This document shows, piece by piece, positions 1-64,000 of a stretch of DNA of 64,000 nucleotides. The notes beneath the pieces were generated by a model. It had not been told where the DNA came from. It was given only the letters and a program-made list of their open reading frames with translations, and did no database searches. The position numbers were made by a program, and so were the translations under genes. The DNA is taken from NCBI GenBank assembly GCA_965247035.1, contig CBDFGJ010000003.1, positions 1,252,840 through 1,316,839 of the forward strand, given 5' to 3'. How positions within the stretch are numbered: position 1 is the first letter of the stretch; the number at the start of each line of letters is the position of its first letter. Origin of the DNA: Candidatus Azophilus sp. (GTDB lineage Bacteria; Pseudomonadota; Gammaproteobacteria; Pseudomonadales; Azotimanducaceae).

Positions 1-673
1 GTTGTTCGTAGGAATTGTGCCAGGTGCTCCAATAGGCTTGGCGGATGAAGCCGAGCGAGCGGGGGCCGTCCGCGAGTCGCTTAGCTAGCGCCATGGACCC
101 TTCCAGCAAAGCCTTGTTGTCCTCGAAGACGCGGTTCACCAAGCCCCATTCGTAAGCCTGCTCCGCTGGCAGCCGTTCCGCGAGTAGCGAAAGCTCCAAA
201 GCGCGGCCCCAACCGATCAGGCGCGGCAGCATGAAGGTGGAGCCGCCGTCCGGCACTAGACCGATGCGGGCGAACGCCTGCAGGAAGTAGGCGCCTTTTT
301 GGGCGCAGATCATGTCGCCAATGAGGGCGAAGCTCATGCCCACGCCGGCCGCTGGGCCATTGACGGCGGTGACGATGGGCATGTCCAGGTCCCGCAATCC
401 CAGTAGCAGGGGATGGTAGCCCGTGCGCAGGGCGCTGCCGGCACCCCGCCCCGGTTCGTTGCGGCCTTCGTCTTGAAGGTTGGCACCGGCGGAGAAGGCC
501 CGACCCACGCCGGTCAGCAGCAAACAACGGGCACCGTTGGCTGGGTCCTTCAGTTGGTGGAAGGCGGTGGTGAATTCCTCCAGCATTTGGGCGCCGATGG
601 CGTTCAGCACCTCCGGATGGTTGAATTTGAGCACGGCGACGGCGCCATCGAACTCCAGCAGCATCCTCTCCAT
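1..673 (-). CDS. Enoyl-CoA hydratase/isomerase (crotonase) family protein; 3' end runs off the left window edge
   Basis: Manual reverse-complement translation from ATG (complement of 671-673) gives MERMLLEFDGAVAVLKFNHPEVLNAIGAQMLEEFTTAFHQLKDPANGARCLLLTGVGRAFSAGANLQDE...DMPIVTAVNGPAAGVGMSFALIGDMICAQKGAYFLQAFARIGLVPDGGSTFMLPRLIGWGRALELSLL. These are typical crotonase-fold motifs. GAGGGG sits 8 nt upstream of the ATG. The frame is open to position 1, so the ORF has no stop in the window and is missing from the track. Confidence 0.85.
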   Translation of the reverse strand, partial: MERMLLEFDGAVAVLKFNHPEVLNAIGAQMLEEFTTAFHQLKDPANGARCLLLTGVGRAFSAGANLQDEGRNEPGRGAGSALRTGYHPLLLGLRDLDMPIVTAVNGPAAGVGMSFALIGDMICAQKGAYFLQAFARIGLVPDGGSTFMLPRLIGWGRALELSLLAERLPAEQAYEWGLVNRVFEDNKALLEGSMALAKRLADGPRSLGFIRQAYWSTWHNSYEQ

Positions 674-895
674 GGAGACTTCCCCTCGCAAAGCCGCCAA
701 CCATACTGGAAAAGAACGCAGGAGGCGAACGCTGGGCCGGGCGCGCGACCATCCACGGCCATTCTCCGCCGCGACTTCTCCCGTCGCCACGCACAGCGTC
801 TCCACAACGTCCGCCCTCACCATGCCCTCGGCTTGTTGACTCCGGCTGAATTCCCGCGCAAGCTCTCCTTGGCTGCTTGATCGAAAACATTCCGC

Positions 896-916
896 AATGT
901 ACTGAGTACGTACATT
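896..916. promoter_or_regulatory. Candidate operator: perfect inverted repeat AATGTAC-N7-GTACATT in the divergent intergenic region
   Basis: Read directly as aatgtac tgagtac gtacatt. It lies in the 319-bp region between the divergently transcribed crotonase (start 673) and CDF transporter (start 993). ACATTCC also occurs twice as a direct repeat flanking it. Confidence 0.3.
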
Positions 917-992
917 CCATGCTAAGGTAGTTCCATGCAAGATAGGACGGTGCTGATCTCGGGTTCGAGAGGCTGGCACCCGGCAATCCTTA

Positions 993-1889
993 ATGGCGCA
1001 GGAGATGTCATTGGCTGAGCCATCGCTGCGTCACCAAGGCAGCGAGACCCTGTTGGGGCGCTCGTTTCTGCTGATCGCCGCCTTTGCCGTGGTTGAGGTT
1101 GGCGGCGGCATTCTGAGCAATTCGCTGACGCTGCTTGCTGATGCTGGTCATATGACGTTGGACGCTGGCGCTTTGGGCTTGGCTTGGTGCGCCCTGCGCC
1201 TGTCCAAGCGGCCGGCATCCGGCCGGATGACCTATGGCTACCATCGGGTGCAGGTGCTTGCGGCTTTTCTTAACGGCTTGATGCTGATGGCGCTCATCGT
1301 CTGGATTCTCTGGGAGGCTGGGCAAAGATTCCAAACGCCCGAAGCCATGGCCCCCATTCCGGCGCTCATTGTGGCCTGCATCGGCTTGGTTGTGAATCTC
1401 ATCGCCTACAGGTGGCTGGGCCATGCGGAGGACAACGTTAACGTACGCGCCGCAGCGCTGCATGTGCTTGGCGACCTGCTCGGCAGCTTGGCCGCCATCG
1501 CCGCCGCCTTGGTCGTCTACTTCACCGGCTGGATTCAGGTGGACCCACTGCTTGCGCTGGTGGTTGCCGCCATTCTCGCCCGGGGTACTTGGCGCATCCT
1601 GAAGACGTCGGGCCACATTTTGATGGAGGGAGCGCCGAGCCATGTGCGGCAGCAGGAGGTGTGCGATGTGCTGGCGGCCCTGCCCGGCGTCGCCGACGTT
1701 CACCAAGTCCATGTTTGGGGGCTGACGCCGGATCAGCCGTTGGTGACGCTGCATGTGCGCGTTGGCGGCGCCGACGATCCCCAGTCCATCACCAAAAGGT
1801 TGAAAACCGCACTGCAGGAACGGTTTGGGGTGGTCCACTCGGCCATTCAGTTGGAGTGGGGCGAATGCCCGGACTCGGAGCCCGCCTAG
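993..1889 (+). CDS. Cation diffusion facilitator (CDF) family divalent-metal efflux transporter (CzcD/ZitB-like)
   Basis: 298-aa ORF. The N-terminal TM region reads LLIAAFAVVEVGGGILSNSLTLLADAGHMTLDAGALGLAW...GYHRVQVLAAFLNGLMLM, and it is followed by HVLGDLLGSLAAI and a C-terminal cytoplasmic domain (HVWGL). This is the canonical CDF signature layout. Confidence 0.9.
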   Translation: MAQEMSLAEPSLRHQGSETLLGRSFLLIAAFAVVEVGGGILSNSLTLLADAGHMTLDAGALGLAWCALRLSKRPASGRMTYGYHRVQVLAAFLNGLMLMALIVWILWEAGQRFQTPEAMAPIPALIVACIGLVVNLIAYRWLGHAEDNVNVRAAALHVLGDLLGSLAAIAAALVVYFTGWIQVDPLLALVVAAILARGTWRILKTSGHILMEGAPSHVRQQEVCDVLAALPGVADVHQVHVWGLTPDQPLVTLHVRVGGADDPQSITKRLKTALQERFGVVHSAIQLEWGECPDSEPA

Positions 1890-2356
1890 CTACTGCAACA
1901 CAACCGGACACCATTTCCGTTCGTTGCCAGCATATCCCATACAAGCAATCCCAACGGCGGTAGTTGGGTGGCACGACGACTAATTCACGGGCGCAAATTG
2001 GGAGTCGCAGGAAGGTCGGGCATGGACAAGGCTTTCATCTTATTTGGATCACTCCAACATGTTCATCAGAGCGCAGGAGGTCGCCATTGAGCGGGAAGGC
2101 GAGACGGTGCGCGACCGGTCGCGTATCCACTTTCGCAACTTTCCTAGCACCGCCAGCTCCAGGCTGGCCGATTGCTGACTCGCGCGATGCGGCCCCGGTC
2201 GATTTGCGTAGGCGTCCATGACGCGGTTTGTCCTAGGTCCGGGCCTGACAAAGGAGCGAGGCGAACACCCGTTGCTTTCTGCGGGTCAGTCCGCAGCGGG
2301 CCTCCGCAAGGTTCATCCACCGGGATGATTCGGCAAGGCTGCTCTGCAACGGGTTC

Positions 2357-3205
2357 CTATTGGACATGGTCTGCAACCGGGTGCTTTTGCAGCAGGCGTT
2401 TGATCACATCATCCAGGCTCGGTTGTTCTACGTCCTTGAGGTCGGCTAGGCGCTCATAGATAGCTGTTGCCGCCTGATGGAATTCGCCGGGCAGGCCGGC
2501 TTGCTCAAAGGTTGCGGATATTTCCCGCATTTCGTCGGCGAAGCGCCAAGCCTTTGCGCTGACCGAGCGCGCCGCTTGCTCGGAGCGGTTGGCCAGGCCG
2601 GGCTGGGAACGGGCCCACTCCGTAAGCAGGGCCTCGGTGACGCCACCGGAGTCAGCCAGTGCACGAATCGCCAACAACAGGGCGGCCCGCCCCTTGGTGT
2701 AGGCGGCGTAGCACATTTTCAGCATTTTGGCGGCGTTGAGGTCGCCGGTTAGCGGCGCGGGTTCCAGTGGACCATTGGCGAACCAAGCCGCAACCTCATT
2801 GGCATTTGGACCGGAAAGGTACAGGCGGGTCGTCCCCGGCGAGTGCGCGGGAGGACCGATGATGCTCCCGTCAACATAGCCTGCGCCAACGACGTTCGCC
2901 AACTGCCGAGCCAACTGAGGCGAAACGGCGTTGGCGTCCACATAGATTCCACTGAAACCAGCCGTGGCCGTCGCCTCAGCTACGGCAATTGCAGCATGAG
3001 GCGGGCAGACCGAGACCATTCCTTGCGCCTTTGCGGCCAGTTTCTGCAAGGAAGGGTAGGGTGCCAAGCCGGCTTGCTCGGCGCGCCGTGTGCTCGCCGG
3101 GCTTCTTCCTTTGGGCACCCAGCCCACTTGATGGCCGGATTTGACCAAGGCGATACCCAAGGTGACGCCCATCTCCCCCGGATGCAGCAGTCCGATGTCC
3201 ACCAC
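2357..3205 (-). CDS. NAD(P)-binding oxidoreductase (6-phosphogluconate-dehydrogenase-type NAD-binding domain, DUF1932-like C-terminus)
   Basis: 282-aa ORF. The N-terminus IGLLHPGEMGVTLGIALVKSGHQV is Rossmann-like, followed by ...YVDANAVSP...YVDGSIIGPP. It starts 5 nt downstream of the M20 gene stop on the same strand, so the two are probably an operon. Confidence 0.65.
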   Translation of the reverse strand: MVDIGLLHPGEMGVTLGIALVKSGHQVGWVPKGRSPASTRRAEQAGLAPYPSLQKLAAKAQGMVSVCPPHAAIAVAEATATAGFSGIYVDANAVSPQLARQLANVVGAGYVDGSIIGPPAHSPGTTRLYLSGPNANEVAAWFANGPLEPAPLTGDLNAAKMLKMCYAAYTKGRAALLLAIRALADSGGVTEALLTEWARSQPGLANRSEQAARSVSAKAWRFADEMREISATFEQAGLPGEFHQAATAIYERLADLKDVEQPSLDDVIKRLLQKHPVADHVQ

Positions 3206-3210
3206 CTTGC

Positions 3211-4629
3211 CTACAGGCGATAGTCCAGCGGCGGCGCTCGGTCGCCAAGCAGTGCGTCGTACTCGAAATCAGCGCCCCGTTTGCGTTTCAGCTCAACCCA
3301 AGCCTCTTCAACCAATTCAGGGTCTTGAAAGAGATCGACCGCAATCAGCCCTAGCACTTTCGCGGCCAGCATCATGCCTTTGTGACCGATGCTCATGCCG
3401 CCAGCGGCAACGGCCTGCCAGGAATGCGCCGGTGTTCCGGGCACCCAGGTGGCGGTGGTGAAGCCCACGGTGGGCACGGCCCAACTAATGTCGCCGACGT
3501 CAGTCGAGCCCATGCCTTGGCGGAGGAGGAAGGGCTGGACTTCCGCTGCAGCTTCTAGAGGCAACGCCGGAGCCGCAAAGGAGCTCCGCAGCGCCTCGGC
3601 GAACGCTACTTCATCGGCGTCGTAGTCAAAGCCGCCGAGTTGCCGCATCCGGACGTCCGCCTGACGGGCCAAGGTTTCATTTGGCAGCACGGGATAGTTG
3701 CCGTGCATCACTTCGTAGGTCATTTGCGTGCCTGTGCCCAGGGCCGCGGCCTTGGCCGTGGTGACCACCCGTTCAAACAAGGCTTTGACCGTGCTGAGTT
3801 TTGGATGGCGCACGTAGTAGTAGACTTCGGCCTCTTCCGGGACGATGTTGGGGGCGGTGCCGCCATCGGTGATGACATAGTGCATGCGGGCATCCGAGGG
3901 CGTATGTTCGCGCATCAGGTTCACCATGTAATTCATGGCCTCCACCCCATCAAGGGCTGAGCGCCCTCGTTCCGGGGCTGTGGCGGCATGGGCCGCCACG
4001 CCGTGAAAGCGAAAGCGGCCGGACTTGTTGGCCGTGCTGGTTGCCGCTGAGGCTTCGTTGCGGTCCGACGGGTGCCAGTGCAGTACGATGTCCACATCGT
4101 TGAACAGGCCGGCCCGCACCATGTAAACCTTGGCGGAACCGCCTTCTTCGGCCGGCGTGCCATAGACGCGCACCGTGCCCGGCGTGCCGGTTTTCCCAAG
4201 CCAGTTGGCGATGGCTGCGCCGGATGTGGCTGAAGCCGCGCCGAACAAATGATGGCCGCAGGCATGTCCCGGCGCGCCCTCGACTACGGCCTTGCGCATC
4301 GGCACCGTTGTTTGGGATAGGCCGGGCAGGGCGTCAAACTCCGCCAACAGGCCGATGATCGGCTTGCCTTCCCCGTAGCTCGCCACAAAAGCGGTAGGGA
4401 TGCCGGCTACGCCGCTTATCACCTCGAAGCCGGCCGAAGACAGGTATTGCCGCAAGCGCTTTGAGCTTTGGACCTCAAGATAGCCGAGTTCGGGGGCAGC
4501 CCAGAGATCGCCCGCCAAGGCGATGGCGGCGCTTCGTTGCCGCTCCACGGCATCAAGCATGGCCTGATCCGTCGCCGTGGCGCCAACGCCGGCGCACAAC
4601 ATCAGCGTCAGCGCAAGCCATCGAATCAT
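3211..4629 (-). CDS. M20-family amidohydrolase/peptidase (AbgB-like), with signal peptide
   Basis: The track ORF 3211..5058 was trimmed to the internal ATG at 4629. This gives MIRWLALTLMLCAGVGATA, which looks like a signal peptide. M20 motifs are present: PGHACGHHLFG and VRVYGTPAEEGGSAKV. The 5' extension of the track ORF is Arg/Pro-rich and overlaps the divergent cysteine-synthase-family gene. Confidence 0.85.
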   Translation of the reverse strand: MIRWLALTLMLCAGVGATATDQAMLDAVERQRSAAIALAGDLWAAPELGYLEVQSSKRLRQYLSSAGFEVISGVAGIPTAFVASYGEGKPIIGLLAEFDALPGLSQTTVPMRKAVVEGAPGHACGHHLFGAASATSGAAIANWLGKTGTPGTVRVYGTPAEEGGSAKVYMVRAGLFNDVDIVLHWHPSDRNEASAATSTANKSGRFRFHGVAAHAATAPERGRSALDGVEAMNYMVNLMREHTPSDARMHYVITDGGTAPNIVPEEAEVYYYVRHPKLSTVKALFERVVTTAKAAALGTGTQMTYEVMHGNYPVLPNETLARQADVRMRQLGGFDYDADEVAFAEALRSSFAAPALPLEAAAEVQPFLLRQGMGSTDVGDISWAVPTVGFTTATWVPGTPAHSWQAVAAGGMSIGHKGMMLAAKVLGLIAVDLFQDPELVEEAWVELKRKRGADFEYDALLGDRAPPLDYRL

Positions 4630-4807
4630 GCGGCACCTTACCTTAACGGCGCACCTTGCGGGACGCGGCAAACGCCATCGCACGGCAAGAGATTTCGTAA
4701 CCACGAACATCCTTGATTGTTCAGCAACAACGGGATGTTCCCCCGGTTGGCGCGGTGGTTCAAGGAAAAACGGGTTAAACTTCTCATTTACCCGCTGGAA
4801 TTGGTGT

Positions 4808-5788
4808 ATGGGTATCAGAAACGGATTCTCCGGCAGCGTTGGCGACACGCCGTTGATCCGCATTCCATGCTTAAGCGAAGCCACCGGCTGTGAGATTCTC
4901 GGCAAGGCGGAATTCATGAACCCAGGCGGCTCGGTGAAGGATCGGGCGGCCCTGTGGATGGTGCGCGAACACGAAAAAAGCGGTGCGCTCAAGCCCGGCG
5001 GCACCGTGGTGGAGGGCACCGCTGGCAACACGGGCATCGGTCTGGCCCATGTCTGCAACGAGCGGGGCTATCCCTGCGTTATCTACATGCCGGATAACCA
5101 GTCCCAAGAGAAGGTCGATATCTTGAAGACCTTGGGGGCGGAGGTGCGGGTGGTGCCGGCCTTGCCTTATCGAGATGAGATGAATTACCAGAAGCGGGCT
5201 GGGCGCTACGCTGCCGAGTTGCCGAACGCGGTCTGGGCGAATCAGTTTGACAACGTCGCCAACCGGCTGGCGCACTACGAATCCACGGCACCGGAGATTT
5301 GGGCGCAGACCGATGGCGCCCTGAGCGCCTTCACCTGCTCGGTGGGCACGGGCGGCACCTTGGCCGGCGTTTCTCGCTACCTGAAGGAGCGCAATCCGAA
5401 CATTCAGGTGGTGCTCGCCGATCCCTACGGCAGTGCTTTGTACAATTGGGTGAAGACCGGCGAGGCGATCATGACGCCCGGCCCTTCAATCGCCGAGGGC
5501 ATCGGCAACAGCCGGGTGACCGACAATTTGGCTGGTGCCGAGATCGACGACGCCGTGCAGATCAGCGACCGGGAAATGGTGCGCATGGTTTACCATCTCC
5601 TGCGCCGCCAAGGCTGGTTCTTCGGCTCAAGCACCGGCCTTAATCTGTGTGCGGCGGTGCGGGTGGCGGAATCCTTGGGGCCCGGCCACACCATCTTGAC
5701 CATGCTAACCGACACCGGCCACAAGTATCAGTCCAGCCTGTTTAATCCGGATTTCCTAGCCGAGCGTGAACTCGACCCGAACGCTTGA
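4808..5788 (+). CDS. PLP-dependent cysteine synthase family protein (CysK/CysM/CBS fold)
   Basis: The track ORF 4577..5788 was trimmed to ATG 4808 (MGIRNGFSGSVGDTPLIRI...). Motifs present are GKAEFMNPGGSVKDRAA (PLP-lysine motif), GTAGNTGIGLA and SVGTGGTLAG. Confidence 0.85.
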   Translation: MGIRNGFSGSVGDTPLIRIPCLSEATGCEILGKAEFMNPGGSVKDRAALWMVREHEKSGALKPGGTVVEGTAGNTGIGLAHVCNERGYPCVIYMPDNQSQEKVDILKTLGAEVRVVPALPYRDEMNYQKRAGRYAAELPNAVWANQFDNVANRLAHYESTAPEIWAQTDGALSAFTCSVGTGGTLAGVSRYLKERNPNIQVVLADPYGSALYNWVKTGEAIMTPGPSIAEGIGNSRVTDNLAGAEIDDAVQISDREMVRMVYHLLRRQGWFFGSSTGLNLCAAVRVAESLGPGHTILTMLTDTGHKYQSSLFNPDFLAERELDPNA

Positions 5789-5954
5789 TCCGCAGCGTCC
5801 GTGCTAGATCGACGGCGTGCATGGGGGACGCAGGCGATCCGTTCCAACTGCCGCAATCCCGGGCGTCCCTGTCGCCTTGATTGCGGCTATGGGGTGGGTG
5901 ACAGCGCCAGACTTGGGGCCGTAGGGCACCGATGGGTTGCAGCTTGAAGTGCCT

Positions 5955-6392
5955 TTAAGGGACTTCGCCGCGCACATAGTGCTCCAAGTGCTCAATGGTG
6001 CCCGCTTGCTCGTCGATGATGGCGGAGAACAGGTCGCGCGAACTTAGCACGCCGATGATTTCGCCTTGGTCGATGACCGGCAGGTGGCGGATGTGGTGGT
6101 GCCGCATCAGCGCCACGCACTCGTCCACATGCATCGCGGATGTGACCGAAACCACCTCTGTGGTCATGATCTCGGCCACTTTGGTGGCCTTTGACGACTT
6201 GTCCTTCAGGATCACTTTGCGGGTGTAGTCGCGCTCTGAAATGATGCCAGCCAACTGGCCTTCCTGCATGACCAACAGTGCGCCGACTTCCTTCTCCGCC
6301 ATCTTGGCGATGGCGTTGTAAACGGTTTCGGCGGGTTCCACGCAGAAAATCCCGCCGCCTTTATGCCTAAGAATGTTATGGACTAGTTGCAT
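5955..6392 (-). CDS. CBS-pair domain protein
   Basis: 145-aa ORF with two CBS-like repeats: VGALLVMQEGQLAGIISERD and IRHLPVIDQGEIIGVLSSRDL. Confidence 0.85.
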   Translation of the reverse strand: MQLVHNILRHKGGGIFCVEPAETVYNAIAKMAEKEVGALLVMQEGQLAGIISERDYTRKVILKDKSSKATKVAEIMTTEVVSVTSAMHVDECVALMRHHHIRHLPVIDQGEIIGVLSSRDLFSAIIDEQAGTIEHLEHYVRGEVP

Positions 6393-6471
6393 GGGCTGAC
6401 TCCCTCGCCAATCCAGAATTGGGTCAGGGGCAATCTGCCACGGTCGGAGAGTGAATGAAAGCAGTCGATCA

Positions 6472-7272
6472 CTAAATTCCGGGGTCTGGGTCGTTGAAGC
6501 CGTAAGCCTGCGCCAGTTCGGCCACCCCGAACTTGCCGCCGGACTTGCTCATGAGGTCCGGGTCCGTCGCCAAGGCGACCACGCTACGGCCGCTGAACCG
6601 GGGTGACTGGGCCCGCTTGGGGTCCAGCTTGAGGTCGCCGCGGGCGACCGCCTCCAGAATGAACTCTGTCTTCACGGTTGATGGGCTTAAAGACACCGCG
6701 GCTACGTTGTAGGGCTTCAGTTCCAAGGCCATGTCCTTGGCCATGCGGTCCACACCGGACTTGCACACCCCGTAGGAGGCGCTGAAAACGTGTTCATCCC
6801 CGCCCCGCGATGAGATGTTGACAATCAGGCCGCTGCCGCCCTCCACCATGAGCGGAGCGCCGAAGACGCTGGCTACGTAGTAGCCGCGCAAACCGACCCC
6901 GCACTGGTCATCCCAGATCGACACCGGGTGCTGCCAAAAACCGCCACCGAACACCGGCGGGTCGGGAATCTTGTAGGCGTTGTTGACCAACACATCCAAT
7001 CGGCCTTGCTCCTTGCGCACCTGGGCGAACAAGGCTTGCACCTGCTCGTCCCGTTCATGGTCAACGCGAACTGGAATGCCGACGCCGCCCAACTCCTGCA
7101 CGGCGCGGGCGGTTGCCTGGATCGTCCGCTCGGCCGGCGGCTCCGCTTGGCTTTCGCTGCGCCCGGTGATGTAAACCGTAGCGCCAGCTTCCGCCAACCC
7201 CTCGCAGATGCCCCTGCCAACGCCTCGACTGCCGCCCGTAACGACCGCCACCTTGCCTTGTAGATTAGCCAT
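6472..7272 (-). CDS. Short-chain dehydrogenase/reductase (SDR) family oxidoreductase
   Basis: 266-aa ORF. KVAVVTGGSRGVGRGI is the TGxxxGxG motif, LVNNAY is the NNAG-like motif, and SASYGVCKSG is the YxxxK catalytic motif. AGGAGGAA lies upstream of the ATG. Confidence 0.9.
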   Translation of the reverse strand: MANLQGKVAVVTGGSRGVGRGICEGLAEAGATVYITGRSESQAEPPAERTIQATARAVQELGGVGIPVRVDHERDEQVQALFAQVRKEQGRLDVLVNNAYKIPDPPVFGGGFWQHPVSIWDDQCGVGLRGYYVASVFGAPLMVEGGSGLIVNISSRGGDEHVFSASYGVCKSGVDRMAKDMALELKPYNVAAVSLSPSTVKTEFILEAVARGDLKLDPKRAQSPRFSGRSVVALATDPDLMSKSGGKFGVAELAQAYGFNDPDPGI

Positions 7273-7575
7273 TGCAACTTTCCTCCTTACTTATACTTGG
7301 GGTGCTTTGACAGCTTCGACCGCCAACTGACCCTTTAGGTCGGCCATTGAAACCCCCGCCGCTTGGCTTTCGCTGCGCCCGGTGATGTAAACCGTAGCGC
7401 CAGCTTCCGCCAACCCCTCGCAGATGCCCCTGCCAACGCCTCGACTGCCGCCCGTAACGACCGCCACCTTGCCTTGTAGATTAGCCATGGTAACTTTCCT
7501 CCTTACTTAGCTTGGGGTGCTTTGACAGCTTCGACCGCCAACTGACCCTTTAGGTCGGCCATTGAAACCCCCGCC
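7143..7575. repeat. Tandem direct duplication, 2 x ~216 bp (7143-7358 and 7359-7575)
   Basis: Hand alignment shows offset 216 through tagattagccat (7261 vs 7477). The offset becomes 215 after a 1-nt indel (ttatacttgggg vs ttagcttgggg). The copies are otherwise almost identical. The unit contains the first ~130 nt of the SDR gene, its RBS, and ~65 nt of upstream sequence. Confidence 0.9.
7291..7488 (-). pseudogene. Chimeric SDR N-terminal fragment created by the tandem duplication
   Basis: 65-aa ORF. Its first 43 aa (MANLQGKVAVVTGGSRGVGRGICEGLAEAGATVYITGRSESQA) are identical to the SDR at 6472..7272. They are fused at the duplication junction to AGVSMADLKGQLAVEAVKAPQV. Confidence 0.6.
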
Positions 7576-7668
7576 ACTATTGGCTTGGCGCATTTCCTCA
7601 TGGACCGCACAGCAACCCTTTGCCTTTGGGTCTTGCGGCGCCAAGCGAGTTGGCGGCGTCGTTTCATC

Positions 7669-8670
7669 TCATTCGGCGACGCGGACGATGCGTGTGCCCA
7701 CATTGCCGCCGGCGAGCAGGTCAGCGAAGGCCTGCGGCGCTTGGTCCAAACCGTGGAATTCGTCCTGCAGGGGCTTTAGCTGGCCTGCCTCCACCCAGCT
7801 TTTCAGCTTCGCCTGCGCTTCGCGGTAGCGGCGCGCATAGTCAAACACCAGAAAGCCCTCCATGCGCACGCGCTTGTTGACCAGCAAGCCGGGCAGGCCG
7901 CGCGGGCTGGGTGCGGGGTTGCTGGTGTCGTACTGCGAGACCACGCCGCAGCAGACGATGCGCCCGTGGGGTTTCATGCGCCGCAAGGCAGTGCCTAGGA
8001 TGTCGCCGCCGGTGTTGTCAAAGTAGATGTCGATGCCTTGGTCGCAGGCGGCTCGAAATTCAGTGCGGAAATCAGGGCTGCGGTGGTTGACCGCGGCATC
8101 AAAGCCGAGCTTTTGGGTGAGCAGGCTGCATTTTTCATCGCTGCCGGCAACGCCGATGGTGCGGCAGCCGACGATCTTGGCCATCTGTCCGACCAGGTGG
8201 CCCACCGACCCCGCTGCCGCCGATACCACGAGGGTTTGGCCGGGCTGCGGCTCGCCCACATCATGCAGACCGAAATAGGCGGTGAGGCCGTTGGTTCCGT
8301 AAACGCCGAGATGATGGGCTGGGTCGCCATCGGCCTTGACGACCCGAACTGCTTGCGCTTTGTGTACGGAATAGTCCTGCCAGCCGGCGGGGCAGATCAC
8401 CAGCGTTCCAGCGGCGATGGTGTCCGCAGTCGACGCCTCGACCCGGGCCACCGCCGTGCCGCCCATTACAGCGCCGGTTGTGGGCGCTCCGGCGTAGCCG
8501 GCGCTGCCTTGCAGCCCGGCGCGCTGGCCGGCGCCGATGGTGAGCACTAAGGTGCGGCACAACAGTTCGCCTTCCTGCGGCTCAGGCGCTTGAACGGACC
8601 GAAGTGCAAAATTTTCTGGCGCAAGCCTGTCAACGGGCAGCGTTTCAATCACGATTTGGCGGTTGTTCAC
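7669..8670 (-). CDS. NADP-dependent medium-chain (MDR) oxidoreductase, YncB/CurA/alkenal-reductase-like
   Basis: 333-aa ORF. GQTLVVSAAAGSVGHLVGQMAKIVGCRTIGVAGSDEK is a zinc-free MDR nucleotide-binding motif, and the C-terminal GKLKP-like region and overall length fit this family. Confidence 0.88.
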   Translation of the reverse strand: MNNRQIVIETLPVDRLAPENFALRSVQAPEPQEGELLCRTLVLTIGAGQRAGLQGSAGYAGAPTTGAVMGGTAVARVEASTADTIAAGTLVICPAGWQDYSVHKAQAVRVVKADGDPAHHLGVYGTNGLTAYFGLHDVGEPQPGQTLVVSAAAGSVGHLVGQMAKIVGCRTIGVAGSDEKCSLLTQKLGFDAAVNHRSPDFRTEFRAACDQGIDIYFDNTGGDILGTALRRMKPHGRIVCCGVVSQYDTSNPAPSPRGLPGLLVNKRVRMEGFLVFDYARRYREAQAKLKSWVEAGQLKPLQDEFHGLDQAPQAFADLLAGGNVGTRIVRVAE

Positions 8671-8931
8671 GGAAGATTCCCTTGGCGATGCTGATGTGGC
8701 AGCTTAGCGAATCCGGTGCCAGTGGGCTATTAGTTGGGCCGGCGGAGCGGGCCTGATCGGGCCTTGGTTCTGAGACGGCTTGGGGCGCTTACCTGCCGAT
8801 GCCCCGCCCTTAGGCGGCCATCAACTCGATCCGATTGGCCGCTTTCAGCAGGTTCAAAGCCGCTGCTTTGAAGGTCGGTCGGGATTGCGCAACAGTCTTT
8901 CAATTGTTCTCGGCAGGGCGGCATAAATTTG

Positions 8932-8960
8932 TTGTGATAGCCTTTCCGCATCTGTATAGT
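8932..8960 (+). promoter_or_regulatory. Candidate sigma70 promoter of the S10 operon (TTGTGA-17-TATAGT)
   Basis: The hexamers were read directly: ttgtga at 8932-8937, a 17-nt spacer, and tatagt at 8955-8960. This lies ~95 nt upstream of the rpsJ start. The leader contains a GC-rich stretch followed by a T7 run (9031-9037). Confidence 0.45.
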
Positions 8961-9054
8961 CGCCATCCCGGTTTCGTGAGTTCTTTAACAGGAGAGGCGT
9001 CCTATCCCGCGTTGTGTGGGTCGGGGCGCGTTTTTTTGGTTTGGAGATCGTTTG

Positions 9055-9366
9055 GTGGCCGATCAGCGCATCCGCATTCGTCTGAAGGCGTTTGACCACA
9101 AGTTGATTGACGTATCGGCCCAGGAGATTGTCGACACGGTGAAGCGCACTGGAGCCCAAGTTCGGGGTCCCATCCCCTTGCCGACGCGCAAGGAGCGGTT
9201 CACGGTGCTGATATCCCCGCATGTCAACAAGGATGCGCGTGACCAGTACGAAATTCGAACCCACATACGTCTTCTGGATATTGTTCAACCCAGCGAGAAG
9301 ACCGTGGATGCACTGATGAAGCTGGATCTCGCAGCCGGGGTTGAAGTACAAATCAGTTTGAATTGA
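9055..9366 (+). CDS. rpsJ: 30S ribosomal protein S10
   Basis: [69 protein letters not shown]... The start was moved from the track start (9016) to in-frame GTG 9055, which has GGAG 8 nt upstream and gives the canonical ~103 aa. Confidence 0.97.
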
Positions 9367-9587
9367 GAGCAGCGCCGCGTCTGCCAAGGCTGGCGTTTTT
9401 TGCGCACCGCAAGCCTAATGAGGTGTTTCAAGGTTGCTCCCTTGGTGTGCGCTGAATAAGGCCCCGGTTGGGGCCAATGAATGCAGGCGTGTTCCGCTTC
9501 GACCGTAGTTGAAGCGGAAACGGCATCTGCTACGCGCATTTTTTGCGCCAAAGGTTAGGGCAAAGGTCGAAAGGTAAGGATCGAAGA

Positions 9588-10244
9588 ATGGCCATTGGCT
9601 TGGTTGGCAGAAAGAGCGGCATGACTCGCGTATTCACCGACGCGGGCGCTTCCGTGGCCGTCACCGTGGTTGAGGTGGAACCGAATCGCGTCATCCAAAT
9701 CAAGACGGTGGATATCGATGGCTACGACGCCATACAGGTCACCACCGGGGCAGGCCGTCAAGACCGCGTCACCCGGCCATTGGCTGGGCATTTCGCCAAG
9801 GCCGGAGCCGGTCTCGGCCGCGGCCTATGGGAGTTTCGGGCCGAAGCCGTTGATGAATCGCTGCGCCCCGGGGCGGAATTCAGCGTCGAGTTGTTCAAAG
9901 CTGGACAGAAAGTGGATGTCAGCGGCCTGTCCAAGGGCAAGGGTTTCGCCGGCGTCATCAAGAGATGGGGCTTTCGCGGCCAGGACAATAGCCACGGCAA
10001 CTCGATTTCCCATCGGGCACCGGGCTCCATCGGCCAGTGCCAAACCCCGGGACGGGTGTTCAAGGGCAAGAAAATGTCCGGGCATCTCGGCAACGTCCGG
10101 GTCACCACACAGAACTTAGAGGTGGTTAGGGTGGATCAGGAGCGCAACCTGCTGCTGATCAAGGGGTCAATTCCCGGCCCGGCCGGCGCTGACGTGCAAG
10201 TTCGTCCCGCGCTCAAGGCAAAAGCCACAGGGACAGCCGCATGA
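9588..10244 (+). CDS. rplC: 50S ribosomal protein L3
   Basis: [18 protein letters not shown]... and ...[33 protein letters not shown]. Trimmed to ATG 9588 within track ORF 9543..10244. Confidence 0.97.
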
Positions 10245-10329
10245 AGCCGGCTGCTCAAACAAACGGCTGTGCGTTGCCCGCGGCGATGTTTTTCGCCCGT
10301 GGCGAAGCCCGCAGTTCGTGGGTGGGTGC

Positions 10330-10929
10330 ATGAATATCGCTCTGCATGCAGGCGGCGGCCTTGAATTGTCGGCCGCTGTCTTTGATCGCAGCTTCAACGA
10401 AGCCTTAGTGCATCAGGTGGTCACAGCCTACTTGGCCGGCGGCCGCAGTGGTTCGCGGGCGCAGAAATCGCGTTCGGAACAGCGTGGCGGCGGCCGCAAG
10501 CCCTGGCGACAGAAAGGCACCGGGCGGGCCCGGGTCGGCTCCATCCGCAATCCCATTTGGGGGGGCTTCCCGGCCTTTGCGGCCAAGCCGCAAGACCATT
10601 TGCAAAAAGTCAATCGAAAGATGTACCGCGGCGCATTGAGCTGTATTTTGTCTGAACTCATACGCCAAGAGCGGGTTGTCGCCCTGAGCGATTTCCCGGT
10701 CAACACACCAAAAACCCAGTCCTTGCTCAAGAGGCTTGAATCCTTGGGGCTCGCCAACGTGCTCATAGTCGCTGATGGCGTACCGGAGAACCTGCTGTTC
10801 GCGACGCGCAATCTCAAGCATGTGGAGGTCGTTGAGGCCGGTGCTTTGAATCCGGTCAGCCTCATTAGCTTTGACAAGGTGCTCTTGACCGCCAGCGCCC
10901 TGAAGAAAATTGAGCAGGCCCTGACGTGA
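10330..10929 (+). CDS. rplD: 50S ribosomal protein L4
   Basis: [51 protein letters not shown] 10330 is preferred over the GTG at 10318. Confidence 0.96.
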
Positions 10930-11222
10930 ACGAGGAGCGCCTATACGCCGTGCTGCGTTCGCCGCACATTTCGGAGAAGGCCTCCAGCCTCGGCGACAGC
11001 AGCAATCAGTACGCCTTCAAGGTGGATGTCAACGCCACCAAGGGGGAAATCAAGCAAGCAGTTGAGCAGCTCTTTGGCGTCAATGTGGTGAATGTCACCA
11101 CATTGAACGTTCGTGGCAAGGTCAAACGCAACCGTTACCGCGCCACGCGCCGAAGAAACTGGAAGAAAGCTTATGTCCGCATCGCTGCGGATGAGGAGCT
11201 CGACTACATGGTGACGGAGTAG
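10926..11222 (+). CDS. rplW: 50S ribosomal protein L23
   Basis: [11 protein letters not shown]...[27 protein letters not shown]. The GTG start overlaps the rplD stop, and the operon position fits. Confidence 0.95.
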
Positions 11223-11226
11223 AACC

Positions 11227-12066
11227 ATGGCGGTGGTCAAGGCTAAGCCAACTTCCCCCGGGCGCCGCTTTGTCGTTCGCGTGGTCAATGCGGACCTGCA
11301 CAAGGGCGCGTCCCACAAGGCCCTGCTAAAGGGGCTGAGCAAGAGCGGCGGGCGCAACAACCACGGCCGCATCACCACCCGCCATCGAGGCGGGGGCCAC
11401 AAGCGCCACTATCGGGTCATCGATTTCAAACGCACCAAGGACGGCGTGCCAGCCAAGGTGGAACGGCTGGAGTACGACCCCAACCGCACCGCCAACATCG
11501 CACTGCTCAAGTATGCGGATGGCGAACGGCGCTACATCATTGCGCCGACTGGCCTGCGCACGGGCGATCCCGTGATGAGCGGGGCTAGCGCCCCGATCCG
11601 TTCCGGCAACGCCATGCTGTTGCGCAACATCCCGGTTGGTAGCGTCATCCATTGCGTTGAGCTGAAGCCGGGCAAGGGCGCTCAGATCGCGCGCAGCGCC
11701 GGCGCTGCGGTTCAACTAGTGGCGCGGGAAGGTGCCTACGCCACGTTGCGCCTGCAATCCGGTGAAATGCGCCGGGTGTTGGCGGAGTGCCGGGCGACCT
11801 TGGGTGAGGTTGGCAACAGCGAGCACAGCTTGCGCTCCCTCGGCAAAGCCGGTGCCAAGCGCTGGCGCGGGGTGCGTCCGACGGTGCGGGGCGTGGCCAT
11901 GAATCCAGTGGACCATCCCCACGGCGGCGGCGAAGGCAAAACCTCCGGCGGCCGCCACCCGGTATCGCCTTGGGGCGTACCGACCAAAGGCCACAAGACG
12001 CGCAAGAACAGACGCACGGACAAGCTGATCGTGCGTCGGCGGGCCTCCCGTCAGACTAGGAGATAA
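11227..12066 (+). CDS. rplB: 50S ribosomal protein L2
   Basis: [15 protein letters not shown]... and ...[30 protein letters not shown]. Confidence 0.98.
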
Positions 12067-12069
12067 GCC

Positions 12070-12345
12070 GTGCCGAGATCTTTGCGCAAGGGGCCGTTTG
12101 TCGATTTGCACCTGATGAAGAAGGTGGATGAGGCCGTGCGCAGCGGCAGCAAACGGCCAATCAAGACCTGGTCGCGCCGTTCCATGGTCCTGCCGGACAT
12201 GGTGGGGCTGACCATCGCCGTCCATAACGGTCGCCAGCATGTGCCGGTTTACATCAGTGAAGAGATGGTCGGCCATAAATTGGGTGAGTTTGCGCCAACG
12301 CGCACGTATCGCGGCCATGCGGCGGACCGCACAGCGCGGCGCTAG
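12070..12345 (+). CDS. rpsS: 30S ribosomal protein S19
   Basis: [19 protein letters not shown]...[39 protein letters not shown] start. Confidence 0.97.
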
Positions 12346-12416
12346 GGCAAGGAGCTGGATATGGCAAGTCAACTGAACAAAGCCTTGGCCCAAGGCGGTT
12401 TCAAGGAGCAAGCGCC

Positions 12417-12749
12417 ATGCGGGTGAGCGCCACCGCCAAACGCCTTGCCATCTCGCCGCAAAAAGCGCGATTGGTGGCTGGCCAGGTGCGCGGCCAACGT
12501 TTGGGTGCGGCGATGGATGTGCTCAACTTCAGCACCGCCAAGGCTGCTTTCTTGGTGAGCAAGGTGTTGGATTCCGCCATCGCCAATGCGGAGAACAATG
12601 AAGGTGCGGATGTTGACGAACTCTGGGTGGCGGAAATTCAGGTGAACGAGGGCAGGACCTTGAAGCGAATCAAACCCCGCGCCAAGGGCCGGGCGAACCG
12701 CATCTTAAAGCGCACCAGCCATGTGACCGTGACGTTGTCGGACGAGTAG
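12417..12749 (+). CDS. rplV: 50S ribosomal protein L22
   Basis: [14 protein letters not shown]...[20 protein letters not shown]...[23 protein letters not shown]. Confidence 0.97.
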
Positions 12750-12753
12750 GGCA

Positions 12754-13404
12754 ATGGGACAGAAAGTACATCCAATCGGCATGCGTCTGGGCATTGTCAA
12801 GGAGCATACGTCCATCTGGTATGCCGAGAAGGCGCTCTATTCGGAGTACCTGTTGAAGGATCTTGAGGTGCGCGAGTACCTGCGCAAACGGCTCGCCAAC
12901 GCTTCGGTTAGCGGCATTGAAATCAAGCGCTCCGCGCAGACAGCCCGCATCACCATCCACACCGCCCGCCCCGGCATCGTGATCGGTAAGAAGGGCGAGG
13001 ATGTGGAGAAGCTGCGTCTGGAATTGACCCGCCTCATGGGCTTGCAGTTCGTGCAGGTCATCATTGAGGAAATCCGCAAGCCGGAGCTCGACGCCCTGTT
13101 GGCGGCGCAGAACGTGGCGCAGCAGTTGGAGAAGCGGGTGCAGGTTCGCCGCGCCATGCGCCGCGTCATCCAAAACGCCATGCGTCTTGGCGCGGAAGGC
13201 ATCAAAGTGCGGGTGGCAGGTCGCTTGGGCGGCGCGGAAATTGCCCGTTCGGAGGTTTATCACGAAGGGCGGGTTCCCTTGCACACCCTGCGAGCGGACA
13301 TCGACTATGCAAGCTGGAATGCGAAGACCACCTATGGCGTGCTGGGCATCAAGGTTTGGATATTCAAGGGCGAGATCATGGCTGCGTCGCCGGCTGAAGC
13401 TTAG
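12754..13404 (+). CDS. rpsC: 30S ribosomal protein S3
   Basis: [24 protein letters not shown]... and ...[19 protein letters not shown]...[12 protein letters not shown]. Confidence 0.98.
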
Positions 13405-13458
13405 GCGTGCGGCTGGCATCCACCGGCGGGCGTTGGACGGCTTGAGGCGTTAAGGACA

Positions 13459-13875
13459 ATGCAACAACCAAAAAGAACGAAATACAGGAAACAGCACAAG
13501 GGCCGCAACCGGGGCCTTGCCAGTTGCGGCAATCTGGTCAGCTTTGGCGAGTTCGGCCTAAAGGCGGTTGGCCGTGGCAGGTTGACGGCGCGGCAAATCG
13601 AAGCCGGACGTCGAGCCATGACGCGCCACATCCGTCGCGGCGGCAAGATATGGATTCGGGTTTTCCCGGACAAGCCCGTTACCAAGAAGCCCTTGGAAGT
13701 GCGCCAAGGCAAGGGCAAGGGCAGTGTTGAGTATTGGGTTGCCTTGGTGCAACCCGGGCGCGTTCTCTATGAGATGGAGGGTGTCTCGGAGGAGGTGGCG
13801 CGGCGCGCCTTCGAGTTGGCGGGTGCCAAGTTGCCCTTCGCCACCAGTTTTGTGAAACGGATGGTCGCCGCTTAG
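13459..13875 (+). CDS. rplP: 50S ribosomal protein L16
   Basis: [19 protein letters not shown]...[43 protein letters not shown]. Confidence 0.98.
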
Positions 13876-13902
13876 GGCGATCGGTTTGAAGGTGATTTGA
13901 AG

Positions 13903-14109
13903 GTGAAAGCGTCGGAACTTAGAAACATGATGCCGGATGAACTGAGAAAGCATCTGATGCAGTTGCTTAAGGAGTGTTTCAACCTGCGCATGCAGTTTGC
14001 CAGCGGCCAACTTGGCCAATCGCATCTGCTGCGGGAAACCAGGCGCGAGATCGCTCGGGTGAAGACTTTGATGCGGGAGAAGGCAAATGGCGGCAGCAGC
14101 AACCCGTAA
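13903..14109 (+). CDS. rpmC: 50S ribosomal protein L29
   Basis: [60 protein letters not shown] 13903 is preferred over TTG 13897 because GAAGG lies upstream and the N-terminus then aligns with the canonical MKAKELR. Confidence 0.93.
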
Positions 14110-14353
14110 GCGTCGGGTGTCCGGGGTGGTCACCAGCGACGGCATGGACAAGACCATCACCGTCTTAGTGGAGAGAAAGGTGCAGCACCCGGTGTACAAA
14201 AAGGTCATTCGCCGCTCCACCAAGCTGTACGCTCATGATGCAAGGAATCAGGGCCGGGTTGGTGATCTCGTCACTATTGAGGAGTGCCGGCCCATCTCGA
14301 AAACCAAGGCTTGGTTGCTCAAAAGCATCGATGAGGGAGCGGCGGCGGATTGA
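14087..14353 (+). CDS. rpsQ: 30S ribosomal protein S17
   Basis: [64 protein letters not shown]. Overlaps the rpmC 3' end by 23 nt. Confidence 0.95.
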
Positions 14354-14366
14354 TGGTTGAGCGCAT

Positions 14367-14735
14367 ATGATTCAGACGGAAACCATGTTGGCCATTGCCG
14401 ACAACAGCGGCGCACGGCGAGTGCAGTGCATCAAGGTGCTTGGCGGCTCCCATCGGCGCTACGCCGGCATTGGCGATGTCATCAAAGTTGCGGTGAAGGA
14501 GGCCATTCCCCGCGGTCGTGTGCGTAAGGGCCAGGTGATGAACGCCGTGGTCGTGCGCACGAGAAAGGGCGTTCGGCGCCCCGATGGCTCGTTGATTCGG
14601 TTCGACGAAAACGCGGCTGTGTTGCTGAACCAACAAAACCAACCTCTGGGCACGAGGGTTTTCGGTCCGGTCACGCGGGAGCTTCGGCGCGAGCAGTTCA
14701 TGCGTATCGTCTCCTTAGCGCCCGAGGTGCTCTAG
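14367..14735 (+). CDS. rplN: 50S ribosomal protein L14
   Basis: [50 protein letters not shown]. Confidence 0.98.
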
Positions 14736-14767
14736 GGGAATTGCGGCCTGTGCAGTGGGTTTTGAAG

Positions 14768-15085
14768 ATGTTGAAGATCAAGAAAAACGACGAGGTCATC
14801 GTCATCGCTGGCCGGGACAAGGGCAAGCGGGGCGAAGTGCTTAGCGTGCGCAGCGACGGGCGCCTGGTGGTGTCTGGCGCGCAGGTGCTGAAGAAGCATC
14901 AGCGGGCCAACCCTAGCCTTGGCCAGAAGGGGGGGATCGTGGAGCGGGAAGGGCCGATTCAAGCCTCCAACGTGGCCATCTGGAATGAGGAGGCGGAGTG
15001 CGCCGACCGGGTGGGCTTCCGCGTTGGCGAAAATGGCGAGAAGGTGCGCTACTTCAAGTCAACCGGCAAGAGCATTGAGGATTAG
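14768..15085 (+). CDS. rplX: 50S ribosomal protein L24
   Basis: [27 protein letters not shown]. Trimmed to ATG 14768 inside track ORF 14741..15085. Confidence 0.95.
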
Positions 15086-15095
15086 AGAGCGCGCT

Positions 15096-15644
15096 ATGGC
15101 CAGTCTCCATCAACGCTACTTGACTGAAATCCGCCCGGCGCTGAAGGAGGCGCTCGGCTGCGGCAGCATCATGCAGGTGCCAAGGCTTGAGAAGATCACG
15201 CTGAATATGGGCGTGGGCGAGGCTGTCAACGACCGTAAGATCATGGGCAGCGCGGTTGCCGACCTGACTGCGATCTCGGGCCAGAAGCCCATCGTCACCA
15301 AGGCAAGAAAGTCGGAGGCGGGCTTCAAGATTCGTGAGGGCTATCCAGTTGGCTGCAAGGTCACCCTACGGCGGCTGCGCATGTATGAATTCGTGGAGCG
15401 TTTGGTGGGCGTGGCCATACCGCGCATGCGGGATTTTCGGGGCCTGAACCCCAAGTCGTTCGATGGGCGCGGCAACTTCTCAATGGGCATTGCGGAGCAG
15501 ATTGTGTTTGCGGAAATCGATTACGACAAGATCGACAAGCTTCGTGGCCTCGACATCACCATTACCACAACGGCCAATACTGATGAGCAAGGCTTGGCCC
15601 TGCTGCGGGGGCTCAATTTCCCCTTCCGCGGCCAAGCAGCCTGA
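15096..15644 (+). CDS. rplE: 50S ribosomal protein L5
   Basis: [21 protein letters not shown]...[15 protein letters not shown]...[33 protein letters not shown]. Trimmed to ATG 15096 inside track ORF 14919..15644. Confidence 0.97.
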
Positions 15645-15685
15645 AGGTTTGGCGTTAGCAAAGGAATTATAGGCGGGAACGGAAT

Positions 15686-15991
15686 ATGGCCAAGACATCG
15701 ATGATTGAGCGGGAAAAGAAGCGGGCCAGGATTGTCGCCAAATATCAGGCGCGACGGGCTGAACTCAAGGCTCTTGTCAACAACCGCCACCTGTCGGACG
15801 ATGAACGCTGGCAGGCGCAGCTTAAGCTGCAGAAGCTGCCGCGCAACGCCTCGCCCGTGCGGCGCCGCAGCCGTTGCGCCGAGACCGGCCGGTCGCGGGC
15901 CGTTTACCGGAAGTTCGGCCTAGGCCGCAGCAAGCTGCGCGAGGCGGCGATGCGCGGCGATGTGCCCGGCCTGGTCAAGGCCAGTTGGTAG
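15686..15991 (+). CDS. rpsN: 30S ribosomal protein S14
   Basis: [28 protein letters not shown]...[39 protein letters not shown]. Confidence 0.97.
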
Positions 15992-16000
15992 GCCGCCGCG

Positions 16001-16396
16001 ATGACCATGCAGGACCCCATCGCCGACCTCCTCACCCGGGTGCGTAATGCCCAAACGGCCCGCCATGTGGATGTGAGCGCACCCCTCTCCAAAGTGAAGG
16101 TGGCCATTTGCAAGGTGCTTGAGCAGGAAGGCTACATCGACCGCTACGCCGTTGTTGGCGAGGGCGATAGGCGTTGCCTGCAAGTGCAGTTGAAATACCA
16201 CGAAGGCGTTCCCGTCATTGAGGAGGTCGCCCGCGTCAGCCGACCGGGGCTGCGCATATACAAAGGTGCCTCGGAGTTGCCTAAGGTGCGCGGTGGCCTC
16301 GGAGTAGCCATCGTCAGCACCAACAAGGGCGTGATGACCGACCGTCGGGCGCGGCAGTTGCGCATCGGCGGAGAAGTTCTTTGCACCGTTTTTTAG
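16001..16396 (+). CDS. rpsH: 30S ribosomal protein S8
   Basis: [20 protein letters not shown]...[40 protein letters not shown]. Confidence 0.98.
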
Positions 16397-16416
16397 CAAG
16401 GTGGGCAGCGTAGGCT

Positions 16417-16950
16417 ATGTCTCGCATAGGGGATAGTCCGGTGGCGGTGCCGGATGGCGTTGAAGTCGCCGTCGATAGCCAGGATGTGCGCGTGTCCGGG
16501 CCCAAGGGTGCTCTGTCCATGCGCGTCCATCAAGACGTTGAAGTGATGCGGGAGGACGGGCTGGTGCGGTTTAAGGCCCGCTCCGGCGGGAAGAATGTGA
16601 AGGCCCTGGTGGGCACTGCCCGTTCCTTGGTGAGCAACATGGTGCGGGGCGTCAGCGTTGGCTTTGAAAAGAAGCTGGAACTGCAAGGCGTTGGTTATCG
16701 GGCCACCGCCAAGGGCTCGATGCTGCGGTTGCAGCTAGGCTTTTCCCACCCAATTGAATACCAGCTTCCGGCCGGGGTGGCGGCGGCAACGCCCAGCCAG
16801 ACCGAGATCGTTCTTTCCGGCGTTGACAAGCAACTTGTTGGTCAAGTGGGTGCGGAGATTCGCGGCTTCCGGCCACCGGAGCCCTATAAGGGCAAGGGCG
16901 TGCGCTACGCCGGTGAGCTTGTGCGGCGGAAGGATGCCAAGAAGAAGTAG
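16417..16950 (+). CDS. rplF: 50S ribosomal protein L6
   Basis: MSRIGDSPVAVPDGVEV...LELQGVGYRA...GFSHPIEYQLPAGV...PEPYKGKGVRY. Confidence 0.97.
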   Translation: MSRIGDSPVAVPDGVEVAVDSQDVRVSGPKGALSMRVHQDVEVMREDGLVRFKARSGGKNVKALVGTARSLVSNMVRGVSVGFEKKLELQGVGYRATAKGSMLRLQLGFSHPIEYQLPAGVAAATPSQTEIVLSGVDKQLVGQVGAEIRGFRPPEPYKGKGVRYAGELVRRKDAKKK

Positions 16951-16986
16951 GCCGTGGTGGCCGGCGCCAATTTGGATGACGAACGG

Positions 16987-17337
16987 ATGAGCAACAAAAA
17001 GCAAGCCAGATTGCGACGCGCCCGCCGAGGGCGCATGAAGATGCGCGAATTGGGGGTTTGCCGGCTAACCGTCAACCGGACACCTCGGCACATCTACGCC
17101 CAGGTGATCTCGGCCAATGGCGGCGGCGTTCTCGCTCAGGCATCCACCTTGGACAAGTCCTTGCGCACGGGCTCAACCGGCAACCTTGAGGCCGCCGCCA
17201 AGGTGGGTGCATTGATTGCCGAGCGTAGCAAGAGCGCCGGCGTGAAGAAGGTCGCTTTTGATCGATCTGGGTACAAGTTTCATGGGCGGGTTCGGGCGCT
17301 GGCTGAAGCCGCCCGCAATGGCGGATTGGAGTTCTAG
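16987..17337 (+). CDS. rplR: 50S ribosomal protein L18
   Basis: [40 protein letters not shown]...[28 protein letters not shown]. Trimmed to ATG 16987. Confidence 0.96.
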
Positions 17338-17338
17338 G

Positions 17339-17842
17339 ATGGCCTACACCGAAAGGATACGTGAAGAAGGGCTGCTGGAGAAGACGGTCAGAATCAACCG
17401 CGTGGCCAAGGCGGTCAAGGGCGGGCGGCTGTTCGGCTTCACCGCCTTGACCGTGGTGGGCGATGGCAAGGGCAAGGTGGGATTCGGACGCGGCAAGGCG
17501 CGGGAGGTGCCGGTGGCGATTCAGAAGGCCATGGAGTCGGCCCGGCGCAACATGGTTGAGGTGGAACTGAACGGAACCACCCTTTGGTATGCGGTGACCG
17601 AGCGCCACGGCGCCTCCAAGATCTACATGCAGCCAGCCTCGGACGGCACCGGCATTATCGCCGGCGGCGCCATGCGCGCTGTTCTTGAGGCGGTCGGCGT
17701 GCAAAACGTGTTGACCAAGTGCTACGGCTCCACCAACCCAGACAACGTGGTGCGGGCAACCTTCAATGCGTTGCGGAACATACGCTCGCCAGCGGCGGTT
17801 GCGAAAAAGCGCGGCAAAACGGTTGAGGAGATCAGCGCCTAA
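17339..17842 (+). CDS. rpsE: 30S ribosomal protein S5
   Basis: [53 protein letters not shown]. Trimmed to ATG 17339, 1 nt after the rplR stop. Confidence 0.97.
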
Positions 17843-17900
17843 CCACGATGGTGTTGGCGGCGCCGGCGGCGGTGAATGAGTGGTGAGTGGAACAACGGTG

Positions 17901-18128
17901 ATGGCTGAACAGAAAGCGGCAAGCAAGCAAGCAGCGGCGGCGCAGCCGAAGGCGATGTTGCGCGTGACCCTAGCCAAGAGCGTGGTCGGTCGGCTCAAGC
18001 GGCATCAGGCTTGCGTGGCTGGGCTGGGCCTGCGCCGCATCGGCCACACCGTGCAGGTGGAGGATACCCCGGCGGTGCGAGGCATGATCAATCGGGTCAG
18101 CTATCTAGTACGCATTGTTGAGGAGTGA
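17901..18128 (+). CDS. rpmD: 50S ribosomal protein L30 (start uncertain: 17901 or 17955)
   Basis: [57 protein letters not shown] is the canonical L30 core. Upstream in-frame ATG 17901 would add an 18-aa Ala/Lys/Gln-rich extension. Confidence 0.9.
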
Positions 18129-18589
18129 TGAGAGTGCGTTTGAACCAACTGCATCCGGCCAAGGGCAGCAAGCGGGCGAGACGGCGTGTGGGCCGCGGCG
18201 CCGGCTCGGGTTGGGGCAAGACTTCCGGACGCGGGCAGAAGGGGCAGAACTCGCGCTCCGGCGGCGGCGTACGGCCAGGCTTTGAAGGAGGGCAGTTGCC
18301 GTTGCAACTGCGGGTGCCCAAATTCGGCTTCCGTTCCCGCGTTGGCGCGACGACAGCTGAGGTTCGGCTAGGGGAATTGGCTAAGGTCGAGGGCGACCTC
18401 GTGGATTTGGACAGCCTGAAGGCAGCGAAGCTGGTTTCCCGCCGCATGAAGCGGGTGCGCATCGTGCTTTCCGGTTCGATAGAGCGGGCGCTGACGGTGC
18501 GCCGGGCAACGGAGAGCGGGGTCAGCATTCATGTGACCAGAGGGGCCGCACTGGCCATAGAAGCAGCAGGAGGTCAGATCGAGAGTTGA
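18128..18589 (+). CDS. rplO: 50S ribosomal protein L15
   Basis: [62 protein letters not shown] 18128 overlaps the rpmD stop (ATGA-type overlap). Confidence 0.96.
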
Positions 18590-18653
18590 GATGCGACGGG
18601 GTTGGTCGATCCAAGACCAGCTCAGTTGAAGGGCAACTGATCGGAATCGAAAC

Positions 18654-19976
18654 ATGGTGGCGAATCAAGGACAACTCGGCGGCGTTCAGGGGGGGCTTGC
18701 GGAATTACGCAACCGGCTGCTGTTCGTGCTCGTCGCCTTGTTGGTCTATCGCATCGGCACCCACATTCCCTTGCCCGGCATCAACCCGGAGCGGCTGCGC
18801 ACGCTGTTCGAGCAAAACCAAGGCGGCATCCTGGAGTTGTTCAACATGTTCTCCGGCGGCGCCTTGGAGCGGATGAGCATTCTGGCCTTGAACGTGGTGC
18901 CCTACATCACTGCCAGCATCATTATGAACCTGATGAGCATGATGTATCCCTCCCTTCAGCAACTGCGCAAGGAGGGCGAATCGGGGCGGCGCAAGATCAC
19001 CCAATACACCCGCTACGGCACGCTGCTCATCGCGTTCGTGCAAGGGCTGTCACTGTCCGTCACCCTGGCCAACCAAGGCTTGGCCTTCTACACCGGATTT
19101 TCGTTCTACTTCGTGGCCACCACCACGCTCGTGACTGGCGCCCTGTTCATGATGTGGTTGGGGGAGCAGATCACCGAACGGGGCGTCGGCAACGGCATCT
19201 CGCTGATCATCTTCTCCGGCATCGTTTCCGGCTTTCCGTCTGCTATTGGGCAGTCCTTCGAAGCCGCCCGTCAGGGCGACATCAACATCATCGCCCTGCT
19301 TGCCATTGGCATGCTCGCCGTCTTGGTGGTCGGCTTTGTTGTCTTCGTGGAGCGGGGGCAGCGACGCATCACCGTCAATTACGCCAAGCGGCAGCAGGGG
19401 CGGCGCATGTACCAAGGCCAAGCCAGCCACCTGCCGCTCAAAATCAACATGGCGGGAGTGATTCCCGCCATTTTCGCTTCTAGCCTGTTGTTGGCGCCCG
19501 CGTCGGTGACGCAGTGGTTTGGCCAAAGCCCGGGCATGGGCTGGCTTCAGCAGGTGGCCTTGGTGCTTTCCCCTGGCCAGCCCCTTTACATTCTGATGTT
19601 TGCCGGCGGCATTATCTTCTTCAGCTTTTTCTACACCGCCATTCAGTTCGACCCCAAGGACATGGCGGACAATCTGAAGCGGCAGGGCGCTTATGTGCCG
19701 GGCATTCGCCCAGGCCAGCAGACGGCGCGCTACATAGACAATGTGGTCACTCGGCTGACCGTCTTTGGCTCGCTCTACGTCACCTTGGTGTGCCTGTTGC
19801 CGGAGTTCATGGTGTTGGCCTCCAACATCACCTTCCAGCTTGGCGGCACCGCCTTGCTGATTGTGGTGGTGGTGGCCATGGACTTCATGTCCCAGGTGCA
19901 GGCGCATCTGATGTCAAGCCAGTACGCGAAACTCATGGAGAAATCGAACCTGAAGGGAATTGGCCGCCGGCGATAG
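18654..19976 (+). CDS. secY: Preprotein translocase subunit SecY
   Basis: 440-aa polytopic membrane protein. Motifs are [50 protein letters not shown] and [11 protein letters not shown]. Positioned between rplO and rpmJ. Confidence 0.98.
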
Positions 19977-20005
19977 GTGGCGCTCGAAGGATCAAGGAGA
20001 CCGCA

Positions 20006-20122
20006 ATGAAAGTCAGAGCATCGGTTAAGAAAATGTGCCGCAATTGCAAGATTGTCCGGCGCAAAAAGGTGGTGCGGGTCATCTGCGGCGCCGAGCCTCG
20101 CCACAAGCAGCGCCAAGGTTGA
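20006..20122 (+). CDS. rpmJ: 50S ribosomal protein L36
   Basis: [38 protein letters not shown] (38 aa). AAGGAGA lies upstream. It is embedded in spurious track ORF 19514..20122. Confidence 0.96.
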
Positions 20123-20155
20123 ATAAGGGATATTGAAGACTATGGAAGGAAGCAC

Positions 20156-20512
20156 ATGGCCCGCATAGCTGGCGTCAACATCCCCGACAACAAGCATGTC
20201 GGCGTCTCCCTCACCTACATATTCGGCATTGGGCTGAGCACGGCGCATCGCCTGTGCGCCGCCGCCGGCGTCTCCCCGGTGGTGCAGGTGCAGGATCTGT
20301 CCGGAGCGGATCACGACGCGCTGCGGGCCGAAGTGGCCAAGCTGCAGGTCGAAGGCGACCTTCGGCGCGAAGTGAACATGAACATCAAGCGCTTGATGGA
20401 CTTGGGCTGCTACCGAGGCATGCGCCATCGGCGCGGGCTGCCGGTGCGCGGGCAGCGCACAAGAACAAACGCCCGAACCCGCAAGGGTCCCCGGCGACTC
20501 ATCCGCAAGTAG
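20156..20512 (+). CDS. rpsM: 30S ribosomal protein S13
   Basis: [26 protein letters not shown]...[35 protein letters not shown]. Confidence 0.98.
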
Positions 20513-20534
20513 CAAGGAGCAGCAGTAAGCAACT

Positions 20535-20909
20535 ATGGCCGAACGAAGCAAAGCCAAGCGGGTTGTGACCGATGGCGTGGCGCACGTCCACGCCTCCTTC
20601 AACAACACCATCATCACTATATCGGACCGGCAGGGCAATACGCTCTGCTGGACCACGGCCGGCGGCTCCGGCTTCCGCGGTTCGCGCAAGAGCACGTCCT
20701 TTGCGGCCCAAGTGGCGGCGGAGCGGGCTTGTGAAGTGGTCATGGACGTCGGCATGAAGAGTGTGGATGTGTTGGTCAAGGGGCCGGGGCCGGGGCGCGA
20801 ATCCGCGGTGCGGGCGCTGAATGCGGCTGGCTTGCGGATCAACAGCATCGCCGATGTCACGCCCATTCCGCACAATGGCTGCCGTCCGCCCAAACGGCGG
20901 CGAGGTTAG
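20535..20909 (+). CDS. rpsK: 30S ribosomal protein S11
   Basis: [50 protein letters not shown]...[16 protein letters not shown]. Confidence 0.98.
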
Positions 20910-20941
20910 GGAGGTTATAGCAGGATATGGAAACCTAAGAC

Positions 20942-21574
20942 ATGGCTCGCTACATAGGACCGAAGCTCAAGCTGTCGCGCCGGGAGGGAACGGATCTCTA
21001 CCTTAAGAGCGGCGTTCGCCCCATCGACGACAAGTGCAAGATTGATCAGCCGCCAGGCGGGCACGGCCTGCGCCGTGGCCGACCATCGGACTACGCCGTG
21101 CAGTTGCGTGAAAAGCAGAAAGTGCGGCGGCTCTACGGCGTGCTGGAGAAGCAGTTCCGCAACTATTACAAAACGGCGGACCGAAGGAAGGGTGCCACCG
21201 GCGAAAACCTGCTGCACCTGCTCGAGGGCCGGCTGGACAACGTGGTTTACCGCATGGGCTTTGGAGCCACCCGGGCCGAAGCGCGGCAATTGGTCTCCCA
21301 CAAGTTGATTGCGGTGAATGGAAAGGCCGTGAACATCTCCTCCTACCAAGTCAGCGCGGGTGATGTGGTCGCGGTTCTGCCCAAAGCCTGCAAGCAGCTC
21401 AGGATTCAATCGGCGTTGCAAATGGCGGCTCAGCGTTCACCCGTTGAGTGGGTGGACACGGACGTGGACATCGACCATGACAAGATCGAAGGCACCTTCC
21501 GGCGTTTTCCTGACCGCGGCGAACTGCCCACCGAAATCAATGAAAACCTCATTGTCGAGCTCTATTCGAAGTAA
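20942..21574 (+). CDS. rpsD: 30S ribosomal protein S4
   Basis: [19 protein letters not shown]...[44 protein letters not shown]. Confidence 0.98.
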
Positions 21575-21638
21575 ACCGGCAAGCATTGCTTGAGGTTTAT
21601 TGAATGGCGCTTTCACCTTAGAGATTGGAGAAGCAACC

Positions 21639-22655
21639 ATGGCACAGGCATCGTCGCAGTCATTTTTGGATTTGCCCCCGAAAAAGAAGGATATTCAGCA
21701 AGTCAGCCCCTATCGGGCCAAGATCAGCATTGAGCCCTATGAGAGGGGCTTTGGACACACCATCGGCAACACCTATCGCCGCATCCTGCTTTCCTCCATT
21801 CCCGGCGCCGCCATCACGGAAGTGATGATCGACAATGTGAAGCACGAGTATGAGACCCTGAACGGTGTGCGCGAGGATGTGATCGACATCCTGCTCAACC
21901 TCAAGGGCATCGCGCTGATGCTGCACAATGTGGACGACGTCAGCATCAGCCTGTCGTGCACCGGTGAAGGTGAGGAAACCGTCGTGCGCGCCGGGGACTT
22001 CACGCTCAACCAGGATGTGGAGATCGTCAACAAGGATCATGTGATCTGCACCTTGAACAACGATGGTGCCATCCGCATGGAGGCCAAGGTCACCCGGGGG
22101 CGGGGATACGTGCCGGTGGATAGACACCAACCGGAGGAGGATGAGCCCGAGTCCAGACCCATCGGTGTGTTGCGTCTTGACGCCACCTACAGCCCCATAC
22201 GGCGAGTGTCCTACAGCGTGGAGAACGCCCGGGTGGAGCAGCGCACGGACTTGGACAAGCTGATCTTGGATCTGGAGACCAACGGCACCATTGGCCCGGA
22301 GGAGTGCATGCGCGAGGCGGAGAGAATTCTGTTTGAACAAGCGGTGTTTGCCGGCAACAGCATGCGCGAGCCCAGCCAAGGGGTGCGGGAGGAACCCATC
22401 GACCCATTGCTGCTGCAACCGGTGGATGATCTTGAACTCACTGTTCGCTCGGCCAATTGCCTGAAGGCGGAGAACATCCATTTCATCGGTGACCTCGTTC
22501 AGCGCACCGAAGTGGACCTGTTGAAGACGCCGAACTTGGGCAAGAAGTCCTTGACGGAGATCAAGGACCTCCTGCAGCAGCGAAAGTTGTCTTTGGGCAT
22601 GCAGTTGTCCAACTGGCCGGCGCAAGGCATGCGGGTGGAAGACAAGACCGCCTGA
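21639..22655 (+). CDS. rpoA: DNA-directed RNA polymerase subunit alpha
   Basis: [30 protein letters not shown], and a C-terminal domain with [46 protein letters not shown]. Trimmed to ATG 21639, which has GGAG 9 nt upstream. Confidence 0.98.
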
Positions 22656-22685
22656 GGGTCGGCGCGGAAATAGAGGAAATCAGCA

Positions 22686-23159
22686 ATGCGTCATCGAAAA
22701 AGCGGGCGTCACTTGAACCGGACCAGCGCGCATCGGCAAGCGATGTTCCGCAACATGGCCGTGTCGCTGATCAAACATGAACTGATCAAGACGACCCTAG
22801 TCAAGGCCAAGGAGTTGCGCCGGGTGGTGGAGCCGCTGATTACGCTCGGCAAGCGGGACACCTTGGCCAACAGGCGCTTGGCGTTTGCCCGCACCCGCAG
22901 CGCCGAGGCGGTGGCCAAGCTATTTGTGAACCTTGGCCCACGCTACAGCGAGCGGCCCGGCGGCTACACCCGCATCCTGAAGTGCGGGTACCGGTCCGGC
23001 GACGCCGCTCCCAGAGCCTATATCGAACTCGTGGCGCGGCCGGTCAAGGAGGCGCAGGACGCCGACGCAAAAATCGGGCCGATGGAGACGGAAGATGCTC
23101 CTGAAGTTGCGCCAACGGCGGCGGAGGTTGAATCCGAGGGCGGAACCAGCAAGAGCTGA
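22686..23159 (+). CDS. rplQ: 50S ribosomal protein L17 (with ~30-aa acidic C-terminal tail)
   Basis: [56 protein letters not shown]. It carries an extra tail, [37 protein letters not shown]. Confidence 0.97.
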
Positions 23160-23212
23160 AACCCAAGCGGAGGCTGAGGTGCCGCCATTCGTTTTTGGCA
23201 TTGGAGTGCAAC

Positions 23213-24214
23213 GTGATTGAGAACAGGCGCATAGGCGCATATTCGGTGAAGGCAGTCGGGCTCGGCTGCATGAACCTAAGCCACGCCTACGGCCCAGCCC
23301 TGCCGATTGACGAATCGACCAAGCTATTGCAGCAGGCGTTGGACCTCGGCTATGACTTCTTCGATACGGCTTCCTTGTACGGCGACGGCGGCAACGAGGA
23401 ACTGATCGGCGAGGCGCTGAAGCATCGGCGCGATGAGTTCTTTCTGGCCAGCAAGTGCGTGCTCGGATTCGTCGACGGCAAGAGAGCGCTCGACGGCCGC
23501 CCGGAAATCATCAAGCAACATTGCGAGGACAGCCTGCGTCGGCTGCAAACCGATCATGTGGATCTCTACTACATGCACCGGCTCGACCGCAGGGTGCCGG
23601 TGGAGGATTCGGTCGGAGCGCTCGCCGATCTGGTTGCGGATGGCAAGGTCGGCAACATCGGCATCTCTGAAGTTTCGGCCGAGACGTTGCACCGGGCTCA
23701 TGCGACCCATCCCATTGCCGCCATTCAGTCCGAATACTCTCTTACGACGCGCAATCCCGAGATCGCTGTGTTGGATGCCTGCCGTGAACTCGGCATCGCT
23801 TTCGTCGCATTCAGTCCGGTCGGCCGGGGCTTTTTCGGCGACCAGCCGCTCGACCCAGACGGTTTCCATGAATCCGATCTGCGAAGAACCCTGCCCCGTT
23901 TCTCCGACGACAACTTCGCACGGAACATGGTGCTGCGAGAAGCGGCTCGCGCAATCGCCGACAAATTAGGCTGCGGCTTGCCGCAATTGGCGTTGGCTTG
24001 GGTGCTGGCCCGGAGCGAGCAGGTTCTGGTTATTCCAGGAACCCGAAGGCTCAATCATATGAAGCAGAATTTGGACGCGCTGAAGCTCGATTTGCCGGCC
24101 GATGTGGTCGGTGAACTAGGCCGACACTTCGCTCCTGAGCGAGTTGCCGGCAATCGTTACTCGGATTGGGCGCAGAGGACAGTAGATACGGAGCGCTTTG
24201 ATTTCGAGACTTAG
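23213..24214 (+). CDS. Aldo/keto reductase family oxidoreductase
   Basis: GLGCMNLSHAYG, FFDTASLYGDGGNEELIGEAL, HVDLYYMHRLD, GISEVSAETLHRAHATHPIAAIQSEYSL and VIPGTRRLNHMKQNLDA. GTG 23213 (GGAG 6 nt upstream) is preferred over the TTG at 23195. Confidence 0.9.
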   Translation: MIENRRIGAYSVKAVGLGCMNLSHAYGPALPIDESTKLLQQALDLGYDFFDTASLYGDGGNEELIGEALKHRRDEFFLASKCVLGFVDGKRALDGRPEIIKQHCEDSLRRLQTDHVDLYYMHRLDRRVPVEDSVGALADLVADGKVGNIGISEVSAETLHRAHATHPIAAIQSEYSLTTRNPEIAVLDACRELGIAFVAFSPVGRGFFGDQPLDPDGFHESDLRRTLPRFSDDNFARNMVLREAARAIADKLGCGLPQLALAWVLARSEQVLVIPGTRRLNHMKQNLDALKLDLPADVVGELGRHFAPERVAGNRYSDWAQRTVDTERFDFET

Positions 24215-24215
24215 T

Positions 24216-24368
24216 CAGTTCGGTCTTGCCCGCAGCGCAAGAGCGCACGCCGCCTCCTTGGCGTTCTTGTTGTTGAATGAGCGCGCCTTCTCCGCAACCC
24301 GCGCGTCGAACCCCGGCAACAGCCAGGGTTGGGAGTTCCTGATCATCGACGATCCGGCCATCAAGTAA
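24216..24368 (+). pseudogene. Possible nitroreductase-family gene remnant (N-terminal motif only, no start codon, premature stop)
   Basis: The plus-frame translation ...AFSATRASNPGNSQGWEFLIIDDPAIK* resembles the conserved nitroreductase N-terminal motif (compare STNSQPWHFIV in NfsB-type enzymes). No ATG was found, and the frame ends at TAA 24366-24368. Confidence 0.3.
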
Positions 24369-24536
24369 CCGGTCGGTGACAAGGTGCTTGCCGGCATGGC
24401 GCCGTTCGACCAGCTTGGCGGGGTCGGGCAGCGGGATTTGGTCTGAGCCTCCCAACAGGGCTGCGCCATCCCGCTGTCGCGCAAACAACAGGGTATGTGC
24501 CTGGAAAGGCGATAGTTGGATCATGCATCGGTACCC

Positions 24537-24625
24537 GGAGGGGTGGCTGAGCGGTCGAAAGCACTGGTCTTGAAAACCAGCGAGGTGACAAGCCTCCCAG
24601 GGTTCGAATCCCTGCCCCTCCACCA
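24537..24625 (+). tRNA. tRNA-Ser (anticodon UGA), CCA encoded
   Basis: Hand-folded cloverleaf. The acceptor stem is GGAGGGG/CCCCTCC. The anticodon stem CTGGT/ACCAG carries loop CTTGAAA (anticodon TGA). A long variable arm (GAGGTGACAAGCCTC) fits a class II tRNA, and the T arm is CAGGG-TTCGAAT-CCCTG. Discriminator A is followed by CCA. Confidence 0.93.
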
Positions 24626-24907
24626 AAGCCGCGCTAAAGCGTTGGGTCTTTTGACCCAGCGGTTACTTATCCAACGCGGTCGGAAGGGCCAGTCAAACCC
24701 CGCTAGGGAGAGCTGGCGGTGACCGCGTGCTCGAATCATAGGTGCATGCTTTTTGCGGGCTGTGGATTATTTTCGTGCATTGTCATACCCCTACATTGCC
24801 GTGTTTTCTATTTGCGGCTTTTTTGCAGTAATCGGGGCTGCCGACTGAGCCGTGGCGCTAGGCGGCAAACAGTGACGCTTGTTCACAAGCGGCAAAACGG
24901 CGACACT

Positions 24908-25375
24908 ATGCACTTCTACAGGGCGGGAGCTAGATCGGTGGCAAAGCGTTTGGTGGTTAGTGGCGAAAGCGTCAATCTGCACACGCCGCTGTTTGATCGT
25001 TTTGAGTCCGGGCGTCCCGCTGATCTCGGCAGCTTGGCGCGGGATATCGCCGACATCCTTGGGGCGCGCCGCGCCCACCGGGGGGCGTTGCCTGGCGTAC
25101 TGAGTTGGGGGCTGCCCGATATGTCGGGGCTCACGCCCACGTCGGAGAAGGACCAAGAGACCATCGCCGCCATGGTTGAGAGGGTGATTGAACGCTTCGA
25201 GCCGCGCTTGGAGAACGTGCGCGTCATCCCAGTGCGCGACGCCGTGGACTTCACTTTCACGCTTGAGGCGGATCTTGTGCAGTCAAAGGATGATTCCATC
25301 ACGCTGCGCATACTGTCGCCACGTCGGGGGGGAGCCCTCGGCGCGGACATTGAGGTCATCGGCGGTCGAAGATGA
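24908..25375 (+). CDS. tssE: Type VI secretion baseplate protein TssE (gp25/GPW-like); alternative GTG start at 24938
   Basis: The C-terminal part of track ORF 24719..25375 reads PLFDRFESG...LARDIADILGARR...LPGVLSWGLPDMSGL....QETIAAMVERVIERFEPRLENVRVIPV...FTFTLEADLV, which follows the TssE/gp25 pattern. GTG 24938 has GGGAG 8 nt upstream; ATG 24908 has no Shine-Dalgarno sequence. Confidence 0.8.
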   Translation: MHFYRAGARSVAKRLVVSGESVNLHTPLFDRFESGRPADLGSLARDIADILGARRAHRGALPGVLSWGLPDMSGLTPTSEKDQETIAAMVERVIERFEPRLENVRVIPVRDAVDFTFTLEADLVQSKDDSITLRILSPRRGGALGADIEVIGGRR

Positions 25376-25448
25376 CGTGCGCAGGCAGTGGCATCAGGCT
25401 CATTCGCACACTTTGCTTGTGCGTCGGAACAATGGTTGAGGTGGCGCC

Positions 25449-27071
25449 GTGATCGACGACAAGCTGCTGCGGGCCTACATCGTGGAACTCGAAGCCCTGC
25501 GGGATCATGGCCGGGATTTCGCGATTGCCTTTCCGGACATCGCTTCGCGGCTCGACATCAGCGCGCAGCGATCGCGTGATCCCCATGTGGAGCGGGTGGT
25601 CGAAAGCGCTGCGATGCTGGCCGCTCGCCTGCGGCAAATGATCGAAGAGGATGCCGCCGGGCTGCCGTTGGCGGCGTTGTCGGTGCTTGCCCCTACGCTT
25701 GTCGAGCCGGTGCCTTCAATAACGATGGCACAGCTTTTAGGCGGCTCCGAAGTGCGCACAATTCCCCGCGGCACACGTTTCGACTGCTCCGTGGCTAGCG
25801 GCACCCAAGTCTGCTTCAGCACGACGATGCCGATCACTGTCGCCCCGCTCGCCACGGTGACGCGCCGCTTGGACCCTATGGCCGGCTACGCGGACGGCAT
25901 CGCCGTGCGCCTGAACGGCCGCCCGCCGAATAATTTGCTGCTGTCGGTTGGCGATAGCCGACAGTCGGGGGCGATGCTCATTGATGCCTTCGACGAGCAT
26001 CTCGCCGCAATTGAGGTCCTGACCCCAGATGGCGAGCGGTCGAGCCGGCCGGCAGCGGGCCTGCGCATACACGGCTTCTCCAACGAGGACGCCGCCTTGC
26101 CGGTGCGCCCCGGCGCTCATCAAGCGTACCGCAACCTGACGGAGTTCCTCGTTTTCCCTGACAAGTATCGACTCATTTCGGTTGGCAACCTGCCGCCGGA
26201 AGCGGGAACCGAAATCCGTTTTCTGTTCAATGCGCCGTTGCCGTTGGCAGGGGCCGTGCCGCCGAACTTCTTTTTTGTCAATAGGGTGCCCGTGGTGAAT
26301 TTGTGGCGCACCGGTGGAACGCCGATCGATATCAACGGGCGGCAGCTTGAATACCCGGTTCGGGTGGACGCCCTGCGCTACCGAACGGTGGAGTGCCACT
26401 CAGTGGAGACCGTTGATCTGTATGCGTCCGACCAATCGCGCCCACAACGGCTCGATCCCGTGGTGGCCTTCGGCAACTTGCGCGGCACCATGGTGCGCTG
26501 GGGCGTCCGTCGCAAGGTGTCCAAGCGCGGTGGCGAGGTGCTGTTGTATTTCCAAGGTCTTGACTACCGCACCTTGGGGCGGCAGCGACTGCTCGCCACC
26601 ACCAACGTCCTCGCCAGCAATCGCGACCTCGCGCAGCACGTTCGCGCTGGTACGCCGATGTTGCCGGTTGAGGGGATGGGCAGTTGGCGTGGCAGCCTAG
26701 TCAGAGCGCCAACGGCTTTCCAACCGGCGCTGGTCAGTTCCGCGGCCATGGCGGCGATGGTTGGATTCCTGCAAAGTGCCATAGTCAGCCTGCCGCCGGA
26801 AGGCCGGACGGCGGTGATTAAGGAGTTTCTTAAACGCTTTCCGGGTGGCGAGAATGCTGGCTGGATTGATGGTCTCGGGACGCCCACCCATCGGTCGGTG
26901 GCGGTGCTGCGCGGTGGGCAACCGCAGTCCGGGATCGCCATCTCTATCCCCTTCGACACCTACCGCCACCCCACCACCAGTCGCGCCGTAGTCCGGCGTG
27001 TACTCGGCCAGATATTCGACAGCCAGCGCGGCCTCAACCGCGTAGAGGAGGTTTCGGTTGATGTTGGCTGA
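25449..27071 (+). CDS. tssF: Type VI secretion baseplate protein TssF (ImpG/VasA family)
   Basis: The N-terminus KLLRAYIVELEALRDHGRDFAIAFPDIASRLDISAQRSRDPHVERVVESAAMLAARLRQMIEED matches the conserved TssF N-terminal signature (LL.YY..EL.YLR..G.EFA...P..A..L......DP.VERLLEGFAFL.AR). At 540 aa it is somewhat shorter than the usual ~580-620 aa. GTG start with GAGGTG upstream. Confidence 0.85.
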   Translation: MIDDKLLRAYIVELEALRDHGRDFAIAFPDIASRLDISAQRSRDPHVERVVESAAMLAARLRQMIEEDAAGLPLAALSVLAPTLVEPVPSITMAQLLGGSEVRTIPRGTRFDCSVASGTQVCFSTTMPITVAPLATVTRRLDPMAGYADGIAVRLNGRPPNNLLLSVGDSRQSGAMLIDAFDEHLAAIEVLTPDGERSSRPAAGLRIHGFSNEDAALPVRPGAHQAYRNLTEFLVFPDKYRLISVGNLPPEAGTEIRFLFNAPLPLAGAVPPNFFFVNRVPVVNLWRTGGTPIDINGRQLEYPVRVDALRYRTVECHSVETVDLYASDQSRPQRLDPVVAFGNLRGTMVRWGVRRKVSKRGGEVLLYFQGLDYRTLGRQRLLATTNVLASNRDLAQHVRAGTPMLPVEGMGSWRGSLVRAPTAFQPALVSSAAMAAMVGFLQSAIVSLPPEGRTAVIKEFLKRFPGGENAGWIDGLGTPTHRSVAVLRGGQPQSGIAISIPFDTYRHPTTSRAVVRRVLGQIFDSQRGLNRVEEVSVDVG

Positions 27072-28113
27072 TCAGGAACCCCGTGCGGCGACGTTCACCG
27101 ATTTGCCGACAGACGTCAAAACGACGCCTGACGCGGTTGCCGCCGTGCAGCCTGAGGTTGAAGAAAACCGCTTGCAGCATCCGTTGGCCCAAGATCTGCT
27201 GTTCAACCCTCGGCGCTGGCGGATTTGGCCCGCGGTCGCCATCCTGCGCTGGCTGCTGCGCGACGCCCGCTTGACATTGCGCGGCCTGATCTACCGTTCG
27301 AGGCCATCCTTGGGCTTTGCCGGCTCGGAAGTTGACGACATCGCCCTGCAGCCCGAGAGCATCGATCTGGTCCTGACGGCGCCTGGACTGGCGGCCGCCG
27401 GGTCGCCGTTGCCGACGGTCGACATCGCACGGATCGTCGCCGATTCGATTCCGCCCGGCCGAGGTGCCTTGGCGGCTTGGCTTGATGGCCCGGGCGACCG
27501 CTTCATGCAAGCTGTCGAAGCCGCCAAGGCACGCAACAATGCGGCCTTCGCGCTGGCCACCGGCGGGCGCATTGAGGCGCTGGCCACGGTAGCGGAGCTC
27601 GCCGGTCGGTCGGCGCCGCTGGCGGCGCGGCAGGGCGGCCTTCTGTCCACCACGTTCGATACCGAACCAGAAGGGGCAATTGGACTGGGGGCGCTGTTTG
27701 TCGGCACAATTTCCGCGGTGGGCTTGGAGACGCTGGTGGTGGGGTTCACTGAACTTCCGGCCCGCGTTGAGGAGTTCACGGGCGGCCGGGCGGAGGTCGC
27801 ATCTTCAGCGCGGCTGGGTTCTCCGGCCGGGCGGATGCTAGGTGCCGCCTGCGAATTACCGGCGGCGGGAGTTTCCGTGTTCGTGCAGGGCGGCAGCGTG
27901 CCGACGGCCCCGTCTTTGGCCCAAGGGGCTGGCCGCCGACGCTCCCTGCTGAGCCTTTGCAGGGCCTATGTCGGCACGCCTTGTCCAGAGGTGAGCATGT
28001 ACCTCGAACTCAATGCGGACAACGCGCCCCCGGCGAAGCTGGGGGTGGCCGCGCTCGGCGGCTTGGCGATCTTGGGGCAGGCGGAGGCACCGGTATGCCT
28101 GCCCCTGCATTAG
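27061..28113 (+). CDS. tssG: Type VI secretion baseplate protein TssG (ImpH/VasB family), divergent
   Basis: ~350 aa, overlapping the tssF stop by 11 nt (ATG 27061, GAGGAG 10 nt upstream). It contains RRWRIWPAVAILRWLL, LVLTAPGLAAAGSPLPTVDIARIV and ALAAWLDGPGDRFMQAVEAAKARNNAAF. These correspond to the TssG FFQAvRLLE, GL.G..GPLP and FlD.F.HR...L.yrAW blocks. Position immediately after tssF fits. Confidence 0.7.
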   Translation: MLADQEPRAATFTDLPTDVKTTPDAVAAVQPEVEENRLQHPLAQDLLFNPRRWRIWPAVAILRWLLRDARLTLRGLIYRSRPSLGFAGSEVDDIALQPESIDLVLTAPGLAAAGSPLPTVDIARIVADSIPPGRGALAAWLDGPGDRFMQAVEAAKARNNAAFALATGGRIEALATVAELAGRSAPLAARQGGLLSTTFDTEPEGAIGLGALFVGTISAVGLETLVVGFTELPARVEEFTGGRAEVASSARLGSPAGRMLGAACELPAAGVSVFVQGGSVPTAPSLAQGAGRRRSLLSLCRAYVGTPCPEVSMYLELNADNAPPAKLGVAALGGLAILGQAEAPVCLPLH

Positions 28114-28148
28114 ACCCAACGAACCCAACGAACCAACGGAGCAATGTC

Positions 28149-29336
28149 ATGACTAACTCCATCTCCCACAGCCGCCGGCTCATCTCGCGGGCGTTTGTCG
28201 CCTGCGTCCTTCTGCGGGCCTGGCCGCGCAGGCACACGCCCAGGCCTGTCTGGCTTGGCTGTTTCGCCTGGCACCTTGTCGCCCGCGTTTGATCCTGACG
28301 TTATTGATTACAGCGTCCAGGTGGCTGGTGATGTGACATCAATCGAATTTACGCTAACTTCGGATACAGATATCACCGTGGATGGAGCAGGATTTACCAG
28401 TGGAGAGACCAAGTCATTCTCTTTTGGCGCTGACCTTAATACAAAAGATTTCGTCATTATTGTAGGCACTTTTTCCGGCACCCGAGGCCACTTCGTCACC
28501 CTGACCCGCGACACCGTAGATCTCCTCAACGGAGCCGGGTTTGAACACACCGGCGGTAAGAACAGGGCGATACGACCTATTTGAATCGTGGTGACAGCAT
28601 CACGGTATTCGTGCAGTCCGACGAATCGCTGCCTGCGAATTCCCTTGTGGATGTTGCCAGATTTACCTTTTCCGGCACCCCCTTCCCGGCGCAAAGTTTG
28701 CTGCCGGTGTCCGGCATCGCGAACCGATATTCGGCGACCCGTACAATCAGAAACAGTGACCACGGAGAGTCGCTAAGTTTAGTTGTTCGCGGTGTCAGGA
28801 ACGCTGATGGCAACCTGGTGACCGACCTTACTGTAGACCTCCAAACAAGGGTAACCATCGACACCCGCGCACCGGCGATTGAACTGGCAGGCAATTCAGC
28901 CGTGACCGTTGCCCATGGCGTCGAGTACTCCGATGATGGCGTGCGTGGGCTGGATACGGCGGCTGGCGAGCAACTGGAAACGGCTGTTGTCGGACCTGGC
29001 AGTGAGACCACAGTGAACACCCGCGTCGCCGGCGCCTACACCATCACCTACACCGCGACCGACCGCGCCGGCAATACCGACACGGAGACCCGCACCGTGA
29101 CCGTGTCCGACCCGCCAGCCGCGAAGCCGATTGCCGATGCGGGAGCCGATGTCACCCTGGCTACCAACGCGGAAATGACGCTGGACGGCTCCAGTAGCAA
29201 CAGTGTCGGTCAGACGATCAATTTCTATACCTGGACGCAGACCGTCGGCGATCAAGTCGACTTAGATGTCAACGCCTTGCGCCCGACCGCGACCTTCACC
29301 GCGCCGGTTGCGGCGGCGGCTTTGCCGCCGCTTTGA
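28149..29336 (+). pseudogene. Frameshifted, C-terminally truncated secreted adhesin fragment (signal peptide + cadherin-like beta-sandwich + Ig-like/DUF5011-like + partial PKD)
   Basis: The reading frame must change three times, near 28215, 28245 and 28575. The pieces are: MTNSISHSRRLISRAFVACVLL (frame 0); GLAAQAHAQA (frame 2); LSGLAVSPGTLSPAFDPDVIDYSVQVAGDVTSIEFTLT...FEHTGGKNRAIRP (frame 1, track ORF 28195..28584); and YLNRGDSITVFVQSDESL...TIDTRAPAIELAGNSAVTVAHGVEYSDDG...YTITYTATDRAGNTDTETRTVTV...PIADAGADVTLATNAEMTLDGSSS (frame 0, track ORF 28581..29336). The joined sequence is colinear with FTHTGGVEVGTTVFFNVGDTLTAFVNSDEAL... in the 2,909-aa protein. It ends inside the PKD domain. Confidence 0.7.
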
Positions 29337-29551
29337 GTCACACTAGGGCGTAACGACATTAAAAGCCTGGCAAAGCCGGACTTGGGCGGGCAACGATAAA
29401 TCGGGCGGGATTGACCACAGAGCCCCTCCCTGATGGTATTTTTTGCCAATTCTCTGTATTTTATGGGATTCAATACCCTGAACGCAGGTTCCATGCTGGT
29501 GTCAGTGCGGGTTGCCCAAACCAACTTCATTTACATTATGAGGCAAACATC

Positions 29552-29677
29552 GTGAACAAAATAACCACCGACATACACAAAACAATCACCAACATTGGTT
29601 TTTGCCTCGGTGCTACTGGCAGCGATGAGCGTCGCCCCCCCCCAGCCAGCCACGCAGCAGAGAGGCAAGTGCTATGA
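29552..29677 (+). other. Upstream leader ORF: degenerate, frameshifted copy of the downstream gene's start and signal peptide; its stop overlaps the main ATG (ctATGAat)
   Basis: gtgaacaaaataacc...aaaacaatcaccaacattggtttttgcctcggtgctactggcagcgatgagcgtcgcc aligns with the real 5' end atgaataaaacaatcacccaattcgttttcgccgcggcgttgctggtggcgatgctggcgtcaacc. Its stop TGA (29675-29677) overlaps ATG 29674-29676. It is in the same frame as track ORF 29411..29677. Confidence 0.6.
29635..29643. repeat. Homopolymeric C9 tract 31 nt upstream of the autotransporter start codon, inside the leader ORF
   Basis: Counted directly: gtcg CCCCCCCCC agcc. Confidence 0.95.
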
Positions 29678-32600
29678 ATAAAACAATCACCCAATTCGTT
29701 TTCGCCGCGGCGTTGCTGGTGGCGATGCTGGCGTCAACCGGCATCGCCCATGCTCAATCGGTAACTTACGCAGATGGCCAGACGGCAATCCGGGCAGACT
29801 CTTTTAGTATTCGCACTTCTGGAACCCAGACATCGGTAAACTTTTTCCCCCTCAAGACAGGAACATACACGGTTGTGGCGGGCGGACAGACCAAAAATGT
29901 AACGGTTACGGCAGATGACGCGGGTGACGAAGCAAGTATCGTATTTACTTTGGGGGATGCTGTTGTTGGTGATGCCGTCTTGTCATTTGGCAGCGTCGAG
30001 GTGGCAAGGCAGCGTATAGGGACACCCCCCCCGACCATCTCCCTGCGTGGTCCGTTCGCGGGTAACGCGCAGCGCATCACCAGAATTAGAGAGATAGATT
30101 TTGTTATAGCGGATGATTTTAATGGCGGCCGGCAGCCGGTCATAGACTACTGGGAATTATCCATCAATGGCGGTACTAATTACGATTTTACAAAGGTAAT
30201 CACGCCCTTCCGCCGCCCCAATATTGCCTTCACCCTGCCCGAAGGCAGATATGACGACGATCAGGTGCGAGTGCGCCAGAGCATAGATCAGGTTCTTTCC
30301 CCATTTGCCGGTCTTGACGCATTTATCTTTGATTCCACGCCGCCAGACATCACCCTGAAAGGTGACGCCAGGATTGTCCTGCAAGTGGGCGATACCTACG
30401 ACGACATGGGCGCCACCGTCACCGATAATCTGGATACCGACATCCAGTCCAGGTTGATGGTGGATAGCAGCGCAGTGGACACCAGCACCGCCGGCACCTA
30501 CACGGTTAGGTACAGCGCAACCGACCACACCGAGCACGGCGCGAATACTGGCCGGGCTACCCGCGAAGTCGTCGTGCAAGGTCAACTTGCCTTTGCCGTG
30601 GGCGGGGCACCCATGCTCACCAGCGATGGCGCGACGGTAGGGGGCGTAACCTTCGCCAAAGCCGGCGACATCCTGACCCTTGCCTTCACCACCAATCTGG
30701 CATTGGCAAGCACCCCAACCGTGACCATCTTCGTCGGTTCGTCCGGCCGGGGCGCCAGGGTGACCAAAGGCGCGGGCAATGCGTATAGCGCGACCTACAC
30801 GGTGGCCGCGGCGCATTTTCCGGACAGCGACGGCGTGGCGGCGCGGTATCACATTGACACAATGGTAGCCGCTGATGATGCCAGCAATACCTTTAACCCG
30901 CCTGGGGTTACCAGTGCGATTCTGGTTGATGTGGTCTCGCCGGTGGTGACCTTTCCCGAAATTGTCGGTCGTGGTGTGGTTGGCGATGAGCAAAGCCACA
31001 GCATCACCTTCTCCGAAGCGGTAACCGCGACGGTGGCTTCTTTCTCCAGTTCCACGGGCCTGATGGTGGATAGGGTGAGCGGTAGCGGTAGCGACACCCT
31101 TACCGTTGCCTACACCCCGAAAGCGGAAAGCTTCACCCTGGCCGTTAACCTCCGTGGCGTAACCGACCGGGCCGGCAACCGGGGGCCCAGCAGCAGAACG
31201 AGCCGGGGTGGCTTTGCGGACCCGGCGGTGCTTGGTCCGGCTCCGGGCATTGCCCTGGAGAGGGACACGGCTGCCGATGGTGCTGTTAATACGGACCGCC
31301 TCACCAGAAATAGAGGGATAGTCGTTACGCTGGCAAGCGATTTTGATACCAACAGGGACACCTGGGAATACTCCATCAATGGCGGTACCACCGATTACCT
31401 CCCCGGCACCGGCACCAGTTTCAGTTTATTACCCGCAGGCAGTGCCGCATATAGCGCCGACCAAGTGCGAGCGCGCCAGACCGTGGATGGCGTTGTTTCC
31501 GCATTTGCCGGTCTTGACGCATTTATCATTGATATTGATCCGCCGACGGCGAACCTCGGCAGCATTGCCGGTGCTGTGATTGACCGGGCCGGGCAGACGC
31601 ACGACATCACTTTCTCCGAGAATGTGGCCGGTTTGGCTGCGGGTGATTTCTCCGCTTCCACAGGTATTACGGTGACTGCTGTGAGCGGTAGCGATGGCGG
31701 TACTGATTACACCCTCACCTACACCGCGACTGCGGCAGCCTTCACTCTGCTCCTTAGCGCGGGTAGCGTGACCGACATCGCCGGCAATCTCGTTGTCGAG
31801 ACCAGCCTAGCCGGCACGGCTACGGCACCAGTCAACCAGAGGCCGACTGCCAATGCCGGGCCCGATCAACCTAATGCGGTTGTCAACCGGGAAGTAACCC
31901 TGAGCGGCTCCGGCGACGACCCCGATGGCGATAACAGTGCGCTGATTTATTTCTGGGGTCAGGCCAGCGGCCCGGATGTCGACTTGAGCAATGACGGCGT
32001 TGCTCGCCCGACCTTCACGCCTGCCAAGGCCGGGATTTATACCTTCGACTTGACCGTCATCGATGACGGCGGTGTCGCGCGGGGAACCACCGACAGGGTA
32101 ATCATCACCGTGAGTGCGGCGACTACCGACACCACCGCGCCGGTGATTACCTTCGACCGGTTTACACACACTGGTGGTGTAGAGGTTGGCACTACGGTCT
32201 TTTTTAATGTTGGTGACACCCTCACCGCGTTCGTGAACTCCGACGAAGCGCTTGCCGCCACGTCGCTTGAGGATGCTGCCTTTTTTGACTTTGACGGATC
32301 AGTACGCCCTGTGCAAGATCTGCTGCCGGTAGTCGGCGTCGCCAACCAATATAGTGCGACCTATACCATCAAACCTGAGGATAACGATGCAGGGCCACAA
32401 TTTAATGTTCGCGGTGTCACGGACACTGCCGACCCCGTGAACCCGGCACCTAATTTCAGACATCCTGTCGGAGCAGTGACTATCGACACCAGCGTGCCGG
32501 TCATCGCTCTGGAGGGCACTTCACCCGTTACCGTTGCCCACGGCGGCACTTACACCGAAGCGGAAGATGCGGGCATTAGTGGGGCGTCGCGGGGCGACAC

Positions 32601-35600
32601 TACGGCGATGACGACTACCGGACCCGACGCTATGGCAGTAAATGGCATAGCAGTGGACACCGACACCGCCGGCGACTACCTCATCACCTACATCGTGACC
32701 GACCGCGCCGGCAATGTCTCCAACACGCTGACCCGCACCGTGACCGTTGGCGCGGCACCCGTAGCCAACACCGCGCCGGTGGTCAGTGGCAATACAGCAC
32801 CGAATTATGCCGAGAACGCCGACGTGGCCACCCTGCCGGTGGCGACCTACGCCGCAACCGATGCCGAGAGCAACGCCTTCGCCTGGTCAGTCGCCGGCGC
32901 GGATGCGAATTTGTTTGCGATTGATGCGGATGGCGTATTGACTTTCAAGGCTTCGCCGAACTTTGAAGACGCGGCGGATGCTGACGGCGGCAACACATAC
33001 GAAATCACCATTATCGCCACCGAAACCGATGGCAACCCAAGCAACCTGCCAAGCGCACCGCTGATGGTTACGGTGACGGTTACCAATGTGGATGAAGCCG
33101 GCACGGTTATCATCAGCGGCACCGCCCAGGTTGGCGTGGAATTGACCGCCAGCGTGACCGACCCGGATGGCGCGGTTACTGATGCATTGTATCAATGGCG
33201 AAGCTCGGGAGCAGGCGGCGGCGTGGTCAGCGGTGACCCCAGAGTCAGCGCGACCTACCAGCCGGTGGCAGCCGATGTCGGCAGGACTCTGTCGGTCACC
33301 GTCGTCTATTCCGACCCGGTACCCGGTGGCAAGAACATCACCAGCGCGCCGACCGCCGCCGTGATTGCCGCGCCCGACACCACCGCGCCGATGGTTACCA
33401 TCCCCGCTCTGGGCGAATCCACGGCGGGTAATACGGCAAGCGTGAAAATTACCTTCGACGAGGCGGTTACCGGTTTGACGAGTGGCGATTTCACCGCTGA
33501 CAACGCCACGGTGAATAGCGTTAGCCCGGACAGCGGCTCCGACACCACCTACCTCGTCACCTATACCCCGGGCGCGGCGGGCGCGGTACGCCTGACTCTC
33601 ACCGCCGATAGCGTGTCCGACACCGCCAGTCCCACCCCGAACACCGGTCCCGCCAGCCCGGTAACCGCAACCGGCACTGCGGCGGCAGAGGCAACCGAAG
33701 ACACTACCAAACCACGCATCACTGCCACCATGACCATTGCCGGGCTCACCACCGCCGAGTTTGATGCGGACGAGTTCCGCATGGGCATTGCGAGATTGTT
33801 GAACGTGCGTTCCAGTGATGTGACCATCCTCAGTATCACCGCCGCTAGCGTGATCGTGGAGTATGAAGTAGTCACCACAGCGGACCAACTCGCTGCATTG
33901 GCAGCGACCTTGTCCGGCGCCAGCGCGTCGCAGTTACGCACCGCCAGCGGTCAAACTCTCCCCGGCACCGCGGTGGTGACCAACACCGAAGCGCAGACCC
34001 GCCAGCCGCCGGTTGCCCATGCCGGGTTTGATCAGCGGAATGTGGATACCGGCGCGACCGTGACCCTGGACGGCTCCAGAAGCACGGGCGATGATCTGAC
34101 TTACGAATGGACGGTGCCCACGGCATTAGGCGGGACTATCAACTTGAGCAGTACCACTGCCGTCCAGCCGACCTTCACCGCGCCGCCTCAAGCCAATGAC
34201 TTGATGTTCACCCTGACCGTTACCGATAATGATGGTGTTACCGCCACCGACACGGTAACCATCTTCGTAACCCCGGCGGACTCGTTTCGCATCGCCTTGG
34301 CTGATGACACCGGCATTGACGGCGATGGCATCACCAGCAATGGCGTGGTGAATGTGATGAATCTGCCCAGCGGAGGCACCTGGACATACTCCACCAATGG
34401 CGGCACCAGTTCCACCCCCGGCTCCGGCACCAGCTTCGATCTGGATGAAGGCGTGTATGACGCTGACGATGTGGTAGCCACTCTGGCTGGAGTTGGAGAG
34501 GGCGAGGACGAAACTGTCGAACTCGGTCCGGTTACCGTGGACAGCACCCCGCTGACGGTTGTGACCTTCGGCGCTATTGCCGCAGGCGTGATTGGCACGC
34601 CGCAGGAGCACGACATCATCTTCGCCGAAGCGGAGGACTTTGATCGCACCGACATCACCGCCGCAGGCGCCACGGTGAATCGGGTGACCAGCAACGATGG
34701 CATCACCCATACCATCAACTTCACCCCGAACGCGGCAGACTTCAGCCTGACCCTTGCCATGGACAGCGTGGTCGATGTCGCCGGCAACAGCGGTCCCGCG
34801 GCAGCGGCGGTCGCATCCGGCACCGCCACCGAAGCCCTTGCCTTTACCGTGGGAGAGGAACCCACGCTCACTAGCGATAACTCCATCAATAGTAATTACG
34901 CCAGAGACGGCGACACCCTGACCCTTGCCTTCACGCTCAATCAGGCAGTGGCAGCCCTCCCAGCCGTCACCATCGCCGGGGGGACTGCCACGGTGACAAA
35001 AGGCGCGGGCAATGATTACACTGCAACCTACACGGTGGTCGCGAATGATGTTACCGACAACACGTTGGTGGGTTATAACATTGACGCAATGGCCGCCGCC
35101 GATAATCTGGCAAATACGCTTGCCGCGACAGATGGCAGTACTGACATTCGAATTGATGTAACCGCGCCAACCGTGACCCTCGGCGCCATTACCGCAGGTG
35201 TGATTGACACCGAACAGACGCACGACATTACCTTCTCCGAGGCGGTAACCGGTTTGGCGGTGGGTGATTTCTCCGTTTCCAACAACATTGTGGCGTCCGG
35301 CGACCTCGTGGTGAATAGTGTGACCCCGGCCAGCGGCCCCAGCACCACCTACACCATCAGCATCACCCCGCGAGCGACAGCCTTCACCCTGGTCCTTGCC
35401 GCCGGCCAAGTAGCCGATGTCGCCGGCAACGCCGGTCCCGCGGTAGAGGCGAGCGCGAGCGGCACCGCCACCGAACCACCCAACCAGCCGCCGGTCGCCG
35501 ACGCCGGAGACAATCAGGATGTGAAGACCGGCGTGAGCGTGACCCTGAACGGCTCCCGCAGCAGCGACACCGATGGAACTATCGAGAGTTATGCTTGGGC

Positions 35601-38403
35601 GCATACCCAAACCGATGGCGCCACGCCTGCTCCGGCAGTTAATTTGACTGGTGCCAACCCCGCCAGCCCGACCTTCACCGCGCCGGCTACTGCCGGGACG
35701 CTAGTGTTCACCCTGACCGTCACCGATGATGATGGCGCCAGCCACACCGACACGGTAACCATCACCGTGTCTGAGTCAATGGACACAACCACGCCGGTGA
35801 TCACCCTTCTGGGGGACAGCCCCCTTGAGGTCGATCAGGGCGCCACCTACACCGACCCGGGCGCCACGGCGAGGGATGGCGGGGGTGGCCCTCTCACTGG
35901 CATCGTCGTTGGCGGCGACACGGTGGAGACCGACATGGTCGGCGAATACATCGTCACATATAATGTATTCGACAACGACGGCAATGCCGCCAGGACTGTT
36001 GCCCGCATCGTCCGCGTCGTCGAGCCGGACACGGTTCCCCCCGTGATCACCCTTCTGGGGGACAGCCCCCTTGAGGTCGATCAGGGCGCCACCTACACCG
36101 ACCCGGGCGCCACGGCGAGCGATGATCGGGATGACGATCTCAGCGCCGGCATCGTCGTTGGCGGCGACACGGTGGAGATCGACACTGTCGGCGAATACAC
36201 CGTCACCTATGATGTGTCCGACGCCGCCGGCAATGCCGCCGAGCAGGTCACCCGCATCGTCCGCGTCGTCCTGCTGGACACGGTTCCCCCCGTGATCACC
36301 CTTCTGGGGGACAGCCCCCTTGAGGTCGATCAGGGCGCCACCTACACCGACCCGGGGGCCACGGCGGGTGATGACCGGGATGGCGATCTCAGCAACCGCA
36401 TCGTCGTTGGCGGCGACACGGTGGAGACCGACACTGTCGGCGAATACACCGTCACCTATGATGTGTCCGACGCCGCCGGCAATGCCGCCGAGCAGGTCAC
36501 CCGCATTGTCCGCGTCGTCCTGCCGGACACGGTTGCCCCCGTGATCACCCTTCTGGGGGACAGCCCCCTTGAGGTCGATCAGGGCGCCACCTACACCGAC
36601 CCGGGGGCCACGGCGAGCGATGACCGGGATGGCGATCTCAGCGCCGGCATCGTCGTTGGCGGCGACACGGTGGAGACCGACACCGTCGGCGAATACGCCG
36701 TCACCTATGATGTGTCCGACGCCGCCGGCAATGCCGCCGAGCAGGCCACCCGCATCGTCCGCGTCGTCCTGCCGCCGGACACGGTTGCCCCCGTGATCAC
36801 CCTTCTGGGGGACAGCCCCCTTGAGGTCGGTCAGCGCGCCGCCTACACCGACCCGGGCGCCACGGCGAGCGATGACCGGGATGGCGACATCAGCGCCGGC
36901 ATCGTCGTTGGCGGCGATACGGTGGAGACCGACACCGCCGGCGAATACGCCGTCACCTATGATGTGTCCGACGCCGCCGGCAATGCCGCCGAGCAGGTCA
37001 CCCGCATCGTCCGCGTCGTCGTGGTGCGCGACCTTGATGCCTTGAACCGTGCGATTCTGCCCGAAGTGGCGCGCGACATAGCGGACCAGAACGTCAGCGC
37101 CATTGCGCGGCGCCTTGAGCAGGCGCGGCTGCCCTCGAGAGCCGCCGGCAGCGCCAGCCTCGGCGGCGCCTCCAGCCTGGCGGAGATCGCCAACTCCCAG
37201 GGACGCAGCATCGCCGATGACCGGTTTGACATGAAGCGGCTCCTGGGCAATTCCGATTTTGTCCTGCCGCTGAGCGCAGCCGGCGAAGGCGAAGCGGACG
37301 ACACCCAGCTGACCCTTTGGGGAGCGGGCGACTACCGCAACCTGAAAGGCGCCGATGGCGTGCGTTGGGACGGCGATCTGTTCAGCCTGCGAATGGGTCT
37401 GGATGTGCACCTGAATGAGAACACCATCGTTGGCGTATCCATCTCCGGGAGCCAAGCGAAGCTGGACTACACCAACCCCAGCATGGCCACCAGCGGCGAC
37501 TATGATCTGGATATGGCCAGTGTCCATCCTTATCTGGGCTGGGCTGCGGGAAGCATGGACTTCTGGGCGACCGCCGGCTACGGCAAGGGCGAACTGGAGA
37601 TCAGTGAAGACGGCGCGCAGACGGATATCCCCTCAAGCGACCTGAGCATGCAGACCTTGGCGCTGGGCGCTAACGGTGTGCTGATGGAAACCAACACCAC
37701 CACCCTGCTGCTCAAAACCGAGGCCTTGAGCACCGAACTGGAAGTGGATGCAAGTGAAGGGATAACGGCACTCACCCAGAAAGCCCACCGAGTGCGCATG
37801 ACCCTGGAAGCGATTCGCGGTTTCAGCCTGGATAGTGGCGCACGATTGGAAACCAGCCTGGAGGCCGGTTTGCGGTATGACGGCGGCGACGGCACGACCG
37901 GCACCGGCGCAGAGATTGGCGGCGGCCTGCGCTATGCGGGCCTTGGCGAGCGCCTGGTGATGGAAGGCAAGGCGCGGGCGCTGGTGGGCGGCAAGGGCGA
38001 TGCCGAGGAATGGGGGCTCAGCGGGCTGATCAAACTCAGCCCCTCGGCGAACGGGCGCGGCCTGTCCTTCAGCCTGGCGCCGGGTTATGGGGCGACCGCC
38101 AGCGGCGTGGAACGACTTTGGCAACAAGGGCTGGATGATGGCCTGGGGGCGCAGGGCGGTCAGGGCGGCAACAACTACAGCCCGAATCTGGACATCCGTT
38201 TGGATTACGGCATGGATGTTCCCGGGAGGCCTGGCCTCATGACGCCCTACACTGAATTCAGCCTTGGCGACAGGAACACCTATCGCCTGGGCCTGCAGTG
38301 GCGGCACAGCAAGTGGTTTGATCTGAAACTTGTCGGCGAGCGCGAAGAAAGCGGGACCACCGCTGAGCACCGCATCTACCTGAAGGGCGAGATAGCGTTC
38401 TAA
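29674..38403 (+). CDS. Giant autotransporter-type adhesin (2,909 aa): Sec signal peptide, multi-domain Ig-like/cadherin/PKD/DUF5011-like passenger, C-terminal outer-membrane beta-barrel
   Basis: The signal peptide is MNKTITQFVFAAALLVAMLASTGIAHA|QS. Ig-like modules carry the D.G..D.ITSNG and W.YS.NGG motifs. A cadherin repeat is present (YAENADVATLPVATYAATDAESNAFAWSVAGADANLFAIDADGVLTFKASPNFED...TVTNVDE). PKD-like units follow the pattern ANAGPDQ...TLSGSGDDPDGD. There are five tandem DUF5011-like repeats. The C-terminus (LTLWGAGDYRNL...YRLGLQWRHSKWFDLKLVGERE...IYLKGEIAF) has alternating-hydrophobic beta-strand patterns and a terminal aromatic residue, as in autotransporter barrels (PF03797-type). 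Confidence 0.9.
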   Translation: MNKTITQFVFAAALLVAMLASTGIAHAQSVTYADGQTAIRADSFSIRTSGTQTSVNFFPLKTGTYTVVAGGQTKNVTVTADDAGDEASIVFTLGDAVVGDAVLSFGSVEVARQRIGTPPPTISLRGPFAGNAQRITRIREIDFVIADDFNGGRQPVIDYWELSINGGTNYDFTKVITPFRRPNIAFTLPEGRYDDDQVRVRQSIDQVLSPFAGLDAFIFDSTPPDITLKGDARIVLQVGDTYDDMGATVTDNLDTDIQSRLMVDSSAVDTSTAGTYTVRYSATDHTEHGANTGRATREVVVQGQLAFAVGGAPMLTSDGATVGGVTFAKAGDILTLAFTTNLALASTPTVTIFVGSSGRGARVTKGAGNAYSATYTVAAAHFPDSDGVAARYHIDTMVAADDASNTFNPPGVTSAILVDVVSPVVTFPEIVGRGVVGDEQSHSITFSEAVTATVASFSSSTGLMVDRVSGSGSDTLTVAYTPKAESFTLAVNLRGVTDRAGNRGPSSRTSRGGFADPAVLGPAPGIALERDTAADGAVNTDRLTRNRGIVVTLASDFDTNRDTWEYSINGGTTDYLPGTGTSFSLLPAGSAAYSADQVRARQTVDGVVSAFAGLDAFIIDIDPPTANLGSIAGAVIDRAGQTHDITFSENVAGLAAGDFSASTGITVTAVSGSDGGTDYTLTYTATAAAFTLLLSAGSVTDIAGNLVVETSLAGTATAPVNQRPTANAGPDQPNAVVNREVTLSGSGDDPDGDNSALIYFWGQASGPDVDLSNDGVARPTFTPAKAGIYTFDLTVIDDGGVARGTTDRVIITVSAATTDTTAPVITFDRFTHTGGVEVGTTVFFNVGDTLTAFVNSDEALAATSLEDAAFFDFDGSVRPVQDLLPVVGVANQYSATYTIKPEDNDAGPQFNVRGVTDTADPVNPAPNFRHPVGAVTIDTSVPVIALEGTSPVTVAHGGTYTEAEDAGISGASRGDTTAMTTTGPDAMAVNGIAVDTDTAGDYLITYIVTDRAGNVSNTLTRTVTVGAAPVANTAPVVSGNTAPNYAENADVATLPVATYAATDAESNAFAWSVAGADANLFAIDADGVLTFKASPNFEDAADADGGNTYEITIIATETDGNPSNLPSAPLMVTVTVTNVDEAGTVIISGTAQVGVELTASVTDPDGAVTDALYQWRSSGAGGGVVSGDPRVSATYQPVAADVGRTLSVTVVYSDPVPGGKNITSAPTAAVIAAPDTTAPMVTIPALGESTAGNTASVKITFDEAVTGLTSGDFTADNATVNSVSPDSGSDTTYLVTYTPGAAGAVRLTLTADSVSDTASPTPNTGPASPVTATGTAAAEATEDTTKPRITATMTIAGLTTAEFDADEFRMGIARLLNVRSSDVTILSITAASVIVEYEVVTTADQLAALAATLSGASASQLRTASGQTLPGTAVVTNTEAQTRQPPVAHAGFDQRNVDTGATVTLDGSRSTGDDLTYEWTVPTALGGTINLSSTTAVQPTFTAPPQANDLMFTLTVTDNDGVTATDTVTIFVTPADSFRIALADDTGIDGDGITSNGVVNVMNLPSGGTWTYSTNGGTSSTPGSGTSFDLDEGVYDADDVVATLAGVGEGEDETVELGPVTVDSTPLTVVTFGAIAAGVIGTPQEHDIIFAEAEDFDRTDITAAGATVNRVTSNDGITHTINFTPNAADFSLTLAMDSVVDVAGNSGPAAAAVASGTATEALAFTVGEEPTLTSDNSINSNYARDGDTLTLAFTLNQAVAALPAVTIAGGTATVTKGAGNDYTATYTVVANDVTDNTLVGYNIDAMAAADNLANTLAATDGSTDIRIDVTAPTVTLGAITAGVIDTEQTHDITFSEAVTGLAVGDFSVSNNIVASGDLVVNSVTPASGPSTTYTISITPRATAFTLVLAAGQVADVAGNAGPAVEASASGTATEPPNQPPVADAGDNQDVKTGVSVTLNGSRSSDTDGTIESYAWAHTQTDGATPAPAVNLTGANPASPTFTAPATAGTLVFTLTVTDDDGASHTDTVTITVSESMDTTTPVITLLGDSPLEVDQGATYTDPGATARDGGGGPLTGIVVGGDTVETDMVGEYIVTYNVFDNDGNAARTVARIVRVVEPDTVPPVITLLGDSPLEVDQGATYTDPGATASDDRDDDLSAGIVVGGDTVEIDTVGEYTVTYDVSDAAGNAAEQVTRIVRVVLLDTVPPVITLLGDSPLEVDQGATYTDPGATAGDDRDGDLSNRIVVGGDTVETDTVGEYTVTYDVSDAAGNAAEQVTRIVRVVLPDTVAPVITLLGDSPLEVDQGATYTDPGATASDDRDGDLSAGIVVGGDTVETDTVGEYAVTYDVSDAAGNAAEQATRIVRVVLPPDTVAPVITLLGDSPLEVGQRAAYTDPGATASDDRDGDISAGIVVGGDTVETDTAGEYAVTYDVSDAAGNAAEQVTRIVRVVVVRDLDALNRAILPEVARDIADQNVSAIARRLEQARLPSRAAGSASLGGASSLAEIANSQGRSIADDRFDMKRLLGNSDFVLPLSAAGEGEADDTQLTLWGAGDYRNLKGADGVRWDGDLFSLRMGLDVHLNENTIVGVSISGSQAKLDYTNPSMATSGDYDLDMASVHPYLGWAAGSMDFWATAGYGKGELEISEDGAQTDIPSSDLSMQTLALGANGVLMETNTTTLLLKTEALSTELEVDASEGITALTQKAHRVRMTLEAIRGFSLDSGARLETSLEAGLRYDGGDGTTGTGAEIGGGLRYAGLGERLVMEGKARALVGGKGDAEEWGLSGLIKLSPSANGRGLSFSLAPGYGATASGVERLWQQGLDDGLGAQGGQGGNNYSPNLDIRLDYGMDVPGRPGLMTPYTEFSLGDRNTYRLGLQWRHSKWFDLKLVGEREESGTTAEHRIYLKGEIAF
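30025..30032. repeat. Homopolymeric C8 tract inside the autotransporter coding region (codons ~118-120, GTPPPT)
   Basis: Counted directly: gaca CCCCCCCC gacc. Confidence 0.95.
35782..37020 (+). repeat. Five in-frame tandem repeats (246/249/249/252-bp spacing) each encoding a DUF5011-like Ig domain
   Basis: Repeat starts (GAC of D-T-[TV]-x-P-V-I-T-L-L-G-D-S-P-L-E-V) are at 35782, 36028, 36277, 36526 and 36778. Copies 2-5 are near-identical at nucleotide level (PVITLLGDSPLEVDQGATYTDPGATASDDRDGDLSAGIVVGGDTVETDTVGEYTVTYDVSDAAGNAAEQVTRIVRVV). The periodic off-frame ORFs in the track at 35825, 36071, 36320, 36569 and 36821 mirror this. Confidence 0.95.
37309..38400 (+). other. Autotransporter translocator (beta-barrel) domain of the 2,909-aa protein, preceded by a helical linker (37021-37308)
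   Basis: It runs from LTLWGAGDYRNLKG to the terminal ...EHRIYLKGEIAF. Amphipathic strand patterns are repeated, Gly and aromatic residues are abundant, and the last residue is Phe. The linker is VVVRDLDALNRAILPEVARDIADQNVSAIARRLEQARL. Confidence 0.8.
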
Positions 38404-38511
38404 GTTCCGCCATCCTCGCCGCAGGCGGGGGTCCAGAACGGCGAAGCCGTAATCCTTTCGCCATTCCCGCCTTTTCCTTCGTCATTGCCCGGCTGGCAGT
38501 AATACTCTGAT

Positions 38512-38543
38512 AGCGAGGCTCCGCCCGGGGCTTCGCTTTTTTT
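38512..38543 (+). terminator. Rho-independent terminator after the autotransporter gene
   Basis: Stem AGCGAGGC (38512-38519) pairs with GCTTCGCT (38530-38537), including one G-U pair. The loop is GC-rich and a T7 run follows (38537-38543). Confidence 0.7.
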
Positions 38544-38615
38544 GTCTGTCATCCCCGCCGCACCCCGTCATTCGCGGTGTCAAAGCGCCTCAATTCCCTC
38601 CCCCTGTGATATCCC

Positions 38616-38644
38616 TTGCTAATTCCATGGTGTTTTTGTATAAA
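38616..38644 (+). promoter_or_regulatory. Candidate sigma70 promoter for the giant ORF (TTGCTA-17-TATAAA); a second candidate TTGCAT-16-TAGATT lies at 38649-38676
   Basis: The hexamers and spacers were read directly from the sequence, in the 430-bp intergenic region between the terminator and ATG 38832. Confidence 0.4.
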
Positions 38645-38727
38645 CGCCTTGCATGCAGGCTATCCGCCGCTAGATTTGGGCAGACCAACAATCAGCTTTG
38701 TTCGTGCATAGTAGGGACCAAAGCATC

Positions 38728-38835
38728 ATGAACAAGCTAATCACCCGATTCGCTTTTGCCTCCGCGTTACCGGTAGCAATAGGTATCCCCCCGCACACAC
38801 AGCGGGGGCCAGGCATCATGAAAAAAGTGCTATGA
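38728..38835 (+). other. Upstream 35-codon leader ORF resembling a decayed signal peptide; its stop overlaps the giant ORF start (ctATGAac)
   Basis: ATG 38728 opens MNKLITRFAFASALPVAIGIPPHTQRGPGIMKKVL*, with TGA at 38833-38835 overlapping ATG 38832-38834. The N-terminus MNKLITRFAFASAL parallels the real MNKIVTQFALVSAL. It contains a C6 tract, (CA)4 and a G5 tract. Confidence 0.6.
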
Positions 38836-41800
38836 ACAAAATAGTCACTCAATTCGCTCTCGTCTCGGCGTTGCTGGTGGCGATGATGGCATCAATGGGC
38901 ACCGCCCATGCGCAAACGCTGCGTATCACTGGCTCCCTGACCCCATCGTTTACCGAGAATGTTGCCCGCGCCGCGGCAGTGTACGCCGCGAATGTCGACG
39001 GCGTCAGGGTCACCAGACCTGACTGGTCGGTCAGAGGTGAGAATGCGCACTTATTCTCGATTAGTCGTAGGAATGATGGTAACGGCTTATTGACCTTTAA
39101 CGAGCCGCCGGACTTTGAAGCCCTCGGTGCCACAGTCGAGATAAACGTCATCGCCACCCGGTCTGTCGGGGGTTCACTACAGACAGCTTCGCGGTCGGTA
39201 TTGGTCAAAATCATCAATGTGGATGAACCGGGCAGAGTCAACATCGCAGGTGAGTCACGGCTTGGGGCGACCTTGACCGCCACAGTGGATGACCCGGATG
39301 GTAATGTCAGAGACATCACTTACCAATGGTATCGAACATCGAGAGTCGATGTAACGGCGTTCCGCCTCATTGATGGTGAAACCTCCCGCACCTTCACGAT
39401 AAGGCCCCCAAGCGTCGATTTTAGCGGCGACCGCGACCGAAACATCCAAGTCAGGGTCGAATATAAGGACGTTCATGGCGACCAGACCGCCACCAGCCAC
39501 CAAGTCATCCGGGCAGAAGCAATAAGTTTCCCTTACTCCACAATCCACACAGCCCACACAATTGAAGCCTCGGGGCCCGCCAGAGTTAGCCCGGGGCAAT
39601 CTTATACCTACCGCGTGGGTGCGAATCAGGTCGTAGGAGTGAATACCCATGCGGTGGGCATATTCAGCAACATCAGTCGCCAGGGGCAGATCGTTGCCCG
39701 GCATACCGATTGCGCAGCACATAAGCCTTTGTTTTGTCTGCTTACCACCAGCACCAGCGCCTCTGACCGGTACTCCAATGCGAGGTTGACCTTCCGGGAT
39801 GGTGCATCGGACTACTTGACTCCCTCCTCGACCCGTCAATCCTGGACCTACACAATCACCGTCAGCCGCGACGTCGAGGATGGCGACACCATCAAACTGA
39901 TCTACGCCCACAGAAACACGTTGGCGGCGCCGAGCGGTCTTGGTATGGAGTTTTTCGACATAGTAGCGGTGGTTCCTATCCCTGAACCGCCGCGCAATCT
40001 GGCTGTGCGCGGCGCGGATGAAGAGGTGACGCTCAGTTGGAATGAGCCGAGCAATGTCGCAGATGCGGGCGTCCTTCGTTATGAATACCAACAAAGCACA
40101 ACTCCAGGAAACTTCAGCGGTGGCTGGAGTGCCATTGAAAGTGGCGATTCGATCAGCAACCTGAGAAACGGCGTCAGATACTACTATCAGTTGCGCGCCG
40201 TAACCACGAGGGGTGCGGGGGCCATGGTCTATGGTAATGCTGAGGTAGGACCCAGACCGGTCGTCACCTTTTTTCAATTGCCGACCGACATGACCGCCAC
40301 CATGGACTCCACGGCGACCATGAGATTCGCCACGCCAGTGCGTGGCTTGAGCCGGAATGAAGCGGAATGGAGGACTAATATCAGCACTACCAATGCCCGT
40401 ATCGTCAGCATATACAATGTTGATCAGGACAAAACCTACCGAGGTTCCGGTGCTGCACCGCTCGGTTTTGACGGGCTCACCGGAAGTTACGAAGTCACCC
40501 TTAGACCGCTTGCCGCCGGCGGAGTAAGCCTGGTCGTGCATAGCAGTTCAGTATTCAGCGCAGCGGGGCACCCAAGTACTATCTTTAGTGCCAGTGGTAC
40601 TGCGCTTTCGATGCCGCCGCCCGGCGTGCCGGTCAACTTCGCTGCGCACGCCGGCGATGGGAGCATCGGTTTGACCTGGGAGCAGCCGGTCACGGGCGGC
40701 GTGGTTGTCTCTTATCGCACCGAGTGCGTGGCTGGCGACAGTCGAAGCGTCAAGGACACACCAGAACTGGGCGTTATGCACACCAGCCTGGTCAACTCGA
40801 GGGAATACCGATGCACCCTGAGTGCGCAAAACTCGCAAGGAGAAAGCGCCGAAGCGGTTGCCACGGCACGCCCGCTTGTTGGTGAAGGCGTGGTGGTAGA
40901 TGGGACGAACTTTGACCCTGCGGGCGCCCGCGTATTCACACTCCGAGGCCCGGTCACGATTAGAGCCGGCGGTGTCTATAGATTTGAATTGAGCAAGCCG
41001 TTCGGCGATGTGGAACAAGATGGGCAACAAAGCGTGGCTTTGTATAGCGAGAATAATGCCGATTCCATCGCACTCGGCGGCAGTGGCTGTGGCAGTCGTT
41101 TCTGCTTCTCAACCAATTCCCCGGCCGGTGCCTACTCCGGCTTGGATGGTCAAGCCGACTCGGCCGGTAATAACCTGCAGGAAGGCGGAGCCTTCTGGAT
41201 ATTAACCCTCCATGTTGGCGAGGATGTCACCGAAGGCGAGCAGGTTTTCATCGGCATGCGAGAGCATGGCACATCGGAAGGCAACCGGCTTGGGCGGATG
41301 CTTACCCTGAATGTGGAGGTTGCCCAGCCGTCGCCGCCGCGTAATCTGCGGGTGATTAGTTCATCCGGACGCGCCACTTTGATTTGGGTGCAACCGGAAA
41401 GCGATGGCGGCACACCAGTCACTCGCTATGAATACCGCGTCAGCCAGAGCCCGGGAAACTACCCCCCGGACGCAGAGAGCAGATGGATGGGGATTCCTGA
41501 CAGCGCCTTCAAAATCCAGCATGTTGTGCCGAACCTGCAAAACAACACGCGCTATTACTTTCAAATACGTGCGGTCAACGTTGTGGGGGCCAGCCCGCCG
41601 TCTGGCGAGGTAAGCGTTGTCATCAGAGAAAGGCCCGAACTCGCCGTGCCATTTACTCTACCGGATGACATGATCGCGGGCAGAGCGTCCACGGTGACCC
41701 TCACCTTCGTGTCGCCGGTCAATGGTCTCGGCGTAGACCCTGCGGATTGGGTATCCGACTTTCTCGGCAGCAACAATGTGGTGATCAACAGCGTGCGCAA

Positions 41801-44800
41801 TGTTGACCAGAACAAAACCTACAACGGTCAAGGCACCGCGCCAGTTGACTTTGACCGCGAGACTCAAAGTTATGTCATCACCTTCACGCCACAGATATTC
41901 GGCACAACCAGCGTTGAGATCGGCATAGGCGGTGTGCGCATCGGTGGTCTTGACGGCGCGGCCGCGGATTACAATGAAATTCTATTCCTCGCCATCAACA
42001 ATTCTGGTGTACCGCTGCCACCCGCCGCCCCGACTAATCTTATCGCTCGGTCTTTTAGCACAGAGGATATTGAGCTCTATTGGGACCGTTCCATCGGTGA
42101 CAGTCCGGTGATTGATTACTCTGCGACCTGCACCACAACCGCCCCGTCAATTGATCCACCCTTAACCCATACCGCAACCACCACCGATACCGAGGTTGTC
42201 ATTCAGGGCGCGCGCCCTGATGCGGTATACGAATGTCGTGTGGTTGCTCGCAACCCGGGCGGCTCCAGTGGTTTTGCTTCGGCAATCATACGACCAGGCT
42301 TTACCGGAGAGCATACTGAAGACTATAGAGATGGCGGGTTCGGCATCCAACTCGTCGGCCACAGAACTGTCTTTGCGGGCACCACCAATAGATACCTTCT
42401 CCGCAAACCTTCCGGCGACATCACCAGAAACGATGATGTCGCCATCGGCATATACAGCAGGACGGCGGGCAAGGTTGGGCTCACCGGGCATGGTTGCACT
42501 TCGACTTTTTGTATGGAAGTCGACTCCACTATTCCCGGCACCCTCTTTACCGGCAGAGGTTACGCTGACGGTGCCGCCCAGTATCTGGATGCGGGCGGAA
42601 ATTTCTGGACCATTGAAATTAAGATTGCTGCAGATGCTCGCGACGGCGAAACGTTTGACTTCGCCCTAGTGCAAACGCCACGCGGCACGGACAAAACAAC
42701 ACGACTGTTCAGCGTCACCGTGCAAAGCTCGGCACCCCTCTCACCTGTATTGGCGAGCCCGGTCGCCGGGGATAAACAAGTCCGGTTGTCATGGCAGTTG
42801 AACTCCGTTCAGGTTGGTTCGACCATTGCCACCGAGTATCGCCAAACCACGACTGCGGGATCATATCCCCGCCAAACCAGCCCCTGGACACGCATCTCCA
42901 ATAGTGCCGCCAGCCGCCTGTCCTACACCGTCGGGGGGCTACGCAACAACATAAACTACTACTATCAGGTGCGCGCAATCAACGAGGTTGGTCCCGGCAC
43001 ACCGAGTAATGAGGTTTCAGTGCATGCCGGACCGAGGCCCCAACTCTCCGGCACCTTCGCCTTGCCGGACACAATGATTGCAGGCGACGAATACGATACG
43101 ACTGTCACCTTCGCCACGCCGGTCAACGGTCTTGGTATCAGCCCGTCAGACTGGGTGAGTGATTTCGCCTCATCTTCTAATATGCGGATTATTCGCGTAC
43201 ACAATGTTGATCAAAATAAAACCTACAACGGGCTGGGTAACGCGCCAGGGGGATATTCTGCCGAGACCAGAAGTTACACCATCACCTTCTCGCCAACCAA
43301 CCGAGGCTTTGCCATATTGACAATAGGAGCGGGAGCGGTGCGCATCGGTGATACCAATGACTTTTTCAGTACTCAGACCTTCAGCGCCAGAGAGGTCGCC
43401 GGAGCGCCGGAACTGCCGGGTACCCCCACTGATTTTGGAGCCATCCCCGGCGACGGCAGCATCACCCTGTTCTGGGGAGCACCGACCAGCGGTGGCACCC
43501 CCACTAGATACGAGACGAAATGCTCTGGCCCGACTTCTCCGGACACAACTACGGATACGGAAACCTTCACCCGCACCTTCACCGGGCTCACGAATGACAG
43601 GGAATATCGTTGCCAGGTGTTAGCCCACAACTCGGCTGGCAACCAGGGCACGTCGGAAATAACCGTTTGGCCACGCGTACTGGCTGCCGGCGTGGATGCG
43701 AGAACGGAAGATATTGCGGTGCGTGGCGTCACGTTTAATCTGGACGGTCCGACCACAATCCGACCCGGGAACACCTATCGTTATGAACTGCGCAAGCCTG
43801 GCGGCGATATCAGTGGTAATGAAAGCATCAGTTTTGCTATCAATTCCGACGACCAAAGCGTCGGCGCCGGCGGTGAGGATAACGCAGGCAATGATAACGG
43901 TTGCCGTGATAGCCGGTTTTGTATATCTACAACGAGCCAGATTGCCGCAACAGACCACCGTGCGATTGGATACACTGACAGTGCGGGATGGTTTTTGCAG
44001 GGAGGTGGAAATTACTGGGAATTTGATCTCGGGGTTAAATCGGCAGCGGTTAATGGCGATCAGATAGTCTTTACCATCAGAGGTCCGGCAGGCGATACCG
44101 ATACTCAAGCGATACTCACCGCCACCGTCGAACTTGCGTCCTCCAGCGCGCCGATCAATCTACGGGCGACCAGCGCACTCAACGGCGTCAGACTGATATG
44201 GGATGCGCCGGCTGACTTCGGTGGTCGAGCCATCAGTCGTTACGAGGTTCAGTATCGGCAAAGTAATACCAACGATGCTTGGAGAAGTGCCGACGCCGAC
44301 CTCACCGGCACCCGCACCCGCACGATCAGTGGTCTGGTTAGCCGACGGGCTTATGTTTTCCGCGTGCGCGCCATAACTTCCGTGGGTGTTGGCAACTGGT
44401 CCGATGAAGTCACCAGGGAGGCGGGAACAAGACCAGTCCTGACTTTTGACGCCACGCCGTCCAACACCGCTGTCGGTGCGCAGAGCAGGGTGGTGCTTGA
44501 GTTTGCAACTCCGGTTGAAGGTCTCGGTGTCAACCCGACTGACTGGATAGATGATTTTGCCGCTAGTACCAATGTGGACATCGACCGCGTGGAGAATGTT
44601 GCGGAAGGGGTGACCTACGACGGTGTTGGCGAGCCGCCGGCAAATTATCACCTCCCGACCAGATCATTTGTCATCTACTTCACACCACTTGCTCTCGGTG
44701 CTGCGGATATCACCATCCGCACGGGCGGAATACGAAGCGAACTTTTCAATGATGCACCGATTATCCTTGGCAGCACGGTGGATCGACTGGGGAGACCGGA

Positions 44801-47800
44801 CGCTCCGGTTAATTTTGTCATAGTTCCGAGCGACCAGACGCTCACTTTCAACTGGGACGCACCGACCACCCGCACGGTCATCCACAGATACGAACTCAGA
44901 TGTGATAGCCCCAACAGTGCCGTCCGGGTCACGGCCATTGACGCGCCAGCCACCACCGCCACCTTCACGGGCCTTATCAACGGGGATGAATATGTTTGTG
45001 ATCTCAATTCCGAAAACACCCACGCTGGCACGACTAAAGACAGCGGAAATGTAAGACGCAGAGGGCAACCACTGGAGGCCGTTGGTGTCTCGGAAAACGC
45101 GGAGCGGAGTTATCCCAATGGCAACGTGAGGTTCACCGTCAGCGGTGAAACTACTCTGCAGCCGGGCAGCACCTACACCTACGAACTCAGGAAACCCAAC
45201 GGCAACATTCATGGGGATGATGTATTTGCCGTCGGCATACGCAGCAAGACCGCCAACCAAGTGGGATATGGCAGCGCCTGCGGCGATACTTTTTGCCTTG
45301 TAGTCGAGCCGGGCCGCGCAACCTCGGACACGACGCCTTCGGGTTATAACGATGTTGCCGAGAGATTTCTGGAACAAGGCGGGGAGTTCTGGCAAGCCAC
45401 CGTTCTGGTCTCCCCAACCGCACCGACTGGGGCATCGGTTGAACTCTTCACCAGATTTGCCGGCACCAACACTGATGCGGCGGAGTCTCACAGAGCGTTC
45501 ATCCTCACCGTGAAACCCGCAAGCGTGGATATAAATTTCTCGCCCATCGGCAATGCCGGGCCAAACCAAATCCTGCTCAGCGGTACCCGGGTGAGCCTGA
45601 ACGGCAGTGCTTTTGATCAAAACAACGATCCCCTGACCTATAACTGGGAACACACCAGCACCGATGGTGTTGAGCCAACCACGCCAATCAGCATCATCGA
45701 TAGCACCAAAGCCGGCGCATCCTTCATCGCGCCGATCGTGGACAAACCCACCCAATATCGATTCACCCTGAGGGTGGCAGATGCCGACACTGCGCACTCC
45801 GACCGTGTAGACATAGTAGTGGCACCGAGTGGCTCGATTGTCATCCCCGAATACATGTCGGCATTCACCATTGCCGGTTCGTCAAATCTGGGTAGCGGGT
45901 TGAATACTTTCACCGTCAAGCGCACCTACGGCAATTACTCCAGCCAAATCCGCGCAACCCTCAGCACCGATTCGTCCACTCCTAATCAGTATTCCGTGTT
46001 TGTGGACGGAAAGGCATACGGCCGTATTGAAGATACTGACACGCTCGGGGCATTTGTCTGGAAGATACCACTGCCATCAAAAAATCAATGGCGAATCGGG
46101 ATTGACCCAACCTCCGGGGCGCGGGTGGGTGACACGCTGACCCTGGGCATGGCAACCGATAACCCCGCTCGCTACTATCAACCAACCAGGACGCTGCGTT
46201 ATCGCACGCAAGTAAGTTTGATTGCCAACGCCGGTGCCGATCAACTCGCGGCGAACGGTGATCGGATAACTTTGGATGCAAGCGACAGTAGCGGCGATTC
46301 GGTCGCTTATTCCTGGCGACAGACCGGCGGACACATGGTTACGCTGACAAATGCGGACACTGCCACGCCATTTTTCATCGCACCGCGCCTTGGTGAAATG
46401 ACCGATCTGGTATTTGAATTGACGGCGACAGACGCCGCCAGCACCACCGAAACCGACACCGTAATCGTCTCGGTGGTGCCGCCCGGTGCAATCATCATCG
46501 ACGACCCCGAACGTGCGGCAGGGCAATCGGCGGTGTTCACGCTGGAAGGTCCCACCACGCTGATACCCGACACTCCCCAGACCTACACCTTGCGACTCAT
46601 TCATGGTGGCTATACCGAATCAGGCACTCTATCCGAGCAGATTGGCGTGGGTATATTCAGCGATGTTGCCGCCGATGACAGCAAGTTCTCGCTCGCCATA
46701 GATCCGGTGGTTGCCGGCGGGGTGAACCCAATAACCTGTAATAGTTGTGGCGTATTTGCTTCGGCCGGCGGGCTGGCGGCGAACTCGCAAAACATCTGGG
46801 AGCTCACCGTTACCGCATCCGGCGCGGCGGTAGAAGGCGATCAGGTCCAATTCGGTTTGGTCACCTTTACCCAGCCGGCGCAAGCACATGTGCCCACCAT
46901 GACGCTGACTACCGGGAAGAGCGCGCAGAATAACCCGCCTGCCATTCTCGGTGTAACGACAGTGCAGTATGCCGAGAATGACAGCGTCCTCGTAGCGGAG
47001 TTCACCGCCACCGATGCCGAGCGGGATGACATCACCTTCGGTTTGACCGGTCTGGATGCGGGTTTCTTTGAAATCGGCAACGGCGGTGATGACCACGGCA
47101 AATTATTTTTCCAGGTCAACCCGGATTTTGAGAATCCGGACCGCTTTGACATCAACGCCGGCGCCACGGACAACACCTATCAGGTAACCATTACTGCCAC
47201 TGATAACGGCAGCCCGCAGGCGGTCGGCAACCATCCGGTGGTCATCACGCTCTCCGATGTCAGCGAGCCGGGCACGGTTACCGTCACCGGCAACAGTCAA
47301 GTCGGGCAGGAGTTGACCGCCACTTTGCAAGACGGAGATGCGATTCAAGGCGAAGTGAGTTGGCAATGGCAACGCAGCAATGTGCCGCCTGTCTATAACG
47401 ACATCGACAGTGCCACCGAAGCGATCTACACTCCGACCAACGACGATCAAGGCCGAATCCTGCGTGCCAGGGCGAGTTACACCGACAGCCATGGATCTCA
47501 GAGTGCCGCCGATTTGTCCAGAAGGATAGTGAGCGCAGTCGATCTGGTTGCAACGATCGCTGAGTTGGGCACACCCACAGCCGGTCAGCCGGCAAGCGTG
47601 AGAGTTGATTTCACCTCGATGGTTACCGACTTGACGCTGGAAAGATTCTCTGCCACCAACGCCAACCTGAACTCCCTCGCCGGTAGCAACACCGAGTATG
47701 TCGTCGTCTACACCCCGGTCACGGAGGACGCGGTAACCCTGAGCCTTGCCGCCGATTTCGCCAAAAACAGGGATGGCACCAGCAACCCGGCAACGGCAAG

Positions 47801-50800
47801 CGGCACGGCGGTGATGGCAGTCGCCGAATCATCATCGGCCATCCCGAGTTTTACCGCCGAAGCTACCTTTGTCGGCATCACCACCGGTGAGTGGAGTTAT
47901 GACAACGAATTCAAAACTGCCATAGCGGACTTGATACGCAGGGGGGCGCAATCGGCTGATGTCAGGATAAACGGCCTCCGTGCTACCGCCACTGCACTGA
48001 CGGTGGAATTTGAAGTAGTAGCAGCCGATGTCACCCGACTCAACGCCCGTTTGTTGGCATACAACGCCCTGCCTGCCGCAGCATTCAGCCGCACCTTGGC
48101 TAAGGTCGCCGCCGGTGCCACCAGCGTCACCACCACTATCGCCACAGCATCGCTGCTCACCGCCAACGACAAGCCGGTCGCCAGGGCGGGTTCTAACCAA
48201 ACGGTATTGCAAGGCGAAGGCGTGACGCTGGACGGCGGCGCCAGCACCGACTCCGATGGCAGCATCACGACCTACGCCTGGCGGCAAATCAGCGGCACCG
48301 TGGTTGCCTTGACTCGTGGAGCCACCGCCAGTCAGTCGGTATTCACCGCTCTGCACTCTCCCGAGACTTTGATTTTTGAACTGACCGTAACCGATAACCA
48401 TGGCGACATCGACAGCGAGCAAATAATGGTCACCATCCTGCCGGACGCTGATGCGAGCCTGTCCGGTTTGACCATTTCCTCAGGCACCCTGGCTCCCTTG
48501 TTCTTGTCCACCCATCCGACCTATACCGCGGAAGTGCCGATTGGAGTGGAAAGAATCACCGTTACACCGACCGTGAACAACGATGGTGCAACCCTGATGG
48601 TGAACCGCGTTGACTTGGAAAGGGGCAGTGCCAGCCAAGCGATTCCGCTGACCGTCGGCGTCCCCGCCGAGGTTGTTATCAAGGTCACCGCCGAGGACGG
48701 CGAAGCATCGCAAACCTATACGGTCACCGTCACCCGCACATCTAACGCGGGCCCAAGAATCACCGGCACTAGACAGGTAGGATATAACGAAAATCACGAT
48801 GGTACTGTGGCGACCTACACTGCGGTCGATGTCGAGGGAGATGCCTTTGCCTGGTCGCTCGGCGGTGAAGGCGCGCCCTTCTTCTCAATTGATCGCGGTG
48901 TCTTGACTTTTAGCGACCCACCGGACTTTGAATACGCGGAACACGACAACACCTACGACATACTCATCACCGCCACCGAAACCAATCGAGTTCCGCCGGC
49001 GGTGAGCGAACTGCCGGTAACGATCACGGTCATCAATGTGAATGAACCGGGCAGCGTCATCGTCACAGGTGATTTGCGGGTCGGGGCAACCTTGACCGCC
49101 GAACTGGAGGATCCGGATGGTGGTATCCTTGAAACCGAATACCTCTGGGCACGCCAGCCGGTCAGCGCGTCGGGTTTCCAGAGGATTGCCGGGGAAACGA
49201 ATCAGACCTATACCCTGACCACAGACGATATCAACCACATAATAAGATCCAGAGTTAATTATAAAGACAGATTTGGTGGCGCGTTTGTTACCATCGACAC
49301 AGAAACCGAAGCCATACTCAGCCGGGAATACGACACTGGCAGAAATACCAACAGCGGAGATTTCACTATCAAAGCCGAAGGTCCCTCCACGATTAGACCG
49401 GGGGAAAATAATTTCACCGTGACGGTAGTGCGAGGCTCTTACTCTAGTTCGGAATTTCATGCGGTGGGTATCTACAGCGATGTCGCTGTCTCCGGCGAGG
49501 AAACCATTGCCCGTAGTGTGGATTGTGGGCGGCTACAGCCTTTATTTTGCCTCCGTTCCAGCAGTAGCAGTGGCATCACCGAATATTCCAATGCGGGATT
49601 GACCTACGCTGATGGTGCGGCGGACTATTTGAATGTCACCGGCTCTCGTAATAATGCCTCCGGCGCAACCTGGACTTACACCATCATTGTCAGCCCCAAG
49701 GCACTGCATGACCAGGTCATTAGCCTGGCTTACGCCACCACTGACGAGTTTGTTCAGGGCAGCACTGCCTACAAGTTTTTCGACCTGACAGTGGAGGTTC
49801 CGGTTCCTGAAGCACCGCGCAATCTGGTTGTGCGCGGCGACGATGAAGAGGTGACGCTCACTTGGGATGCGCCGGCAAATGTCGCAGATGCGGGCGTCCT
49901 TCGTTATGAATACCGACAAAGCACAATACCAAGAAACTTCAGCGGCGTCTGGAGTGCCATTGAAAGTGGCGACGCCATCTTTAATCTAGAAAACGGCATC
50001 AGATACTACTATCAGGTGCGCGCCGTAACCTCGAGGGGAGAAGGAGCTGCCGCCGAAGCGAGCGCGGAGGTAGTACCCAGACCCGAAGTCGCTTATTTTG
50101 AGTTGCCGACCGACATGGCCGCCACCATGGCCGCCACGGCGACCATGACATTCGCCACGCCGGTGCGTGGCTTGAGCCGAAATGAAGCGGAATGGAGGAC
50201 TAATATCACCACTACCAATGCCCGCATCGAAAGTATACGCAATGTTGATCAGGACAAAATCTACCGAGGTATTGGTGCCGCACCGCTCGGTTTTGACGGG
50301 CTCACCAGAAGTTACGAAGTCACCTTTAGACCGCTTACCGCTGGGCGAATAAACCTGGTCGTGCATAGCAGTTCAGTATCCAGCGCAGCGGGCCACCAAA
50401 ATGTTGTGTTTAGTGCCAGTGGTATTGTGCGCTCGATGCCGCCGCCCGGCGTGCCTGCCAACTTCGCCGTGCGCGCCGGCGATAAAAGCATCAGCATGAC
50501 CTGGGAGCAGCCGGTCACGGGCGGCATGGTTGCCACTTATCTCACCGAGTGTGTGTCCGGCGACAGTCGAAGCGCCATGGACACATCAGAACTGCGCGTT
50601 ACGCACACCAGCCTAATCAACACCAGGCAATACCGATGCACCCTGAGTGCGCGAAACTCGGAAGGCGAAAGCGCCCAAGCGATTGCCGAGGCACGTCCGC
50701 TTGTGGATGAAGGCACGGCGGTAGATGGGACAAACTTTAACCCTGCGGGCAACCGCGTATTCACAATCCGAGGCCCGGTCACGATTAGAGCCGGCGGTGT

Positions 50801-53800
50801 CTATAGATTTGAATTGAGCAAGCCGTTCGGCGATGTGGAACACGATAGGCAACAAAGCGTGGCTTTGTATAGCGAGAGTAGTGCCGATTCCATCGCCCTC
50901 GGCGACAGTGGCTGTGGCAGTCGTTTCTGCTTCTCAACCGATTCCTCGGTCGATGCCTACTCCGGCTTGGATGGTCAAGCCGACTCGGCCGGTAATTACC
51001 TGCAGAAGGGCGGAGCCTTCTGGATGTTAACCCTCCATGTTGGCGAGGATGTCACCGAAGGCGAGCAGGTTTTCATCGGCATGCGAGAGCATGGCACATC
51101 GGAAGGCAACCGGCTTGGGCGGATGCTTACCCTGAATGTGGAGGTTGCCCAGCCGTCGGAGCCGCGTAATCTGCGGGTGATCGGTTCCTCCGGACGCGCC
51201 ACTTTGATTTGGGTGCAACCGGAAAGCGATGGCGGCACACCGGTCACTCGCTATGAATACCGCGTCAGCCAGACTGCAGGACAGTATTCAAACGCCCAGG
51301 GCAGATGGATGGCGATTCCTGACAGTGCCTTCAAAAACCAGTATGTTGTGCCGAACCTGCAAAACGGCAGACGATATTACTTTCAAACGCGTGCGGTAAA
51401 CGTTGCGGGGCCGGGCCAGCCATCGGTTGAGGCAAACGTTGTCATCAGAGAAAGGCCCGAACTCGCCGTGCCATTTACTCTACCGGAGGACATGATCGCG
51501 GGCAGAGCATCCACGGTGACCATCACCTTCGTGTCGGCGGTCAATGGTCTCGGCGTAGACCCTGTTGATTGGGTATCCGACTTTCTCGGCAGCAACAATG
51601 TGGTGATCAACAGCGTGCGCAATGTTGACCAGAACAAAACCTACAACGGTCAAGGCGCCGCGCCGAGTGGCTTTGATCGCGAGACTCGAAGTTACGTCAT
51701 CACCTTCACGCCACAGATATTCGGCATAACCAGCGTTGAGATCGGCATAGACGGTGTGCGCATCGGTGGTCTTGACAGCACCATCGGGTATGGCAATGAA
51801 AACCTGCTCACCGCCATCAGCCATTCTCTGGAACCGCCGCGACCCTCCACCCCCACTGGCCTGGTCGCTCGACTAGACGGTGATGACGATATTGCTCTGG
51901 ATTGGGATCCTGCACCCCAAGACGACACTGTGGTTGATTATCTGGTGACCTGCACCACTACCAACTCGGCAATTGATCCGCCCTTAATCCATACCGCAAC
52001 CACCACCAATACCGAGGCTGTCATTGTGGACCCGCGCCTTGCAGCGGAATATGAATGTCGCGTGATTGCCCGCAATCAGGGCGGTTCCAGTGGTCATGCT
52101 TCAGCAACAATCGTGCCACGCTCATCTGAAATAATACCGGATGAAACCTTGACCTATTCGGACCCGGATAGCAACTTTGCCATCCAATTGAGCCGTGGTC
52201 CCAGAACGGTCTCTCCGGGCGAAACCTATCGATACCATCTCCGGCTTGCCGACGGCTCTATCGATGAGGTCACCCATGTCGCCATAGGTATATACAGCAG
52301 GACGGCGAATAAGGTTGAACTCATTGACAATGATTGCTCTTTGACTTTCTGCATGGATGTTGCCAACACCGGCGCTAGCGGCACCCTCCTTACCAACAGA
52401 GGTTACGCTGACGGTGCCGCCCAGTATCTGCAGAGGAGCATGATCGGCAATAACTGGACCCTTGTAATTGAGATTGCTGCTGATGCGGCTGACGGTGAAA
52501 CATTTGACATCGCCGTAGTGCAAACGCCACGCGGCGTGGACAAAACATCACCACTGCTCAGCGTCATCGTGCACGCCGAGCCACCCCTGCCACCTATTTT
52601 CATGGATCCGGTCGGTGCGGATGGCGAGGTCACGTTGGCATGGGGGCCGAACACTGAAAAAAACAACGCGATTGCCGGATATGAGTATCGCCAAACCACG
52701 ACTGCGGGATCATATCCCAGCCGAACCAGCCCCTGGACACGCGTCTCCAACAGCGCCGCCAGCAGCAGAGTCTGGAACATCACCGGGCTACTCAACAATG
52801 TGCGCTACTACTACCAGATACGTGCGATTGGCGAGACCACTGGCGCCGGCTCGCCAAGCGCAGAGAAATCAGTCGCGGTTGGACCCAGGCCCCAACTCTC
52901 CGGCACCTTCTCCTTGCCGGGCGGAATAGTTGCGGGCGAAGAAGCCAATACGACTGTCACCTTCGCCACGTCGGTCAACGGTCTTGCTATCAGCCCGACG
53001 GACTGGGCGAGTGATTTCCGCAACTCTGTTAATACGCGGGTTATTCGCGTACGCAATGTTGATCAAGATAAAACCTACAACGGGCTGGGTAACGCACCAG
53101 AGGGGTATGCTGCCGAGACCAGAAGTTACACCATCACCTTCTCGCCAATGAACGACGGCAATACCAGTTTGACGATAAGCGAGGGAGCGGTGCGCATCGG
53201 TGACAGCAATGACTTTTTCAGTGCCCGGCAATTCTCCGCCCGCGGGAGTGCCAGTAGGCCGGCAAGACCGGGTGCCCCCATCGATTTTGGAGTCATTCCC
53301 GGCGACGGTAGCGCCACCCTCTTCTGGGGAGCACCGACCAGCGGTGGCACCCCCACCGAATACGAGGTGCAATGCGTGGTGGGCTCGACTGGTACGGGGA
53401 CTCGGACGGATACGGAAACCTTCACCCACACCATCACCGGGCTCACCAATGACAGGGAATATGTTTGCCATGTGGTATCCGTCAACTCTGGGGGCAGCAG
53501 CCCGCGCACACCGGAAATAAGCGTTTGGCCACGCGCACTGACTGTTGGCGTGGATGCGACAACGGAAGATATTGCGGTGCGTGGCGTCACGTTTAATCTG
53601 ATCGGTGCGACCACACTCCGACCCATGCGCGCCTATCGTTATGAACTGCGCAAGCCCACCGGCGATATCAATGGTGATACAAGCATCAGTTTTGCTATCA
53701 ATTCCGCCGAAACAAGCGTCGGTGCCGGCCGTCAGGATGACCCAGGCGATGATAACGGTTGCAGTAGCCGATTTTGTATATATACAACGAACCGCACCGA

Positions 53801-56800
53801 GATTGCCAAACTAGACCACCGTCCGATTGGATACACTGATAGTGCAGGATGGTTTTTGCAGGATGGTGGAAATTTCTGGACATTTAGTCTTGAAGTTAAA
53901 TCGGAAGCCGTTAATGGCGATCAGATAGTCTTTACCATCAGAGGTCCGGCAGGCGATACCGATATTCAAGAGATACTCACCGCCACCGTCGAAATTGTGG
54001 CTTCCGGCGCACCGACCAATCTGCAGGCGACCAACCAGGGCAACGACATCAGACTGTCATGGGATGAGCCCGATGACAATGGTGGTGAAAGCATCACTCG
54101 TTACGAGGCTCAGTATCGGCAAAGGAATACCAACGACGCCTGGAGTTCTGTGAGAGCCCCAAGGACCGACAACCCCAACGTCGTGATCACGAATTTGGTT
54201 AGCATGCAGGGATATGTTTTCCGCGTGCGCGTCATAACCTCGGTGGGTGTTGGCATCTGGTCCGACGAAATCGTCAGGGCGGCGGGAACAAGACCAGACC
54301 TGACTTCGCCCGCCGGCTTGCCGGACGACATGGCTGTCGGTGCGCAGAGCAGGCTGGTGCTTGATTTTGCAGCCCCGGTCGAAGGTCTCGGCATCAACCC
54401 GACTGACTGGATAGATGATTTTTCCGCTAGTACCAATGTGATCATCGAGCGCGTGGAGAATGTTACTGAAGCGGTGACCTACGATGGTGTTGGCGACCCG
54501 CCGGCAAATTTTCACCTCCCAAGCAGATCATTTGTCATCCACTTCACGCCCATTGCTCTCGGTGTTGCGGATATCACCATCCGCACGCGCGCAATACGAA
54601 GAGAACTTTTCAATGATGTACCGATTGTGCTTGGCGGCGAGGTGAATCAACTGGGCAGACCGGACGCTCCGGTTAATTTTGTCGTAACTTCGGGTGCCAA
54701 TACGCTCATCCTCAACTGGGACGCACCGGCAACCGGCACGGTCATCCACAGATACCGGGCAAGATGTGTAGATTCCAGCAGAGACGTCGAGCGGAGCGCG
54801 ACCATTGACGCGCCAGCCACCACCACCACTTTCACTGGCCTGACCAACGGAGAAGACTATTTTTGTGAACTCTTTTCCGAAAACACCCACGCCGGCACGA
54901 CTAAAAACAGCGGGAGTGTGAGACGTAGCGGGCGACCCCTGGCGATCAGCGGCGCCTCCTCGTCATCGGATCAGAGTTATCCCAATGGCAACGTGAGGTT
55001 CACCGTCAACGGTGAGACCACGCTGGATCGGAATGGCGACTACACCTACGAACTCAGGAAACCCGGCGGCAACATTCATGGGGATGATGTATATGCCGTC
55101 GGCATACGCAGCAAGATCGCCGATCAAGTGGGGTATGGCGACGACTGCGGCAATACTTTTTGCCTTGAAGTCCACACTGGCCGCGAAATTTCGCACACGC
55201 CGCCTTCGGGTTATCTTGATGTTGCCGAGAGATTCTTGCAACGAGGCGGGAATTACTGGCGCATCACCGTGCAGGTCGCCACATTTGCACCGACTGGGGC
55301 ATCGGTTGAACTCTTCACCAGATTTGCCGGCACCAACAATGATGCGGCGGAGTCTCACAGAATGCTCTTTCTCACCGTGCAGCCACCGGGTGCTGATGCA
55401 AATATCTCGCCCGAAGCCGATGCCGGTGAAGACCAAATCCTGCTCAGCGGTGTCCAAGTGAGCCTGAGCGGCACTGGCTTCGACCAGAATGGCGACGAAC
55501 TGACCTACGAGTGGGAACACACCAGCACCAATGGTGTTGAGCCAAGCCAGCGGATCAATATCACCAATAGCACCGAAGCCACCGCATCCTTCACCGCACC
55601 GAGCGCGAGTTCGACAGACGCCATTGAGTATGAGTTCTCCCTGAAGGTGGAAGATGCCACTGCTGCCGACTTTGACACAGTATCCGTTGTAGTGGTGCCG
55701 GATGGTTCAATCATCATTCCCCAACGCAACCTGGCATTCGCCATTGAGGGACCCACAACACTGGAACTGGGTGATAATCAATTTACCCTGATTCGCCTCT
55801 ATGGAGGTTACACCAACGTTCACGCTGGCAATATAGAAACTCAGGTCGGGCTGGTCCTCAGTACCGCACTGGAACCAAATCTGGCACGCGCATTTGACCT
55901 CGTTCCGCCTGCCGGTTTTTTCAGCAGTAAAAATGTGGTTGAAAACGGAGCCTTCGGCAGGTATGCCGTGGAAGCAGTGCTTACATCCAACATCTTCGGG
56001 CGCGTTTTCAAGGTAAACGCCAAGACAAGCGCAAGAACGGGCGACCTCCTGACTCTGGGCTTGGCAACCTATCAACCGGATCGCTTCTGGCAACCGACCT
56101 TGGCATTGCGTTATCAAGAACTGGAGGAATTAGTCGCCGACGCCGGTGCCGATCAAATCGTGCCGAGCGGTGCGTCGGTAGCGTTAAACGCAGGCGACAG
56201 CACCGGCGATTCAGTCGGTTATGTCTGGCGACAGACCGAGGGGGCTCCCGCGGTTACGCTGACAGGAGAGAACACTGCCACCCCGACCTTCACCGCGCCG
56301 GCTGTGACCGCAATGACTGACCTCGTATTTGAGGTGACGGTGACCGATAGCACGACCAGCAGTCAAACCGACACCCTGACCATCTCGGTGGCGCCGCCCG
56401 ATGCGATCATCATCAACCACCCCGGTCGTGCCGGCGGACAAGCGGCGGTGTTCACGCTGGAGGGTCCCACCACGCTGATACCCGGCGCCCAGCAGGACTA
56501 CACCCTGAACCTCATCCACGGTGCCTATACCCAGGCAGCGATTCGGTCTGAGCAGATTGGCGTGGGCATATTCAGCGATGTTGTCACCGATGGCAGCAAG
56601 TTCTCGCTCTCCATAGACCCGGCAGTTGCCGCGGGTCTGGCTCCACTAACGAACTGTGGTTGCGGCGAATTTACTTCCGCCAGCGGGCTGGCACCGAACG
56701 TGCAAAACACCTGGGCTCTCGCCGTCACCGCAACAAACGAGGCGGAAGAAAACGATCAACTCAGGCTCGGTTTGGTAACTTTTGCACCGACAGAATTAGC

Positions 56801-59800
56801 CCATCAACCGTTTTTGACGCTGATCACCGGGCAATCTGAAGCCAACAACCCGCCGGCAATTAGCGGTGGACAAACACACAACTACGCCGAGAACAGCGAT
56901 GCCGTAGTGGCGACCTTCGCCGCCACCGATGCCGAGGGAGATGCCTTCACCTTCGGTTTGACCGGTCTGGATTCGGGTTTATTTGAAATCGGCAACAATG
57001 ATGCCGAGGGCGCCATCAATGATGCCGTGGGTGCTTTGATTTTCAAACGCATGCCGAATTTTGAGGATCCGGCACGCTTTGATTCCGTCACCGAGATCTT
57101 TGACAATACCTATCAGGTAACCATTACTGCCACTGAGGACGACGAACCGACGGTGGTCGGCACCTATTCGGTGGTCATCACGGTCACCGATGTCGACGAG
57201 CCGGGCACAGTTACCATCGCCGGCAGCGGTCAAGCCGGGCAGGAATTGACCGCCACTTTGCAGGACGAGGATACGATTGCAGGCGAAGTGAGTTGGCAAT
57301 GGCATCGCGGCAACCAGCCCGACAATGGCAGGGATAACCCCATCAACAGTGCCACCGCCGCGGCCTACACTCCGACCAGCGACGATCAAGGCCGAATCCT
57401 GCGTGCCAGGGCGAGTTACACCGACACCCATGGTGCTAAGACCGCCTCCGCCGTGACCGAAGCGATAACCATGGAGAACATACTCCTGGCAACCATCGCT
57501 GAGTTGGGCGTATCCACAGTGGGTCTGCCGGCGAGCGTGAGAATTAGTTTCTCGGCAGCGGTTACCGGCTTGGCGACCGGCCACTTCGCCATCACCAACG
57601 CCAGCATCGCATCCCTCGCCGGCAGCAACACCGAGTATGTCCTGATTTACACCCCGGCCGGGCCGGGCAGGGTAACCCTGAGCCTGGCAGCCGATAGTGT
57701 TCAGGATAGTGAGCGTAGAGGAAACGTTGCAGCAACGGCAAGTGGCACGGCAGAGGCGGAAGTAGCGATATCATTGCCGACCATCCCGAGTTTCACCGCC
57801 GCCGTCTCCTTTGACGGCATCACCACCGGTGAGTGGAGTTTTGACGACCAATTCAAAACGGCCATAGCGAGTTTCATCACCGGAGTAACGGCCGCTGATG
57901 TCAAGATACTGGGCCGCAGTGCCACCGCCACTGATCTGGCGGTGAATTTTGAAGTAGTAGCACCCGACCAGGAAAACATTGACGCTCATGTGCAAACATA
58001 CAACGCCGTGGCCACTGCAGTATTCAACCAGACTTTATCTGCAATCGTCGCCGCTGCCGCTGCCACCGGTGTTACCACCACTACCGCCATGCCGGGCGCC
58101 ACGCTGGCAAGCACCGACGCGACCTTGTCCCGCCTGGCGGTTTTCCACAAGGATGGAAGTCAGGCAACCGTGACCCCGGCACTTACCGCCGGCACATTTG
58201 ATTACGCCGTGACCCTGCCGTTTAGTTCGGATACCTTTACCTTCACGGCGCGGGGTGACGGCGACGCAACCATAACCACCCAGGGGCAGACATTTCCCAG
58301 CGGCCAGTCCAGCCCTGATATTGCCGTGCCGGTTGGCGCCACCACCGTGAATTTTCTGGTAACCGCCGAGGACGGCAGCAGCACGCAACCCTACACCCTC
58401 CACGTCACCCGCACCGCGGTGGCAACTGATGCGACCCTGTCCGACTTGATTATTTCGGCAGGCATCTTGTCGCCTGAATTCGATTCTGCCGCCGCCGAGG
58501 GTACGGCTTACGCCATCACCGTGGGGCGTGAGGTGTCAAGCGTCACGGTTACGCCGACCGTGAATAACGCTTTCGCGAGGGTGACTGTGAACAACGTCGC
58601 GGTGATCAGTGGCCAACCCTCAAATGATATTGCCCTGAACCTGGATGCGGAGACCAGCATCACCACCACCGACATCACCATCGTGGTCACCGCCGAGGAC
58701 GGCACCACGAGAAATTATGTGATAACCGTCACCCACATATCGAACTTCCCACCGATGCTTGACGGTAATCCTGCGCGGGATTATCTGGAGACCGATACCG
58801 GCTCTGTGGATTATAAAATAACAGATGAGAATGCCAATGACGAAGACAGAGCCAGTTGGGTAATCAGTGGAGGCATGGATGCGGCTCTCTTCCGCATCAG
58901 GGCTATCTCCACAGACACGGCCAGCGTGACTTTCAAGCGCCAGCCGGACTTTGAAACCCCGCACGATGCAGACCGGGATCAAGTATACGAGGTCACCCTG
59001 ACCGCCACCGATGCCGGCACGCCGCCGTTGAGTGTCACTGTGGAGGCAAGGATAACGGTCACCGATGTGGATGAGGATGGCGCGGTGATTATTGAAGGCA
59101 TCGCGCAGGTCGGCAAGACCCTGGAAGTCATCCTGACCGACCCGGATGCTGTCACCCAGACCAACTCGAATGGCACGGTTGCTGCTGCTGACATCACCCA
59201 TAAATGGCAAAATTCGCCGTCCGACAGCCCCGACTACGCCGACATCAGCGGTGCCACCGAAGCAACCTACACCCTGAAAGAAAGTGATGCCGGCAGGACC
59301 ATTCGGGTCATGCCCACTTATACCGACACGCACGGCTCCAAGACCCTCACCAGCGCGGAGACCAACGCCGTGGCACTCGAAACCGCATCCGCCGCACCGG
59401 GCATCGCCTTGGTGGACACCGGTTTTAGTAACAGCGATGGCATCACCAACAATGGTGTGGTGAATGTGACGCTGGCGAACGATTTTGTTCTCGACAGGGA
59501 CACCTGGCATTACTCCACCGATGGCAGTGCCCCCGACACCGCCGGCACCAACCCCGATTCCGGCACCGCCGCCAGTTTTGATTTGGGCGACGAGGGCTTG
59601 GACTTGGCAGACGGCACCTATCAAATCCGCGTCCGCCAGACCATCGATGGTACCGTGTCTGTTATCGCCTCTTTGCAGATGACGCTGGACCAAACCGCAC
59701 CGACGGTTGTGACCTTTGACGACCCCGCCGAAGGCGTGTTTGGGGTGCCGCAGTTGCTCGACGTCACCTTCTCTGAGCCAGTAACGGGTTTTGCATTTGG

Positions 59801-62800
59801 AGACTTAGCTGGAGCAGGTGCATTCACAGGAGGTAGTGTTACCGACACTAATAGCGACCGCACCACTTACACCCTTAGCCTCATCCCGGCCTTCGTATCC
59901 ATCACCTTAGGCGTCCCTGCCAACGGCGTGGCCGACATCGCCGGCAACACGGGTCCCGCTAGCGTTGCCGAGGTGGCCATCACTGCGCAAGCCGCACCAC
60001 CGGTAGTCGCTCTTCTGGCGGACACCGGCATTGACGGCGATGGCATCACCAGCGATGGAAGGATAGAGGTTACTCTGGATGAGTTTTTTGGTAACCAGGC
60101 TACTAACACCTGGGAATACTCCATCAATGACGGCGCGGATTACACCCCCGTCACCGACACCACCGGCACCAGCGCTCAGTTTGAATTGCCCGAAGGCGTA
60201 TATACCGCCAATCAGGTGCGAGTGCTTCAGGTAGTGAGGGAATCTGAGTCCCTACCTGCCAGTCTCGGCGCAGTTACCATTGACACCACCGCACCGATGG
60301 CGAGACTCGGCAGCATTACCGGTGCTGTGATTGACCAGACGGGGCAGACGCACGACATCACCTTCACCGAGAATGTGACCGATTTGGTTGCGGGTGATTT
60401 CTCCACTTCCACAGGTATCACGGTGACTGCTGTGAGCGGTAGCGGTGCTGCTTATACCATCACCTACACCGCGACTTTGGCATCCTTCACTCTGACCCTT
60501 ACCGCGGCCAGCGTGTCCGACATTGCCGGCAATCCTGTTGCCGAAACCAGCATGACCGGCATTGCGACTGCGGCACCGGCAAACCAGCCGCCGGTGATTA
60601 CCTTCGACCGGTTTGACGACACCGGTGGTGTAGACTTCATGGGCGTTGCGATCTATTTGAATGAAGGCGACACCCTCACGGTGTTCGTGAACTCCGACAA
60701 ACCGCTTGCCGCTACGTCGCTTGTGGGTGCTGCCTTGTTTGGCTTTGACGGATCAGTACGCCTTGCGCAAAATCTGCTGCGGGTAGCCGGCACCACCGAC
60801 CCATATCAATATTCGGCGACCTATACCATCACAACTGCTGATCACGATGCAGGGGTAGAATTTAATGTTCGCGGTGTTACGGACACTGCCGACCCCGCGA
60901 ACCCGGCACCTGATTTCGAACACTCTCTCAGAACAGTGAATATCGACACCGAGGCACCGGACATCGACCTGGTCGGCATTGCTGCAGTTACCGTCCCCCA
61001 CGACGGCACATACACCGATGATGGCGTGAGTGGAGAGGGGCGTGAGGATACTCTGGAGACGACTATTACCGGACCCGACGGTTCGGCAGTGAACGTAGTG
61101 GACCCCACCGCGGAAGGCGACTACCTCATCACCTACACCGCGACCGACCGCGCCGGCAATGTCGCCACGGAGACCCGCACCGTGACCGTGAGCGAGCCGG
61201 TGGCCGCGACCAACACCGCGCCGGTAGTCAGTGGCGAGGCAGCACCGGATTATGCCGAGAACACCCCCGTCACCACGCCAGTGGCGACCTACACCGCGAC
61301 CGATGCCGAGAGCAACGCCGTTGAATGGTCAGTCGGTGGCACGGGTGCGGGAGACCTCACGATTGATTCCGCAAGCGGCGTCTTGACATTCAAAAACCCG
61401 CCGAATTTTGAAGCCCCGAGCGATGCCAACGCCGACCGTGTTTATGACATCATCATTACCGCCACGGAAACCGATGGTAACCCAAGCAACCTGGTAAGCG
61501 AACCACTTGCGGTAACGGTAACGGTTACCAATGTGGAAGAGGGCGTCGGCACGGTCAGCATCAGCGGCACCCCCCAGGTTGGCATGGCATTGACCGCCGA
61601 CACAGTAGCCGGTGACCCGGATGGCTTTGTTTCGGTTGATAGTCGCCAATGGCAGAGCGTGGACGGTGCCACCATCACCGACGTCGGCACCGATGTGACC
61701 TACACGCCGCTTGCGGCGGATGTCGGCAAGACCATTCAAGTAGTCGTTACTTACACCGATGGTTTTGGTGGCGGCAATACCGTCACCAGCGCGCGCACCC
61801 TGGCCGTGGTTGCCGCCGACGCACCCGCGGCACCGACTATCGCCCTGGCTGCGGACACCGGTTCTGATACCAGCGATGGCATCACCAGCAATGGCCAGGT
61901 GAATGTGACTCTGGCGGAAGGTTTTGATAGCACCACGGACACCTGGCAGTACTCCACCGATGGCAGTGTCCCCGTCACCGCCGGCACCAACCCCGGCACC
62001 GGCACCGCCGCCAGTTTTGATTTGGGCGAAGCGGGCTTGGGCTTGGACGACGGCACCTATCAATTACGCGTCCACCAGACCATTGATGATACCGTGTCTG
62101 CTGTCGCCTCTTTGGCAGTAACGCTGGACACCACCGCACCGATGGTGGACTTCAACATCAACAACCTTGCCGATGGTGTGGTTAACGTCTTGCAGAACCA
62201 CGACATCACCTTCTCCGAGGCGGTAACCGATTTGGCAACGGATGATATTTCCGGTTCCTTGGATGCCGCAGTGGCGCTCGTGAGCGGTAGCGGTAGTACG
62301 TACACCATCTCCATCACTCCGGACGACACACAGTACACCCTAATCCTTGCCGCCAACGCAGTAACCGACCTCGCCGGTAACGCCAATGCCGAGGTGAGGG
62401 TATCCGTAGACGGCAAAGTAAACCGACTGCCGGTTGCCGAAGCGGGGGACAATCAACCTGATGCGGTTACCGGCACGCAAGTAACGCTGGACGGCTCTGG
62501 CAGCACCGACGCCGATAGCGGTGATGATCTGGCATACTCCTGGGCGCATACCTCGACCGATGGCAACCCGCCGGGTACTCCTGTGGCGATTACCGAGGAC
62601 GGCACCGCTGCTGACGACCCCGCCACCCCGACCGCGGTCTTCACGCCCACGGCGGAGGGGGCTTATACCTTCACCCTGACCGTTACCGATAAATTCTCAA
62701 CCCCGGCAAGCGACACCGCCACGGTAGTCATCACCGTAACGCCAGCCGCACCTGCAACTCCCGCACCTGTTCTCGGAGCAGTCACTGATACCAGTATAGT

Positions 62801-64000
62801 GCTCTCATGGGCCGCAGTGGATAATGCCGACACCTACACCCTGACCAGAGTTGTTGATGGCGGTGCTAATGTAGTAGTGGCATCTGCAATCACTGAACTG
62901 ACTGCCACTGATACCGGCCTGACTGCCGCAACTGATTACAAGTATTCCCTTATAGCGACAAATTCCGGTGGATCAAGCGTAGCTGCTGAGGCTGATGCAA
63001 GGACTGCTGATGCCCCAACTGCTGCACCTGGCCTTGCGACACTTAGAGCAGGAGAAATCACTCATAACACTATAACGCTATTATGGGATGCAGTTACTGG
63101 TGTTGACAGTTACACCGTGTTCAGAGTTGTTACAGGCAGTGCTGATGTGGTAGTGGCAACAGTGACAGTAGGCAATGCATTGACTGCCACTGATTCTGGC
63201 TTGACTGCTGAAACAGAGTATAAGTATGTCATTACCGCAAGAAATTCTATTGGGACAAGTAATTCTGTAGAGCTTCCTGTAACTACTAATGCAGCACCTA
63301 CCACCAACGCCGCGCCGACCATCACCAGAACCATTGACGATAACGCATTGAGTTATGCCGAAAACGGCAACGGAGCAGTGTGGAACTACGCCGCGACCGA
63401 TACCGATGGCGATGATGCCGCCATCACCTGGTCACTCGGCGGAACGGATGAGGAAGACTTCACGCTTGATGCCACAAGCGGCGCATTGACTTTCAACGCC
63501 ACGCCGAACTATGAGGCACCGGCGGATGCCGACACCAACAACGTTTATCGAATCACCGTAACCGCCACCGATGACGGGAGTGCGACAAGCGATTTGGCGG
63601 TAATGGTAACGGTTACTAATGCGGAAGATGCCGGAAGCGTCAACGCCATCACCGGCACCGCGCAGGTCGGGCAGACCCTGACTGCCGGCGACACGGTAAC
63701 TGACGAGGATAGCGCGGGCATGATTGCCATCACCGGCCATCAATGGCAACGGTTGCCGTCCGGCGGCGGCGCGCCCGTAGACATCGGCACTGACCAAGAT
63801 ACCTACGATGTGGTGGCTGCTGATCTCGGAGCCACCCTGCGCGTGGTCGTCTCTTATACCGATGATTTTGGCGGCAACACCGACACCGCCACCAGCGCAC
63901 CGACCGAAGCCGTGATTGCCGCGCCGGTCACGACCACACCTGCCGTGTACACTCTAAACGATGAACCTCATGCTACTGACGGAGATAAAGTAGTTATAAC
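38832..64000 (+). CDS. Giant secreted multi-domain adhesin-like protein, 3' end beyond the window (at least 8,389 codons): cadherin, FN3, PKD, Ig-like and unassigned Cys-containing domains
   Basis: ATG 38832 is the first start after in-frame TAG 38712 and opens MNKIVTQFALVSALLVAMMASMGTAHA|QT. I translated by hand continuously from 38832 to about 44100 and spot-checked frames at 49440 (YSSSEFHAVG) and 63960 (DEPHATDGDKVVI) without meeting a stop. None of the 18 plus-strand track ORFs between 38.9 and 64 kb is in this frame. That is the expected picture for one ORF with no stop in the window. Confidence 0.85.
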   Translation, partial: MNKIVTQFALVSALLVAMMASMGTAHAQTLRITGSLTPSFTENVARAAAVYAANVDGVRVTRPDWSVRGENAHLFSISRRNDGNGLLTFNEPPDFEALGATVEINVIATRSVGGSLQTASRSVLVKIINVDEPGRVNIAGESRLGATLTATVDDPDGNVRDITYQWYRTSRVDVTAFRLIDGETSRTFTIRPPSVDFSGDRDRNIQVRVEYKDVHGDQTATSHQVIRAEAISFPYSTIHTAHTIEASGPARVSPGQSYTYRVGANQVVGVNTHAVGIFSNISRQGQIVARHTDCAAHKPLFCLLTTSTSASDRYSNARLTFRDGASDYLTPSSTRQSWTYTITVSRDVEDGDTIKLIYAHRNTLAAPSGLGMEFFDIVAVVPIPEPPRNLAVRGADEEVTLSWNEPSNVADAGVLRYEYQQSTTPGNFSGGWSAIESGDSISNLRNGVRYYYQLRAVTTRGAGAMVYGNAEVGPRPVVTFFQLPTDMTATMDSTATMRFATPVRGLSRNEAEWRTNISTTNARIVSIYNVDQDKTYRGSGAAPLGFDGLTGSYEVTLRPLAAGGVSLVVHSSSVFSAAGHPSTIFSASGTALSMPPPGVPVNFAAHAGDGSIGLTWEQPVTGGVVVSYRTECVAGDSRSVKDTPELGVMHTSLVNSREYRCTLSAQNSQGESAEAVATARPLVGEGVVVDGTNFDPAGARVFTLRGPVTIRAGGVYRFELSKPFGDVEQDGQQSVALYSENNADSIALGGSGCGSRFCFSTNSPAGAYSGLDGQADSAGNNLQEGGAFWILTLHVGEDVTEGEQVFIGMREHGTSEGNRLGRMLTLNVEVAQPSPPRNLRVISSSGRATLIWVQPESDGGTPVTRYEYRVSQSPGNYPPDAESRWMGIPDSAFKIQHVVPNLQNNTRYYFQIRAVNVVGASPPSGEVSVVIRERPELAVPFTLPDDMIAGRASTVTLTFVSPVNGLGVDPADWVSDFLGSNNVVINSVRNVDQNKTYNGQGTAPVDFDRETQSYVITFTPQIFGTTSVEIGIGGVRIGGLDGAAADYNEILFLAINNSGVPLPPAAPTNLIARSFSTEDIELYWDRSIGDSPVIDYSATCTTTAPSIDPPLTHTATTTDTEVVIQGARPDAVYECRVVARNPGGSSGFASAIIRPGFTGEHTEDYRDGGFGIQLVGHRTVFAGTTNRYLLRKPSGDITRNDDVAIGIYSRTAGKVGLTGHGCTSTFCMEVDSTIPGTLFTGRGYADGAAQYLDAGGNFWTIEIKIAADARDGETFDFALVQTPRGTDKTTRLFSVTVQSSAPLSPVLASPVAGDKQVRLSWQLNSVQVGSTIATEYRQTTTAGSYPRQTSPWTRISNSAASRLSYTVGGLRNNINYYYQVRAINEVGPGTPSNEVSVHAGPRPQLSGTFALPDTMIAGDEYDTTVTFATPVNGLGISPSDWVSDFASSSNMRIIRVHNVDQNKTYNGLGNAPGGYSAETRSYTITFSPTNRGFAILTIGAGAVRIGDTNDFFSTQTFSAREVAGAPELPGTPTDFGAIPGDGSITLFWGAPTSGGTPTRYETKCSGPTSPDTTTDTETFTRTFTGLTNDREYRCQVLAHNSAGNQGTSEITVWPRVLAAGVDARTEDIAVRGVTFNLDGPTTIRPGNTYRYELRKPGGDISGNESISFAINSDDQSVGAGGEDNAGNDNGCRDSRFCISTTSQIAATDHRAIGYTDSAGWFLQGGGNYWEFDLGVKSAAVNGDQIVFTIRGPAGDTDTQAILTATVELASSSAPINLRATSALNGVRLIWDAPADFGGRAISRYEVQYRQSNTNDAWRSADADLTGTRTRTISGLVSRRAYVFRVRAITSVGVGNWSDEVTREAGTRPVLTFDATPSNTAVGAQSRVVLEFATPVEGLGVNPTDWIDDFAASTNVDIDRVENVAEGVTYDGVGEPPANYHLPTRSFVIYFTPLALGAADITIRTGGIRSELFNDAPIILGSTVDRLGRPDAPVNFVIVPSDQTLTFNWDAPTTRTVIHRYELRCDSPNSAVRVTAIDAPATTATFTGLINGDEYVCDLNSENTHAGTTKDSGNVRRRGQPLEAVGVSENAERSYPNGNVRFTVSGETTLQPGSTYTYELRKPNGNIHGDDVFAVGIRSKTANQVGYGSACGDTFCLVVEPGRATSDTTPSGYNDVAERFLEQGGEFWQATVLVSPTAPTGASVELFTRFAGTNTDAAESHRAFILTVKPASVDINFSPIGNAGPNQILLSGTRVSLNGSAFDQNNDPLTYNWEHTSTDGVEPTTPISIIDSTKAGASFIAPIVDKPTQYRFTLRVADADTAHSDRVDIVVAPSGSIVIPEYMSAFTIAGSSNLGSGLNTFTVKRTYGNYSSQIRATLSTDSSTPNQYSVFVDGKAYGRIEDTDTLGAFVWKIPLPSKNQWRIGIDPTSGARVGDTLTLGMATDNPARYYQPTRTLRYRTQVSLIANAGADQLAANGDRITLDASDSSGDSVAYSWRQTGGHMVTLTNADTATPFFIAPRLGEMTDLVFELTATDAASTTETDTVIVSVVPPGAIIIDDPERAAGQSAVFTLEGPTTLIPDTPQTYTLRLIHGGYTESGTLSEQIGVGIFSDVAADDSKFSLAIDPVVAGGVNPITCNSCGVFASAGGLAANSQNIWELTVTASGAAVEGDQVQFGLVTFTQPAQAHVPTMTLTTGKSAQNNPPAILGVTTVQYAENDSVLVAEFTATDAERDDITFGLTGLDAGFFEIGNGGDDHGKLFFQVNPDFENPDRFDINAGATDNTYQVTITATDNGSPQAVGNHPVVITLSDVSEPGTVTVTGNSQVGQELTATLQDGDAIQGEVSWQWQRSNVPPVYNDIDSATEAIYTPTNDDQGRILRARASYTDSHGSQSAADLSRRIVSAVDLVATIAELGTPTAGQPASVRVDFTSMVTDLTLERFSATNANLNSLAGSNTEYVVVYTPVTEDAVTLSLAADFAKNRDGTSNPATASGTAVMAVAESSSAIPSFTAEATFVGITTGEWSYDNEFKTAIADLIRRGAQSADVRINGLRATATALTVEFEVVAADVTRLNARLLAYNALPAAAFSRTLAKVAAGATSVTTTIATASLLTANDKPVARAGSNQTVLQGEGVTLDGGASTDSDGSITTYAWRQISGTVVALTRGATASQSVFTALHSPETLIFELTVTDNHGDIDSEQIMVTILPDADASLSGLTISSGTLAPLFLSTHPTYTAEVPIGVERITVTPTVNNDGATLMVNRVDLERGSASQAIPLTVGVPAEVVIKVTAEDGEASQTYTVTVTRTSNAGPRITGTRQVGYNENHDGTVATYTAVDVEGDAFAWSLGGEGAPFFSIDRGVLTFSDPPDFEYAEHDNTYDILITATETNRVPPAVSELPVTITVINVNEPGSVIVTGDLRVGATLTAELEDPDGGILETEYLWARQPVSASGFQRIAGETNQTYTLTTDDINHIIRSRVNYKDRFGGAFVTIDTETEAILSREYDTGRNTNSGDFTIKAEGPSTIRPGENNFTVTVVRGSYSSSEFHAVGIYSDVAVSGEETIARSVDCGRLQPLFCLRSSSSSGITEYSNAGLTYADGAADYLNVTGSRNNASGATWTYTIIVSPKALHDQVISLAYATTDEFVQGSTAYKFFDLTVEVPVPEAPRNLVVRGDDEEVTLTWDAPANVADAGVLRYEYRQSTIPRNFSGVWSAIESGDAIFNLENGIRYYYQVRAVTSRGEGAAAEASAEVVPRPEVAYFELPTDMAATMAATATMTFATPVRGLSRNEAEWRTNITTTNARIESIRNVDQDKIYRGIGAAPLGFDGLTRSYEVTFRPLTAGRINLVVHSSSVSSAAGHQNVVFSASGIVRSMPPPGVPANFAVRAGDKSISMTWEQPVTGGMVATYLTECVSGDSRSAMDTSELRVTHTSLINTRQYRCTLSARNSEGESAQAIAEARPLVDEGTAVDGTNFNPAGNRVFTIRGPVTIRAGGVYRFELSKPFGDVEHDRQQSVALYSESSADSIALGDSGCGSRFCFSTDSSVDAYSGLDGQADSAGNYLQKGGAFWMLTLHVGEDVTEGEQVFIGMREHGTSEGNRLGRMLTLNVEVAQPSEPRNLRVIGSSGRATLIWVQPESDGGTPVTRYEYRVSQTAGQYSNAQGRWMAIPDSAFKNQYVVPNLQNGRRYYFQTRAVNVAGPGQPSVEANVVIRERPELAVPFTLPEDMIAGRASTVTITFVSAVNGLGVDPVDWVSDFLGSNNVVINSVRNVDQNKTYNGQGAAPSGFDRETRSYVITFTPQIFGITSVEIGIDGVRIGGLDSTIGYGNENLLTAISHSLEPPRPSTPTGLVARLDGDDDIALDWDPAPQDDTVVDYLVTCTTTNSAIDPPLIHTATTTNTEAVIVDPRLAAEYECRVIARNQGGSSGHASATIVPRSSEIIPDETLTYSDPDSNFAIQLSRGPRTVSPGETYRYHLRLADGSIDEVTHVAIGIYSRTANKVELIDNDCSLTFCMDVANTGASGTLLTNRGYADGAAQYLQRSMIGNNWTLVIEIAADAADGETFDIAVVQTPRGVDKTSPLLSVIVHAEPPLPPIFMDPVGADGEVTLAWGPNTEKNNAIAGYEYRQTTTAGSYPSRTSPWTRVSNSAASSRVWNITGLLNNVRYYYQIRAIGETTGAGSPSAEKSVAVGPRPQLSGTFSLPGGIVAGEEANTTVTFATSVNGLAISPTDWASDFRNSVNTRVIRVRNVDQDKTYNGLGNAPEGYAAETRSYTITFSPMNDGNTSLTISEGAVRIGDSNDFFSARQFSARGSASRPARPGAPIDFGVIPGDGSATLFWGAPTSGGTPTEYEVQCVVGSTGTGTRTDTETFTHTITGLTNDREYVCHVVSVNSGGSSPRTPEISVWPRALTVGVDATTEDIAVRGVTFNLIGATTLRPMRAYRYELRKPTGDINGDTSISFAINSAETSVGAGRQDDPGDDNGCSSRFCIYTTNRTEIAKLDHRPIGYTDSAGWFLQDGGNFWTFSLEVKSEAVNGDQIVFTIRGPAGDTDIQEILTATVEIVASGAPTNLQATNQGNDIRLSWDEPDDNGGESITRYEAQYRQRNTNDAWSSVRAPRTDNPNVVITNLVSMQGYVFRVRVITSVGVGIWSDEIVRAAGTRPDLTSPAGLPDDMAVGAQSRLVLDFAAPVEGLGINPTDWIDDFSASTNVIIERVENVTEAVTYDGVGDPPANFHLPSRSFVIHFTPIALGVADITIRTRAIRRELFNDVPIVLGGEVNQLGRPDAPVNFVVTSGANTLILNWDAPATGTVIHRYRARCVDSSRDVERSATIDAPATTTTFTGLTNGEDYFCELFSENTHAGTTKNSGSVRRSGRPLAISGASSSSDQSYPNGNVRFTVNGETTLDRNGDYTYELRKPGGNIHGDDVYAVGIRSKIADQVGYGDDCGNTFCLEVHTGREISHTPPSGYLDVAERFLQRGGNYWRITVQVATFAPTGASVELFTRFAGTNNDAAESHRMLFLTVQPPGADANISPEADAGEDQILLSGVQVSLSGTGFDQNGDELTYEWEHTSTNGVEPSQRINITNSTEATASFTAPSASSTDAIEYEFSLKVEDATAADFDTVSVVVVPDGSIIIPQRNLAFAIEGPTTLELGDNQFTLIRLYGGYTNVHAGNIETQVGLVLSTALEPNLARAFDLVPPAGFFSSKNVVENGAFGRYAVEAVLTSNIFGRVFKVNAKTSARTGDLLTLGLATYQPDRFWQPTLALRYQELEELVADAGADQIVPSGASVALNAGDSTGDSVGYVWRQTEGAPAVTLTGENTATPTFTAPAVTAMTDLVFEVTVTDSTTSSQTDTLTISVAPPDAIIINHPGRAGGQAAVFTLEGPTTLIPGAQQDYTLNLIHGAYTQAAIRSEQIGVGIFSDVVTDGSKFSLSIDPAVAAGLAPLTNCGCGEFTSASGLAPNVQNTWALAVTATNEAEENDQLRLGLVTFAPTELAHQPFLTLITGQSEANNPPAISGGQTHNYAENSDAVVATFAATDAEGDAFTFGLTGLDSGLFEIGNNDAEGAINDAVGALIFKRMPNFEDPARFDSVTEIFDNTYQVTITATEDDEPTVVGTYSVVITVTDVDEPGTVTIAGSGQAGQELTATLQDEDTIAGEVSWQWHRGNQPDNGRDNPINSATAAAYTPTSDDQGRILRARASYTDTHGAKTASAVTEAITMENILLATIAELGVSTVGLPASVRISFSAAVTGLATGHFAITNASIASLAGSNTEYVLIYTPAGPGRVTLSLAADSVQDSERRGNVAATASGTAEAEVAISLPTIPSFTAAVSFDGITTGEWSFDDQFKTAIASFITGVTAADVKILGRSATATDLAVNFEVVAPDQENIDAHVQTYNAVATAVFNQTLSAIVAAAAATGVTTTTAMPGATLASTDATLSRLAVFHKDGSQATVTPALTAGTFDYAVTLPFSSDTFTFTARGDGDATITTQGQTFPSGQSSPDIAVPVGATTVNFLVTAEDGSSTQPYTLHVTRTAVATDATLSDLIISAGILSPEFDSAAAEGTAYAITVGREVSSVTVTPTVNNAFARVTVNNVAVISGQPSNDIALNLDAETSITTTDITIVVTAEDGTTRNYVITVTHISNFPPMLDGNPARDYLETDTGSVDYKITDENANDEDRASWVISGGMDAALFRIRAISTDTASVTFKRQPDFETPHDADRDQVYEVTLTATDAGTPPLSVTVEARITVTDVDEDGAVIIEGIAQVGKTLEVILTDPDAVTQTNSNGTVAAADITHKWQNSPSDSPDYADISGATEATYTLKESDAGRTIRVMPTYTDTHGSKTLTSAETNAVALETASAAPGIALVDTGFSNSDGITNNGVVNVTLANDFVLDRDTWHYSTDGSAPDTAGTNPDSGTAASFDLGDEGLDLADGTYQIRVRQTIDGTVSVIASLQMTLDQTAPTVVTFDDPAEGVFGVPQLLDVTFSEPVTGFAFGDLAGAGAFTGGSVTDTNSDRTTYTLSLIPAFVSITLGVPANGVADIAGNTGPASVAEVAITAQAAPPVVALLADTGIDGDGITSDGRIEVTLDEFFGNQATNTWEYSINDGADYTPVTDTTGTSAQFELPEGVYTANQVRVLQVVRESESLPASLGAVTIDTTAPMARLGSITGAVIDQTGQTHDITFTENVTDLVAGDFSTSTGITVTAVSGSGAAYTITYTATLASFTLTLTAASVSDIAGNPVAETSMTGIATAAPANQPPVITFDRFDDTGGVDFMGVAIYLNEGDTLTVFVNSDKPLAATSLVGAALFGFDGSVRLAQNLLRVAGTTDPYQYSATYTITTADHDAGVEFNVRGVTDTADPANPAPDFEHSLRTVNIDTEAPDIDLVGIAAVTVPHDGTYTDDGVSGEGREDTLETTITGPDGSAVNVVDPTAEGDYLITYTATDRAGNVATETRTVTVSEPVAATNTAPVVSGEAAPDYAENTPVTTPVATYTATDAESNAVEWSVGGTGAGDLTIDSASGVLTFKNPPNFEAPSDANADRVYDIIITATETDGNPSNLVSEPLAVTVTVTNVEEGVGTVSISGTPQVGMALTADTVAGDPDGFVSVDSRQWQSVDGATITDVGTDVTYTPLAADVGKTIQVVVTYTDGFGGGNTVTSARTLAVVAADAPAAPTIALAADTGSDTSDGITSNGQVNVTLAEGFDSTTDTWQYSTDGSVPVTAGTNPGTGTAASFDLGEAGLGLDDGTYQLRVHQTIDDTVSAVASLAVTLDTTAPMVDFNINNLADGVVNVLQNHDITFSEAVTDLATDDISGSLDAAVALVSGSGSTYTISITPDDTQYTLILAANAVTDLAGNANAEVRVSVDGKVNRLPVAEAGDNQPDAVTGTQVTLDGSGSTDADSGDDLAYSWAHTSTDGNPPGTPVAITEDGTAADDPATPTAVFTPTAEGAYTFTLTVTDKFSTPASDTATVVITVTPAAPATPAPVLGAVTDTSIVLSWAAVDNADTYTLTRVVDGGANVVVASAITELTATDTGLTAATDYKYSLIATNSGGSSVAAEADARTADAPTAAPGLATLRAGEITHNTITLLWDAVTGVDSYTVFRVVTGSADVVVATVTVGNALTATDSGLTAETEYKYVITARNSIGTSNSVELPVTTNAAPTTNAAPTITRTIDDNALSYAENGNGAVWNYAATDTDGDDAAITWSLGGTDEEDFTLDATSGALTFNATPNYEAPADADTNNVYRITVTATDDGSATSDLAVMVTVTNAEDAGSVNAITGTAQVGQTLTAGDTVTDEDSAGMIAITGHQWQRLPSGGGAPVDIGTDQDTYDVVAADLGATLRVVVSYTDDFGGNTDTATSAPTEAVIAAPVTTTPAVYTLNDEPHATDGDKVVI
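38930..48750 (+). repeat. Super-repeat copy A (~9.8 kb) inside the giant ORF
   Basis: It is colinear with copy B at the following offsets: 9,819 (atcaatgtg[ga]atgaaccggg, 39213 vs 49032); 9,825 (41008 vs 50833); 9,852 (43348 vs 53200); 9,864 (44641 vs 54505); and 9,916 (46932 vs 56848). The domain order is the same from the cadherin domain to the cadherin-like beta-sandwich. Confidence 0.85.
39984..45520 (+). repeat. Four tandem four-domain modules (FN3a, Ig-like, Cys-pair FN3b, unassigned Cys domain) in super-repeat A
   Basis: Module starts are at about 39984 (PEPPRNLAVRG), 41328 (QPSPPRNLRVIS), 42725 (APLSPVLASPVAGDKQVRLSW) and 44140 (SSAPINLRATS). The periods are about 1,344, 1,397 and 1,415 bp, and the last module is about 1,380 bp. 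Confidence 0.8.
48751..58740 (+). repeat. Super-repeat copy B (~10.0 kb) inside the giant ORF
   Basis: Same evidence as for copy A. Copy B ends with two cadherin-like beta-sandwich units (58,110-58,740) where copy A has one (48,450-48,750). Confidence 0.85.
49809..55385 (+). repeat. Four tandem four-domain modules in super-repeat B
   Basis: Module starts are at about 49809 (PEAPRNLVVRG), 51153 (QPSEPRNLRVIG), 52565 (EPPLPPIFMDPVGADGEVTLAW) and 54000 (ASGAPTNLQATN). Confidence 0.8.
62770..63300 (+). other. Low-GC in-frame patch encoding two FN3 domains within the giant ORF
   Basis: Hand GC counts on 60-nt lines give 50% (62821), 52% (62881), 42% (63061), 43% (63181) and 38% (63241). A flanking line at 63841 gives ~60%. 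The patch encodes VLGAVTDTSIVLSWAAVDNADTYTLTRVV...TDYKYSLIATNSGGSS and LRAGEITHNTITLLWDAVTGVDSYTVFRVV...TEYKYVITARNSIGTS. Confidence 0.8.

What the first reader, a model, noticed from the sequence alone, without database searches (positions are those of the whole stretch)
24908..28113. Orphan T6SS baseplate-wedge trio tssE-tssF-tssG with no other T6SS core gene in 64 kb, followed directly by adhesin genes
Seen: three consecutive genes carry TssE (gp25-like), TssF and TssG signatures, and tssF and tssG overlap. Upstream is tRNA-Ser and the ribosomal superoperon. Downstream, 35 nt after the tssG stop on the same strand with no terminator seen, a Sec-signal adhesin fragment begins, followed by two giant adhesin genes. 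Established: TssE, TssF and TssG form the wedge of the T6SS baseplate. They normally sit in clusters with tssB/C, hcp, vgrG, tssK, tssA, tssJLM and clpV. Inference, three possibilities: (a) a split T6SS whose other parts lie elsewhere; (b) a relic of a cluster truncated at the tRNA hotspot; (c) a wedge module recruited to a different, undescribed function. TssF is short (540 aa) and TssG is divergent, which fits either drift or specialisation.
Basis: partly seen in the sequence, partly recalled or inferred. Interest (0 to 1): 0.7.

Follow-up and report, generated by a model that had tools for sequence, protein, structure and literature searches.

The report
Detached T6SS baseplate operon tssEFG
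Three intact genes for the baseplate wedge of a bacterial type VI secretion "nano-harpoon" sit apart from the rest of the machine, but at least one partner gene (clpV) lies elsewhere on the same contig, so this is an ordinary split secretion-system cluster, not a new system.

Summary
Window 24908-28113 encodes TssE, TssF and TssG (Pfam E = 3e-11, 2e-68 and 6e-20), and tssF and tssG overlap. No other T6SS gene lies in the 64 kb.

- The trio belongs to a large, well-conserved T6SS family found mostly in uncultured marine Gamma- and Alphaproteobacteria. In this family TssF is always about 540 aa.
- In the closest relatives (78-61% identity) tssEFG sits inside complete clusters: tssBC ... tssEFG-clpV-tssJKLM-tssA.
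- The gene modules are heavily shuffled between genomes, but tssEFG always stays together.
- The three window genes are intact. dN/dS is about 0.19, and they evolve no faster than their closest relative.
- The best non-self hit of that relative's ClpV (82% identity) lies on a contig of exactly 1,509,427 bp, the same contig as the window's TssF. It is outside the window.
- A probable cognate TssC lies on a 407-kb contig.
- DNA homology to the closest relative ends exactly at the tssG stop codon. A frameshifted adhesin pseudogene follows, then a Sec/autotransporter adhesin that needs no T6SS.

Verdict: an ordinary new member of a known kind, of low interest. Whether the genome holds the full T6SS gene set could not be verified.

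The parts
24537..24625 (+). tRNA-Ser (anticodon TGA). It forms the upstream boundary of the trio. A weak hairpin follows at 24640-24661.
   Evidence: ARAGORN; terminator-like scan
24938..25375 (+). tssE (gp25-like baseplate wedge subunit). The likely start is GTG 24938 (145 aa).
   Evidence: PF04965 E = 3.1e-11. TIGR03357 59.8 bits, above its cut-off of 53.2. 59-62% identical to TssE of relatives that sit in full clusters; the N-termini align at 24938.
25449..27071 (+). tssF (baseplate wedge subunit), 540 aa, full length for its family.
   Evidence: PF05947 E = 2.2e-68. PDB 6GIY TssF E = 9e-25. 78/66/62/61% identical to TssF in the T6SS clusters of L003/L002/L001/L004. Keeps 68 of 69 invariant columns.
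27061..28113 (+). tssG (baseplate wedge subunit), 350 aa. It overlaps tssF by 11 nt, which suggests translational coupling.
   Evidence: PF06996 E = 6e-20. 73-75% identical to TssG of L003 (349 aa). The same overlap is seen in relatives.
28149..29336 (+). Adhesin N-terminal fragment (signal peptide, cadherin-like, Ig-like and PKD domains) with at least 3 reading-frame switches and no anchor. It is a pseudogene and probably a rearrangement scar at the tssG/clpV breakpoint. It is not part of the T6SS.
   Evidence: Three-frame translation and tblastn against the paralogous adhesins; Pfam. DNA homology to L003 ends at the tssG stop codon.
29674..38403 (+). 2909-aa autotransporter (type Va) adhesin with Ig-like/PKD repeats. 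It is a neighbour, not a T6SS component.
   Evidence: Pfam: Bact_surface_Ig-like, PKD, Big_12. C-terminal PF03797 Autotransporter beta-domain scores 31.3 bits, above its cut-off of 26.
38715..64000 (+). Giant adhesin ORF with fn3, PKD and cadherin-like repeats. It is open for at least 8428 codons and runs off the window end.
   Evidence: Stop-free stretch 38715-63998; Pfam.

Best explanation
The three genes are a functional tssE-tssF-tssG operon. It encodes the wedge (TssE, two TssF, one TssG) that joins TssK to build the baseplate of a canonical contractile type VI secretion system.

The operon belongs to a T6SS lineage that is common in uncultured marine, largely sponge-associated-looking MAGs. 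In this lineage the cluster is built from three mobile modules:
- tssBC with accessory genes;
- tssEFG;
- clpV-tssJKLM-tssA.

In this genome the tssEFG module has been separated from the others. The break lies exactly after the tssG stop codon. In the closest relative clpV follows there; here an adhesin gene fragment, now a pseudogene, and giant adhesin genes occupy that position. The other T6SS parts are encoded elsewhere: clpV on the same 1.5-Mb contig, and tssC probably on a 407-kb contig of the same assembly. The proteins assemble in trans.

Shown: gene identities, orthology to genes in complete clusters, intactness, purifying selection, the breakpoint position, and a cognate-type clpV on the same contig.

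Inferred: completeness of the remaining T6SS set, transcription from a promoter of its own, and activity.
For: Family membership.

Context in relatives:
- The closest TssF relatives all lie in complete T6SS clusters.
- Across 29 named genome loci the trio is always contiguous while its neighbours vary. Downstream can be clpV, tssBC, a small IS607-like gene or unrelated genes.
- In two relatives (OY762706.1, VYCF01000024.1) the trio has no T6SS neighbour within 10 kb. The rest of the system lies about 10-12 kb away, beyond an insert.

Other T6SS parts in this genome:
- ClpV P0242 is 775 aa. Its best NCBIfam model is TIGR03345 TssH (678 bits, against ClpB 471).
- It is 82% identical to the ClpV next to tssG in L003. 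That matches the TssF (78%) and TssG (75%) distances.
- It lies on a contig of 1,509,427 bp with sources ncbi+ena, exactly as for the window's TssF P0001. It is absent from the window.
- TssC P0129 lies on a 407,250-bp contig (ncbi+ena). Like all 3 proteins of the window's contig, it is 'not on record' in the contig index, whereas 6 of 6 proteins from other genomes were found.
- The identity ranking of P0129 to relatives' TssC mirrors the ranking of the window's TssF.

Selection:
- dN/dS is 0.19 for both tssF and tssG against L003, with dS 0.74-0.95. Pairs from complete clusters span 0.13-0.29 over tssF and tssG.
- The Tajima relative-rate test shows fewer unique changes in the window than in L003: 31 vs 44 for TssF and 12 vs 26 for TssG.
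- 68 of 69 invariant TssF columns are retained.
- GC3 of the trio (0.73-0.76) is like that of the host core genes.
Against: - Only ClpV is firmly placed in this genome. TssC is linked by circumstantial evidence only.
- No sigma-70 or sigma-54 promoter match was found upstream of tssE.
- A very recent loss of function would not yet show in dN/dS.
Confidence: 0.75

Rival explanations
1. Relic. The T6SS cluster was broken up, and tssEFG is a recently orphaned remnant that no longer contributes to a working machine and will decay.
For: - No other T6SS gene lies within 24.9 kb upstream or 35.9 kb downstream.
- The ORF directly after tssG is a multiply frameshifted pseudogene, so the junction is decaying DNA.
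- A complete T6SS gene set in the genome was not demonstrated.
Against: - All three ORFs are full length against relatives.
- dN/dS is 0.19 and the relative rate is not raised.
- 68 of 69 invariant residues are kept.
- An intact cognate-type ClpV lies on the same contig, and there is an intact candidate TssC.
Confidence: 0.15
2. Assembly artefact. The tssG-to-adhesin junction, or the tRNA-to-tssE junction, is a chimeric join in a metagenome-assembled contig, and the real genome has a contiguous cluster.
For: - Relatives are nearly all MAGs.
- Homology to L003 ends abruptly at the tssG stop codon.
- Repetitive adhesin genes are prone to misassembly.
Against: - Two independent misjoins, one on each side of the trio, would be needed.
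- GC3 of the trio matches the neighbouring core genes.
- The junction sequences are not repeats.
- The contig is 1.5 Mb and also carries the cognate ClpV.
- Relatives also show shuffled and interrupted clusters.
Confidence: 0.05
3. Repurposed wedge module. TssEFG have been recruited to a non-T6SS role that is functionally coupled to, and co-transcribed with, the downstream adhesins.
For: - The genes are on the same strand with a 35-nt gap and no terminator-like site after tssG.
- The trio scores below the NCBIfam equivalog cut-offs for TssF and TssG.
Against: - The sub-cut-off scores and the 540-aa length are shared by the whole family, whose members sit in canonical T6SS clusters.
- The immediately downstream ORF is a pseudogene.
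- The next adhesin has its own signal peptide and an autotransporter beta-domain, and a 337-nt AT-richer upstream region.
- None of the 29 related loci examined showed a tssEFG-adhesin linkage (spot checks).
- The window lineage shows no accelerated or altered evolution.
Confidence: 0.03

Closest known systems
T6SS baseplate wedge TssE-TssF2-TssG (with TssK), as solved for enteroaggregative E. coli (PDB 6GIY / 6GJ1 / 6N38)
   Same: - The same three families in the same gene order, tssE-tssF-tssG, with tssF and tssG overlapping.
- TssF matches the 6GIY chain at E = 9e-25.
- Orthologues in relatives are flanked by tssBC, clpV, tssK and tssLM.
   Different: - The lineage is divergent. TssF is about 540 aa against 587 aa in 6GIY.
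- TssF, TssG and ClpV all score below the NCBIfam equivalog cut-offs.
- TssG and TssE have no sequence-level PDB match.
- Here the operon is physically detached from the rest of the cluster.
Split or rearranged T6SS loci, for example the Acinetobacter T6SS locus split into separate transcriptional blocks (Repizo et al., as cited in PMC10210955)
   Same: Core tss genes of one system are distributed over separate blocks or loci and assemble in trans. In this family the modules tssBC, tssEFG and clpV-tssJKLMA are found in many orders and orientations.
   Different: The separation here is larger: more than 25 kb on one side and more than 36 kb on the other, with ribosomal genes and giant adhesin genes in between. 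In the related genomes examined the gaps are 0-12 kb.
gp25/gp6/gp7-type baseplate genes of phage tails and extracellular contractile injection systems (eCIS/PVC/Afp)
   Same: TssE has the gp25-like domain (PF04965) that all contractile injection systems share.
   Different: TssF and TssG hit the T6SS-specific families, not the phage/eCIS baseplate J-like families. Relatives carry the T6SS-specific genes tssJLM (DotU), tssA (ImpA_N) and clpV. No phage or eCIS genes are in the window.

Membership tests
T6SS TssE (gp25-like) | Match to PF04965 / TIGR03357 above the curated cut-offs | tested here: met
   PF04965 scores 43.4 bits (cut-off 27.2). TIGR03357 scores 59.8 bits (cut-off 53.2).
T6SS TssF | Full-length match to PF05947 above the gathering score | tested here: met
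   231.8 bits (cut-off 25), covering residues 3-537 of 540. PDB TssF 6GIY matches at E = 9e-25.
T6SS TssF | NCBIfam equivalog TIGR03359 cut-off | tested here: not met
   235.1 bits against a cut-off of 260.3. This is a property of the whole lineage, whose members sit in complete T6SS clusters, so it reflects divergence and not non-membership.
T6SS TssG | Match to PF06996 above the gathering score | tested here: met
   72.2 bits (cut-off 24.6), covering residues 77-337. The TIGR03347 equivalog cut-off is not reached (60.6 against 143.3).
T6SS baseplate wedge operon | Orthology to tssEFG genes embedded in clusters that hold tssB, tssC, clpV, tssK, tssL, tssM and tssA | tested here: met
   78-61% identity to the trios in L003, L002, L001 and L004. 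Full clusters are seen in L001, L002, L004, L006, L008, L025 and L027.
Complete T6SS in this genome | ClpV/TssH encoded in the same genome | tested here: met
   P0242 lies on a contig of 1,509,427 bp, the same as the window's TssF. It is 82% identical to the ClpV of L003, and its best model is TIGR03345. The link rests on contig length and sources.
Complete T6SS in this genome | Sheath TssB/TssC encoded in the same genome | tested here: inconclusive
   The candidate P0129 (TIGR03355, 616 bits) lies on a 407,250-bp contig. It is absent from the contig index, like the window's own proteins, and its similarity ranking is congruent with that of the window's TssF. The link is circumstantial.
Complete T6SS in this genome | TssK, TssJ, TssL, TssM, TssA, Hcp, VgrG and PAAR present | not testable with these tools
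Complete T6SS in this genome | Secretion activity (Hcp export, sheath contraction) | not testable with these tools
   This needs an experiment.

The most novel reading that the evidence does not exclude
The giant-adhesin island was inserted exactly between tssG and clpV and is kept there because adhesin-mediated contact and T6SS firing are co-regulated. On this reading, read-through from tssEFG would drive or tune adhesin expression in a host-associated symbiont. Alternatively, the trio is kept as a stand-alone wedge that serves more than one contractile system.
Probability: 0.05. Interest if true: 0.45.

Novelty: new member of a known kind. Interest (0 to 1): 0.15.

Why it matters
It matters little beyond annotation. 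The case shows that an 'orphan' tssEFG trio in a window-limited scan can be a detached module of a split T6SS and need not be a new system. It also documents that, in this marine and symbiont-associated T6SS lineage, tssEFG behaves as an indivisible, relocatable module. For genome annotation, cluster-based T6SS detectors (TXSScan/SecReT6 with a co-localisation rule) would probably miss or under-call this system.

Tried and rejected
1. Reading the source genome directly failed.
   - The look-up of encoding contigs has no record of the window's TssF, its RplQ or P0242.
   - A genome-contig scan with the window's TssF found nothing.
   - A metagenome scan with P0242 gave only relatives at 58-76% identity.
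2. tRNA-hotspot or island idea: no second copy of the tRNA-Ser 3' end exists in the window. A 13/15-nt near-repeat at the end of tssG is at chance level; it is one of 13 such short families, and it lies in conserved coding sequence.
3. Promoter search: no sigma-70-like site lies in 24200-29800. No convincing or conserved sigma-54 (TGGCAC-N5-TTGC) site lies upstream of tssE in the window or in 26 relatives.
4. The mirror-tree test linking TssC P0129 to the window is consistent (the ranking L002 > L001 > L004 > P0122 > the rest holds for both proteins) but not unique. P0129 ranks 9th of 122 by correlation.
5. Adhesins as T6SS cargo: rejected. The intact neighbour carries a signal peptide and an autotransporter beta-domain. 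The inserts next to tssG in relatives are not adhesins.
6. 'Short TssF means drift': rejected, because about 540 aa is the family norm.
Full report
**Observation**

The window holds three consecutive + strand ORFs at 24908-25375, 25449-27071 and 27058-28113. They match the three T6SS wedge families as follows:

| Protein | Pfam | NCBIfam |
|---|---|---|
| TssE | PF04965, E = 3.1e-11 | TIGR03357, 59.8 bits, above its cut-off of 53.2 |
| TssF | PF05947, E = 2.2e-68, residues 3-537 | TIGR03359, 235 bits, below the equivalog cut-off of 260 |
| TssG | PF06996, E = 6e-20 | TIGR03347, 60.6 bits, below the equivalog cut-off of 143 |

TssF also matches the solved E. coli TssF (6GIY) at E = 9e-25.

- tRNA-Ser(TGA) lies at 24537-24625.
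- secY, rpoA, rplQ and an aldo-keto reductase lie upstream.
- Downstream lie an adhesin fragment, a 2909-aa adhesin and a stop-free ORF of at least 8428 codons that runs off the window.
- tblastn with every T6SS protein taken from related clusters hits only E, F and G in the 64 kb. The set comprised TssB, C, ClpV, J-like, K, L, M, A, Hcp, a VgrG-sized protein, DUF2169/pentapeptide proteins and other accessory proteins.

There are two small refinements:
- tssE probably starts at GTG 24938. This gives 145 aa, has a GGGAG 8 nt upstream, and aligns with the relatives' N-termini.
- tssG probably starts at ATG 27061. This gives the same 11-nt overlap with tssF as in the closest relative.

**What family it belongs to**

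A search of the 5.8-billion-protein collection gave 240 relatives of the TssF. The 120 listed are 538-564 aa long and 51-78% identical. The 'short' TssF is therefore the norm of a conserved lineage and not a sign of drift.

The genomic contexts of the closest relatives all show complete T6SS clusters. These relatives are L003 (78%), L002 (66%), L001 (62%) and L004 (61%). The gene order is tssB-tssC-(488-aa protein)-(pentapeptide protein)-(small gene on the opposite strand)-tssE-tssF-tssG-clpV-(tssJ-like)-tssK-tssL-tssM-tssA.

A profile-guided scan of one genome per species found 29 loci. Nearly all are MAGs labelled Pseudomonadales, Gammaproteobacteria, Rhodobacterales/Paracoccaceae, Alphaproteobacteria or Acidobacteria. 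Many bin names look sponge-derived; that is my reading of the names and was not verified.

**Modularity**

Mapping the core genes onto these loci shows that tssE-F-G are always contiguous while their neighbours change:
- clpV follows tssG in L002, L003, L004, L008, L009, L014, L025 and L031.
- tssBC follows, about 400 bp beyond tssG, in L015. In L019 tssBC lies about 2 kb downstream of tssG.
- A small conserved gene follows in L001, L006, L023, L027 and L032.

In L010 and L013 no core gene lies within 10 kb. In both of those genomes the rest of the T6SS lies roughly 10-12 kb away, beyond an insert of uncharacterised genes. That rest comprises hcp, tssBC, tssA, tssM, tssL and the tssJ-like gene in both, with tssK and clpV also seen in L013's genome.

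Split and shuffled layouts are therefore a property of this lineage. A precedent for a T6SS locus split into separate transcriptional blocks is cited for Acinetobacter in PMC10210955.

**Is the rest of the system in this genome?**

The source genome cannot be read with the tools, but the protein collection reports the length of the contig that carries each protein.

The window's TssF (P0001) is on a single contig of 1,509,427 bp, with sources ncbi+ena. I queried with the ClpV that sits next to tssG in the closest relative, L003. The best non-self hit was P0242:
- It is 775 aa and 82% identical to the query.
- It is on one contig of 1,509,427 bp, with sources ncbi+ena.

Its best NCBIfam model is TssH/ClpV (TIGR03345, 678 bits, against ClpB 471). 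It is not encoded in the window. Its distance to L003 (82%) matches that of TssF (78%) and TssG (75%). It is therefore the cognate ClpV, encoded elsewhere on the same contig.

A search with a relative's TssC found no hit on that contig. It did find P0129 (86% identical; TIGR03355, 616 bits) on a 407,250-bp contig with sources ncbi+ena. Three circumstantial points link P0129 to the window's assembly:
- It is 'not on record' in the contig index, like all three proteins of the window's contig. All six proteins from other genomes were found there.
- Its similarity ranking to the TssC of paired genomes mirrors the ranking of the window's TssF.
- No TssF or ClpV from a 407-kb contig appears in the other two hit lists.

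I regard P0129 as the probable TssC of this genome, on another contig.

**State of the trio**

- All three proteins align end to end with their relatives.
- Against L003, dN/dS is 0.19 for both tssF and tssG, with dS 0.74-0.95. Pairs of complete-cluster genomes span 0.13-0.29 over tssF and tssG.
- Tajima relative-rate tests show no acceleration in the window lineage. Unique changes are 31 vs 44 for TssF and 12 vs 26 for TssG, with L002 as outgroup.
- The window's TssF keeps 68 of the 69 columns that are invariant in 36 relatives, which is an average score in leave-one-out.
- GC3 (0.73-0.76) resembles that of the neighbouring core genes.

Nothing indicates decay or specialisation.

**The junctions**

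DNA homology with L003 runs to the tssG stop codon and stops there. In L003, clpV follows after 249 nt. In the window, an ORF with a signal-peptide-like start begins 35 nt after the stop. It changes reading frame at least three times:
- the signal-peptide n-region is in one frame;
- the 'AGLAAQAHAQA' cleavage region is in a second frame;
- the cadherin-like domain is in a third frame;
- the Ig/PKD part returns to the first frame.

The ORF ends at 29336 without an anchor. It is a pseudogenised paralogue of the downstream adhesins, 51% identical to residues 7309-7498 of the giant ORF. I read it as a rearrangement scar.

The intact 2909-aa neighbour has its own signal peptide and a C-terminal autotransporter beta-domain (PF03797, 31.3 bits, above its cut-off of 26). 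It is a type V secretion substrate and is unrelated to T6SS export.

No terminator-like site follows tssG, and no sigma-70 or sigma-54 consensus was found upstream of tssE. Transcription signals remain unknown.

**Mechanism (best explanation, confidence about 0.75)**

A functional tssEFG operon produces the wedge proteins. These assemble with TssK, the membrane complex, the sheath and ClpV, which are encoded at one or more other loci. This is a split T6SS.

The separation arose after divergence from the L003 lineage, by a rearrangement or insertion whose breakpoint is the tssG-clpV intergenic region. It may still turn out that clpV lies just beyond the giant adhesin gene(s), in which case the locus would be an 'interrupted' cluster and not a 'scattered' one.

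Rival explanations:
- a recently orphaned relic (about 0.15);
- an assembly chimera (about 0.05);
- a repurposed wedge module coupled to the adhesins (about 0.03).

**Comparison and novelty**

The genes are members of the TssE, TssF and TssG families. They meet the Pfam thresholds and are orthologous to genes in canonical clusters. The lineage as a whole is divergent: its TssF, TssG and ClpV fall below the NCBIfam equivalog cut-offs, and its TssM-sized and TssJ-sized proteins have no Pfam or NCBIfam hits.

The arrangement is an unusually wide split of a known kind of system. I rate it a new member of a known kind, with interest of about 0.15.

Noticed in passing
window 28149-29336: Adhesin N-terminal fragment with a signal peptide and cadherin-like, Ig-like and PKD domains. 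It has at least 3 reading-frame switches and no anchor, so it is a pseudogene. It is 51% identical to residues 7309-7498 of the downstream giant ORF. The large neighbouring ORFs are intact, which argues that the frameshifts are real and not sequencing noise.
   Followed up: yes
window 38715-64000 (runs off the end) and 29674-38403: A stop-free ORF of at least 8428 codons with fn3, PKD, cadherin and cadherin-like repeats. It is preceded by a 2909-aa Ig/PKD-repeat autotransporter adhesin (PF03797 at the C-terminus). Together they form an adhesin island of more than 34 kb right after a ribosomal-protein region.
   Followed up: partly
L004 7022-7591 (-), L002 8768-9364 (-), L001 12909-13385 (+); homologues in at least 12 related loci: A small gene (158-198 aa) is conserved inside the T6SS clusters of this lineage, usually next to tssEFG. 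It resembles IS607-family TnpA (NF033518, E = 5.5e-12). The serine-recombinase motif reads YARAAPS / YARATPS / YARSAPG where I expect YARVSS from memory (the motif was not checked here), so the catalytic serine seems to be lost. It may be a domesticated DNA-binding regulator. It is absent from the window.
   Followed up: partly
L006-L034: The same T6SS lineage (TssF 43-62% identical) occurs in MAGs labelled Pseudomonadales, Rhodobacterales/Paracoccaceae, Alphaproteobacteria, Acidobacteria and Immundisolibacterales. This suggests horizontal spread within one habitat. Many bin names look sponge-derived.
   Followed up: no
L001, L002, L004, L035, L036 (relatives' clusters): The lineage is poorly covered by current models. 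The 1135-1151-aa TssM-position protein, the 160-183-aa TssJ-position protein and a conserved 487-493-aa protein after tssC have no Pfam or NCBIfam hits. ClpV, TssF and TssG score below the NCBIfam equivalog cut-offs. Pentapeptide-repeat and DUF2169 proteins are conserved cluster members. In L036 a protein with many ankyrin repeats lies next to hcp.
   Followed up: partly
window 24608-24622 and 28095-28109: The 3' end of tRNA-Ser (ATCCCTGCCCCTCCA) has a 13/15-nt near-repeat at the very end of tssG, so the two copies bracket the trio. I judged it to be chance. It is one of 13 similar short repeat families in 5.5 kb, and it lies in coding sequence that is conserved in L003.
   Followed up: yes
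L013 14698-20679 (+): In a relative, a 1993-aa ORF with no Pfam hit and a DUF3540 protein occupy the roughly 9-kb insert between tssG and clpV. They may be T6SS cargo or accessory genes.
   Followed up: no

What the first reader, a model, noticed from the sequence alone, without database searches (positions are those of the whole stretch)
29552..29677. Both giant adhesin genes are preceded by a decayed copy of their own start and signal peptide, forming a leader ORF that ends in an ATGA overlap with the real start
Seen: at 29552-29677 and again at 38728-38835, an upstream ORF begins (V/M)NK.IT like the real N-termini (MNKTITQF, MNKIVTQF). It is alignable at nucleotide level to the true 5' end but is frameshifted or degenerate. 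It stops at a TGA that shares two bases with the authentic ATG (gtgctATGAa in both). Inference: the arrangement recurs at two paralogous genes, so it may be functional. It could provide termination-reinitiation coupling or a regulatory leader peptide. It could also be the footprint of repeated 5'-end replacement by recombination. I know of no described regulatory device of this form for adhesin genes.
Basis: partly seen in the sequence, partly recalled or inferred. Interest (0 to 1): 0.6.

Follow-up and report, generated by a model that had tools for sequence, protein, structure and literature searches.

The report
Poly-C leader stacked before adhesin starts
The small reading frames in front of both giant adhesin genes are real leftovers of an older gene start that carries a slippery run of C's, and related sponge-symbiont genomes show that this run, not the ATGA overlap, is the variable and probably regulatory part.

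Summary
Leader ORFs at 29552-29677 and 38728-38835 are diverged copies of the genes' own start and signal-peptide DNA (0 of 2000 shuffles align as well), and each stops at a TGA overlapping the real ATG.

The ATGA overlap is not a conserved device. Any Met-Asn start contains ATGA. In 16 related 5' regions (this genome, five unrelated sponge-symbiont genomes, one metagenome contig) the leader is fused in frame (4), in the ATGA frame (7) or in the third frame (5). Two homologues lack the leader, one copy has ATA as its start, and the leader peptide shows no purifying selection.

What recurs is a module: promoter-like box, SD plus start, partial signal peptide, 1-8 copies of a 33-nt repeat in the gene 1-type leaders, an uninterrupted poly-C tract (C6-C28), then a second SD and complete start. 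Two homologues carry the tract inside a single signal peptide, as in classical phase variation. Orthologues with 100% identical coding DNA differ in tract length (C9 versus C26).

Best reading: stacked 5' modules made by recombination, forming a hypermutable upstream ORF, with ATGA as one of three registers. An effect on expression is inferred only.

The parts
29469..29474 (+). Weak -10-like hexamer (TTCAAT) of gene 1. It aligns with the TATAAT/TACAAT box conserved before the leader in relatives.
   Evidence: Alignment. The box GTATAATGCCCCGAATGCAGG recurs. The consensus scan found no sigma-70 site here, so this is inferred only.
29540..29543 (+). Shine-Dalgarno (GAGG) of leader ORF 1, 8 nt before the GTG.
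   Evidence: Sequence. Conserved as GAGG or AAGG in relatives.
29552..29677 (+). Leader ORF 1 (41 codons). It is a diverged, frameshifted copy of the start and signal-peptide DNA, and its TGA overlaps the gene 1 ATG.
   Evidence: Orthologous leaders.
29606..29638 (+). Single copy of the 33-nt unit (CTCGGYGCTRCTGGCARCGATGAGCRTCGCCCC), derived from the signal-peptide hydrophobic region. Relatives carry 1 (2 loci), 3, 4 or 8 tandem copies.
29635..29643 (+). Poly-C tract C9 inside leader ORF 1. It is one of only 17 G/C runs of 9 or more in the 3.5-Mb genome.
   Evidence: The same position holds C8 to C26 in relatives.
29644..29651 (+). (AGCC)2 micro-repeat after the C tract. L173 has one copy and L169, L170 and L172 have none. 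It helps set the register.
   Evidence: Alignment.
29660..29665 (+). Shine-Dalgarno (GAGAGG) of the real gene 1 start. In the minimum-energy fold it pairs with leader segment TTGCCTC (29602-29608).
   Evidence: The fold z-score of -1.5 is not significant.
29674..38403 (+). Gene 1: a 2909-aa secreted adhesin built of Ig-like and PKD domains, with a canonical Sec signal peptide MNKTITQFVFAAALLVAMLASTGIAHA|Q.
38512..38537 (+). Terminator-like hairpin plus T-run after gene 1. It implies that gene 2 and its leader form a separate transcript.
38616..38644 (+). Promoter-like site for gene 2: TTGCTA, 17-nt spacer, TATAAA. It aligns with the conserved box of relatives.
   Evidence: Sequence; same box. 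Not found by the strict scan. Inferred.
38713..38717 (+). Shine-Dalgarno (AGGGA) of leader ORF 2, 10 nt before the ATG.
38728..38835 (+). Leader ORF 2 (35 codons). It copies the start and the first ~18 signal-peptide codons in frame, then the C tract. Its TGA overlaps the gene 2 ATG.
   Evidence: An identical copy stands before gene 3. Orthologous leaders are L179 and L182.
38787..38792 (+). Poly-C tract C6 inside leader ORF 2. Homologous leaders carry C18 and C20, and the C1 copy in this genome carries C7.
38788..38808 (+). Hairpin CCCCCGC-ACACACA-GCGGGGG, formed by the C tract and a G run.
   Evidence: -22.9 kcal/mol for the 76-nt stretch, z = -3.2, 0 of 200 shuffles as stable.
38818..38835 (+). 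Third stacked start: mini-ORF ATGAAAAAAGTGCTATGA (MKKVL*), in frame with leader 2 and also ending in the ATGA. It is homologous to the main start of relative L179.
38832..64000 (+). Gene 2: a giant adhesin that runs off the window (9836 aa in the genome, counted from the ATG), with signal peptide MNKIVTQFALVSALLVAMMASMGTAHA|Q. It has no Shine-Dalgarno within 5-13 nt of its ATG.

Best explanation
Each leader ORF is the front half of an older 5' module of this adhesin family. The module holds a promoter, a Shine-Dalgarno, an MNK start, a partial signal peptide and a poly-C tract. Recombination or tandem duplication has placed a second complete Shine-Dalgarno, start and signal peptide behind it.

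In its simplest form, seen in two homologues, the poly-C tract lies inside a single signal-peptide coding sequence. That is the classical slipped-strand on/off switch.

In the window the tract lies instead in an upstream ORF. Its length, together with small neighbouring repeats, decides in which of three registers leader-translating ribosomes reach the real start:
- fused in frame;
- stopping at the UGA of AUGA (or at a UAA 5 nt upstream in GGTAAG variants);
- in the third frame, stopping just inside the gene or reading far into it.

The window's two genes both happen to be in the ATGA register.

**Shown:** the homology, the stacking, the module's spread, the tract and repeat length variation between near-identical orthologues, the non-conservation of the register, and the lack of constraint on the peptide.

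**Inferred:** that the leader is transcribed and translated; that tract slippage occurs within populations; and that the register changes adhesin output, through termination-reinitiation, unmasking of a sequestered Shine-Dalgarno, occlusion, or a buried signal peptide.
For: - **Origin of the leaders.** Leaders are homologous to the real 5' ends (0 of 2000 shuffles).
- **Other copies in this genome.** Gene 3 is 96% identical. The C1 copy is 88% identical up to the C tract, then carries a different signal peptide; its start is ATA and its tract is C7, in frame.
- **Relatives.** Related 5' regions in five sponge-symbiont genomes and one metagenome contig share the order leader, 33-nt repeats (x1 to x8), pure poly-C (C8-C28), Shine-Dalgarno, AAGTGCT, ATG.
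- **Likely ancestral form.** L183 and L184 have no second start. Their tracts (C19, C15) lie inside MNKIITQFVFASALLVAISV-Pn-..GINTAHA|Q, and both are out of frame in the assembly.
- **Register.** The tally is 4:7:5. Orthologous trios differ: L169/L170/L172 = 0/1/0 and L175/L176/L177 = 2/1/2.
- **Rate of change.** L016 and L017 coding DNA is 100% identical from about +500 to +2000 of the ATG (96-99% in the first 500 nt), yet the tracts are C9 and C26 and the upstream 300 nt is only 92-95% identical.
- **Rarity of long G/C runs.** The genome has 39 runs of 8 or more against about 278 expected, so C9 before an adhesin gene stands out.
- **Transcription.** A conserved TATAAT-like box lies about 80 nt upstream of the leader start in most copies, which puts the leader inside the predicted transcript.
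- **Gene 2 start.** Its real ATG lacks a Shine-Dalgarno, and a C-tract/G-run hairpin (z = -3.2) lies just upstream.
- **Precedent.** A repeat inside a leader-peptide ORF controls pilus expression in Streptococcus gallolyticus pil1 (PMC3894217).
Against:
- **Short tracts in the window.** They are C9 and C6. C6 is below the length usually considered strongly mutable, and genes 2 and 3 carry the same C6.
- **Own start downstream.** The real starts have a complete signal peptide of their own, and gene 1 also has its own Shine-Dalgarno, so expression could be indifferent to the leader.
- **Homopolymer accuracy.** Lengths of 15 or more in long-read assemblies can be off by one. The register of long-tract loci is therefore uncertain, although short-tract loci alone also show registers 0 and 1.
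- **Weak structure evidence.** Fold z-scores are insignificant except at gene 2.
- **No promoter or transcript evidence.** The strict promoter scan found nothing, and there are no transcript data.
Confidence: 0.6

Rival explanations
1. Neutral scar. Recombination or tandem duplication stacked a new complete start behind an old phase-variable start. The old start, its C tract and the ATGA overlap now lie in the 5' UTR and have no effect on expression. The new start may even have been selected because it frees the gene from the switch.
For: - The leader peptide is unconstrained (9:4:4).
- The register looks random at 4:7:5.
- Two homologues lack the leader (L174, L178), the C1 copy has ATA, and L171 lost the original start.
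- The window's tracts are the shortest in the set (C6-C9), as expected if they are contracting without selection.
- Gene 1 has its own good Shine-Dalgarno.
Against: - Pure, uninterrupted tracts of C16-C28 persist at many stacked loci.
- The leader's Shine-Dalgarno and start are kept in 13 of the 15 loci that carry a leader and a second start.
- Leader DNA is about as conserved as the real signal-peptide DNA across hosts whose RpoB is only 54-74% identical.
- Gene 2's real ATG lacks a Shine-Dalgarno.
Confidence: 0.25
2. Dedicated ATGA termination-reinitiation device. The leader ORF is kept so that its stop overlaps the real ATG and delivers ribosomes to it.
For: - The overlap is present at genes 1, 2 and 3 in this genome and in L170, L173 and L187.
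- Gene 2 lacks its own Shine-Dalgarno.
- The leaders have good Shine-Dalgarno sequences.
Against: - ATGA is automatic for a Met-Asn start.
- Only 7 of 16 loci are in that register, and two of those stop earlier at a TAA.
- Near-identical orthologues are fused in frame or sit in the third frame.
- Some homologues have no leader.
Confidence: 0.07
3. Sequence-specific regulatory leader peptide. Examples would be a secretion-monitoring or arrest peptide of the SecM type, or classical attenuation.
For: - The leaders begin like signal peptides.
- They contain Pro runs (PPP; IPP..GPG) encoded by the C tract, and Pro runs can stall ribosomes.
Against: - Leaders 1 and 2 share no peptide beyond MNK.IT and VL*.
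- Substitutions are mostly nonsynonymous.
- No intrinsic terminator lies between leader and gene.
- No Rfam family matched.
Confidence: 0.04
4. Assembly artefact. The C9 tract is really C10, so the gene truly starts at the upstream GTG and there is no separate leader.
For: - One extra C would fuse leader 1 to gene 1 (frames).
- Homopolymers are the usual error site in long-read assemblies.
Against: - The downstream ATG is followed by a complete canonical signal peptide with an AHA|Q cleavage site, and in gene 1 it is preceded by a Shine-Dalgarno.
- The fused product would bury that signal peptide behind 41 mostly hydrophilic residues.
- The same two-start architecture recurs in six other assemblies.
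Confidence: 0.04

Closest known systems
Streptococcus gallolyticus pil1 leader-peptide phase variation (Danne et al. 2014, PMC3894217)
   Same: A simple repeat lies inside a short upstream leader ORF, not in the adhesin gene or its promoter. Repeat number changes where leader translation ends, and the target is a surface adhesin.
   Different: In pil1 the repeat is the pentanucleotide GCAGA, and the read-out is a premature transcription terminator melted by ribosomes. Here the repeat is a poly-C run (plus 33-nt and AGCC/AC repeats) and no terminator follows the leader. The leader is a diverged copy of the gene's own start and signal peptide. Any effect is untested.
Repeats within the signal-peptide coding region of Neisseria adhesins: opa CTCTT repeats (PMC3960869), and the pilC G-tract (own knowledge)
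   Same: Homologues L183 and L184 carry the C tract between the hydrophobic core and the cleavage site of a single signal peptide. Tract length there decides whether the adhesin is in frame.
   Different: In the window the tract-bearing signal peptide is only a relic. A second complete start lies downstream, so the tract cannot frameshift the adhesin itself.
Three-state translational switches with several starts before a repeat, such as Haemophilus influenzae lic1 CAAT repeats (own knowledge)
   Same: There are three registers with potentially different outputs, and alternative starts lie close to a repeat.
   Different: In lic1 the starts lie upstream of the repeat and all read into the same gene. 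Here the functional start lies downstream of the repeat.
Poly-C tracts in promoters, such as Neisseria opc (PMC3960869) and Bordetella fim (own knowledge)
   Same: A poly-C tract just upstream of a surface-protein gene, with variable length.
   Different: In those cases the tract sets the -35/-10 spacing. Here it lies about 150-160 nt downstream of the predicted -10 box and 24-39 nt upstream of the ATG, inside an ORF.
ATGA-overlapped, translationally coupled gene pairs in bacterial operons (established knowledge)
   Same: The stop of an upstream ORF overlaps the next start by ATGA. Gene 2's start lacks its own Shine-Dalgarno.
   Different: The overlap is not conserved among orthologues, and the upstream ORF encodes no conserved product.

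Membership tests
Simple-sequence contingency locus (slipped-strand phase variation) | Uninterrupted homopolymer of about 8 or more in or next to a surface-protein gene | tested here: met
   C9 at 29635-29643. It is one of 17 G/C runs of 9 or more in 3.5 Mb, and such runs are depleted overall. Gene 2's C6 (38787-38792) is below the usual threshold.
Simple-sequence contingency locus (slipped-strand phase variation) | Tract length differs between otherwise near-identical copies | tested here: met
   L016/L017/L019 coding DNA is 97-100% identical over most of its length, yet the tracts are C9, C26 and C21 and the repeat copies are 3, 3 and 8. L185/L186 carry C20 and C28. This was not seen between genes 2 and 3 of this genome, which are both C6.
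Simple-sequence contingency locus (slipped-strand phase variation) | Length heterogeneity within one population, with reversible switching | not testable with these tools
Simple-sequence contingency locus (slipped-strand phase variation) | A length change alters expression of the gene | tested here: inconclusive
   A length change demonstrably alters the leader's register and stop position. The adhesin has its own start downstream, so the effect on it is inferred only.
Translationally coupled ATGA overlap | Upstream ORF with its own Shine-Dalgarno and start, whose stop overlaps the downstream ATG | tested here: met
Translationally coupled ATGA overlap | Overlap conserved in orthologues | tested here: not met
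   Registers 0/1/2 occur in 4/7/5 loci, and orthologous trios differ.
Translationally coupled ATGA overlap | Downstream start depends on the upstream ORF (weak or masked Shine-Dalgarno) | tested here: inconclusive
   Gene 2 has no Shine-Dalgarno within 5-13 nt, and a hairpin lies just upstream (z = -3.2). Gene 1 has its own GAGAGG, and its predicted masking is not significant (z = -1.5).
Regulatory leader peptide (attenuation or arrest peptide) | Conserved peptide sequence | tested here: not met
   17 of 87 columns are variable, falling 9:4:4 on codon positions, and 11 of the 14 variable codons change the amino acid. Leaders 1 and 2 are in different frames relative to the ancestral signal peptide.
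Regulatory leader peptide (attenuation or arrest peptide) | Terminator or antiterminator between leader and gene | tested here: not met
   No terminator-like site lies between leader and start. No Rfam match.
pil1-type switch (repeat in a leader ORF) | Repeat inside the leader ORF that changes its length or stop | tested here: met
pil1-type switch (repeat in a leader ORF) | Premature intrinsic terminator destabilised by leader translation | tested here: not met
   The hairpin at 38788-38808 has no T-run after it. The scan found nothing between leader and gene.
Repeat inside the functional signal-peptide coding region (opa/pilC type) | Tract lies within the ORF that encodes the exported protein | tested here: not met
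   In the window the tract is upstream of the functional ATG. The feature is met only in homologues L183 and L184.

The most novel reading that the evidence does not exclude
The module is a new kind of phase-variation switch. A hypermutable poly-C tract sits in an upstream ORF that evolved from the gene's own signal peptide. The tract sets three heritable expression states of a giant adhesin: fusion with a buried signal peptide, termination-reinitiation at AUGA, or out-of-frame occlusion. Pairing of the C tract with the G-rich Shine-Dalgarno, or Rho loading on untranslated poly-C, may add to the effect. The whole 5' cassette moves by horizontal transfer and recombination between unrelated sponge symbionts and between different adhesin bodies.
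Probability: 0.3. Interest if true: 0.75.

Novelty: new variant of a known kind. Interest (0 to 1): 0.55.

Why it matters
If the tract switches expression, uncultured sponge symbionts would vary their giant surface adhesins by the same contingency-locus logic known from mucosal pathogens. The switch would sit in an unusual place, an upstream ORF derived from the signal peptide.

The same 5' cassette appears on different adhesin bodies, in bacteria whose RpoB is only 54-74% identical to this genome's. This points to horizontal sharing of ready-made expression and secretion front ends within the sponge microbiome.

For annotation, start codons of these genes will be miscalled whenever the leader happens to be in frame, as in L169, L172 and L186.

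Tried and rejected
- **Rfam scan** of 28.5-39.5 kb at E <= 1 gave only a chance-level manganese riboswitch fragment on the minus strand inside gene 2. No riboswitch or known leader RNA was found.
- **Sigma-70 and terminator scans** found no promoter at either site, and one terminator at 38512-38537.
- **DNA search in relatives.** Neither leader was found in 60 (gene 2 type) or 40 (gene 1 type) phylogenetic relatives, including 24 same-genus genomes. The module is therefore not vertically inherited.
- **Metagenome-contig scan** for AAGTGCTATGAAYAAAAYA gave 69 hits, none related.
- **Exact-protein look-up** of gene 1 found nothing on record.
- **SecM-like arrest peptide** was rejected for lack of peptide conservation.
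- **Poly-C as a -35/-10 spacer** was rejected. The tract lies 24-39 nt from the ATG, no -10-like hexamer follows it, and the conserved TATAAT box lies about 150-160 nt upstream.
- **RNA masking of the Shine-Dalgarno** appears in the minimum-energy folds of all four G-run-type relatives folded. It is not better than dinucleotide shuffles except at gene 2, so it is kept only as an inference.
- **Genome-wide census of long G/C runs.** Some sit at the 5' edges of large ORFs (C13 at C1:1324313, G16 at C2:397379), but the pattern is not clean enough to count as a test.

Full report
**1. The observation**

- Leader 1 runs from GTG 29552 to TGA 29675-29677 (41 codons). The gene 1 ATG is at 29674.
- Leader 2 runs from ATG 38728 to TGA 38833-38835 (35 codons). 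The gene 2 ATG is at 38832.
- Both junctions read gtgctATGAa.

Each leader aligns at the nucleotide level with the real 5' end of its gene. Scores are 46 and 41, against 14-15 +/- 2.2 for shuffles, and none of 2000 shuffles does as well. Leader 1 is frameshifted: the hydrophobic signal-peptide remnant LVFASVLLAAMSVA lies in its +1 frame. Leader 2 keeps the frame for about 18 codons.

Both genes encode giant secreted proteins built of Ig-like, PKD or fibronectin type III domains, with canonical Sec signal peptides.

Two caveats apply. An ATGA overlap is automatic for any gene that begins Met-Asn, once an upstream ORF arrives in that frame. The two sites also descend from one ancestral leader-plus-start unit (74% identity over about 180 nt), so they are not independent recurrences.

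**2. More copies in the same genome**

The window is C3:1252840-1316839 of a 3.5-Mb, three-contig genome.
- **Gene 3.** A copy of the gene 2 upstream region, leader and start (96% identical) precedes a third tandem gene just beyond the window. That gene is decayed, with its first stop at codon 100.
- **C1 copy.** On contig C1, upstream of a 9360-codon ORF, the same intergenic region and leader recur at 88% identity up to the C tract. There homology ends. The leader's start is ATA, the tract is C7, the relic is in frame, and the real start is a different signal peptide, MTHPLPHTRRLISRAFIACALLLGLAAQAQA.
- **Other type-B genes.** The other two giant genes on C1 share the same promoter-like box and show further start relics, such as ATGAACCAATGA.

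**3. Relatives**

None of 24 same-genus genomes, and none of the other relatives searched (60 genomes for the gene 2 leader, 40 for the gene 1 leader), has either leader at the DNA level.

Homologues appear instead in five sponge-symbiont genomes, labelled Ca. Poriferihabitaceae, Ca. Spongiihabitans, Nitrospinales, Halieaceae and Ca. Azotimanducaceae. Their RpoB proteins are only 54-74% identical to this genome's, against 85% for a same-genus genome. One ENA metagenome contig also carries a homologue. The 5' module is 87-95% identical to the window's from about -230 to +700. Among those genomes the adhesin genes themselves are 97-100% identical over most of their length. The module is therefore horizontally shared.

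**4. What the module looks like across 19 fetched loci**

The recurring order is:
1. a TATAAT-like box within GTATAATGCCCCGAATGCAGG;
2. about 80 nt further on, a good Shine-Dalgarno and ATGAACAAA...;
3. a partial signal-peptide copy;
4. in the gene 1 type, 1 to 8 tandem copies of a 33-nt unit derived from the signal-peptide hydrophobic region;
5. an uninterrupted poly-C tract (C8, C9, C10, C16-C28), sometimes followed by AGCC or AC repeats;
6. a Shine-Dalgarno (AGAGAGG or a G run), AAGTGCT, and the real ATG.

The variants are informative.
- L183 and L184 have no second start. Their tracts (C19, C15) lie inside the single signal-peptide coding sequence MNKIITQFVFASALLVAISV-Pn-..GINTAHA|Q, and both are out of frame as assembled. 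This is the classical repeat-in-signal-peptide arrangement known from Neisseria opa (PMC3960869), and it is probably the ancestral state.
- L174 and L178 lack the leader copy, although L178 keeps a C22 tract.
- L180 has seven nested ATGAACAAA starts.
- Gene 2 in the window has three stacked starts, at 38728, 38818 and 38832.

**5. The ATGA overlap is one state of three**

Call the register 0 when the leader is fused in frame to the main ORF, 1 when it is in the frame of the ATGA stop, and 2 for the third frame.

| Register | Loci |
|---|---|
| 0 | L169, L172, L186, C1 copy of this genome |
| 1 | window gene 1, window gene 2 (= gene 3), L170, L171, L173, L176, L187 |
| 2 | L175, L177, L179, L182, L185 |

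The tally is 4:7:5. In L171 and L176 the leader stops at a TAA 5 nt before the ATG rather than at the ATGA.

Orthologous trios with near-identical flanks differ: L169/L170/L172 = 0/1/0 and L175/L176/L177 = 2/1/2. L016 and L017 are 100% identical from about +500 to +2000 of coding DNA. Yet their tracts are C9 and C26, and their upstream 300 nt is only 92-95% identical. Tract length and the 5' region therefore change much faster than point substitution. That is the signature of slippage plus recombination.

One caveat: homopolymers of 15 or more in long-read assemblies may be off by one. Short-tract loci alone (C6-C10) already show registers 0 and 1.

**6. No constraint on the leader peptide**

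Among five gene 1-type leaders, 17 of 87 columns vary, falling 9:4:4 on codon positions 1:2:3, and 11 of the 14 variable codons change the amino acid. The real signal peptide shows 3:4:7. Leaders 1 and 2 share no peptide beyond MNK.IT and VL*. This argues against an arrest or sensor peptide.

No Rfam family matched, and no terminator lies between leader and gene. This argues against classical attenuation.

**7. Hints that the leader could still matter**

- The leader's Shine-Dalgarno and start survive in 13 of the 15 loci that carry a leader and a second start.
- Pure tracts of C16-C28 persist at many stacked loci.
- G/C runs of 8 or more are depleted genome-wide here (39 against about 278 expected), so C9 in front of an adhesin gene stands out.
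- Gene 2's real ATG has no Shine-Dalgarno.
- At gene 2 the C tract and a G run form a hairpin (38788-38808) that is more stable than all 200 shuffles (z = -3.2).
- In all four G-run-type relatives folded, the minimum-energy fold pairs the C tract with the G-run Shine-Dalgarno. In gene 1, leader segment TTGCCTC pairs with the Shine-Dalgarno GAGGCAA. These folds are not better than shuffles.

A repeat inside a leader-peptide ORF that controls a pilus adhesin has been shown experimentally in Streptococcus gallolyticus pil1, where the read-out is a terminator (PMC3894217). No paper found in three full-text searches describes homopolymer phase variation in sponge symbionts.

**8. Mechanism proposed**

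- **Shown:** recombination or tandem duplication has stacked a complete start behind an older start that bears a C tract. The tract and its neighbouring repeats vary between near-identical copies, and they set the register of the resulting upstream ORF.
- **Inferred (about 0.5 given the above):** transcripts start at the conserved box. Ribosomes load at the leader's Shine-Dalgarno and translate through the C tract as poly-Pro. The adhesin output then depends on the register:
  - register 1: stop at UGA of AUGA, allowing reinitiation or unmasking of the Shine-Dalgarno;
  - register 0: in-frame fusion that buries the signal peptide;
  - register 2: a stop two codons into the gene, or out-of-frame reading far into it.
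- **Main rival (0.25):** the upstream part is now a neutral scar, and the new start freed the gene from the switch.

**9. Verdict**

The ATGA leader is not a conserved device. It is the local, short-tract state of a stacked, horizontally shared, poly-C-bearing 5' module. This is a new variant of a known kind, simple-repeat contingency loci, placed in an upstream ORF derived from the signal peptide.

Noticed in passing
L016-L019 (and L169-L178), compared with window 29440-30400: Adhesin genes and their 5' modules are 97-100% identical over most of their length among sponge-symbiont genomes labelled as different families or phyla, and 87-95% identical to the window. RpoB identity to the window's genome is only 54-74%, and 24 same-genus genomes lack the module. 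This indicates recent horizontal transfer of giant adhesin genes within sponge microbiomes.
   Followed up: partly
G000 C3:1321609 onward, about 4.8 kb beyond the window's end: A third tandem adhesin gene has the same leader, C6 tract and ATGA start as gene 2. It stops at codon 100 and is fragmented afterwards, so it is a pseudogene that keeps an intact 5' module.
   Followed up: partly
window 30025-30032: A C8 tract lies in the gene 1 coding sequence (codons ~118-120, encoding PPP). Homologues L016-L019 have a different sequence there and no run longer than C7 in the first 3 kb. Slippage here would truncate the adhesin.
   Followed up: partly
L185 about 480-505 and L186 about 470-520 (Ca. Azotimanducaceae genome): Very long poly-G tracts (about G23 and about G48) lie about 45-60 nt upstream of the TATACAAT box of two adhesin paralogues, in addition to the C20 and C28 tracts in their leaders.
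   Followed up: no
L180 630-1010: Seven in-frame ATGAACAAA starts are produced by tandem repeats of a unit of about 42 nt containing CCGAGGCCAAGTGCTATGAACAAA. This is an extreme case of start stacking.
   Followed up: no
window 28149-28250: The frameshifted paralogue upstream of gene 1 begins with the other (type B) signal peptide, MTNSISHSRRLISRAFVACVLL.., without a leader or C tract. The genome therefore mixes two signal-peptide families on related adhesin bodies.
   Followed up: partly
G000 whole genome, for example C1:1324313 (C13), C2:397379 (G16), C1:1584587 (C16), C3:217866 (C14): G/C homopolymers of 8 or more are about 7-fold depleted (39 against about 278 expected), but a few long outliers exist. 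Two of them lie within 90 nt of the 5' edge of ORFs of 1285 and 1622 codons, which makes them candidate further contingency loci.
   Followed up: partly
L171, L173, L182, L187: In several relatives the adhesin ORF behind the module is itself broken early: 54, 33, 78 and 218 codons respectively. In L171 and L173 the break lies at a short C or A run. The cause could be decay, a further switch, or assembly error.
   Followed up: no

What the first reader, a model, noticed from the sequence alone, without database searches (positions are those of the whole stretch)
38832..64000. Giant Sec-signal ORF, still open at the window edge (at least 8,389 codons) and invisible in the ORF track
Seen: one frame (position mod 3 = 0) runs from ATG 38832 to the last base with no stop in the stretches I translated, namely 38832 to ~44100 continuously plus spot checks at 49440 and 63960. 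The supplied track contains no plus-strand ORF in this frame over 25 kb, which fits a single ORF with no stop in the window. The N-terminus is a classic Sec signal peptide (AHA|QT). Inference: a gene longer than 25 kb would be among the largest bacterial genes. Its C-terminal anchoring or secretion domain is not in view, so the export route is unknown. It could be an autotransporter barrel like its neighbour, or something else.
Basis: partly seen in the sequence, partly recalled or inferred. Interest (0 to 1): 0.75.

Follow-up and report, generated by a model that had tools for sequence, protein, structure and literature searches.

The report
Giant multi-domain surface adhesin gene
The 25-kb open frame is real and encodes the first 8,389 residues of a huge, Sec-exported chain of about 74 small beta-sandwich domains. 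It is a fibre-like surface adhesin from a sponge-symbiont-type gammaproteobacterium and most likely ends in an autotransporter barrel like its neighbour, so it is a large but recognisable member of a known class.

Summary
ATG 38832 opens a frame with 0 stops in 8,389 codons, while the other five frames have 81-508 stops. The ORF runs off the window, which is why the ORF lister omits it.

The product has a Sec signal peptide followed by about 74 beta-sandwich domains. These are fn3, PKD, cadherin, cadherin-like and Big_12 domains, plus two domain types absent from Pfam (X and Y). The in-window part is about 883 kDa, pI 4.4.

It has three blocks:
- Two tandem copies of a ~3,300-aa cassette (62% aa, 74.5% nt identical).
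- A 1,750-aa cysteine-free tail that is paralogous to the upstream neighbour.

The neighbour is a 2,909-aa autotransporter (PF03797, 31.7 bits) with a near-identical signal peptide. Every traceable relative carrying this signal peptide ends in the same barrel. Relatives sit in sponge-associated MAGs, often as ORFs of more than 4,000-5,300 aa. One cassette also exists elsewhere as a free-standing 2,890-aa protein (P0241).

Best reading: a fibrillar adhesin of an autotransporter family, enlarged by cassette fusion and duplication. The C-terminus is unseen, so the export route is inferred (about 0.6). It is not a size record: BigE is a 10,429-aa autotransporter and Omnitrophota genes reach 85,804 aa. 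I rate it a new member of a known kind, of moderate interest.

The parts
38832..64000 (+). Giant ORF, 5' part only: 8,389 codons with no stop, still open at the window end
   Evidence: 0 stops against 81-508 in the other frames. Pfam domains are found along the whole length.
38832..38912 (+). Sec-type signal peptide MNKIVTQFALVSALLVAMMASMGTAHA|QT
   Evidence: Sequence features. Paralogous to the neighbour's signal peptide and to those of barrel-ending homologues.
38913..48737 (+). Cassette copy A (residues 28-3302): CAD-Ig-[X-FN3-Y-FN3]x4-X-PKD-X'-PKD-X-CAD-Ig-Big_12-Z-PKD-cadherin-like
   Evidence: Self-derived HMM domain map; Pfam.
48744..58736 (+). Cassette copy B (residues 3305-6635): same domain order as A, ending in two cadherin-like beta-sandwich domains
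   Evidence: A and B are 61.6% aa and 74.5% nt identical over 3,243 aligned codons. dN/dS is about 0.75.
40899..41327 (+). Example of the X domain (residues 690-832). The HMM map gives 13 hits: 12 full-length copies plus one partial in the X' region of cassette B. Each carries a closely spaced Cys pair.
   Evidence: No Pfam hit. AF2 model with pLDDT 80.9, all-beta sandwich. Best PDB TM-score 0.51. Only 41 weak-to-strong hits among 1.84 billion representatives.
58743..63998 (+). Tail (residues 6638-8389): CAD-Ig-T1-Big_12-T1-Big_12-T3-BSIg-CAD-Ig-T1-Big_12-PKD-FN3-FN3-CAD-Ig, then 28 residues of a further unit. Cysteine-free.
   Evidence: 35-49% identical in blocks to the neighbour and to barrel-ending proteins elsewhere. 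Cysteine data.
38728..38835 (+). 35-codon upstream ORF whose TGA overlaps the giant's ATG (ATGA). It is a decayed extra copy of the family's 5' end.
   Evidence: DNA aligns with the starts of both the giant and the neighbour.
38512..38537 (+). Terminator-like hairpin plus T-run between the neighbour and the giant. It implies the giant has its own promoter in the region 38.55-38.83 kb.
   Evidence: 11-pair stem, 7 GC pairs, followed by TTTTTTGTCT. This is a consensus match only.
29674..38403 (+). Neighbour: 2,909-aa autotransporter adhesin with the same signal-peptide type, an Ig-like passenger and no cysteines
37000..38403 (+). Neighbour's alpha-helical linker plus outer-membrane beta-barrel, ending ...KGEIAF
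   Evidence: PF03797 at 31.7 bits, above the cutoff of 26. Low-confidence AF2 model showing a helix followed by long antiparallel strands. Foldseek hits include the BrkA, EstA, Hbp, AIDA-I and NalP barrels.
28581..29336 (+). 251-aa adhesin gene fragment with no signal peptide and a TTG start
   Evidence: 43% identical to giant residues 7276-7523; Pfam Bact_surface_Ig-like and PKD.

Best explanation
The frame encodes the N-terminal 8,389 residues of a giant fibrillar surface adhesin from an uncultured, sponge-symbiont-type gammaproteobacterium (order Pseudomonadales).

Shown:
- An intact 25-kb ORF with its own start.
- A Sec signal peptide.
- About 74 tandem beta-sandwich domains covering 92% of the residues.
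- A three-block build: cassette A, cassette B and a tail.
- The tail and the signal peptide are paralogous to the adjacent autotransporter and to a family of barrel-ending proteins in sponge-associated MAGs.
- One cassette exists elsewhere as a free-standing gene.

Inferred:
- The protein is exported by Sec and kept unfolded in the periplasm.
- A C-terminal autotransporter-type barrel (downstream of the window) is inserted by BAM, and the passenger is threaded out from C-terminus to N-terminus.
- The cysteine-free tail would then form the cell-proximal stalk. The two cassettes, with their 13 X domains, would form the distal, ligand-binding part of a fibre roughly 0.3 um long (about 4 nm per domain).
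- The fibre would bind sponge matrix, host cells or other microbes.
- The gene grew by fusing a P0241-like cassette onto an autotransporter-family gene and then duplicating it in tandem.
For: - ORF and statistics.
- Domain content.
- Cassette duplication.
- Neighbour is an autotransporter: PF03797 above cutoff, helix-plus-barrel model, C-terminal Phe.
- The signal-peptide DNA and protein are paralogous between the giant and the neighbour.
- Among proteins carrying this MNK..TQ..F signal peptide whose C-terminus can be traced, all end in the barrel: the neighbour, L002, P0014, P0015, P0016, P0102, and P0007 together with its adjacent gene. P0015 carries the barrel followed by a short extra tail.
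- 26 of the 120 best homologues of the tail end in the same barrel.
- 6 of 7 related genome loci are ORFs from 3,368 aa (L002, complete) to more than 4,600 aa that end in it.
- The tail has no cysteines, like the barrel-ending relatives.
- X-like domains with the same closely spaced Cys pair sit directly after the signal peptide in other proteins. Two of these (P0264, P0274) end in a homologous barrel.
- There are no RTX (GGxGxD) or LPxTG motifs in 8,389 residues.
- The autotransporter domain is one of the commonest anchors of proteobacterial fibrillar adhesins (PMC8286594).
- A 10,429-aa autotransporter built by passenger replication is known (PMC3419190).
Against: - The C-terminus is outside the window and could not be recovered, so no barrel has been seen for this protein.
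- The cassettes carry 8 cysteine pairs 29-35 residues apart, in the second FN3 of each unit. Proteins expected to form multiple disulfides or rigid structures in the periplasm are reported as largely incompatible with autotransporter translocation (PMC3521207, citing Leyton 2011).
- The X/Y cassette is absent from every barrel-ending relative examined.
- Its only close homologue, P0241, ends in a non-barrel, dockerin-like segment.
- Several family members are interrupted by frameshifts or IS elements, so this one may be broken downstream as well.
- dN/dS of about 0.75 between the cassettes shows weak constraint.
Confidence: 0.6

Rival explanations
1. It is a real giant Sec-exported adhesin that uses another C-terminal device. 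Examples are the dockerin-like segment seen in P0241, which would dock onto a partner protein, or release through a type II pathway. It would then not be an autotransporter.
For: - P0241, the only close homologue of the cassette, is a complete 2,890-aa protein with its own signal peptide and a 145-aa non-barrel C-terminus.
- The long-range cysteine pairs in the cassettes suit proteins that fold in the periplasm or outside the cell rather than threaded passengers (PMC3521207).
Against: - The signal peptide and the last 1,750 residues in view belong to the barrel-ending family, not to P0241.
- The P0241 C-terminal segment has no counterpart at the ends of cassette A or B, where the ORF instead continues into Big_12/Z/PKD modules.
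- Folding a fibre of more than 880 kDa inside the periplasm is hard to picture (inference).
Confidence: 0.2
2. It is a decaying or already broken gene. The frame is intact in the window but is interrupted downstream by a frameshift, stop or IS element before any anchor, so no functional surface fibre is made.
For: - Relatives are often split: P0007 and the next gene are separated by a stop 54 bp before the continuation.
- The L003 frame breaks repeatedly near its end.
- P0241 is followed by a transposase.
- The locus holds a gene fragment and a decayed 5' copy.
- dN/dS is about 0.75.
Against: 25 kb without a single stop or frameshift, where 130-300 stops are expected by chance, shows recent selection for the open frame. 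Both cassette copies keep all domain boundaries and all 20 cysteine pairs.
Confidence: 0.12
3. It is an assembly chimera. Two or three paralogous adhesin genes (a cassette gene and an autotransporter gene) were joined or duplicated by mis-assembly across shared modules.
For: The gene is modular, with modules shared among paralogues and even among genomes at 80-95% nt identity over 0.2-1.8 kb. The cassette and tail types occur as separate genes in another metagenome.
Against: - The internal repeats are only 74.5% nt identical overall and never near-identical over more than a few hundred bases.
- The reading frame is preserved across all block junctions.
- Related chromosome-level or megabase-contig MAG assemblies carry ORFs of more than 4,000-5,300 aa of the same family.
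Confidence: 0.05

Closest known systems
BigE, the 10,429-aa classical (type Va) autotransporter described by Celik et al. 2012 (PMC3419190)
   Same: A giant Sec-dependent protein whose size comes from replication of a large passenger unit. Here it would be anchored by a C-terminal barrel only if the inference holds.
   Different: The BigE passenger is grouped with the BrkA-like passengers, with internal repeats predicted to be beta-strand. This protein is a string of discrete Ig-like, FN3, PKD and cadherin beta-sandwich domains, and its barrel has not been seen.
The upstream neighbour (window 29674-38403) and its barrel-ending relatives in sponge-associated MAGs (L001, L002, L004-L007; P0002, P0014, P0016, P0036, P0102 and others)
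   Same: Same signal-peptide type, same tail modules (cadherin+Ig, T1, Big_12, PKD, Bact_surface_Ig-like) and the same cysteine-free composition in the tail. They occur in sponge-associated MAGs, mostly Gammaproteobacteria.
   Different: These relatives lack the X-FN3-Y-FN3 cassette. Where complete they are 1,300-3,400 aa long. Their barrels are observed, whereas the giant's is not.
P0241, a free-standing 2,890-aa cassette protein from ENA metagenome ERZ26167708
   Same: Same domain order as one cassette, 52-54% identical over about 2,700 aa, with the same cysteine pairs.
   Different: It has a different signal peptide and a single cassette. It ends in a 145-aa dockerin-like segment rather than continuing into a tail. 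It sits next to an IS element and a separate tail-like gene.
RTX/type I-secreted giant adhesins (LapA, MpIBP, SiiE class; PMC7493085)
   Same: Hundreds of kDa of tandem beta-sandwich extender domains forming a long surface fibre, acidic, and probably stiffened by calcium at cadherin-type linkers.
   Different: Those proteins lack a cleavable Sec signal peptide and carry C-terminal RTX repeats. Here a Sec signal peptide is present and no GGxGxD motif occurs in 8,389 residues.
Fibrillar adhesins as defined by Monzon et al. 2021 (PMC8286594), and eukaryote-like FN3/cadherin proteins of sponge symbionts (e.g. PMC3909097)
   Same: An extracellular single-chain fibre with a stalk of repeated domains. 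FN3 and cadherin domains are typical of sponge symbiont genomes.
   Different: It is much longer than typical members. It contains two domain families (X and Y) that are not in Pfam, and its anchor is unobserved.

Membership tests
Classical (type Va) autotransporter | N-terminal Sec signal peptide | tested here: met
   n-region, h-region and AHA|QT motif. Paralogous to the signal peptide of the neighbouring PF03797 protein. No SignalP-type predictor was run.
Classical (type Va) autotransporter | C-terminal PF03797-type outer-membrane beta-barrel preceded by an alpha-helical linker | not testable with these tools
   The ORF leaves the window at residue 8,389. The source contig could not be found. 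The feature is met for the neighbour and for relatives.
Classical (type Va) autotransporter | Passenger poor in cysteines, or with only closely spaced pairs (secretion competence) | tested here: inconclusive
   The tail has no cysteines, and the X domains have 12 pairs spaced 2-8 residues apart. However, 8 pairs are spaced 29-35 residues apart in FN3 domains. Barrel-ending relatives have 0-4 cysteines.
Classical (type Va) autotransporter | Passenger homologous to the passengers of proteins with a verified barrel | tested here: met
   The tail is 35-49% identical in blocks to the neighbour, and 26 of its 120 best homologues end in the barrel. This does not hold for the X/Y cassettes.
RTX / type I-secreted adhesin (LapA-like) | No cleavable signal peptide; N-terminal retention module with a LapG site | tested here: not met
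   A Sec-type signal peptide is present at residues 1-27.
RTX / type I-secreted adhesin (LapA-like) | C-terminal GGxGxDxUx nonapeptide repeats and a T1SS signal | tested here: inconclusive
   There are zero GGxGxD motifs in the 8,389 residues in view and no PF00353 hit. The true C-terminus is not in view.
Fibrillar adhesin (Monzon et al. 2021 criteria) | Extracellular single chain with a stalk of tandem repeated domains | tested here: met
   Signal peptide plus about 74 tandem beta-sandwich domains covering 92% of the residues.
Fibrillar adhesin (Monzon et al. 2021 criteria) | Adhesive domain at the end distal to the anchor, and a surface anchor | tested here: inconclusive
   X-like domains are the first domain after the signal peptide in other proteins, which suggests a tip role, but no binding function is known. 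The anchor is unobserved.
Type IX secretion substrate | C-terminal CTD (PF18962 or PF13585) in a T9SS-bearing (Bacteroidota) host | tested here: inconclusive
   The host is a gammaproteobacterium by SecY. CTD-bearing hits are Bacteroidota proteins that share only the cadherin-like domain. The C-terminus is not in view.

The most novel reading that the evidence does not exclude
The gene is an intact classical autotransporter whose passenger exceeds 8,400 residues. It would consist of about 75 or more discrete Ig-like domains rather than a beta-helix, and it would carry at least eight disulfide-capable loops of 29-35 residues. That would stretch the accepted size, fold and disulfide limits of type V secretion. 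It would also have been assembled recently by capturing and duplicating a cassette from a different adhesin class, within a pool of adhesin modules exchanged between sponge symbionts of different orders and phyla.
Probability: 0.25. Interest if true: 0.55.

Novelty: new member of a known kind. Interest (0 to 1): 0.4.

Why it matters
If complete and expressed, this would be one of the largest autotransporter-family adhesins, with at least 883 kDa in view. It would also be a clear case of gene growth by capture and tandem duplication of a 3-kaa cassette.

It adds two uncharacterised beta-sandwich domain families, X and Y. X is the better candidate for a binding domain, because X-like domains sit directly after the signal peptide in other proteins. 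It points to a shared, mobile repertoire of adhesin modules among sponge symbionts, which bears on how these bacteria hold on to their host.

It also offers a natural test of whether type V secretion tolerates very long Ig-like passengers with long-range cysteine pairs. It does not reveal a new kind of system.

Tried and rejected
- Recovering the C-terminus failed. An exact 60-mer from the window end is absent from genome contigs and metagenome contigs. Exact-protein look-ups of the neighbour, SecY and S4 found nothing. A protein-level scan of JGI metagenomes gave only short, distant contigs.
- The homologue search with the last 1,989 aa returned no self or orthologue hit, and nothing longer than 3,474 aa.
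- Whole-protein self-BLAST returned only the identity hit. Split queries were used instead.
- The X-domain alignment found nothing in the word-indexed protein search. The exhaustive HMMER search was needed.
- Sequence searches of the barrel against PDB chains, as a single sequence and as a profile, and against NCBIfam gave nothing.
- A link between the giant gene and the adjacent TssE/F/G genes was considered. I found no evidence beyond adjacency, and no other T6SS genes are in the window.
- The T9SS and RTX readings were rejected on host taxon, the signal peptide and the absence of motifs.

Full report
**Observation.** Translating window 38832-63998 gives 8,389 codons without a stop. The nearest upstream in-frame stop is at 38712, and no start codon lies between it and ATG 38832. 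Over the same 25 kb the other five frames contain 81-508 stops. Composition predicts 130-299 stops in this frame, giving ln P of about -131 or log10 P of about -132 for none. The ORF lister omits ORFs that run off the source, which is why nothing appears in this frame. The N-terminus MNKIVTQFALVSALLVAMMASMGTAHA|QT has the n-region, hydrophobic core and AxA features of a Sec signal peptide.

**Genomic setting.**
- Positions 9.5-23 kb hold the S10-spc-alpha ribosomal protein operon, including secY and rpoA.
- SecY is at most 93% identical to database proteins. The named hits are MAGs of Pseudomonadales or Gammaproteobacteria.
- After rplQ come an aldo/keto reductase, an orphan TssE/TssF/TssG trio and a 251-aa adhesin fragment.
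- Next is a 2,909-aa adhesin gene (29674-38403), then a terminator-like hairpin (38512-38537), then the giant gene.
- In the closest relative by SecY, rplQ is followed by uvrA and unrelated genes, so the adhesin region is accessory.
- GC3 is 63% in the giant gene, against 72% in the neighbour and mostly 70-82% in the core genes.

**Anatomy of the protein.**
- Pfam finds 17 fn3, 6 K319L-like PKD and 3 cadherin-like beta-sandwich domains, plus several cadherin, Big_12 and Bact_surface_Ig-like domains.
- HMMs built from the protein itself assign 74 domains covering 92% of the residues.
- Block 1 (residues 28-3302) and block 2 (3305-6635) are tandem copies of one cassette: CAD-Ig-[X-FN3-Y-FN3]x4-X-PKD-X'-PKD-X-CAD-Ig-Big_12-Z-PKD/CLB-CLB.
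- The two copies are 61.6% aa and 74.5% nt identical over 3,243 codons. Local nt identity ranges from 49% to 95%, and dN/dS is about 0.75.
- Block 3 (6638-8389) is a tail of CAD-Ig, T1, Big_12, T3, Bact_surface_Ig-like, PKD and FN3 modules. It is still continuing at the window edge.
- The in-window part weighs 883 kDa with pI 4.4. It has no RTX or LPxTG motifs.

**The X and Y domains.**
- X (about 145 aa, 13 HMM hits: 12 full-length copies plus one partial) and Y (about 120 aa, 8 copies) have no significant Pfam match.
- An AF2 model of X (pLDDT 80.9) is an all-beta sandwich. It has only generic Ig, cohesin or nanobody-like neighbours in the PDB, with TM-scores of 0.51 or less.
- The word-indexed search found no X homologue.
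- An exhaustive profile search of 1.84 billion representatives found 41 proteins at E of 1e-3 or better, and only one strong hit, P0241.
- Several weak hits carry a full-length X-like domain directly after their signal peptide, with the same closely spaced C...FC pair. Two of them (P0264, P0274) end in a barrel homologous to the neighbour's.
- This suggests X-type domains are tip domains that are compatible with this export route.

**Origin of the cassette.**
- P0241 is a complete 2,890-aa protein from an unrelated metagenome contig. It has its own signal peptide and a single cassette.
- It is 52-54% identical to A and B over about 2,700 aa, and it ends in a 145-aa dockerin-like C-terminus with no Pfam hit.
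- It is followed by a transposase and then a separate tail-like gene with its own signal peptide.
- X and Y are absent from the neighbour, from all seven related genome loci and from the 120 best homologues of the tail.
- The giant gene therefore looks like a cassette fused onto, and then duplicated within, a gene of the neighbour's family.

**The neighbour and the family.**
- The neighbour's last 467 residues score 31.7 bits on PF03797 (cutoff 26) and end in Phe.
- A low-confidence model shows a long helix followed by long antiparallel strands. Foldseek recovers autotransporter barrels (BrkA, EstA, Hbp, AIDA-I, NalP, EspP) among other outer-membrane barrels.
- The neighbour's signal peptide is about 70% identical to the giant's, and the 5' DNA aligns.
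- A scan of GTDB representative genomes found seven loci, all in MAGs: Halieaceae, Ca. Azotimanducaceae, Ca. Spongiihabitans, Ca. Poriferihabitaceae (two loci) and Nitrospinales.
- Their ORFs range from 3,368 aa to more than 5,372 aa. Six of the seven end in the same barrel at 40-78% aa identity.
- The query included the barrel, so this proportion is biased upward.
- Independently, 26 of the 120 best homologues of the tail alone end in the barrel.
- Every protein with the MNK..TQ..F signal peptide whose C-terminus can be traced ends in it. This includes P0007 once it is joined to its adjacent gene.

**Cysteines.**
- The neighbour has none, and barrel-ending relatives have 0-4, in pairs 5-12 residues apart where paired.
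- The giant's residues from 5945 onward, which include the whole tail, also have none.
- The cassettes hold 20 pairs. Twelve are 2-8 residues apart, in X domains. Eight are 29-35 residues apart, in the second FN3 of each unit. By position these lie in the C and F strands, which is an inference.
- Multiple disulfides or rigid periplasmic folding are reported as largely incompatible with autotransporter translocation (PMC3521207, citing Leyton et al. 2011).
- This is the main internal argument against, or complication for, the autotransporter route.

**Mechanism proposed.**
1. Sec export (shown: the signal peptide).
2. Barrel insertion and threading of the passenger from C-terminus to N-terminus (inferred from family membership).
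3. The tail forms the stalk near the membrane, and the two cassettes form the distal, multivalent binding region.
4. Cadherin-type DxDEPG or NVDEPG linkers possibly bind calcium, by analogy with RTX adhesin extenders (PMC7493085).
5. Fibre length is roughly 0.3 um, assuming about 4 nm per domain.

**Comparison and novelty.** Autotransporter domains are among the commonest anchors of proteobacterial fibrillar adhesins (PMC8286594). A 10,429-aa autotransporter built by passenger replication is described (PMC3419190). Far larger bacterial ORFs exist, up to 85,804 aa (bioRxiv 10.1101/2023.11.21.568195). FN3- and cadherin-rich proteins are a known hallmark of sponge symbionts (for example PMC3909097). 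The finding is therefore a new, very large member of a known kind. The newer elements are the X and Y domain families, the cassette capture and duplication, and the cysteine-bearing FN3 domains in an autotransporter-family context.

**Limits.**
- The C-terminus, and hence the export route, is not observed.
- The assembly could not be checked against reads.
- No expression data are available.
- The barrel model is low-confidence.
- Domain names T1, T3, X, Y and Z are my own working labels.

Noticed in passing
window 38728-38835: A 35-codon upstream ORF (MNKLITRFAFASALPVAIGIPPHTQRGPGIMKKVL*) whose TGA overlaps the giant's ATG (ATGA). Its DNA aligns with the start regions of both the giant and the neighbour, so it looks like a decayed third copy of the family's 5' end. 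A role as a coupled leader ORF is not excluded.
   Followed up: partly
window 24719-28113: An orphan TssE (gp25-like), TssF and TssG baseplate trio lies directly between the ribosomal operon/aldo-keto reductase and the adhesin genes. No other T6SS genes are in the window. TssF and TssG score below the NCBIfam cutoffs. The closest relative by SecY (L014) has no such genes after rplQ.
   Followed up: partly
window 29635-35403 and 60583-63906, against L002-L007: Stretches of 0.2-1.8 kb inside the adhesin genes are 79-95% nt identical to adhesin genes of MAGs from other orders and even another phylum. Examples: 33052-34804 against Ca. Spongiihabitans at 86%, 29635-30009 at 94.7%, and 35193-35403 against a Nitrospinales MAG at 95.3%. 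This suggests exchange of adhesin modules among sponge symbionts, or cross-bin contamination.
   Followed up: partly
window 28581-29336: A 251-aa ORF with a TTG start and no signal peptide is 43% identical to giant residues 7276-7523 and 41% identical to the neighbour. It is probably a leftover adhesin gene fragment.
   Followed up: partly
L008 1780-10452 (P0241), C-terminal 145 aa: Two repeats of an acidic DxDGD...D loop followed by AxxLYY(F/Y)AL, resembling a dockerin-type duplicated calcium-binding motif. There is no Pfam hit at E of 1 or better.
   Followed up: partly
L007 12096-12460: A second, truncated copy of the barrel (80% aa identical to the start of the neighbour's barrel) lies about 700 bp downstream of the complete barrel-ending gene in the Halieaceae MAG.
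   Followed up: no
L013 1-9650: Seven tandem paralogous genes of about 390-426 aa (AAA_16/AAA_22 ATPase domains) lie on the opposite strand, immediately upstream of the P0007 adhesin gene.
   Followed up: no
L003 about 47-16120 and 16045-19460: The Poriferihabitaceae ORF of more than 5,357 aa contains six near-identical tandem Big_12-like units. The reading frame then breaks repeatedly in the last 3 kb before the contig end, which is either gene decay or poor consensus at the contig end.
   Followed up: no
window 37000-38403: After the linker helix the neighbour's barrel region is about 380 aa, longer than the roughly 250-280 aa of canonical 12-stranded autotransporter barrels, and the low-confidence model shows about 18 strands. 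PF03797 covers only the first half of the profile (positions 2-122 of 255). This may be a divergent barrel subtype.
   Followed up: partly

What the first reader, a model, noticed from the sequence alone, without database searches (positions are those of the whole stretch)
38930..58740. ~9.8-kb internal duplication (two super-repeats) within a single coding sequence
Seen: the whole domain string from 38.9 to 48.75 kb recurs at 48.75-58.74 kb. The string starts with cadherin, a YQW-type beta-sandwich and a Cys domain. Next come four four-domain modules, then PKD, an unassigned domain, a second PKD and an unassigned domain with CxxC. It ends with cadherin, a beta-sandwich, an Ig-like domain, an alpha/beta module, PKD and a cadherin-like beta-sandwich. 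The offset drifts from 9,819 to 9,916 bp. The paired antisense and off-frame ORFs in the track (for example 41008/50833, 41561/51383, 43348/53200) echo it. Inference: a very large in-frame segmental duplication doubled the length of the stalk. Such repeats are also a classic source of assembly error and of length polymorphism between strains.
Basis: seen in the sequence. Interest (0 to 1): 0.7.

Follow-up and report, generated by a model that had tools for sequence, protein, structure and literature searches.

The report
Duplicated 9.8-kb block in adhesin gene
A giant bacterial surface-protein gene really does contain two diverged, in-frame copies of a 29-domain, 9.8-kb block, which is a genuine old duplication that lengthened the protein rather than an assembly error, but it is an ordinary way for such adhesins to grow.

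Summary
One open reading frame starts at ATG 38832 and has no stop before the window ends (at least 8,389 aa). It holds two adjacent colinear copies of a ~3,280-aa unit, A at 38922-48755 and B at 48756-58742. They align as a single BLASTP match at 58% aa identity, with an 81% nt core of 6 kb.

Each copy has about 29 beta-sandwich domains. These include four ~470-aa modules (Cys-sandwich, FN3, Big_12-like, FN3). Each module is 66-74% identical to its positional partner in the other copy, but only 27-38% identical to its neighbours. The duplication is therefore nested on an older module array.

The copies are too different to be an assembly artefact: the longest exact shared stretch is 132 bp. 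Both are kept open: about 67 stop codons would be expected by chance and none is seen.

Silent divergence varies about six-fold along the unit. This points to later gene conversion of the core.

An exhaustive search of 1.84 billion cluster representatives found one protein with the whole module, P0220. It carries the unit once, and it is more diverged at silent sites from A and B than they are from each other.

The neighbouring paralogue is a Sec-dependent autotransporter, so the giant is probably one too.

This is a real feature and a new member of a known kind. Interest is modest.

The parts
38832..63998 (+). Giant adhesin-like ORF. It starts at ATG 38832 and runs off the window end with no stop (at least 8,389 aa).
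   Evidence: Searches show the stop-free frame. Searches give the Pfam domains (fn3, K319L-like PKD, Cadherin, Cadherin-like, Big_12).
38832..38912 (+). Predicted Sec signal peptide MNKIVTQFALVSALLVAMMASMGTAHA|Q. It was read by eye; no predictor was available.
   Evidence: One search gives the sequence. It is near-identical in type to the signal peptides of the upstream paralogue and of homologues P0008/P0023.
38922..48755 (+). Super-repeat copy A (aa 70-3347 of the frame that starts at 38715).
48756..58742 (+). Super-repeat copy B (aa 3348-6676).
39528..45107 (+). Copy A module array: four ~470-aa modules, each Cys beta-sandwich, FN3, Big_12-like, FN3.
   Evidence: The AlphaFold model has pLDDT 85.4 and shows four beta-sandwich domains. 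The PDB fold matches are titin, fibronectin and contactin FN3 tandems.
45114..45530 (+). Copy A fifth Cys beta-sandwich domain, which closes the array.
   Evidence: hmmsearch with the Cys-domain profile, E=6e-51.
49335..54974 (+). Copy B module array (four modules).
54981..55400 (+). Copy B fifth Cys beta-sandwich domain.
39949..45873 (+). Homogenised core of copy A. It is 81% nt identical to 49774-55746 and reaches 95% in 40983-41283. dS is 0.06-0.66, against 0.8-1.3 at the ends of the unit.
49774..55746 (+). Homogenised core of copy B.
45555..48737 (+). Copy A distal third: PKD, unassigned, PKD, divergent Cys-type domain, Cadherin, Ig, Big_12, unassigned (3030-3150), PKD, Cadherin-like.
58743..63998 (+). 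Non-duplicated tail with Cadherin x3, Big_12, Bact_surface_Ig-like, fn3 and PKD. It begins with the same cadherin type that begins A and B. Part of it (60043-61598) is 75-77% nt identical to 31298-33150 in the upstream gene.
29674..38403 (+). Upstream paralogous adhesin gene (2,909 aa) with the same type of signal peptide and a C-terminal autotransporter beta-domain.
   Evidence: One search gives PF03797 at E=1.6e-7, 31.8 bits against a cut-off of 26, matching nt 37318-37671.
38512..38537 (+). Terminator-like hairpin (11-bp stem plus a T run) between the two adhesin genes. The giant gene is probably its own transcription unit.

Best explanation
The region is part of one very large gene. It encodes a Sec-exported, rod-like cell-surface adhesin of an uncultured gammaproteobacterium (Pseudomonadales in the sense used for MAGs).

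Shown by the analyses:
- A block of about 29 beta-sandwich domains (~3,280 aa, 9.8 kb) was duplicated in tandem and in frame, cut at domain boundaries. The block itself already contained an older array of four ~470-aa modules.
- Both copies have been kept open by selection.

Inferred from the divergence pattern:
- The ends of the unit have diverged to about 40% aa identity.
- The central ~6 kb has later been partly homogenised between the copies, most likely by intragenic gene conversion.
- The duplication, or its last homogenisation, is younger than the split from the only known homologue, which has one copy.

Inferred from the known size of such domains:
- The functional effect is a longer stalk. 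About 29 extra domains at 3.5-4.5 nm each add roughly 100-130 nm of reach.
- The duplication also gives a second, diverging set of potential binding surfaces.

Inferred from the adjacent paralogue and from homologues:
- The protein is probably anchored by a C-terminal type Va autotransporter barrel. The C-terminus lies outside the window and was not seen.
For: Duplication:
- One colinear BLASTP HSP, aa 70-3446 vs 3348-6789, 58% identity.
- BLASTN core of 81% over 6 kb.
- Identity to the positional module partner (A1-B1, A2-B2, A3-B3, A4-B4) is 70, 74, 66 and 69%, against 27-38% for all other module pairs.
- The junctions fall at domain boundaries.

Both copies are under selection:
- There are 2,478 nt differences in 9,732 aligned sites. 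That would give about 67 stop codons if the changes were unselected, and none is present. All indels are multiples of three.

Mosaic age:
- dS is 0.06-0.25 in 40.5-42.0 and 43.2-45.5 kb, against 0.8-1.3 at both ends.
- Divergence at four-fold sites ranges from 7 to 41%, chi2=61.8, df 16, p=2.6e-7.

Single-copy comparator:
- An exhaustive HMMER search of one module against 1.84e9 cluster representatives found only P0220 with the full module. All other hits matched only the FN3 part.
- P0220 is colinear with A (51.8%) and with B (54.0%) over about 2,710 aa.
- Its locus L013 holds one module array.
- Four-fold silent divergence is 0.17 for A-B, 0.36 for A-P0220 and 0.38 for B-P0220. A-B is the lowest of the three in every 600-nt window.

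Fold:
- The module model has pLDDT 85.4 and shows four beta-sandwich domains. The best PDB matches are titin, fibronectin and contactin FN3 tandems.

Secretion route:
- The giant has an N-terminal signal peptide.
- The paralogue 29674-38403 has the same kind of signal peptide plus a PF03797 autotransporter beta-domain.
- Homologues P0001, P0004, P0008 and P0023 end in the same barrel-type domain.

Taxon:
- SecY is 84-93% identical to SecY of MAGs named Pseudomonadales or Gammaproteobacteria.
Against: - No reads were available, so depth and junction-spanning support are untested.
- The C-terminus is outside the window, so the autotransporter anchor is only an inference. The single-copy homologue P0220 ends in a different ~145-aa segment with no Pfam match.
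- dN/dS is high, 0.74 overall and near 1 in much of the core. The amino-acid sequence is therefore weakly constrained or diversifying.
- In the first Cys domain, copy B is closer to P0220 (59%) than to copy A (41%). This needs either asymmetric divergence of A or a more complex history.
- Only one outgroup locus exists, and only 10 kb downstream of its gene could be read.
- The word-indexed protein search failed to return P0220 at all. Its negative results about closer relatives are therefore unreliable.
Confidence: 0.85

Rival explanations
1. Assembly artefact. A single-copy region, or two strain variants of it, was written twice in tandem by the assembler.
For: The sequence probably comes from a metagenome-assembled genome: its closest relatives are MAGs and no exact copy of its proteins is on record. 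Large repeats are a known source of misassembly. No reads could be examined.
Against: - The copies differ at 25.5% of aligned nucleotides and 42% of residues.
- The longest exact shared stretch is 132 bp, and only 36 shared 25-mer runs exist.
- Strain variants would not be this far apart. The A-B distance is about half the distance to a different organism's homologue.
- Both junctions are in frame and at domain boundaries.
Confidence: 0.03
2. Fusion of two neighbouring paralogous genes. A and B were once separate tandem adhesin genes, and the first gene's terminator, stop and barrel and the second gene's signal peptide were lost.
For: The locus does hold tandem paralogous adhesin genes, 29674-38403 and the giant, with 74% identical leaders. 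The two genes have also exchanged segments (60043-61598 vs 31298-33150).
Against: There is no remnant of a barrel, linker or signal peptide at the A/B junction. The Cadherin-like domain of A is followed within 6 residues by the cadherin domain of B. The same adjacency recurs at the junction of B with the tail. The single-copy homologue starts its unit directly after its own signal peptide.
Confidence: 0.05
3. One duplication of uniform age with no gene conversion. The mosaic identity would reflect only different evolutionary rates of different domains.
For: dN differs greatly between domains. The ends are the least constrained at the protein level (dN 0.5-0.67). At 40% aa identity, dS estimates are noisy and alignment-dependent.
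Against: Divergence at four-fold degenerate sites within conserved residues should be little affected by protein constraint. It still varies from 7% to 41% along the unit (p=2.6e-7). Low-dS patches are interrupted by a higher-dS patch at 41.97-42.57 kb, as expected for separate conversion tracts.
Confidence: 0.15
4. Decaying or non-functional gene. The duplicated region is drifting neutrally.
For: dN/dS is about 0.74 overall and at or above 1 in several core windows.
Against: There are no stops or frameshifts in 25 kb, although about 67 stops would be expected from the observed differences. Structural residues are invariant across the 12 modules: Trp, Tyr, the Cys pairs and Gly. AlphaFold models of the module and of the Cys domain are confident.
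Confidence: 0.03

Closest known systems
Type Va (classical) autotransporter adhesins with long beta-sandwich passengers, as in the adjacent gene 29674-38403 and database homologues P0001, P0004, P0008, P0023
   Same: They share a Sec signal peptide of the same sequence type and a passenger made of cadherin, Cadherin-like (PF12733), K319L-like PKD, Big_12, Bact_surface_Ig-like and fn3 domains. The giant lies next to a paralogue with a PF03797 barrel.
   Different: The giant's C-terminus is not in the window. Its passenger (at least 8,360 aa) is longer than any homologue retrieved (at most 5,710 aa). The four-domain module array is absent from those homologues, whose best local identity is 33-42% over 9% or less of the query.
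P0220 (2,890 aa; ENA assembly ERZ26167708, contig ctg195067_3x_l; locus L013)
   Same: It is the only protein among 1.84e9 cluster representatives with the full module. It is colinear with both A and B from the first Cys domain through the cadherin and Ig domains (52-54% identity), with the same 4 modules plus a 5th Cys domain.
   Different: It carries the unit once. It lacks the N-terminal cadherin and Ig pair and the last about 400 aa of the unit. It ends in a ~145-aa segment with no Pfam match. It is followed by a DDE transposase gene and another large adhesin gene.
Titin A-band super-repeats (blocks of 7 and 11 Ig/FN3 domains duplicated as units)
   Same: There is a nested hierarchy: a fixed order of FN3 and Ig-like domains forms a block, and the block is duplicated as a whole. 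Each domain is then most similar to its positional counterpart in the other block (my own knowledge of titin; the fold matches to titin FN3 tandems are).
   Different: Titin is a eukaryotic, intracellular, exon-based protein with many copies. Here there are two copies of a 29-domain block in a secreted bacterial protein. There is no evidence of common descent beyond the shared folds.
Giant RTX/T1SS repeat adhesins (LapA, SiiE, the Marinomonas ice-binding adhesin MpIBP)
   Same: They also have a long extender built by tandem duplication of beta-sandwich domains, which projects binding domains away from the cell (my own knowledge).
   Different: Those proteins lack a cleavable Sec signal. They use C-terminal RTX repeats and a T1SS signal, and they repeat a single ~100-aa domain at high identity. 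Here there is a Sec signal, no GGxGxD motif in the 8,428 visible residues, and a 3,280-aa repeat unit in two diverged copies.
Giant genes of uncultured bacteria (Omnitrophota and others; bioRxiv 10.1101/2023.11.21.568195) and the Giant1-5 surface proteins of Apilactobacillus kunkeei (PMC12863079)
   Same: [quoted passage not shown]
   Different: They come from different phyla and have different domain sets and anchoring. No sequence relationship was found.

Membership tests
In-frame tandem segmental (intragenic) duplication | Colinear similarity over the whole unit, far above chance | tested here: met
   There is a single BLASTP HSP of 3,489 columns at 58% identity, E=0, and BLASTN hits with bit scores of 5,690 and 1,170.
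In-frame tandem segmental (intragenic) duplication | The copies are adjacent, on the same strand and in the same reading frame, with no intervening stop | tested here: met
   B starts at the codon after A ends (48755/48756). The frame is open from 38715 to 63998. All offsets are multiples of 3.
In-frame tandem segmental (intragenic) duplication | Sub-units pair by position rather than by type, showing that the block was copied as a whole | tested here: met
   Positional module partners are 66-74% identical. All other module pairs are 27-38% identical.
In-frame tandem segmental (intragenic) duplication | A single-copy state exists in a relative | tested here: met
   P0220 and its locus L013 carry one module array. 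Silent divergence A-B (0.17) is lower than A-P0220 and B-P0220 (0.36-0.38). Only one relative is known, and only 10 kb beyond its gene was readable.
In-frame tandem segmental (intragenic) duplication | Physical reality in the genome (reads spanning the junctions, even depth) | not testable with these tools
   No reads were available. Indirect evidence only: the longest exact shared stretch is 132 bp.
Type Va autotransporter | N-terminal Sec signal peptide | tested here: inconclusive
   MNKIVTQFALVSALLVAMMASMGTAHA|Q has the n-h-c layout and an AxA site when read by eye. It matches the paralogue's signal peptide. No signal-peptide predictor was available.
Type Va autotransporter | C-terminal 12-stranded beta-barrel translocator (Pfam PF03797) | not testable with these tools
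   The C-terminus is beyond base 64000, and the source contig was not found in any collection. The feature is met in the adjacent paralogue.
RTX / T1SS giant adhesin | GGxGxD nonapeptide repeats and no cleavable signal peptide | tested here: not met
   There is no GGxGxD in the 8,428 visible residues, and a signal peptide is present. The extreme C-terminus is unseen.
Assembly collapse or expansion artefact | Near-identical copies with long exact shared stretches | tested here: not met
   The copies differ at 25.5% of aligned nucleotides, and the longest exact match is 132 bp.

The most novel reading that the evidence does not exclude
The ~470-aa four-domain module, and in particular its ~140-aa Cys-containing beta-sandwich, may be a previously undescribed domain family. 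The sandwich has an invariant C...FC motif and no Pfam model. Its PDB fold matches are only weak (TM 0.48 or less): cohesin-like modules, an adhesin CLIPPER domain and a reeler domain. The family would be confined to one small lineage of probably host-associated Gammaproteobacteria. On this reading the two 9.8-kb copies are kept as a conversion pair. Patchy intragenic gene conversion together with dN/dS near 1 would continually generate mosaic surface variants, acting as a built-in diversification device for a symbiont adhesin rather than a mere length increase.
Probability: 0.12. Interest if true: 0.55.

Novelty: new member of a known kind. Interest (0 to 1): 0.3.

Why it matters
The finding gives a clean, datable example of how bacterial giant surface proteins grow. 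First a four-module array formed. Then the whole 29-domain block was copied in frame. Then the core was partly re-homogenised. How giant genes elongate has been named as an open topic (bioRxiv 10.1101/2023.11.21.568195).

There are also practical consequences. Annotators and assemblers should expect this locus to be fragile in short-read assemblies, and gene callers and protein databases miss it. Neither the giant protein nor anything close to it came back from the word-indexed protein search, and that search also failed to return the one true homologue, P0220.

The module's Cys beta-sandwich has no family assignment and is a candidate for structural study.

None of this would surprise a specialist in repeat adhesins.

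Tried and rejected
1. Looking for the source genome or close strains to compare copy number.
- Exact look-ups of the 2,909-aa paralogue and of SecY found nothing.
- Scans of genome contigs and metagenome contigs with copy B plus the tail found only relatives at 24-35% identity.
- Loci of the two nearest SecY relatives (93% identity) are not syntenic after rplQ.

2. The word-indexed protein search returned no close homologue for copy A, with the best hit at 33-42% identity over 9% or less of the query. It returned nothing at all for the Cys-domain alignment. It missed P0220, which is in the collection. I therefore gave these negatives no weight.

3. Looking up P0008 failed. The locus of P0023 is unrelated in context.

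4. I tested whether the tail is a partial third copy. It starts with the same cadherin type and contains a segment colinear with the last third of the unit at about 28% identity. It has no module array, so I rejected it as a third copy.

5. I considered a cohesin/dockerin reading of the Cys domain and of the P0220 C-terminus. The fold matches are too weak (TM 0.36-0.40), and the C-terminus has no Pfam hit. I did not adopt it.

6. The long antisense ORFs 39255-40541, 44664-45797 and 58620-59693 have no domain hits. I rejected them as genes.

7. A PDB sequence search with the paralogue's barrel region found nothing. Pfam did recognise that region.

Full report
OBSERVATION

The window has about 60% G+C. 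One reading frame is free of stops from 38715 to the window end at 63998, a run of 8,428 codons. For the base composition of this stretch the chance of that is about 1e-133.

The first ATG is at 38832. It opens a typical signal peptide, MNKIVTQFALVSALLVAMMASMGTAHA|Q.

Self-BLASTN of the window gives an off-diagonal line at about 9.8-9.9 kb. The main hit is 39949-45873 vs 49774-55746 (81.3% over 5,993 bp). A second hit is 46137-48144 vs 56049-58089 (73.4%).

At the protein level one colinear HSP joins aa 70-3446 to aa 3348-6789, with 58.4% identity over 3,489 columns. In a global alignment the offset drifts from 9,807 to 10,008 bp, always by whole codons.

The long antisense ORFs have no Pfam match.

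ANATOMY

Copy A is 38922-48755 and copy B is 48756-58742. They abut at a domain boundary. The Cadherin-like sandwich that ends A is followed within a few residues by the cadherin-type domain that begins B. The same adjacency recurs where B meets the tail.

Each copy holds four ~470-aa modules. A module consists of:
- a ~140-aa Cys-containing beta-sandwich with an invariant C...FC motif;
- an FN3 domain;
- a Big_12-like domain with the motif PV.GL...DW;
- a second FN3 domain with two conserved Cys.

A fifth Cys sandwich closes the array, and a divergent one follows the second PKD domain.

The AlphaFold model of one module, built on an alignment of 12 modules, has mean pLDDT 85.4 and is all-beta with four sandwich domains. 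Its PDB neighbours are titin, fibronectin and contactin FN3 tandems.

The Cys domain modelled on its own has pLDDT 86. It has only weak neighbours (TM 0.48 or less): cohesin-like modules, an adhesin CLIPPER domain and a reeler domain.

The distal third of copy A reads as follows:
- PKD, aa 2281-2369;
- an unassigned segment;
- PKD, aa 2506-2587;
- the divergent Cys-type domain;
- Cadherin (weak), aa 2751-2846;
- an Ig domain (weak);
- Big_12 (weak), aa 2953-3029;
- an unassigned segment, aa 3030-3150, with no Pfam hit;
- PKD, aa 3158-3241;
- Cadherin-like PF12733, aa 3252-3341.

By my count this makes about 29 domains per copy.

After copy B comes a tail of at least 1,752 aa with Cadherin x3, Big_12, Bact_surface_Ig-like, fn3 and PKD. 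It is not a third copy, because it has no module array.

The only CxxC in the protein is in copy A.

ORDER OF EVENTS

Modules are 66-74% identical to their positional partner in the other copy. They are only 27-38% identical to any other module. The four-module array is therefore older, and the block was copied as a whole.

Divergence between A and B is strongly mosaic.
- Nucleotide identity is 95% in 40983-41283 and about 53-60% at both ends and around 45.7-46.3 kb.
- Nei-Gojobori dS is 0.06-0.25 across much of the core and 0.8-1.3 at the ends.
- At four-fold degenerate sites within conserved residues the difference ranges from 7% to 41% (chi2 61.8, df 16, p=2.6e-7).

Silent sites should not feel protein constraint. 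I therefore read this as an old duplication whose core has since been partly homogenised, most simply by intragenic gene conversion. Rate heterogeneity alone remains a weaker alternative.

SELECTION

The copies differ at 2,478 of 9,732 aligned nucleotides. About 2.7% of random single-base changes in these codons create stops, so about 67 stops would be expected if the changes were unselected. None is present.

dN/dS is nevertheless high, 0.74 overall and near 1 in much of the core. This fits beta-sandwich spacer domains, in which only the fold-determining residues are constrained (invariant columns). It may also reflect diversifying selection. I could not separate the two.

ARTEFACT CHECK

The longest exact stretch shared by A and B is 132 bp, and only 36 runs of 25 or more identical bases exist.

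Copies this different cannot be collapsed or expanded by an assembler as a repeat. They are also far too different to be strain variants. The A-B silent distance is about half the distance to another organism's homologue.

Read depth and spanning reads could not be examined.

RELATIVES

The word-indexed search with copy A returned only generic giant adhesins, with local identity of 33-42% over 9% or less of the query.

An exhaustive HMMER search of one module against 1.84 billion cluster representatives found a single protein matching the whole module. This is P0220 (2,890 aa, 5 matched stretches). All other hits matched only the FN3 part.

P0220 is colinear with A aa 260-2931 (51.8% identity) and with B aa 3522-6244 (54.0% identity). 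Its locus L013 comes from a 59-kb ENA contig. It holds one module array, then a DDE transposase gene, and then another large adhesin gene that resembles the tail of the giant.

At four-fold sites the divergences are 0.17 for A-B, 0.36 for A-P0220 and 0.38 for B-P0220. A-B is the lowest in every 600-nt window of the shared region. The duplication, or its last homogenisation, is therefore younger than the split from that lineage, and a single-copy ancestor is plausible.

There is one oddity. In the first Cys domain, copy B is closer to P0220 (59%) than to copy A (41%). This needs either asymmetric divergence of A or a local replacement.

P0220 was never returned by the word-indexed search, although it is in that collection. 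The absence of closer relatives in that search therefore proves little.

The genome contigs and metagenome-contig scans found only relatives at 24-35% identity.

WHAT THE PROTEIN IS

The gene just upstream (29674-38403, 2,909 aa) is a paralogue. It has the same kind of leader and signal peptide (74% nt identity over 29584-29760 vs 38739-38918; sequence). It has a passenger of Bact_surface_Ig-like, PKD and Big_12 domains. Its C-terminal domain passes the Pfam threshold for the autotransporter beta-domain (PF03797, 31.8 bits against a cut-off of 26). That domain is 65-67% identical to the C-termini of homologues P0001 and P0008.

A terminator-like hairpin at 38512-38537 separates the two genes.

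The giant has the signal peptide. It has no RTX motif in the visible part. It has exchanged sequence with its neighbour (60043-61598 vs 31298-33150, 75-77% nt identity).

I infer that the giant is also a type Va autotransporter adhesin. Its C-terminus lies beyond the window, so this inference is unverified.

SecY is 84-93% identical to SecY proteins of MAGs named Pseudomonadales or Gammaproteobacteria. Several distant adhesin homologues come from MAG projects that include sponge-symbiont names, for example Candidatus Poriferisodalis. A host-associated lifestyle is only a guess.

MECHANISM

Shown: two in-frame copies, kept open, of a rod of beta-sandwich domains.

Inferred from the known dimensions of FN3, PKD and cadherin domains (about 3.5-4.5 nm each): the duplication adds roughly 100-130 nm to a stalk that projects distal domains from the outer membrane. 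It also supplies a second, diverging set of surfaces.

COMPARISON AND NOVELTY

Block duplication of a fixed domain order is what titin's super-repeats show. Extender regions built by tandem duplication are standard in giant bacterial adhesins such as LapA, SiiE and MpIBP. Elongation of giant genes by duplication of repetitive domains has been raised as an open topic.

Here the unit is unusually large (29 domains, 9.8 kb) and is present in only two diverged copies. The module with its Cys sandwich is known from only one other protein.

This is a new member of a known kind. It is real, well documented and of modest interest.

Noticed in passing
window 24537-24625 (+), with 24719-28113: A tRNA-Ser (anticodon TGA) lies directly before tssE (24719-25375), tssF (25449-27071) and tssG (27058-28113), which are followed by the adhesin genes. 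No other type VI secretion genes are in the window. The two nearest relatives (93% SecY identity) have unrelated genes after rplQ. G+C drops from about 0.61 to about 0.57. The block looks like an island inserted at a tRNA gene.
   Followed up: partly
window 35797-37020: There are 4.9 tandem copies of a 249-bp unit at 93% identity inside the upstream autotransporter gene. They encode Bact_surface_Ig-like domains. This is a much younger repeat expansion than the 9.8-kb one and a more likely site of strain length variation.
   Followed up: partly
window 60043-61598 vs 31298-33150: The tail of the giant gene and the middle of the upstream paralogue share about 1.5 kb at 75-77% nt identity. This suggests sequence exchange between the two adjacent adhesin genes.
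   Followed up: no
window 28581-29336: A small ORF (251 aa) carries one Bact_surface_Ig-like domain and part of a PKD domain. It is 66-68% nt identical to parts of both large adhesin genes. It is probably a leftover adhesin fragment.
   Followed up: no
window 7143-7586: A 216-bp segment is directly duplicated in tandem at 99% identity. It overlaps the 5' end of ORF 6472-7272 (-) and the spacer before the alcohol-dehydrogenase-like gene 7669-8670 (-). Tandem Repeats Finder did not report it.
   Followed up: no
L013 10743-12395 and 12986-20452: In the only homologous locus, the single-copy gene P0220 is followed by a DDE_Tnp_1 transposase gene and then another large adhesin gene (2,689 aa) that resembles the tail of the window's giant gene (44% identity). 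The arrangement could be a once-continuous gene split by an insertion sequence, or it could be two genes.
   Followed up: partly
database behaviour: The word-indexed protein search did not return P0220, either for copy A or for an alignment that contained P0220's own segments. Yet P0220 is in that collection. Negative results from that tool for long repeat proteins should be treated with caution.
   Followed up: yes
window 59339-59795 vs 61775-62237; 62775-62965 vs 63051-63247: There are further internal repeats within the tail of the giant gene, at 78% and 72% nt identity. They were not analysed.
   Followed up: no
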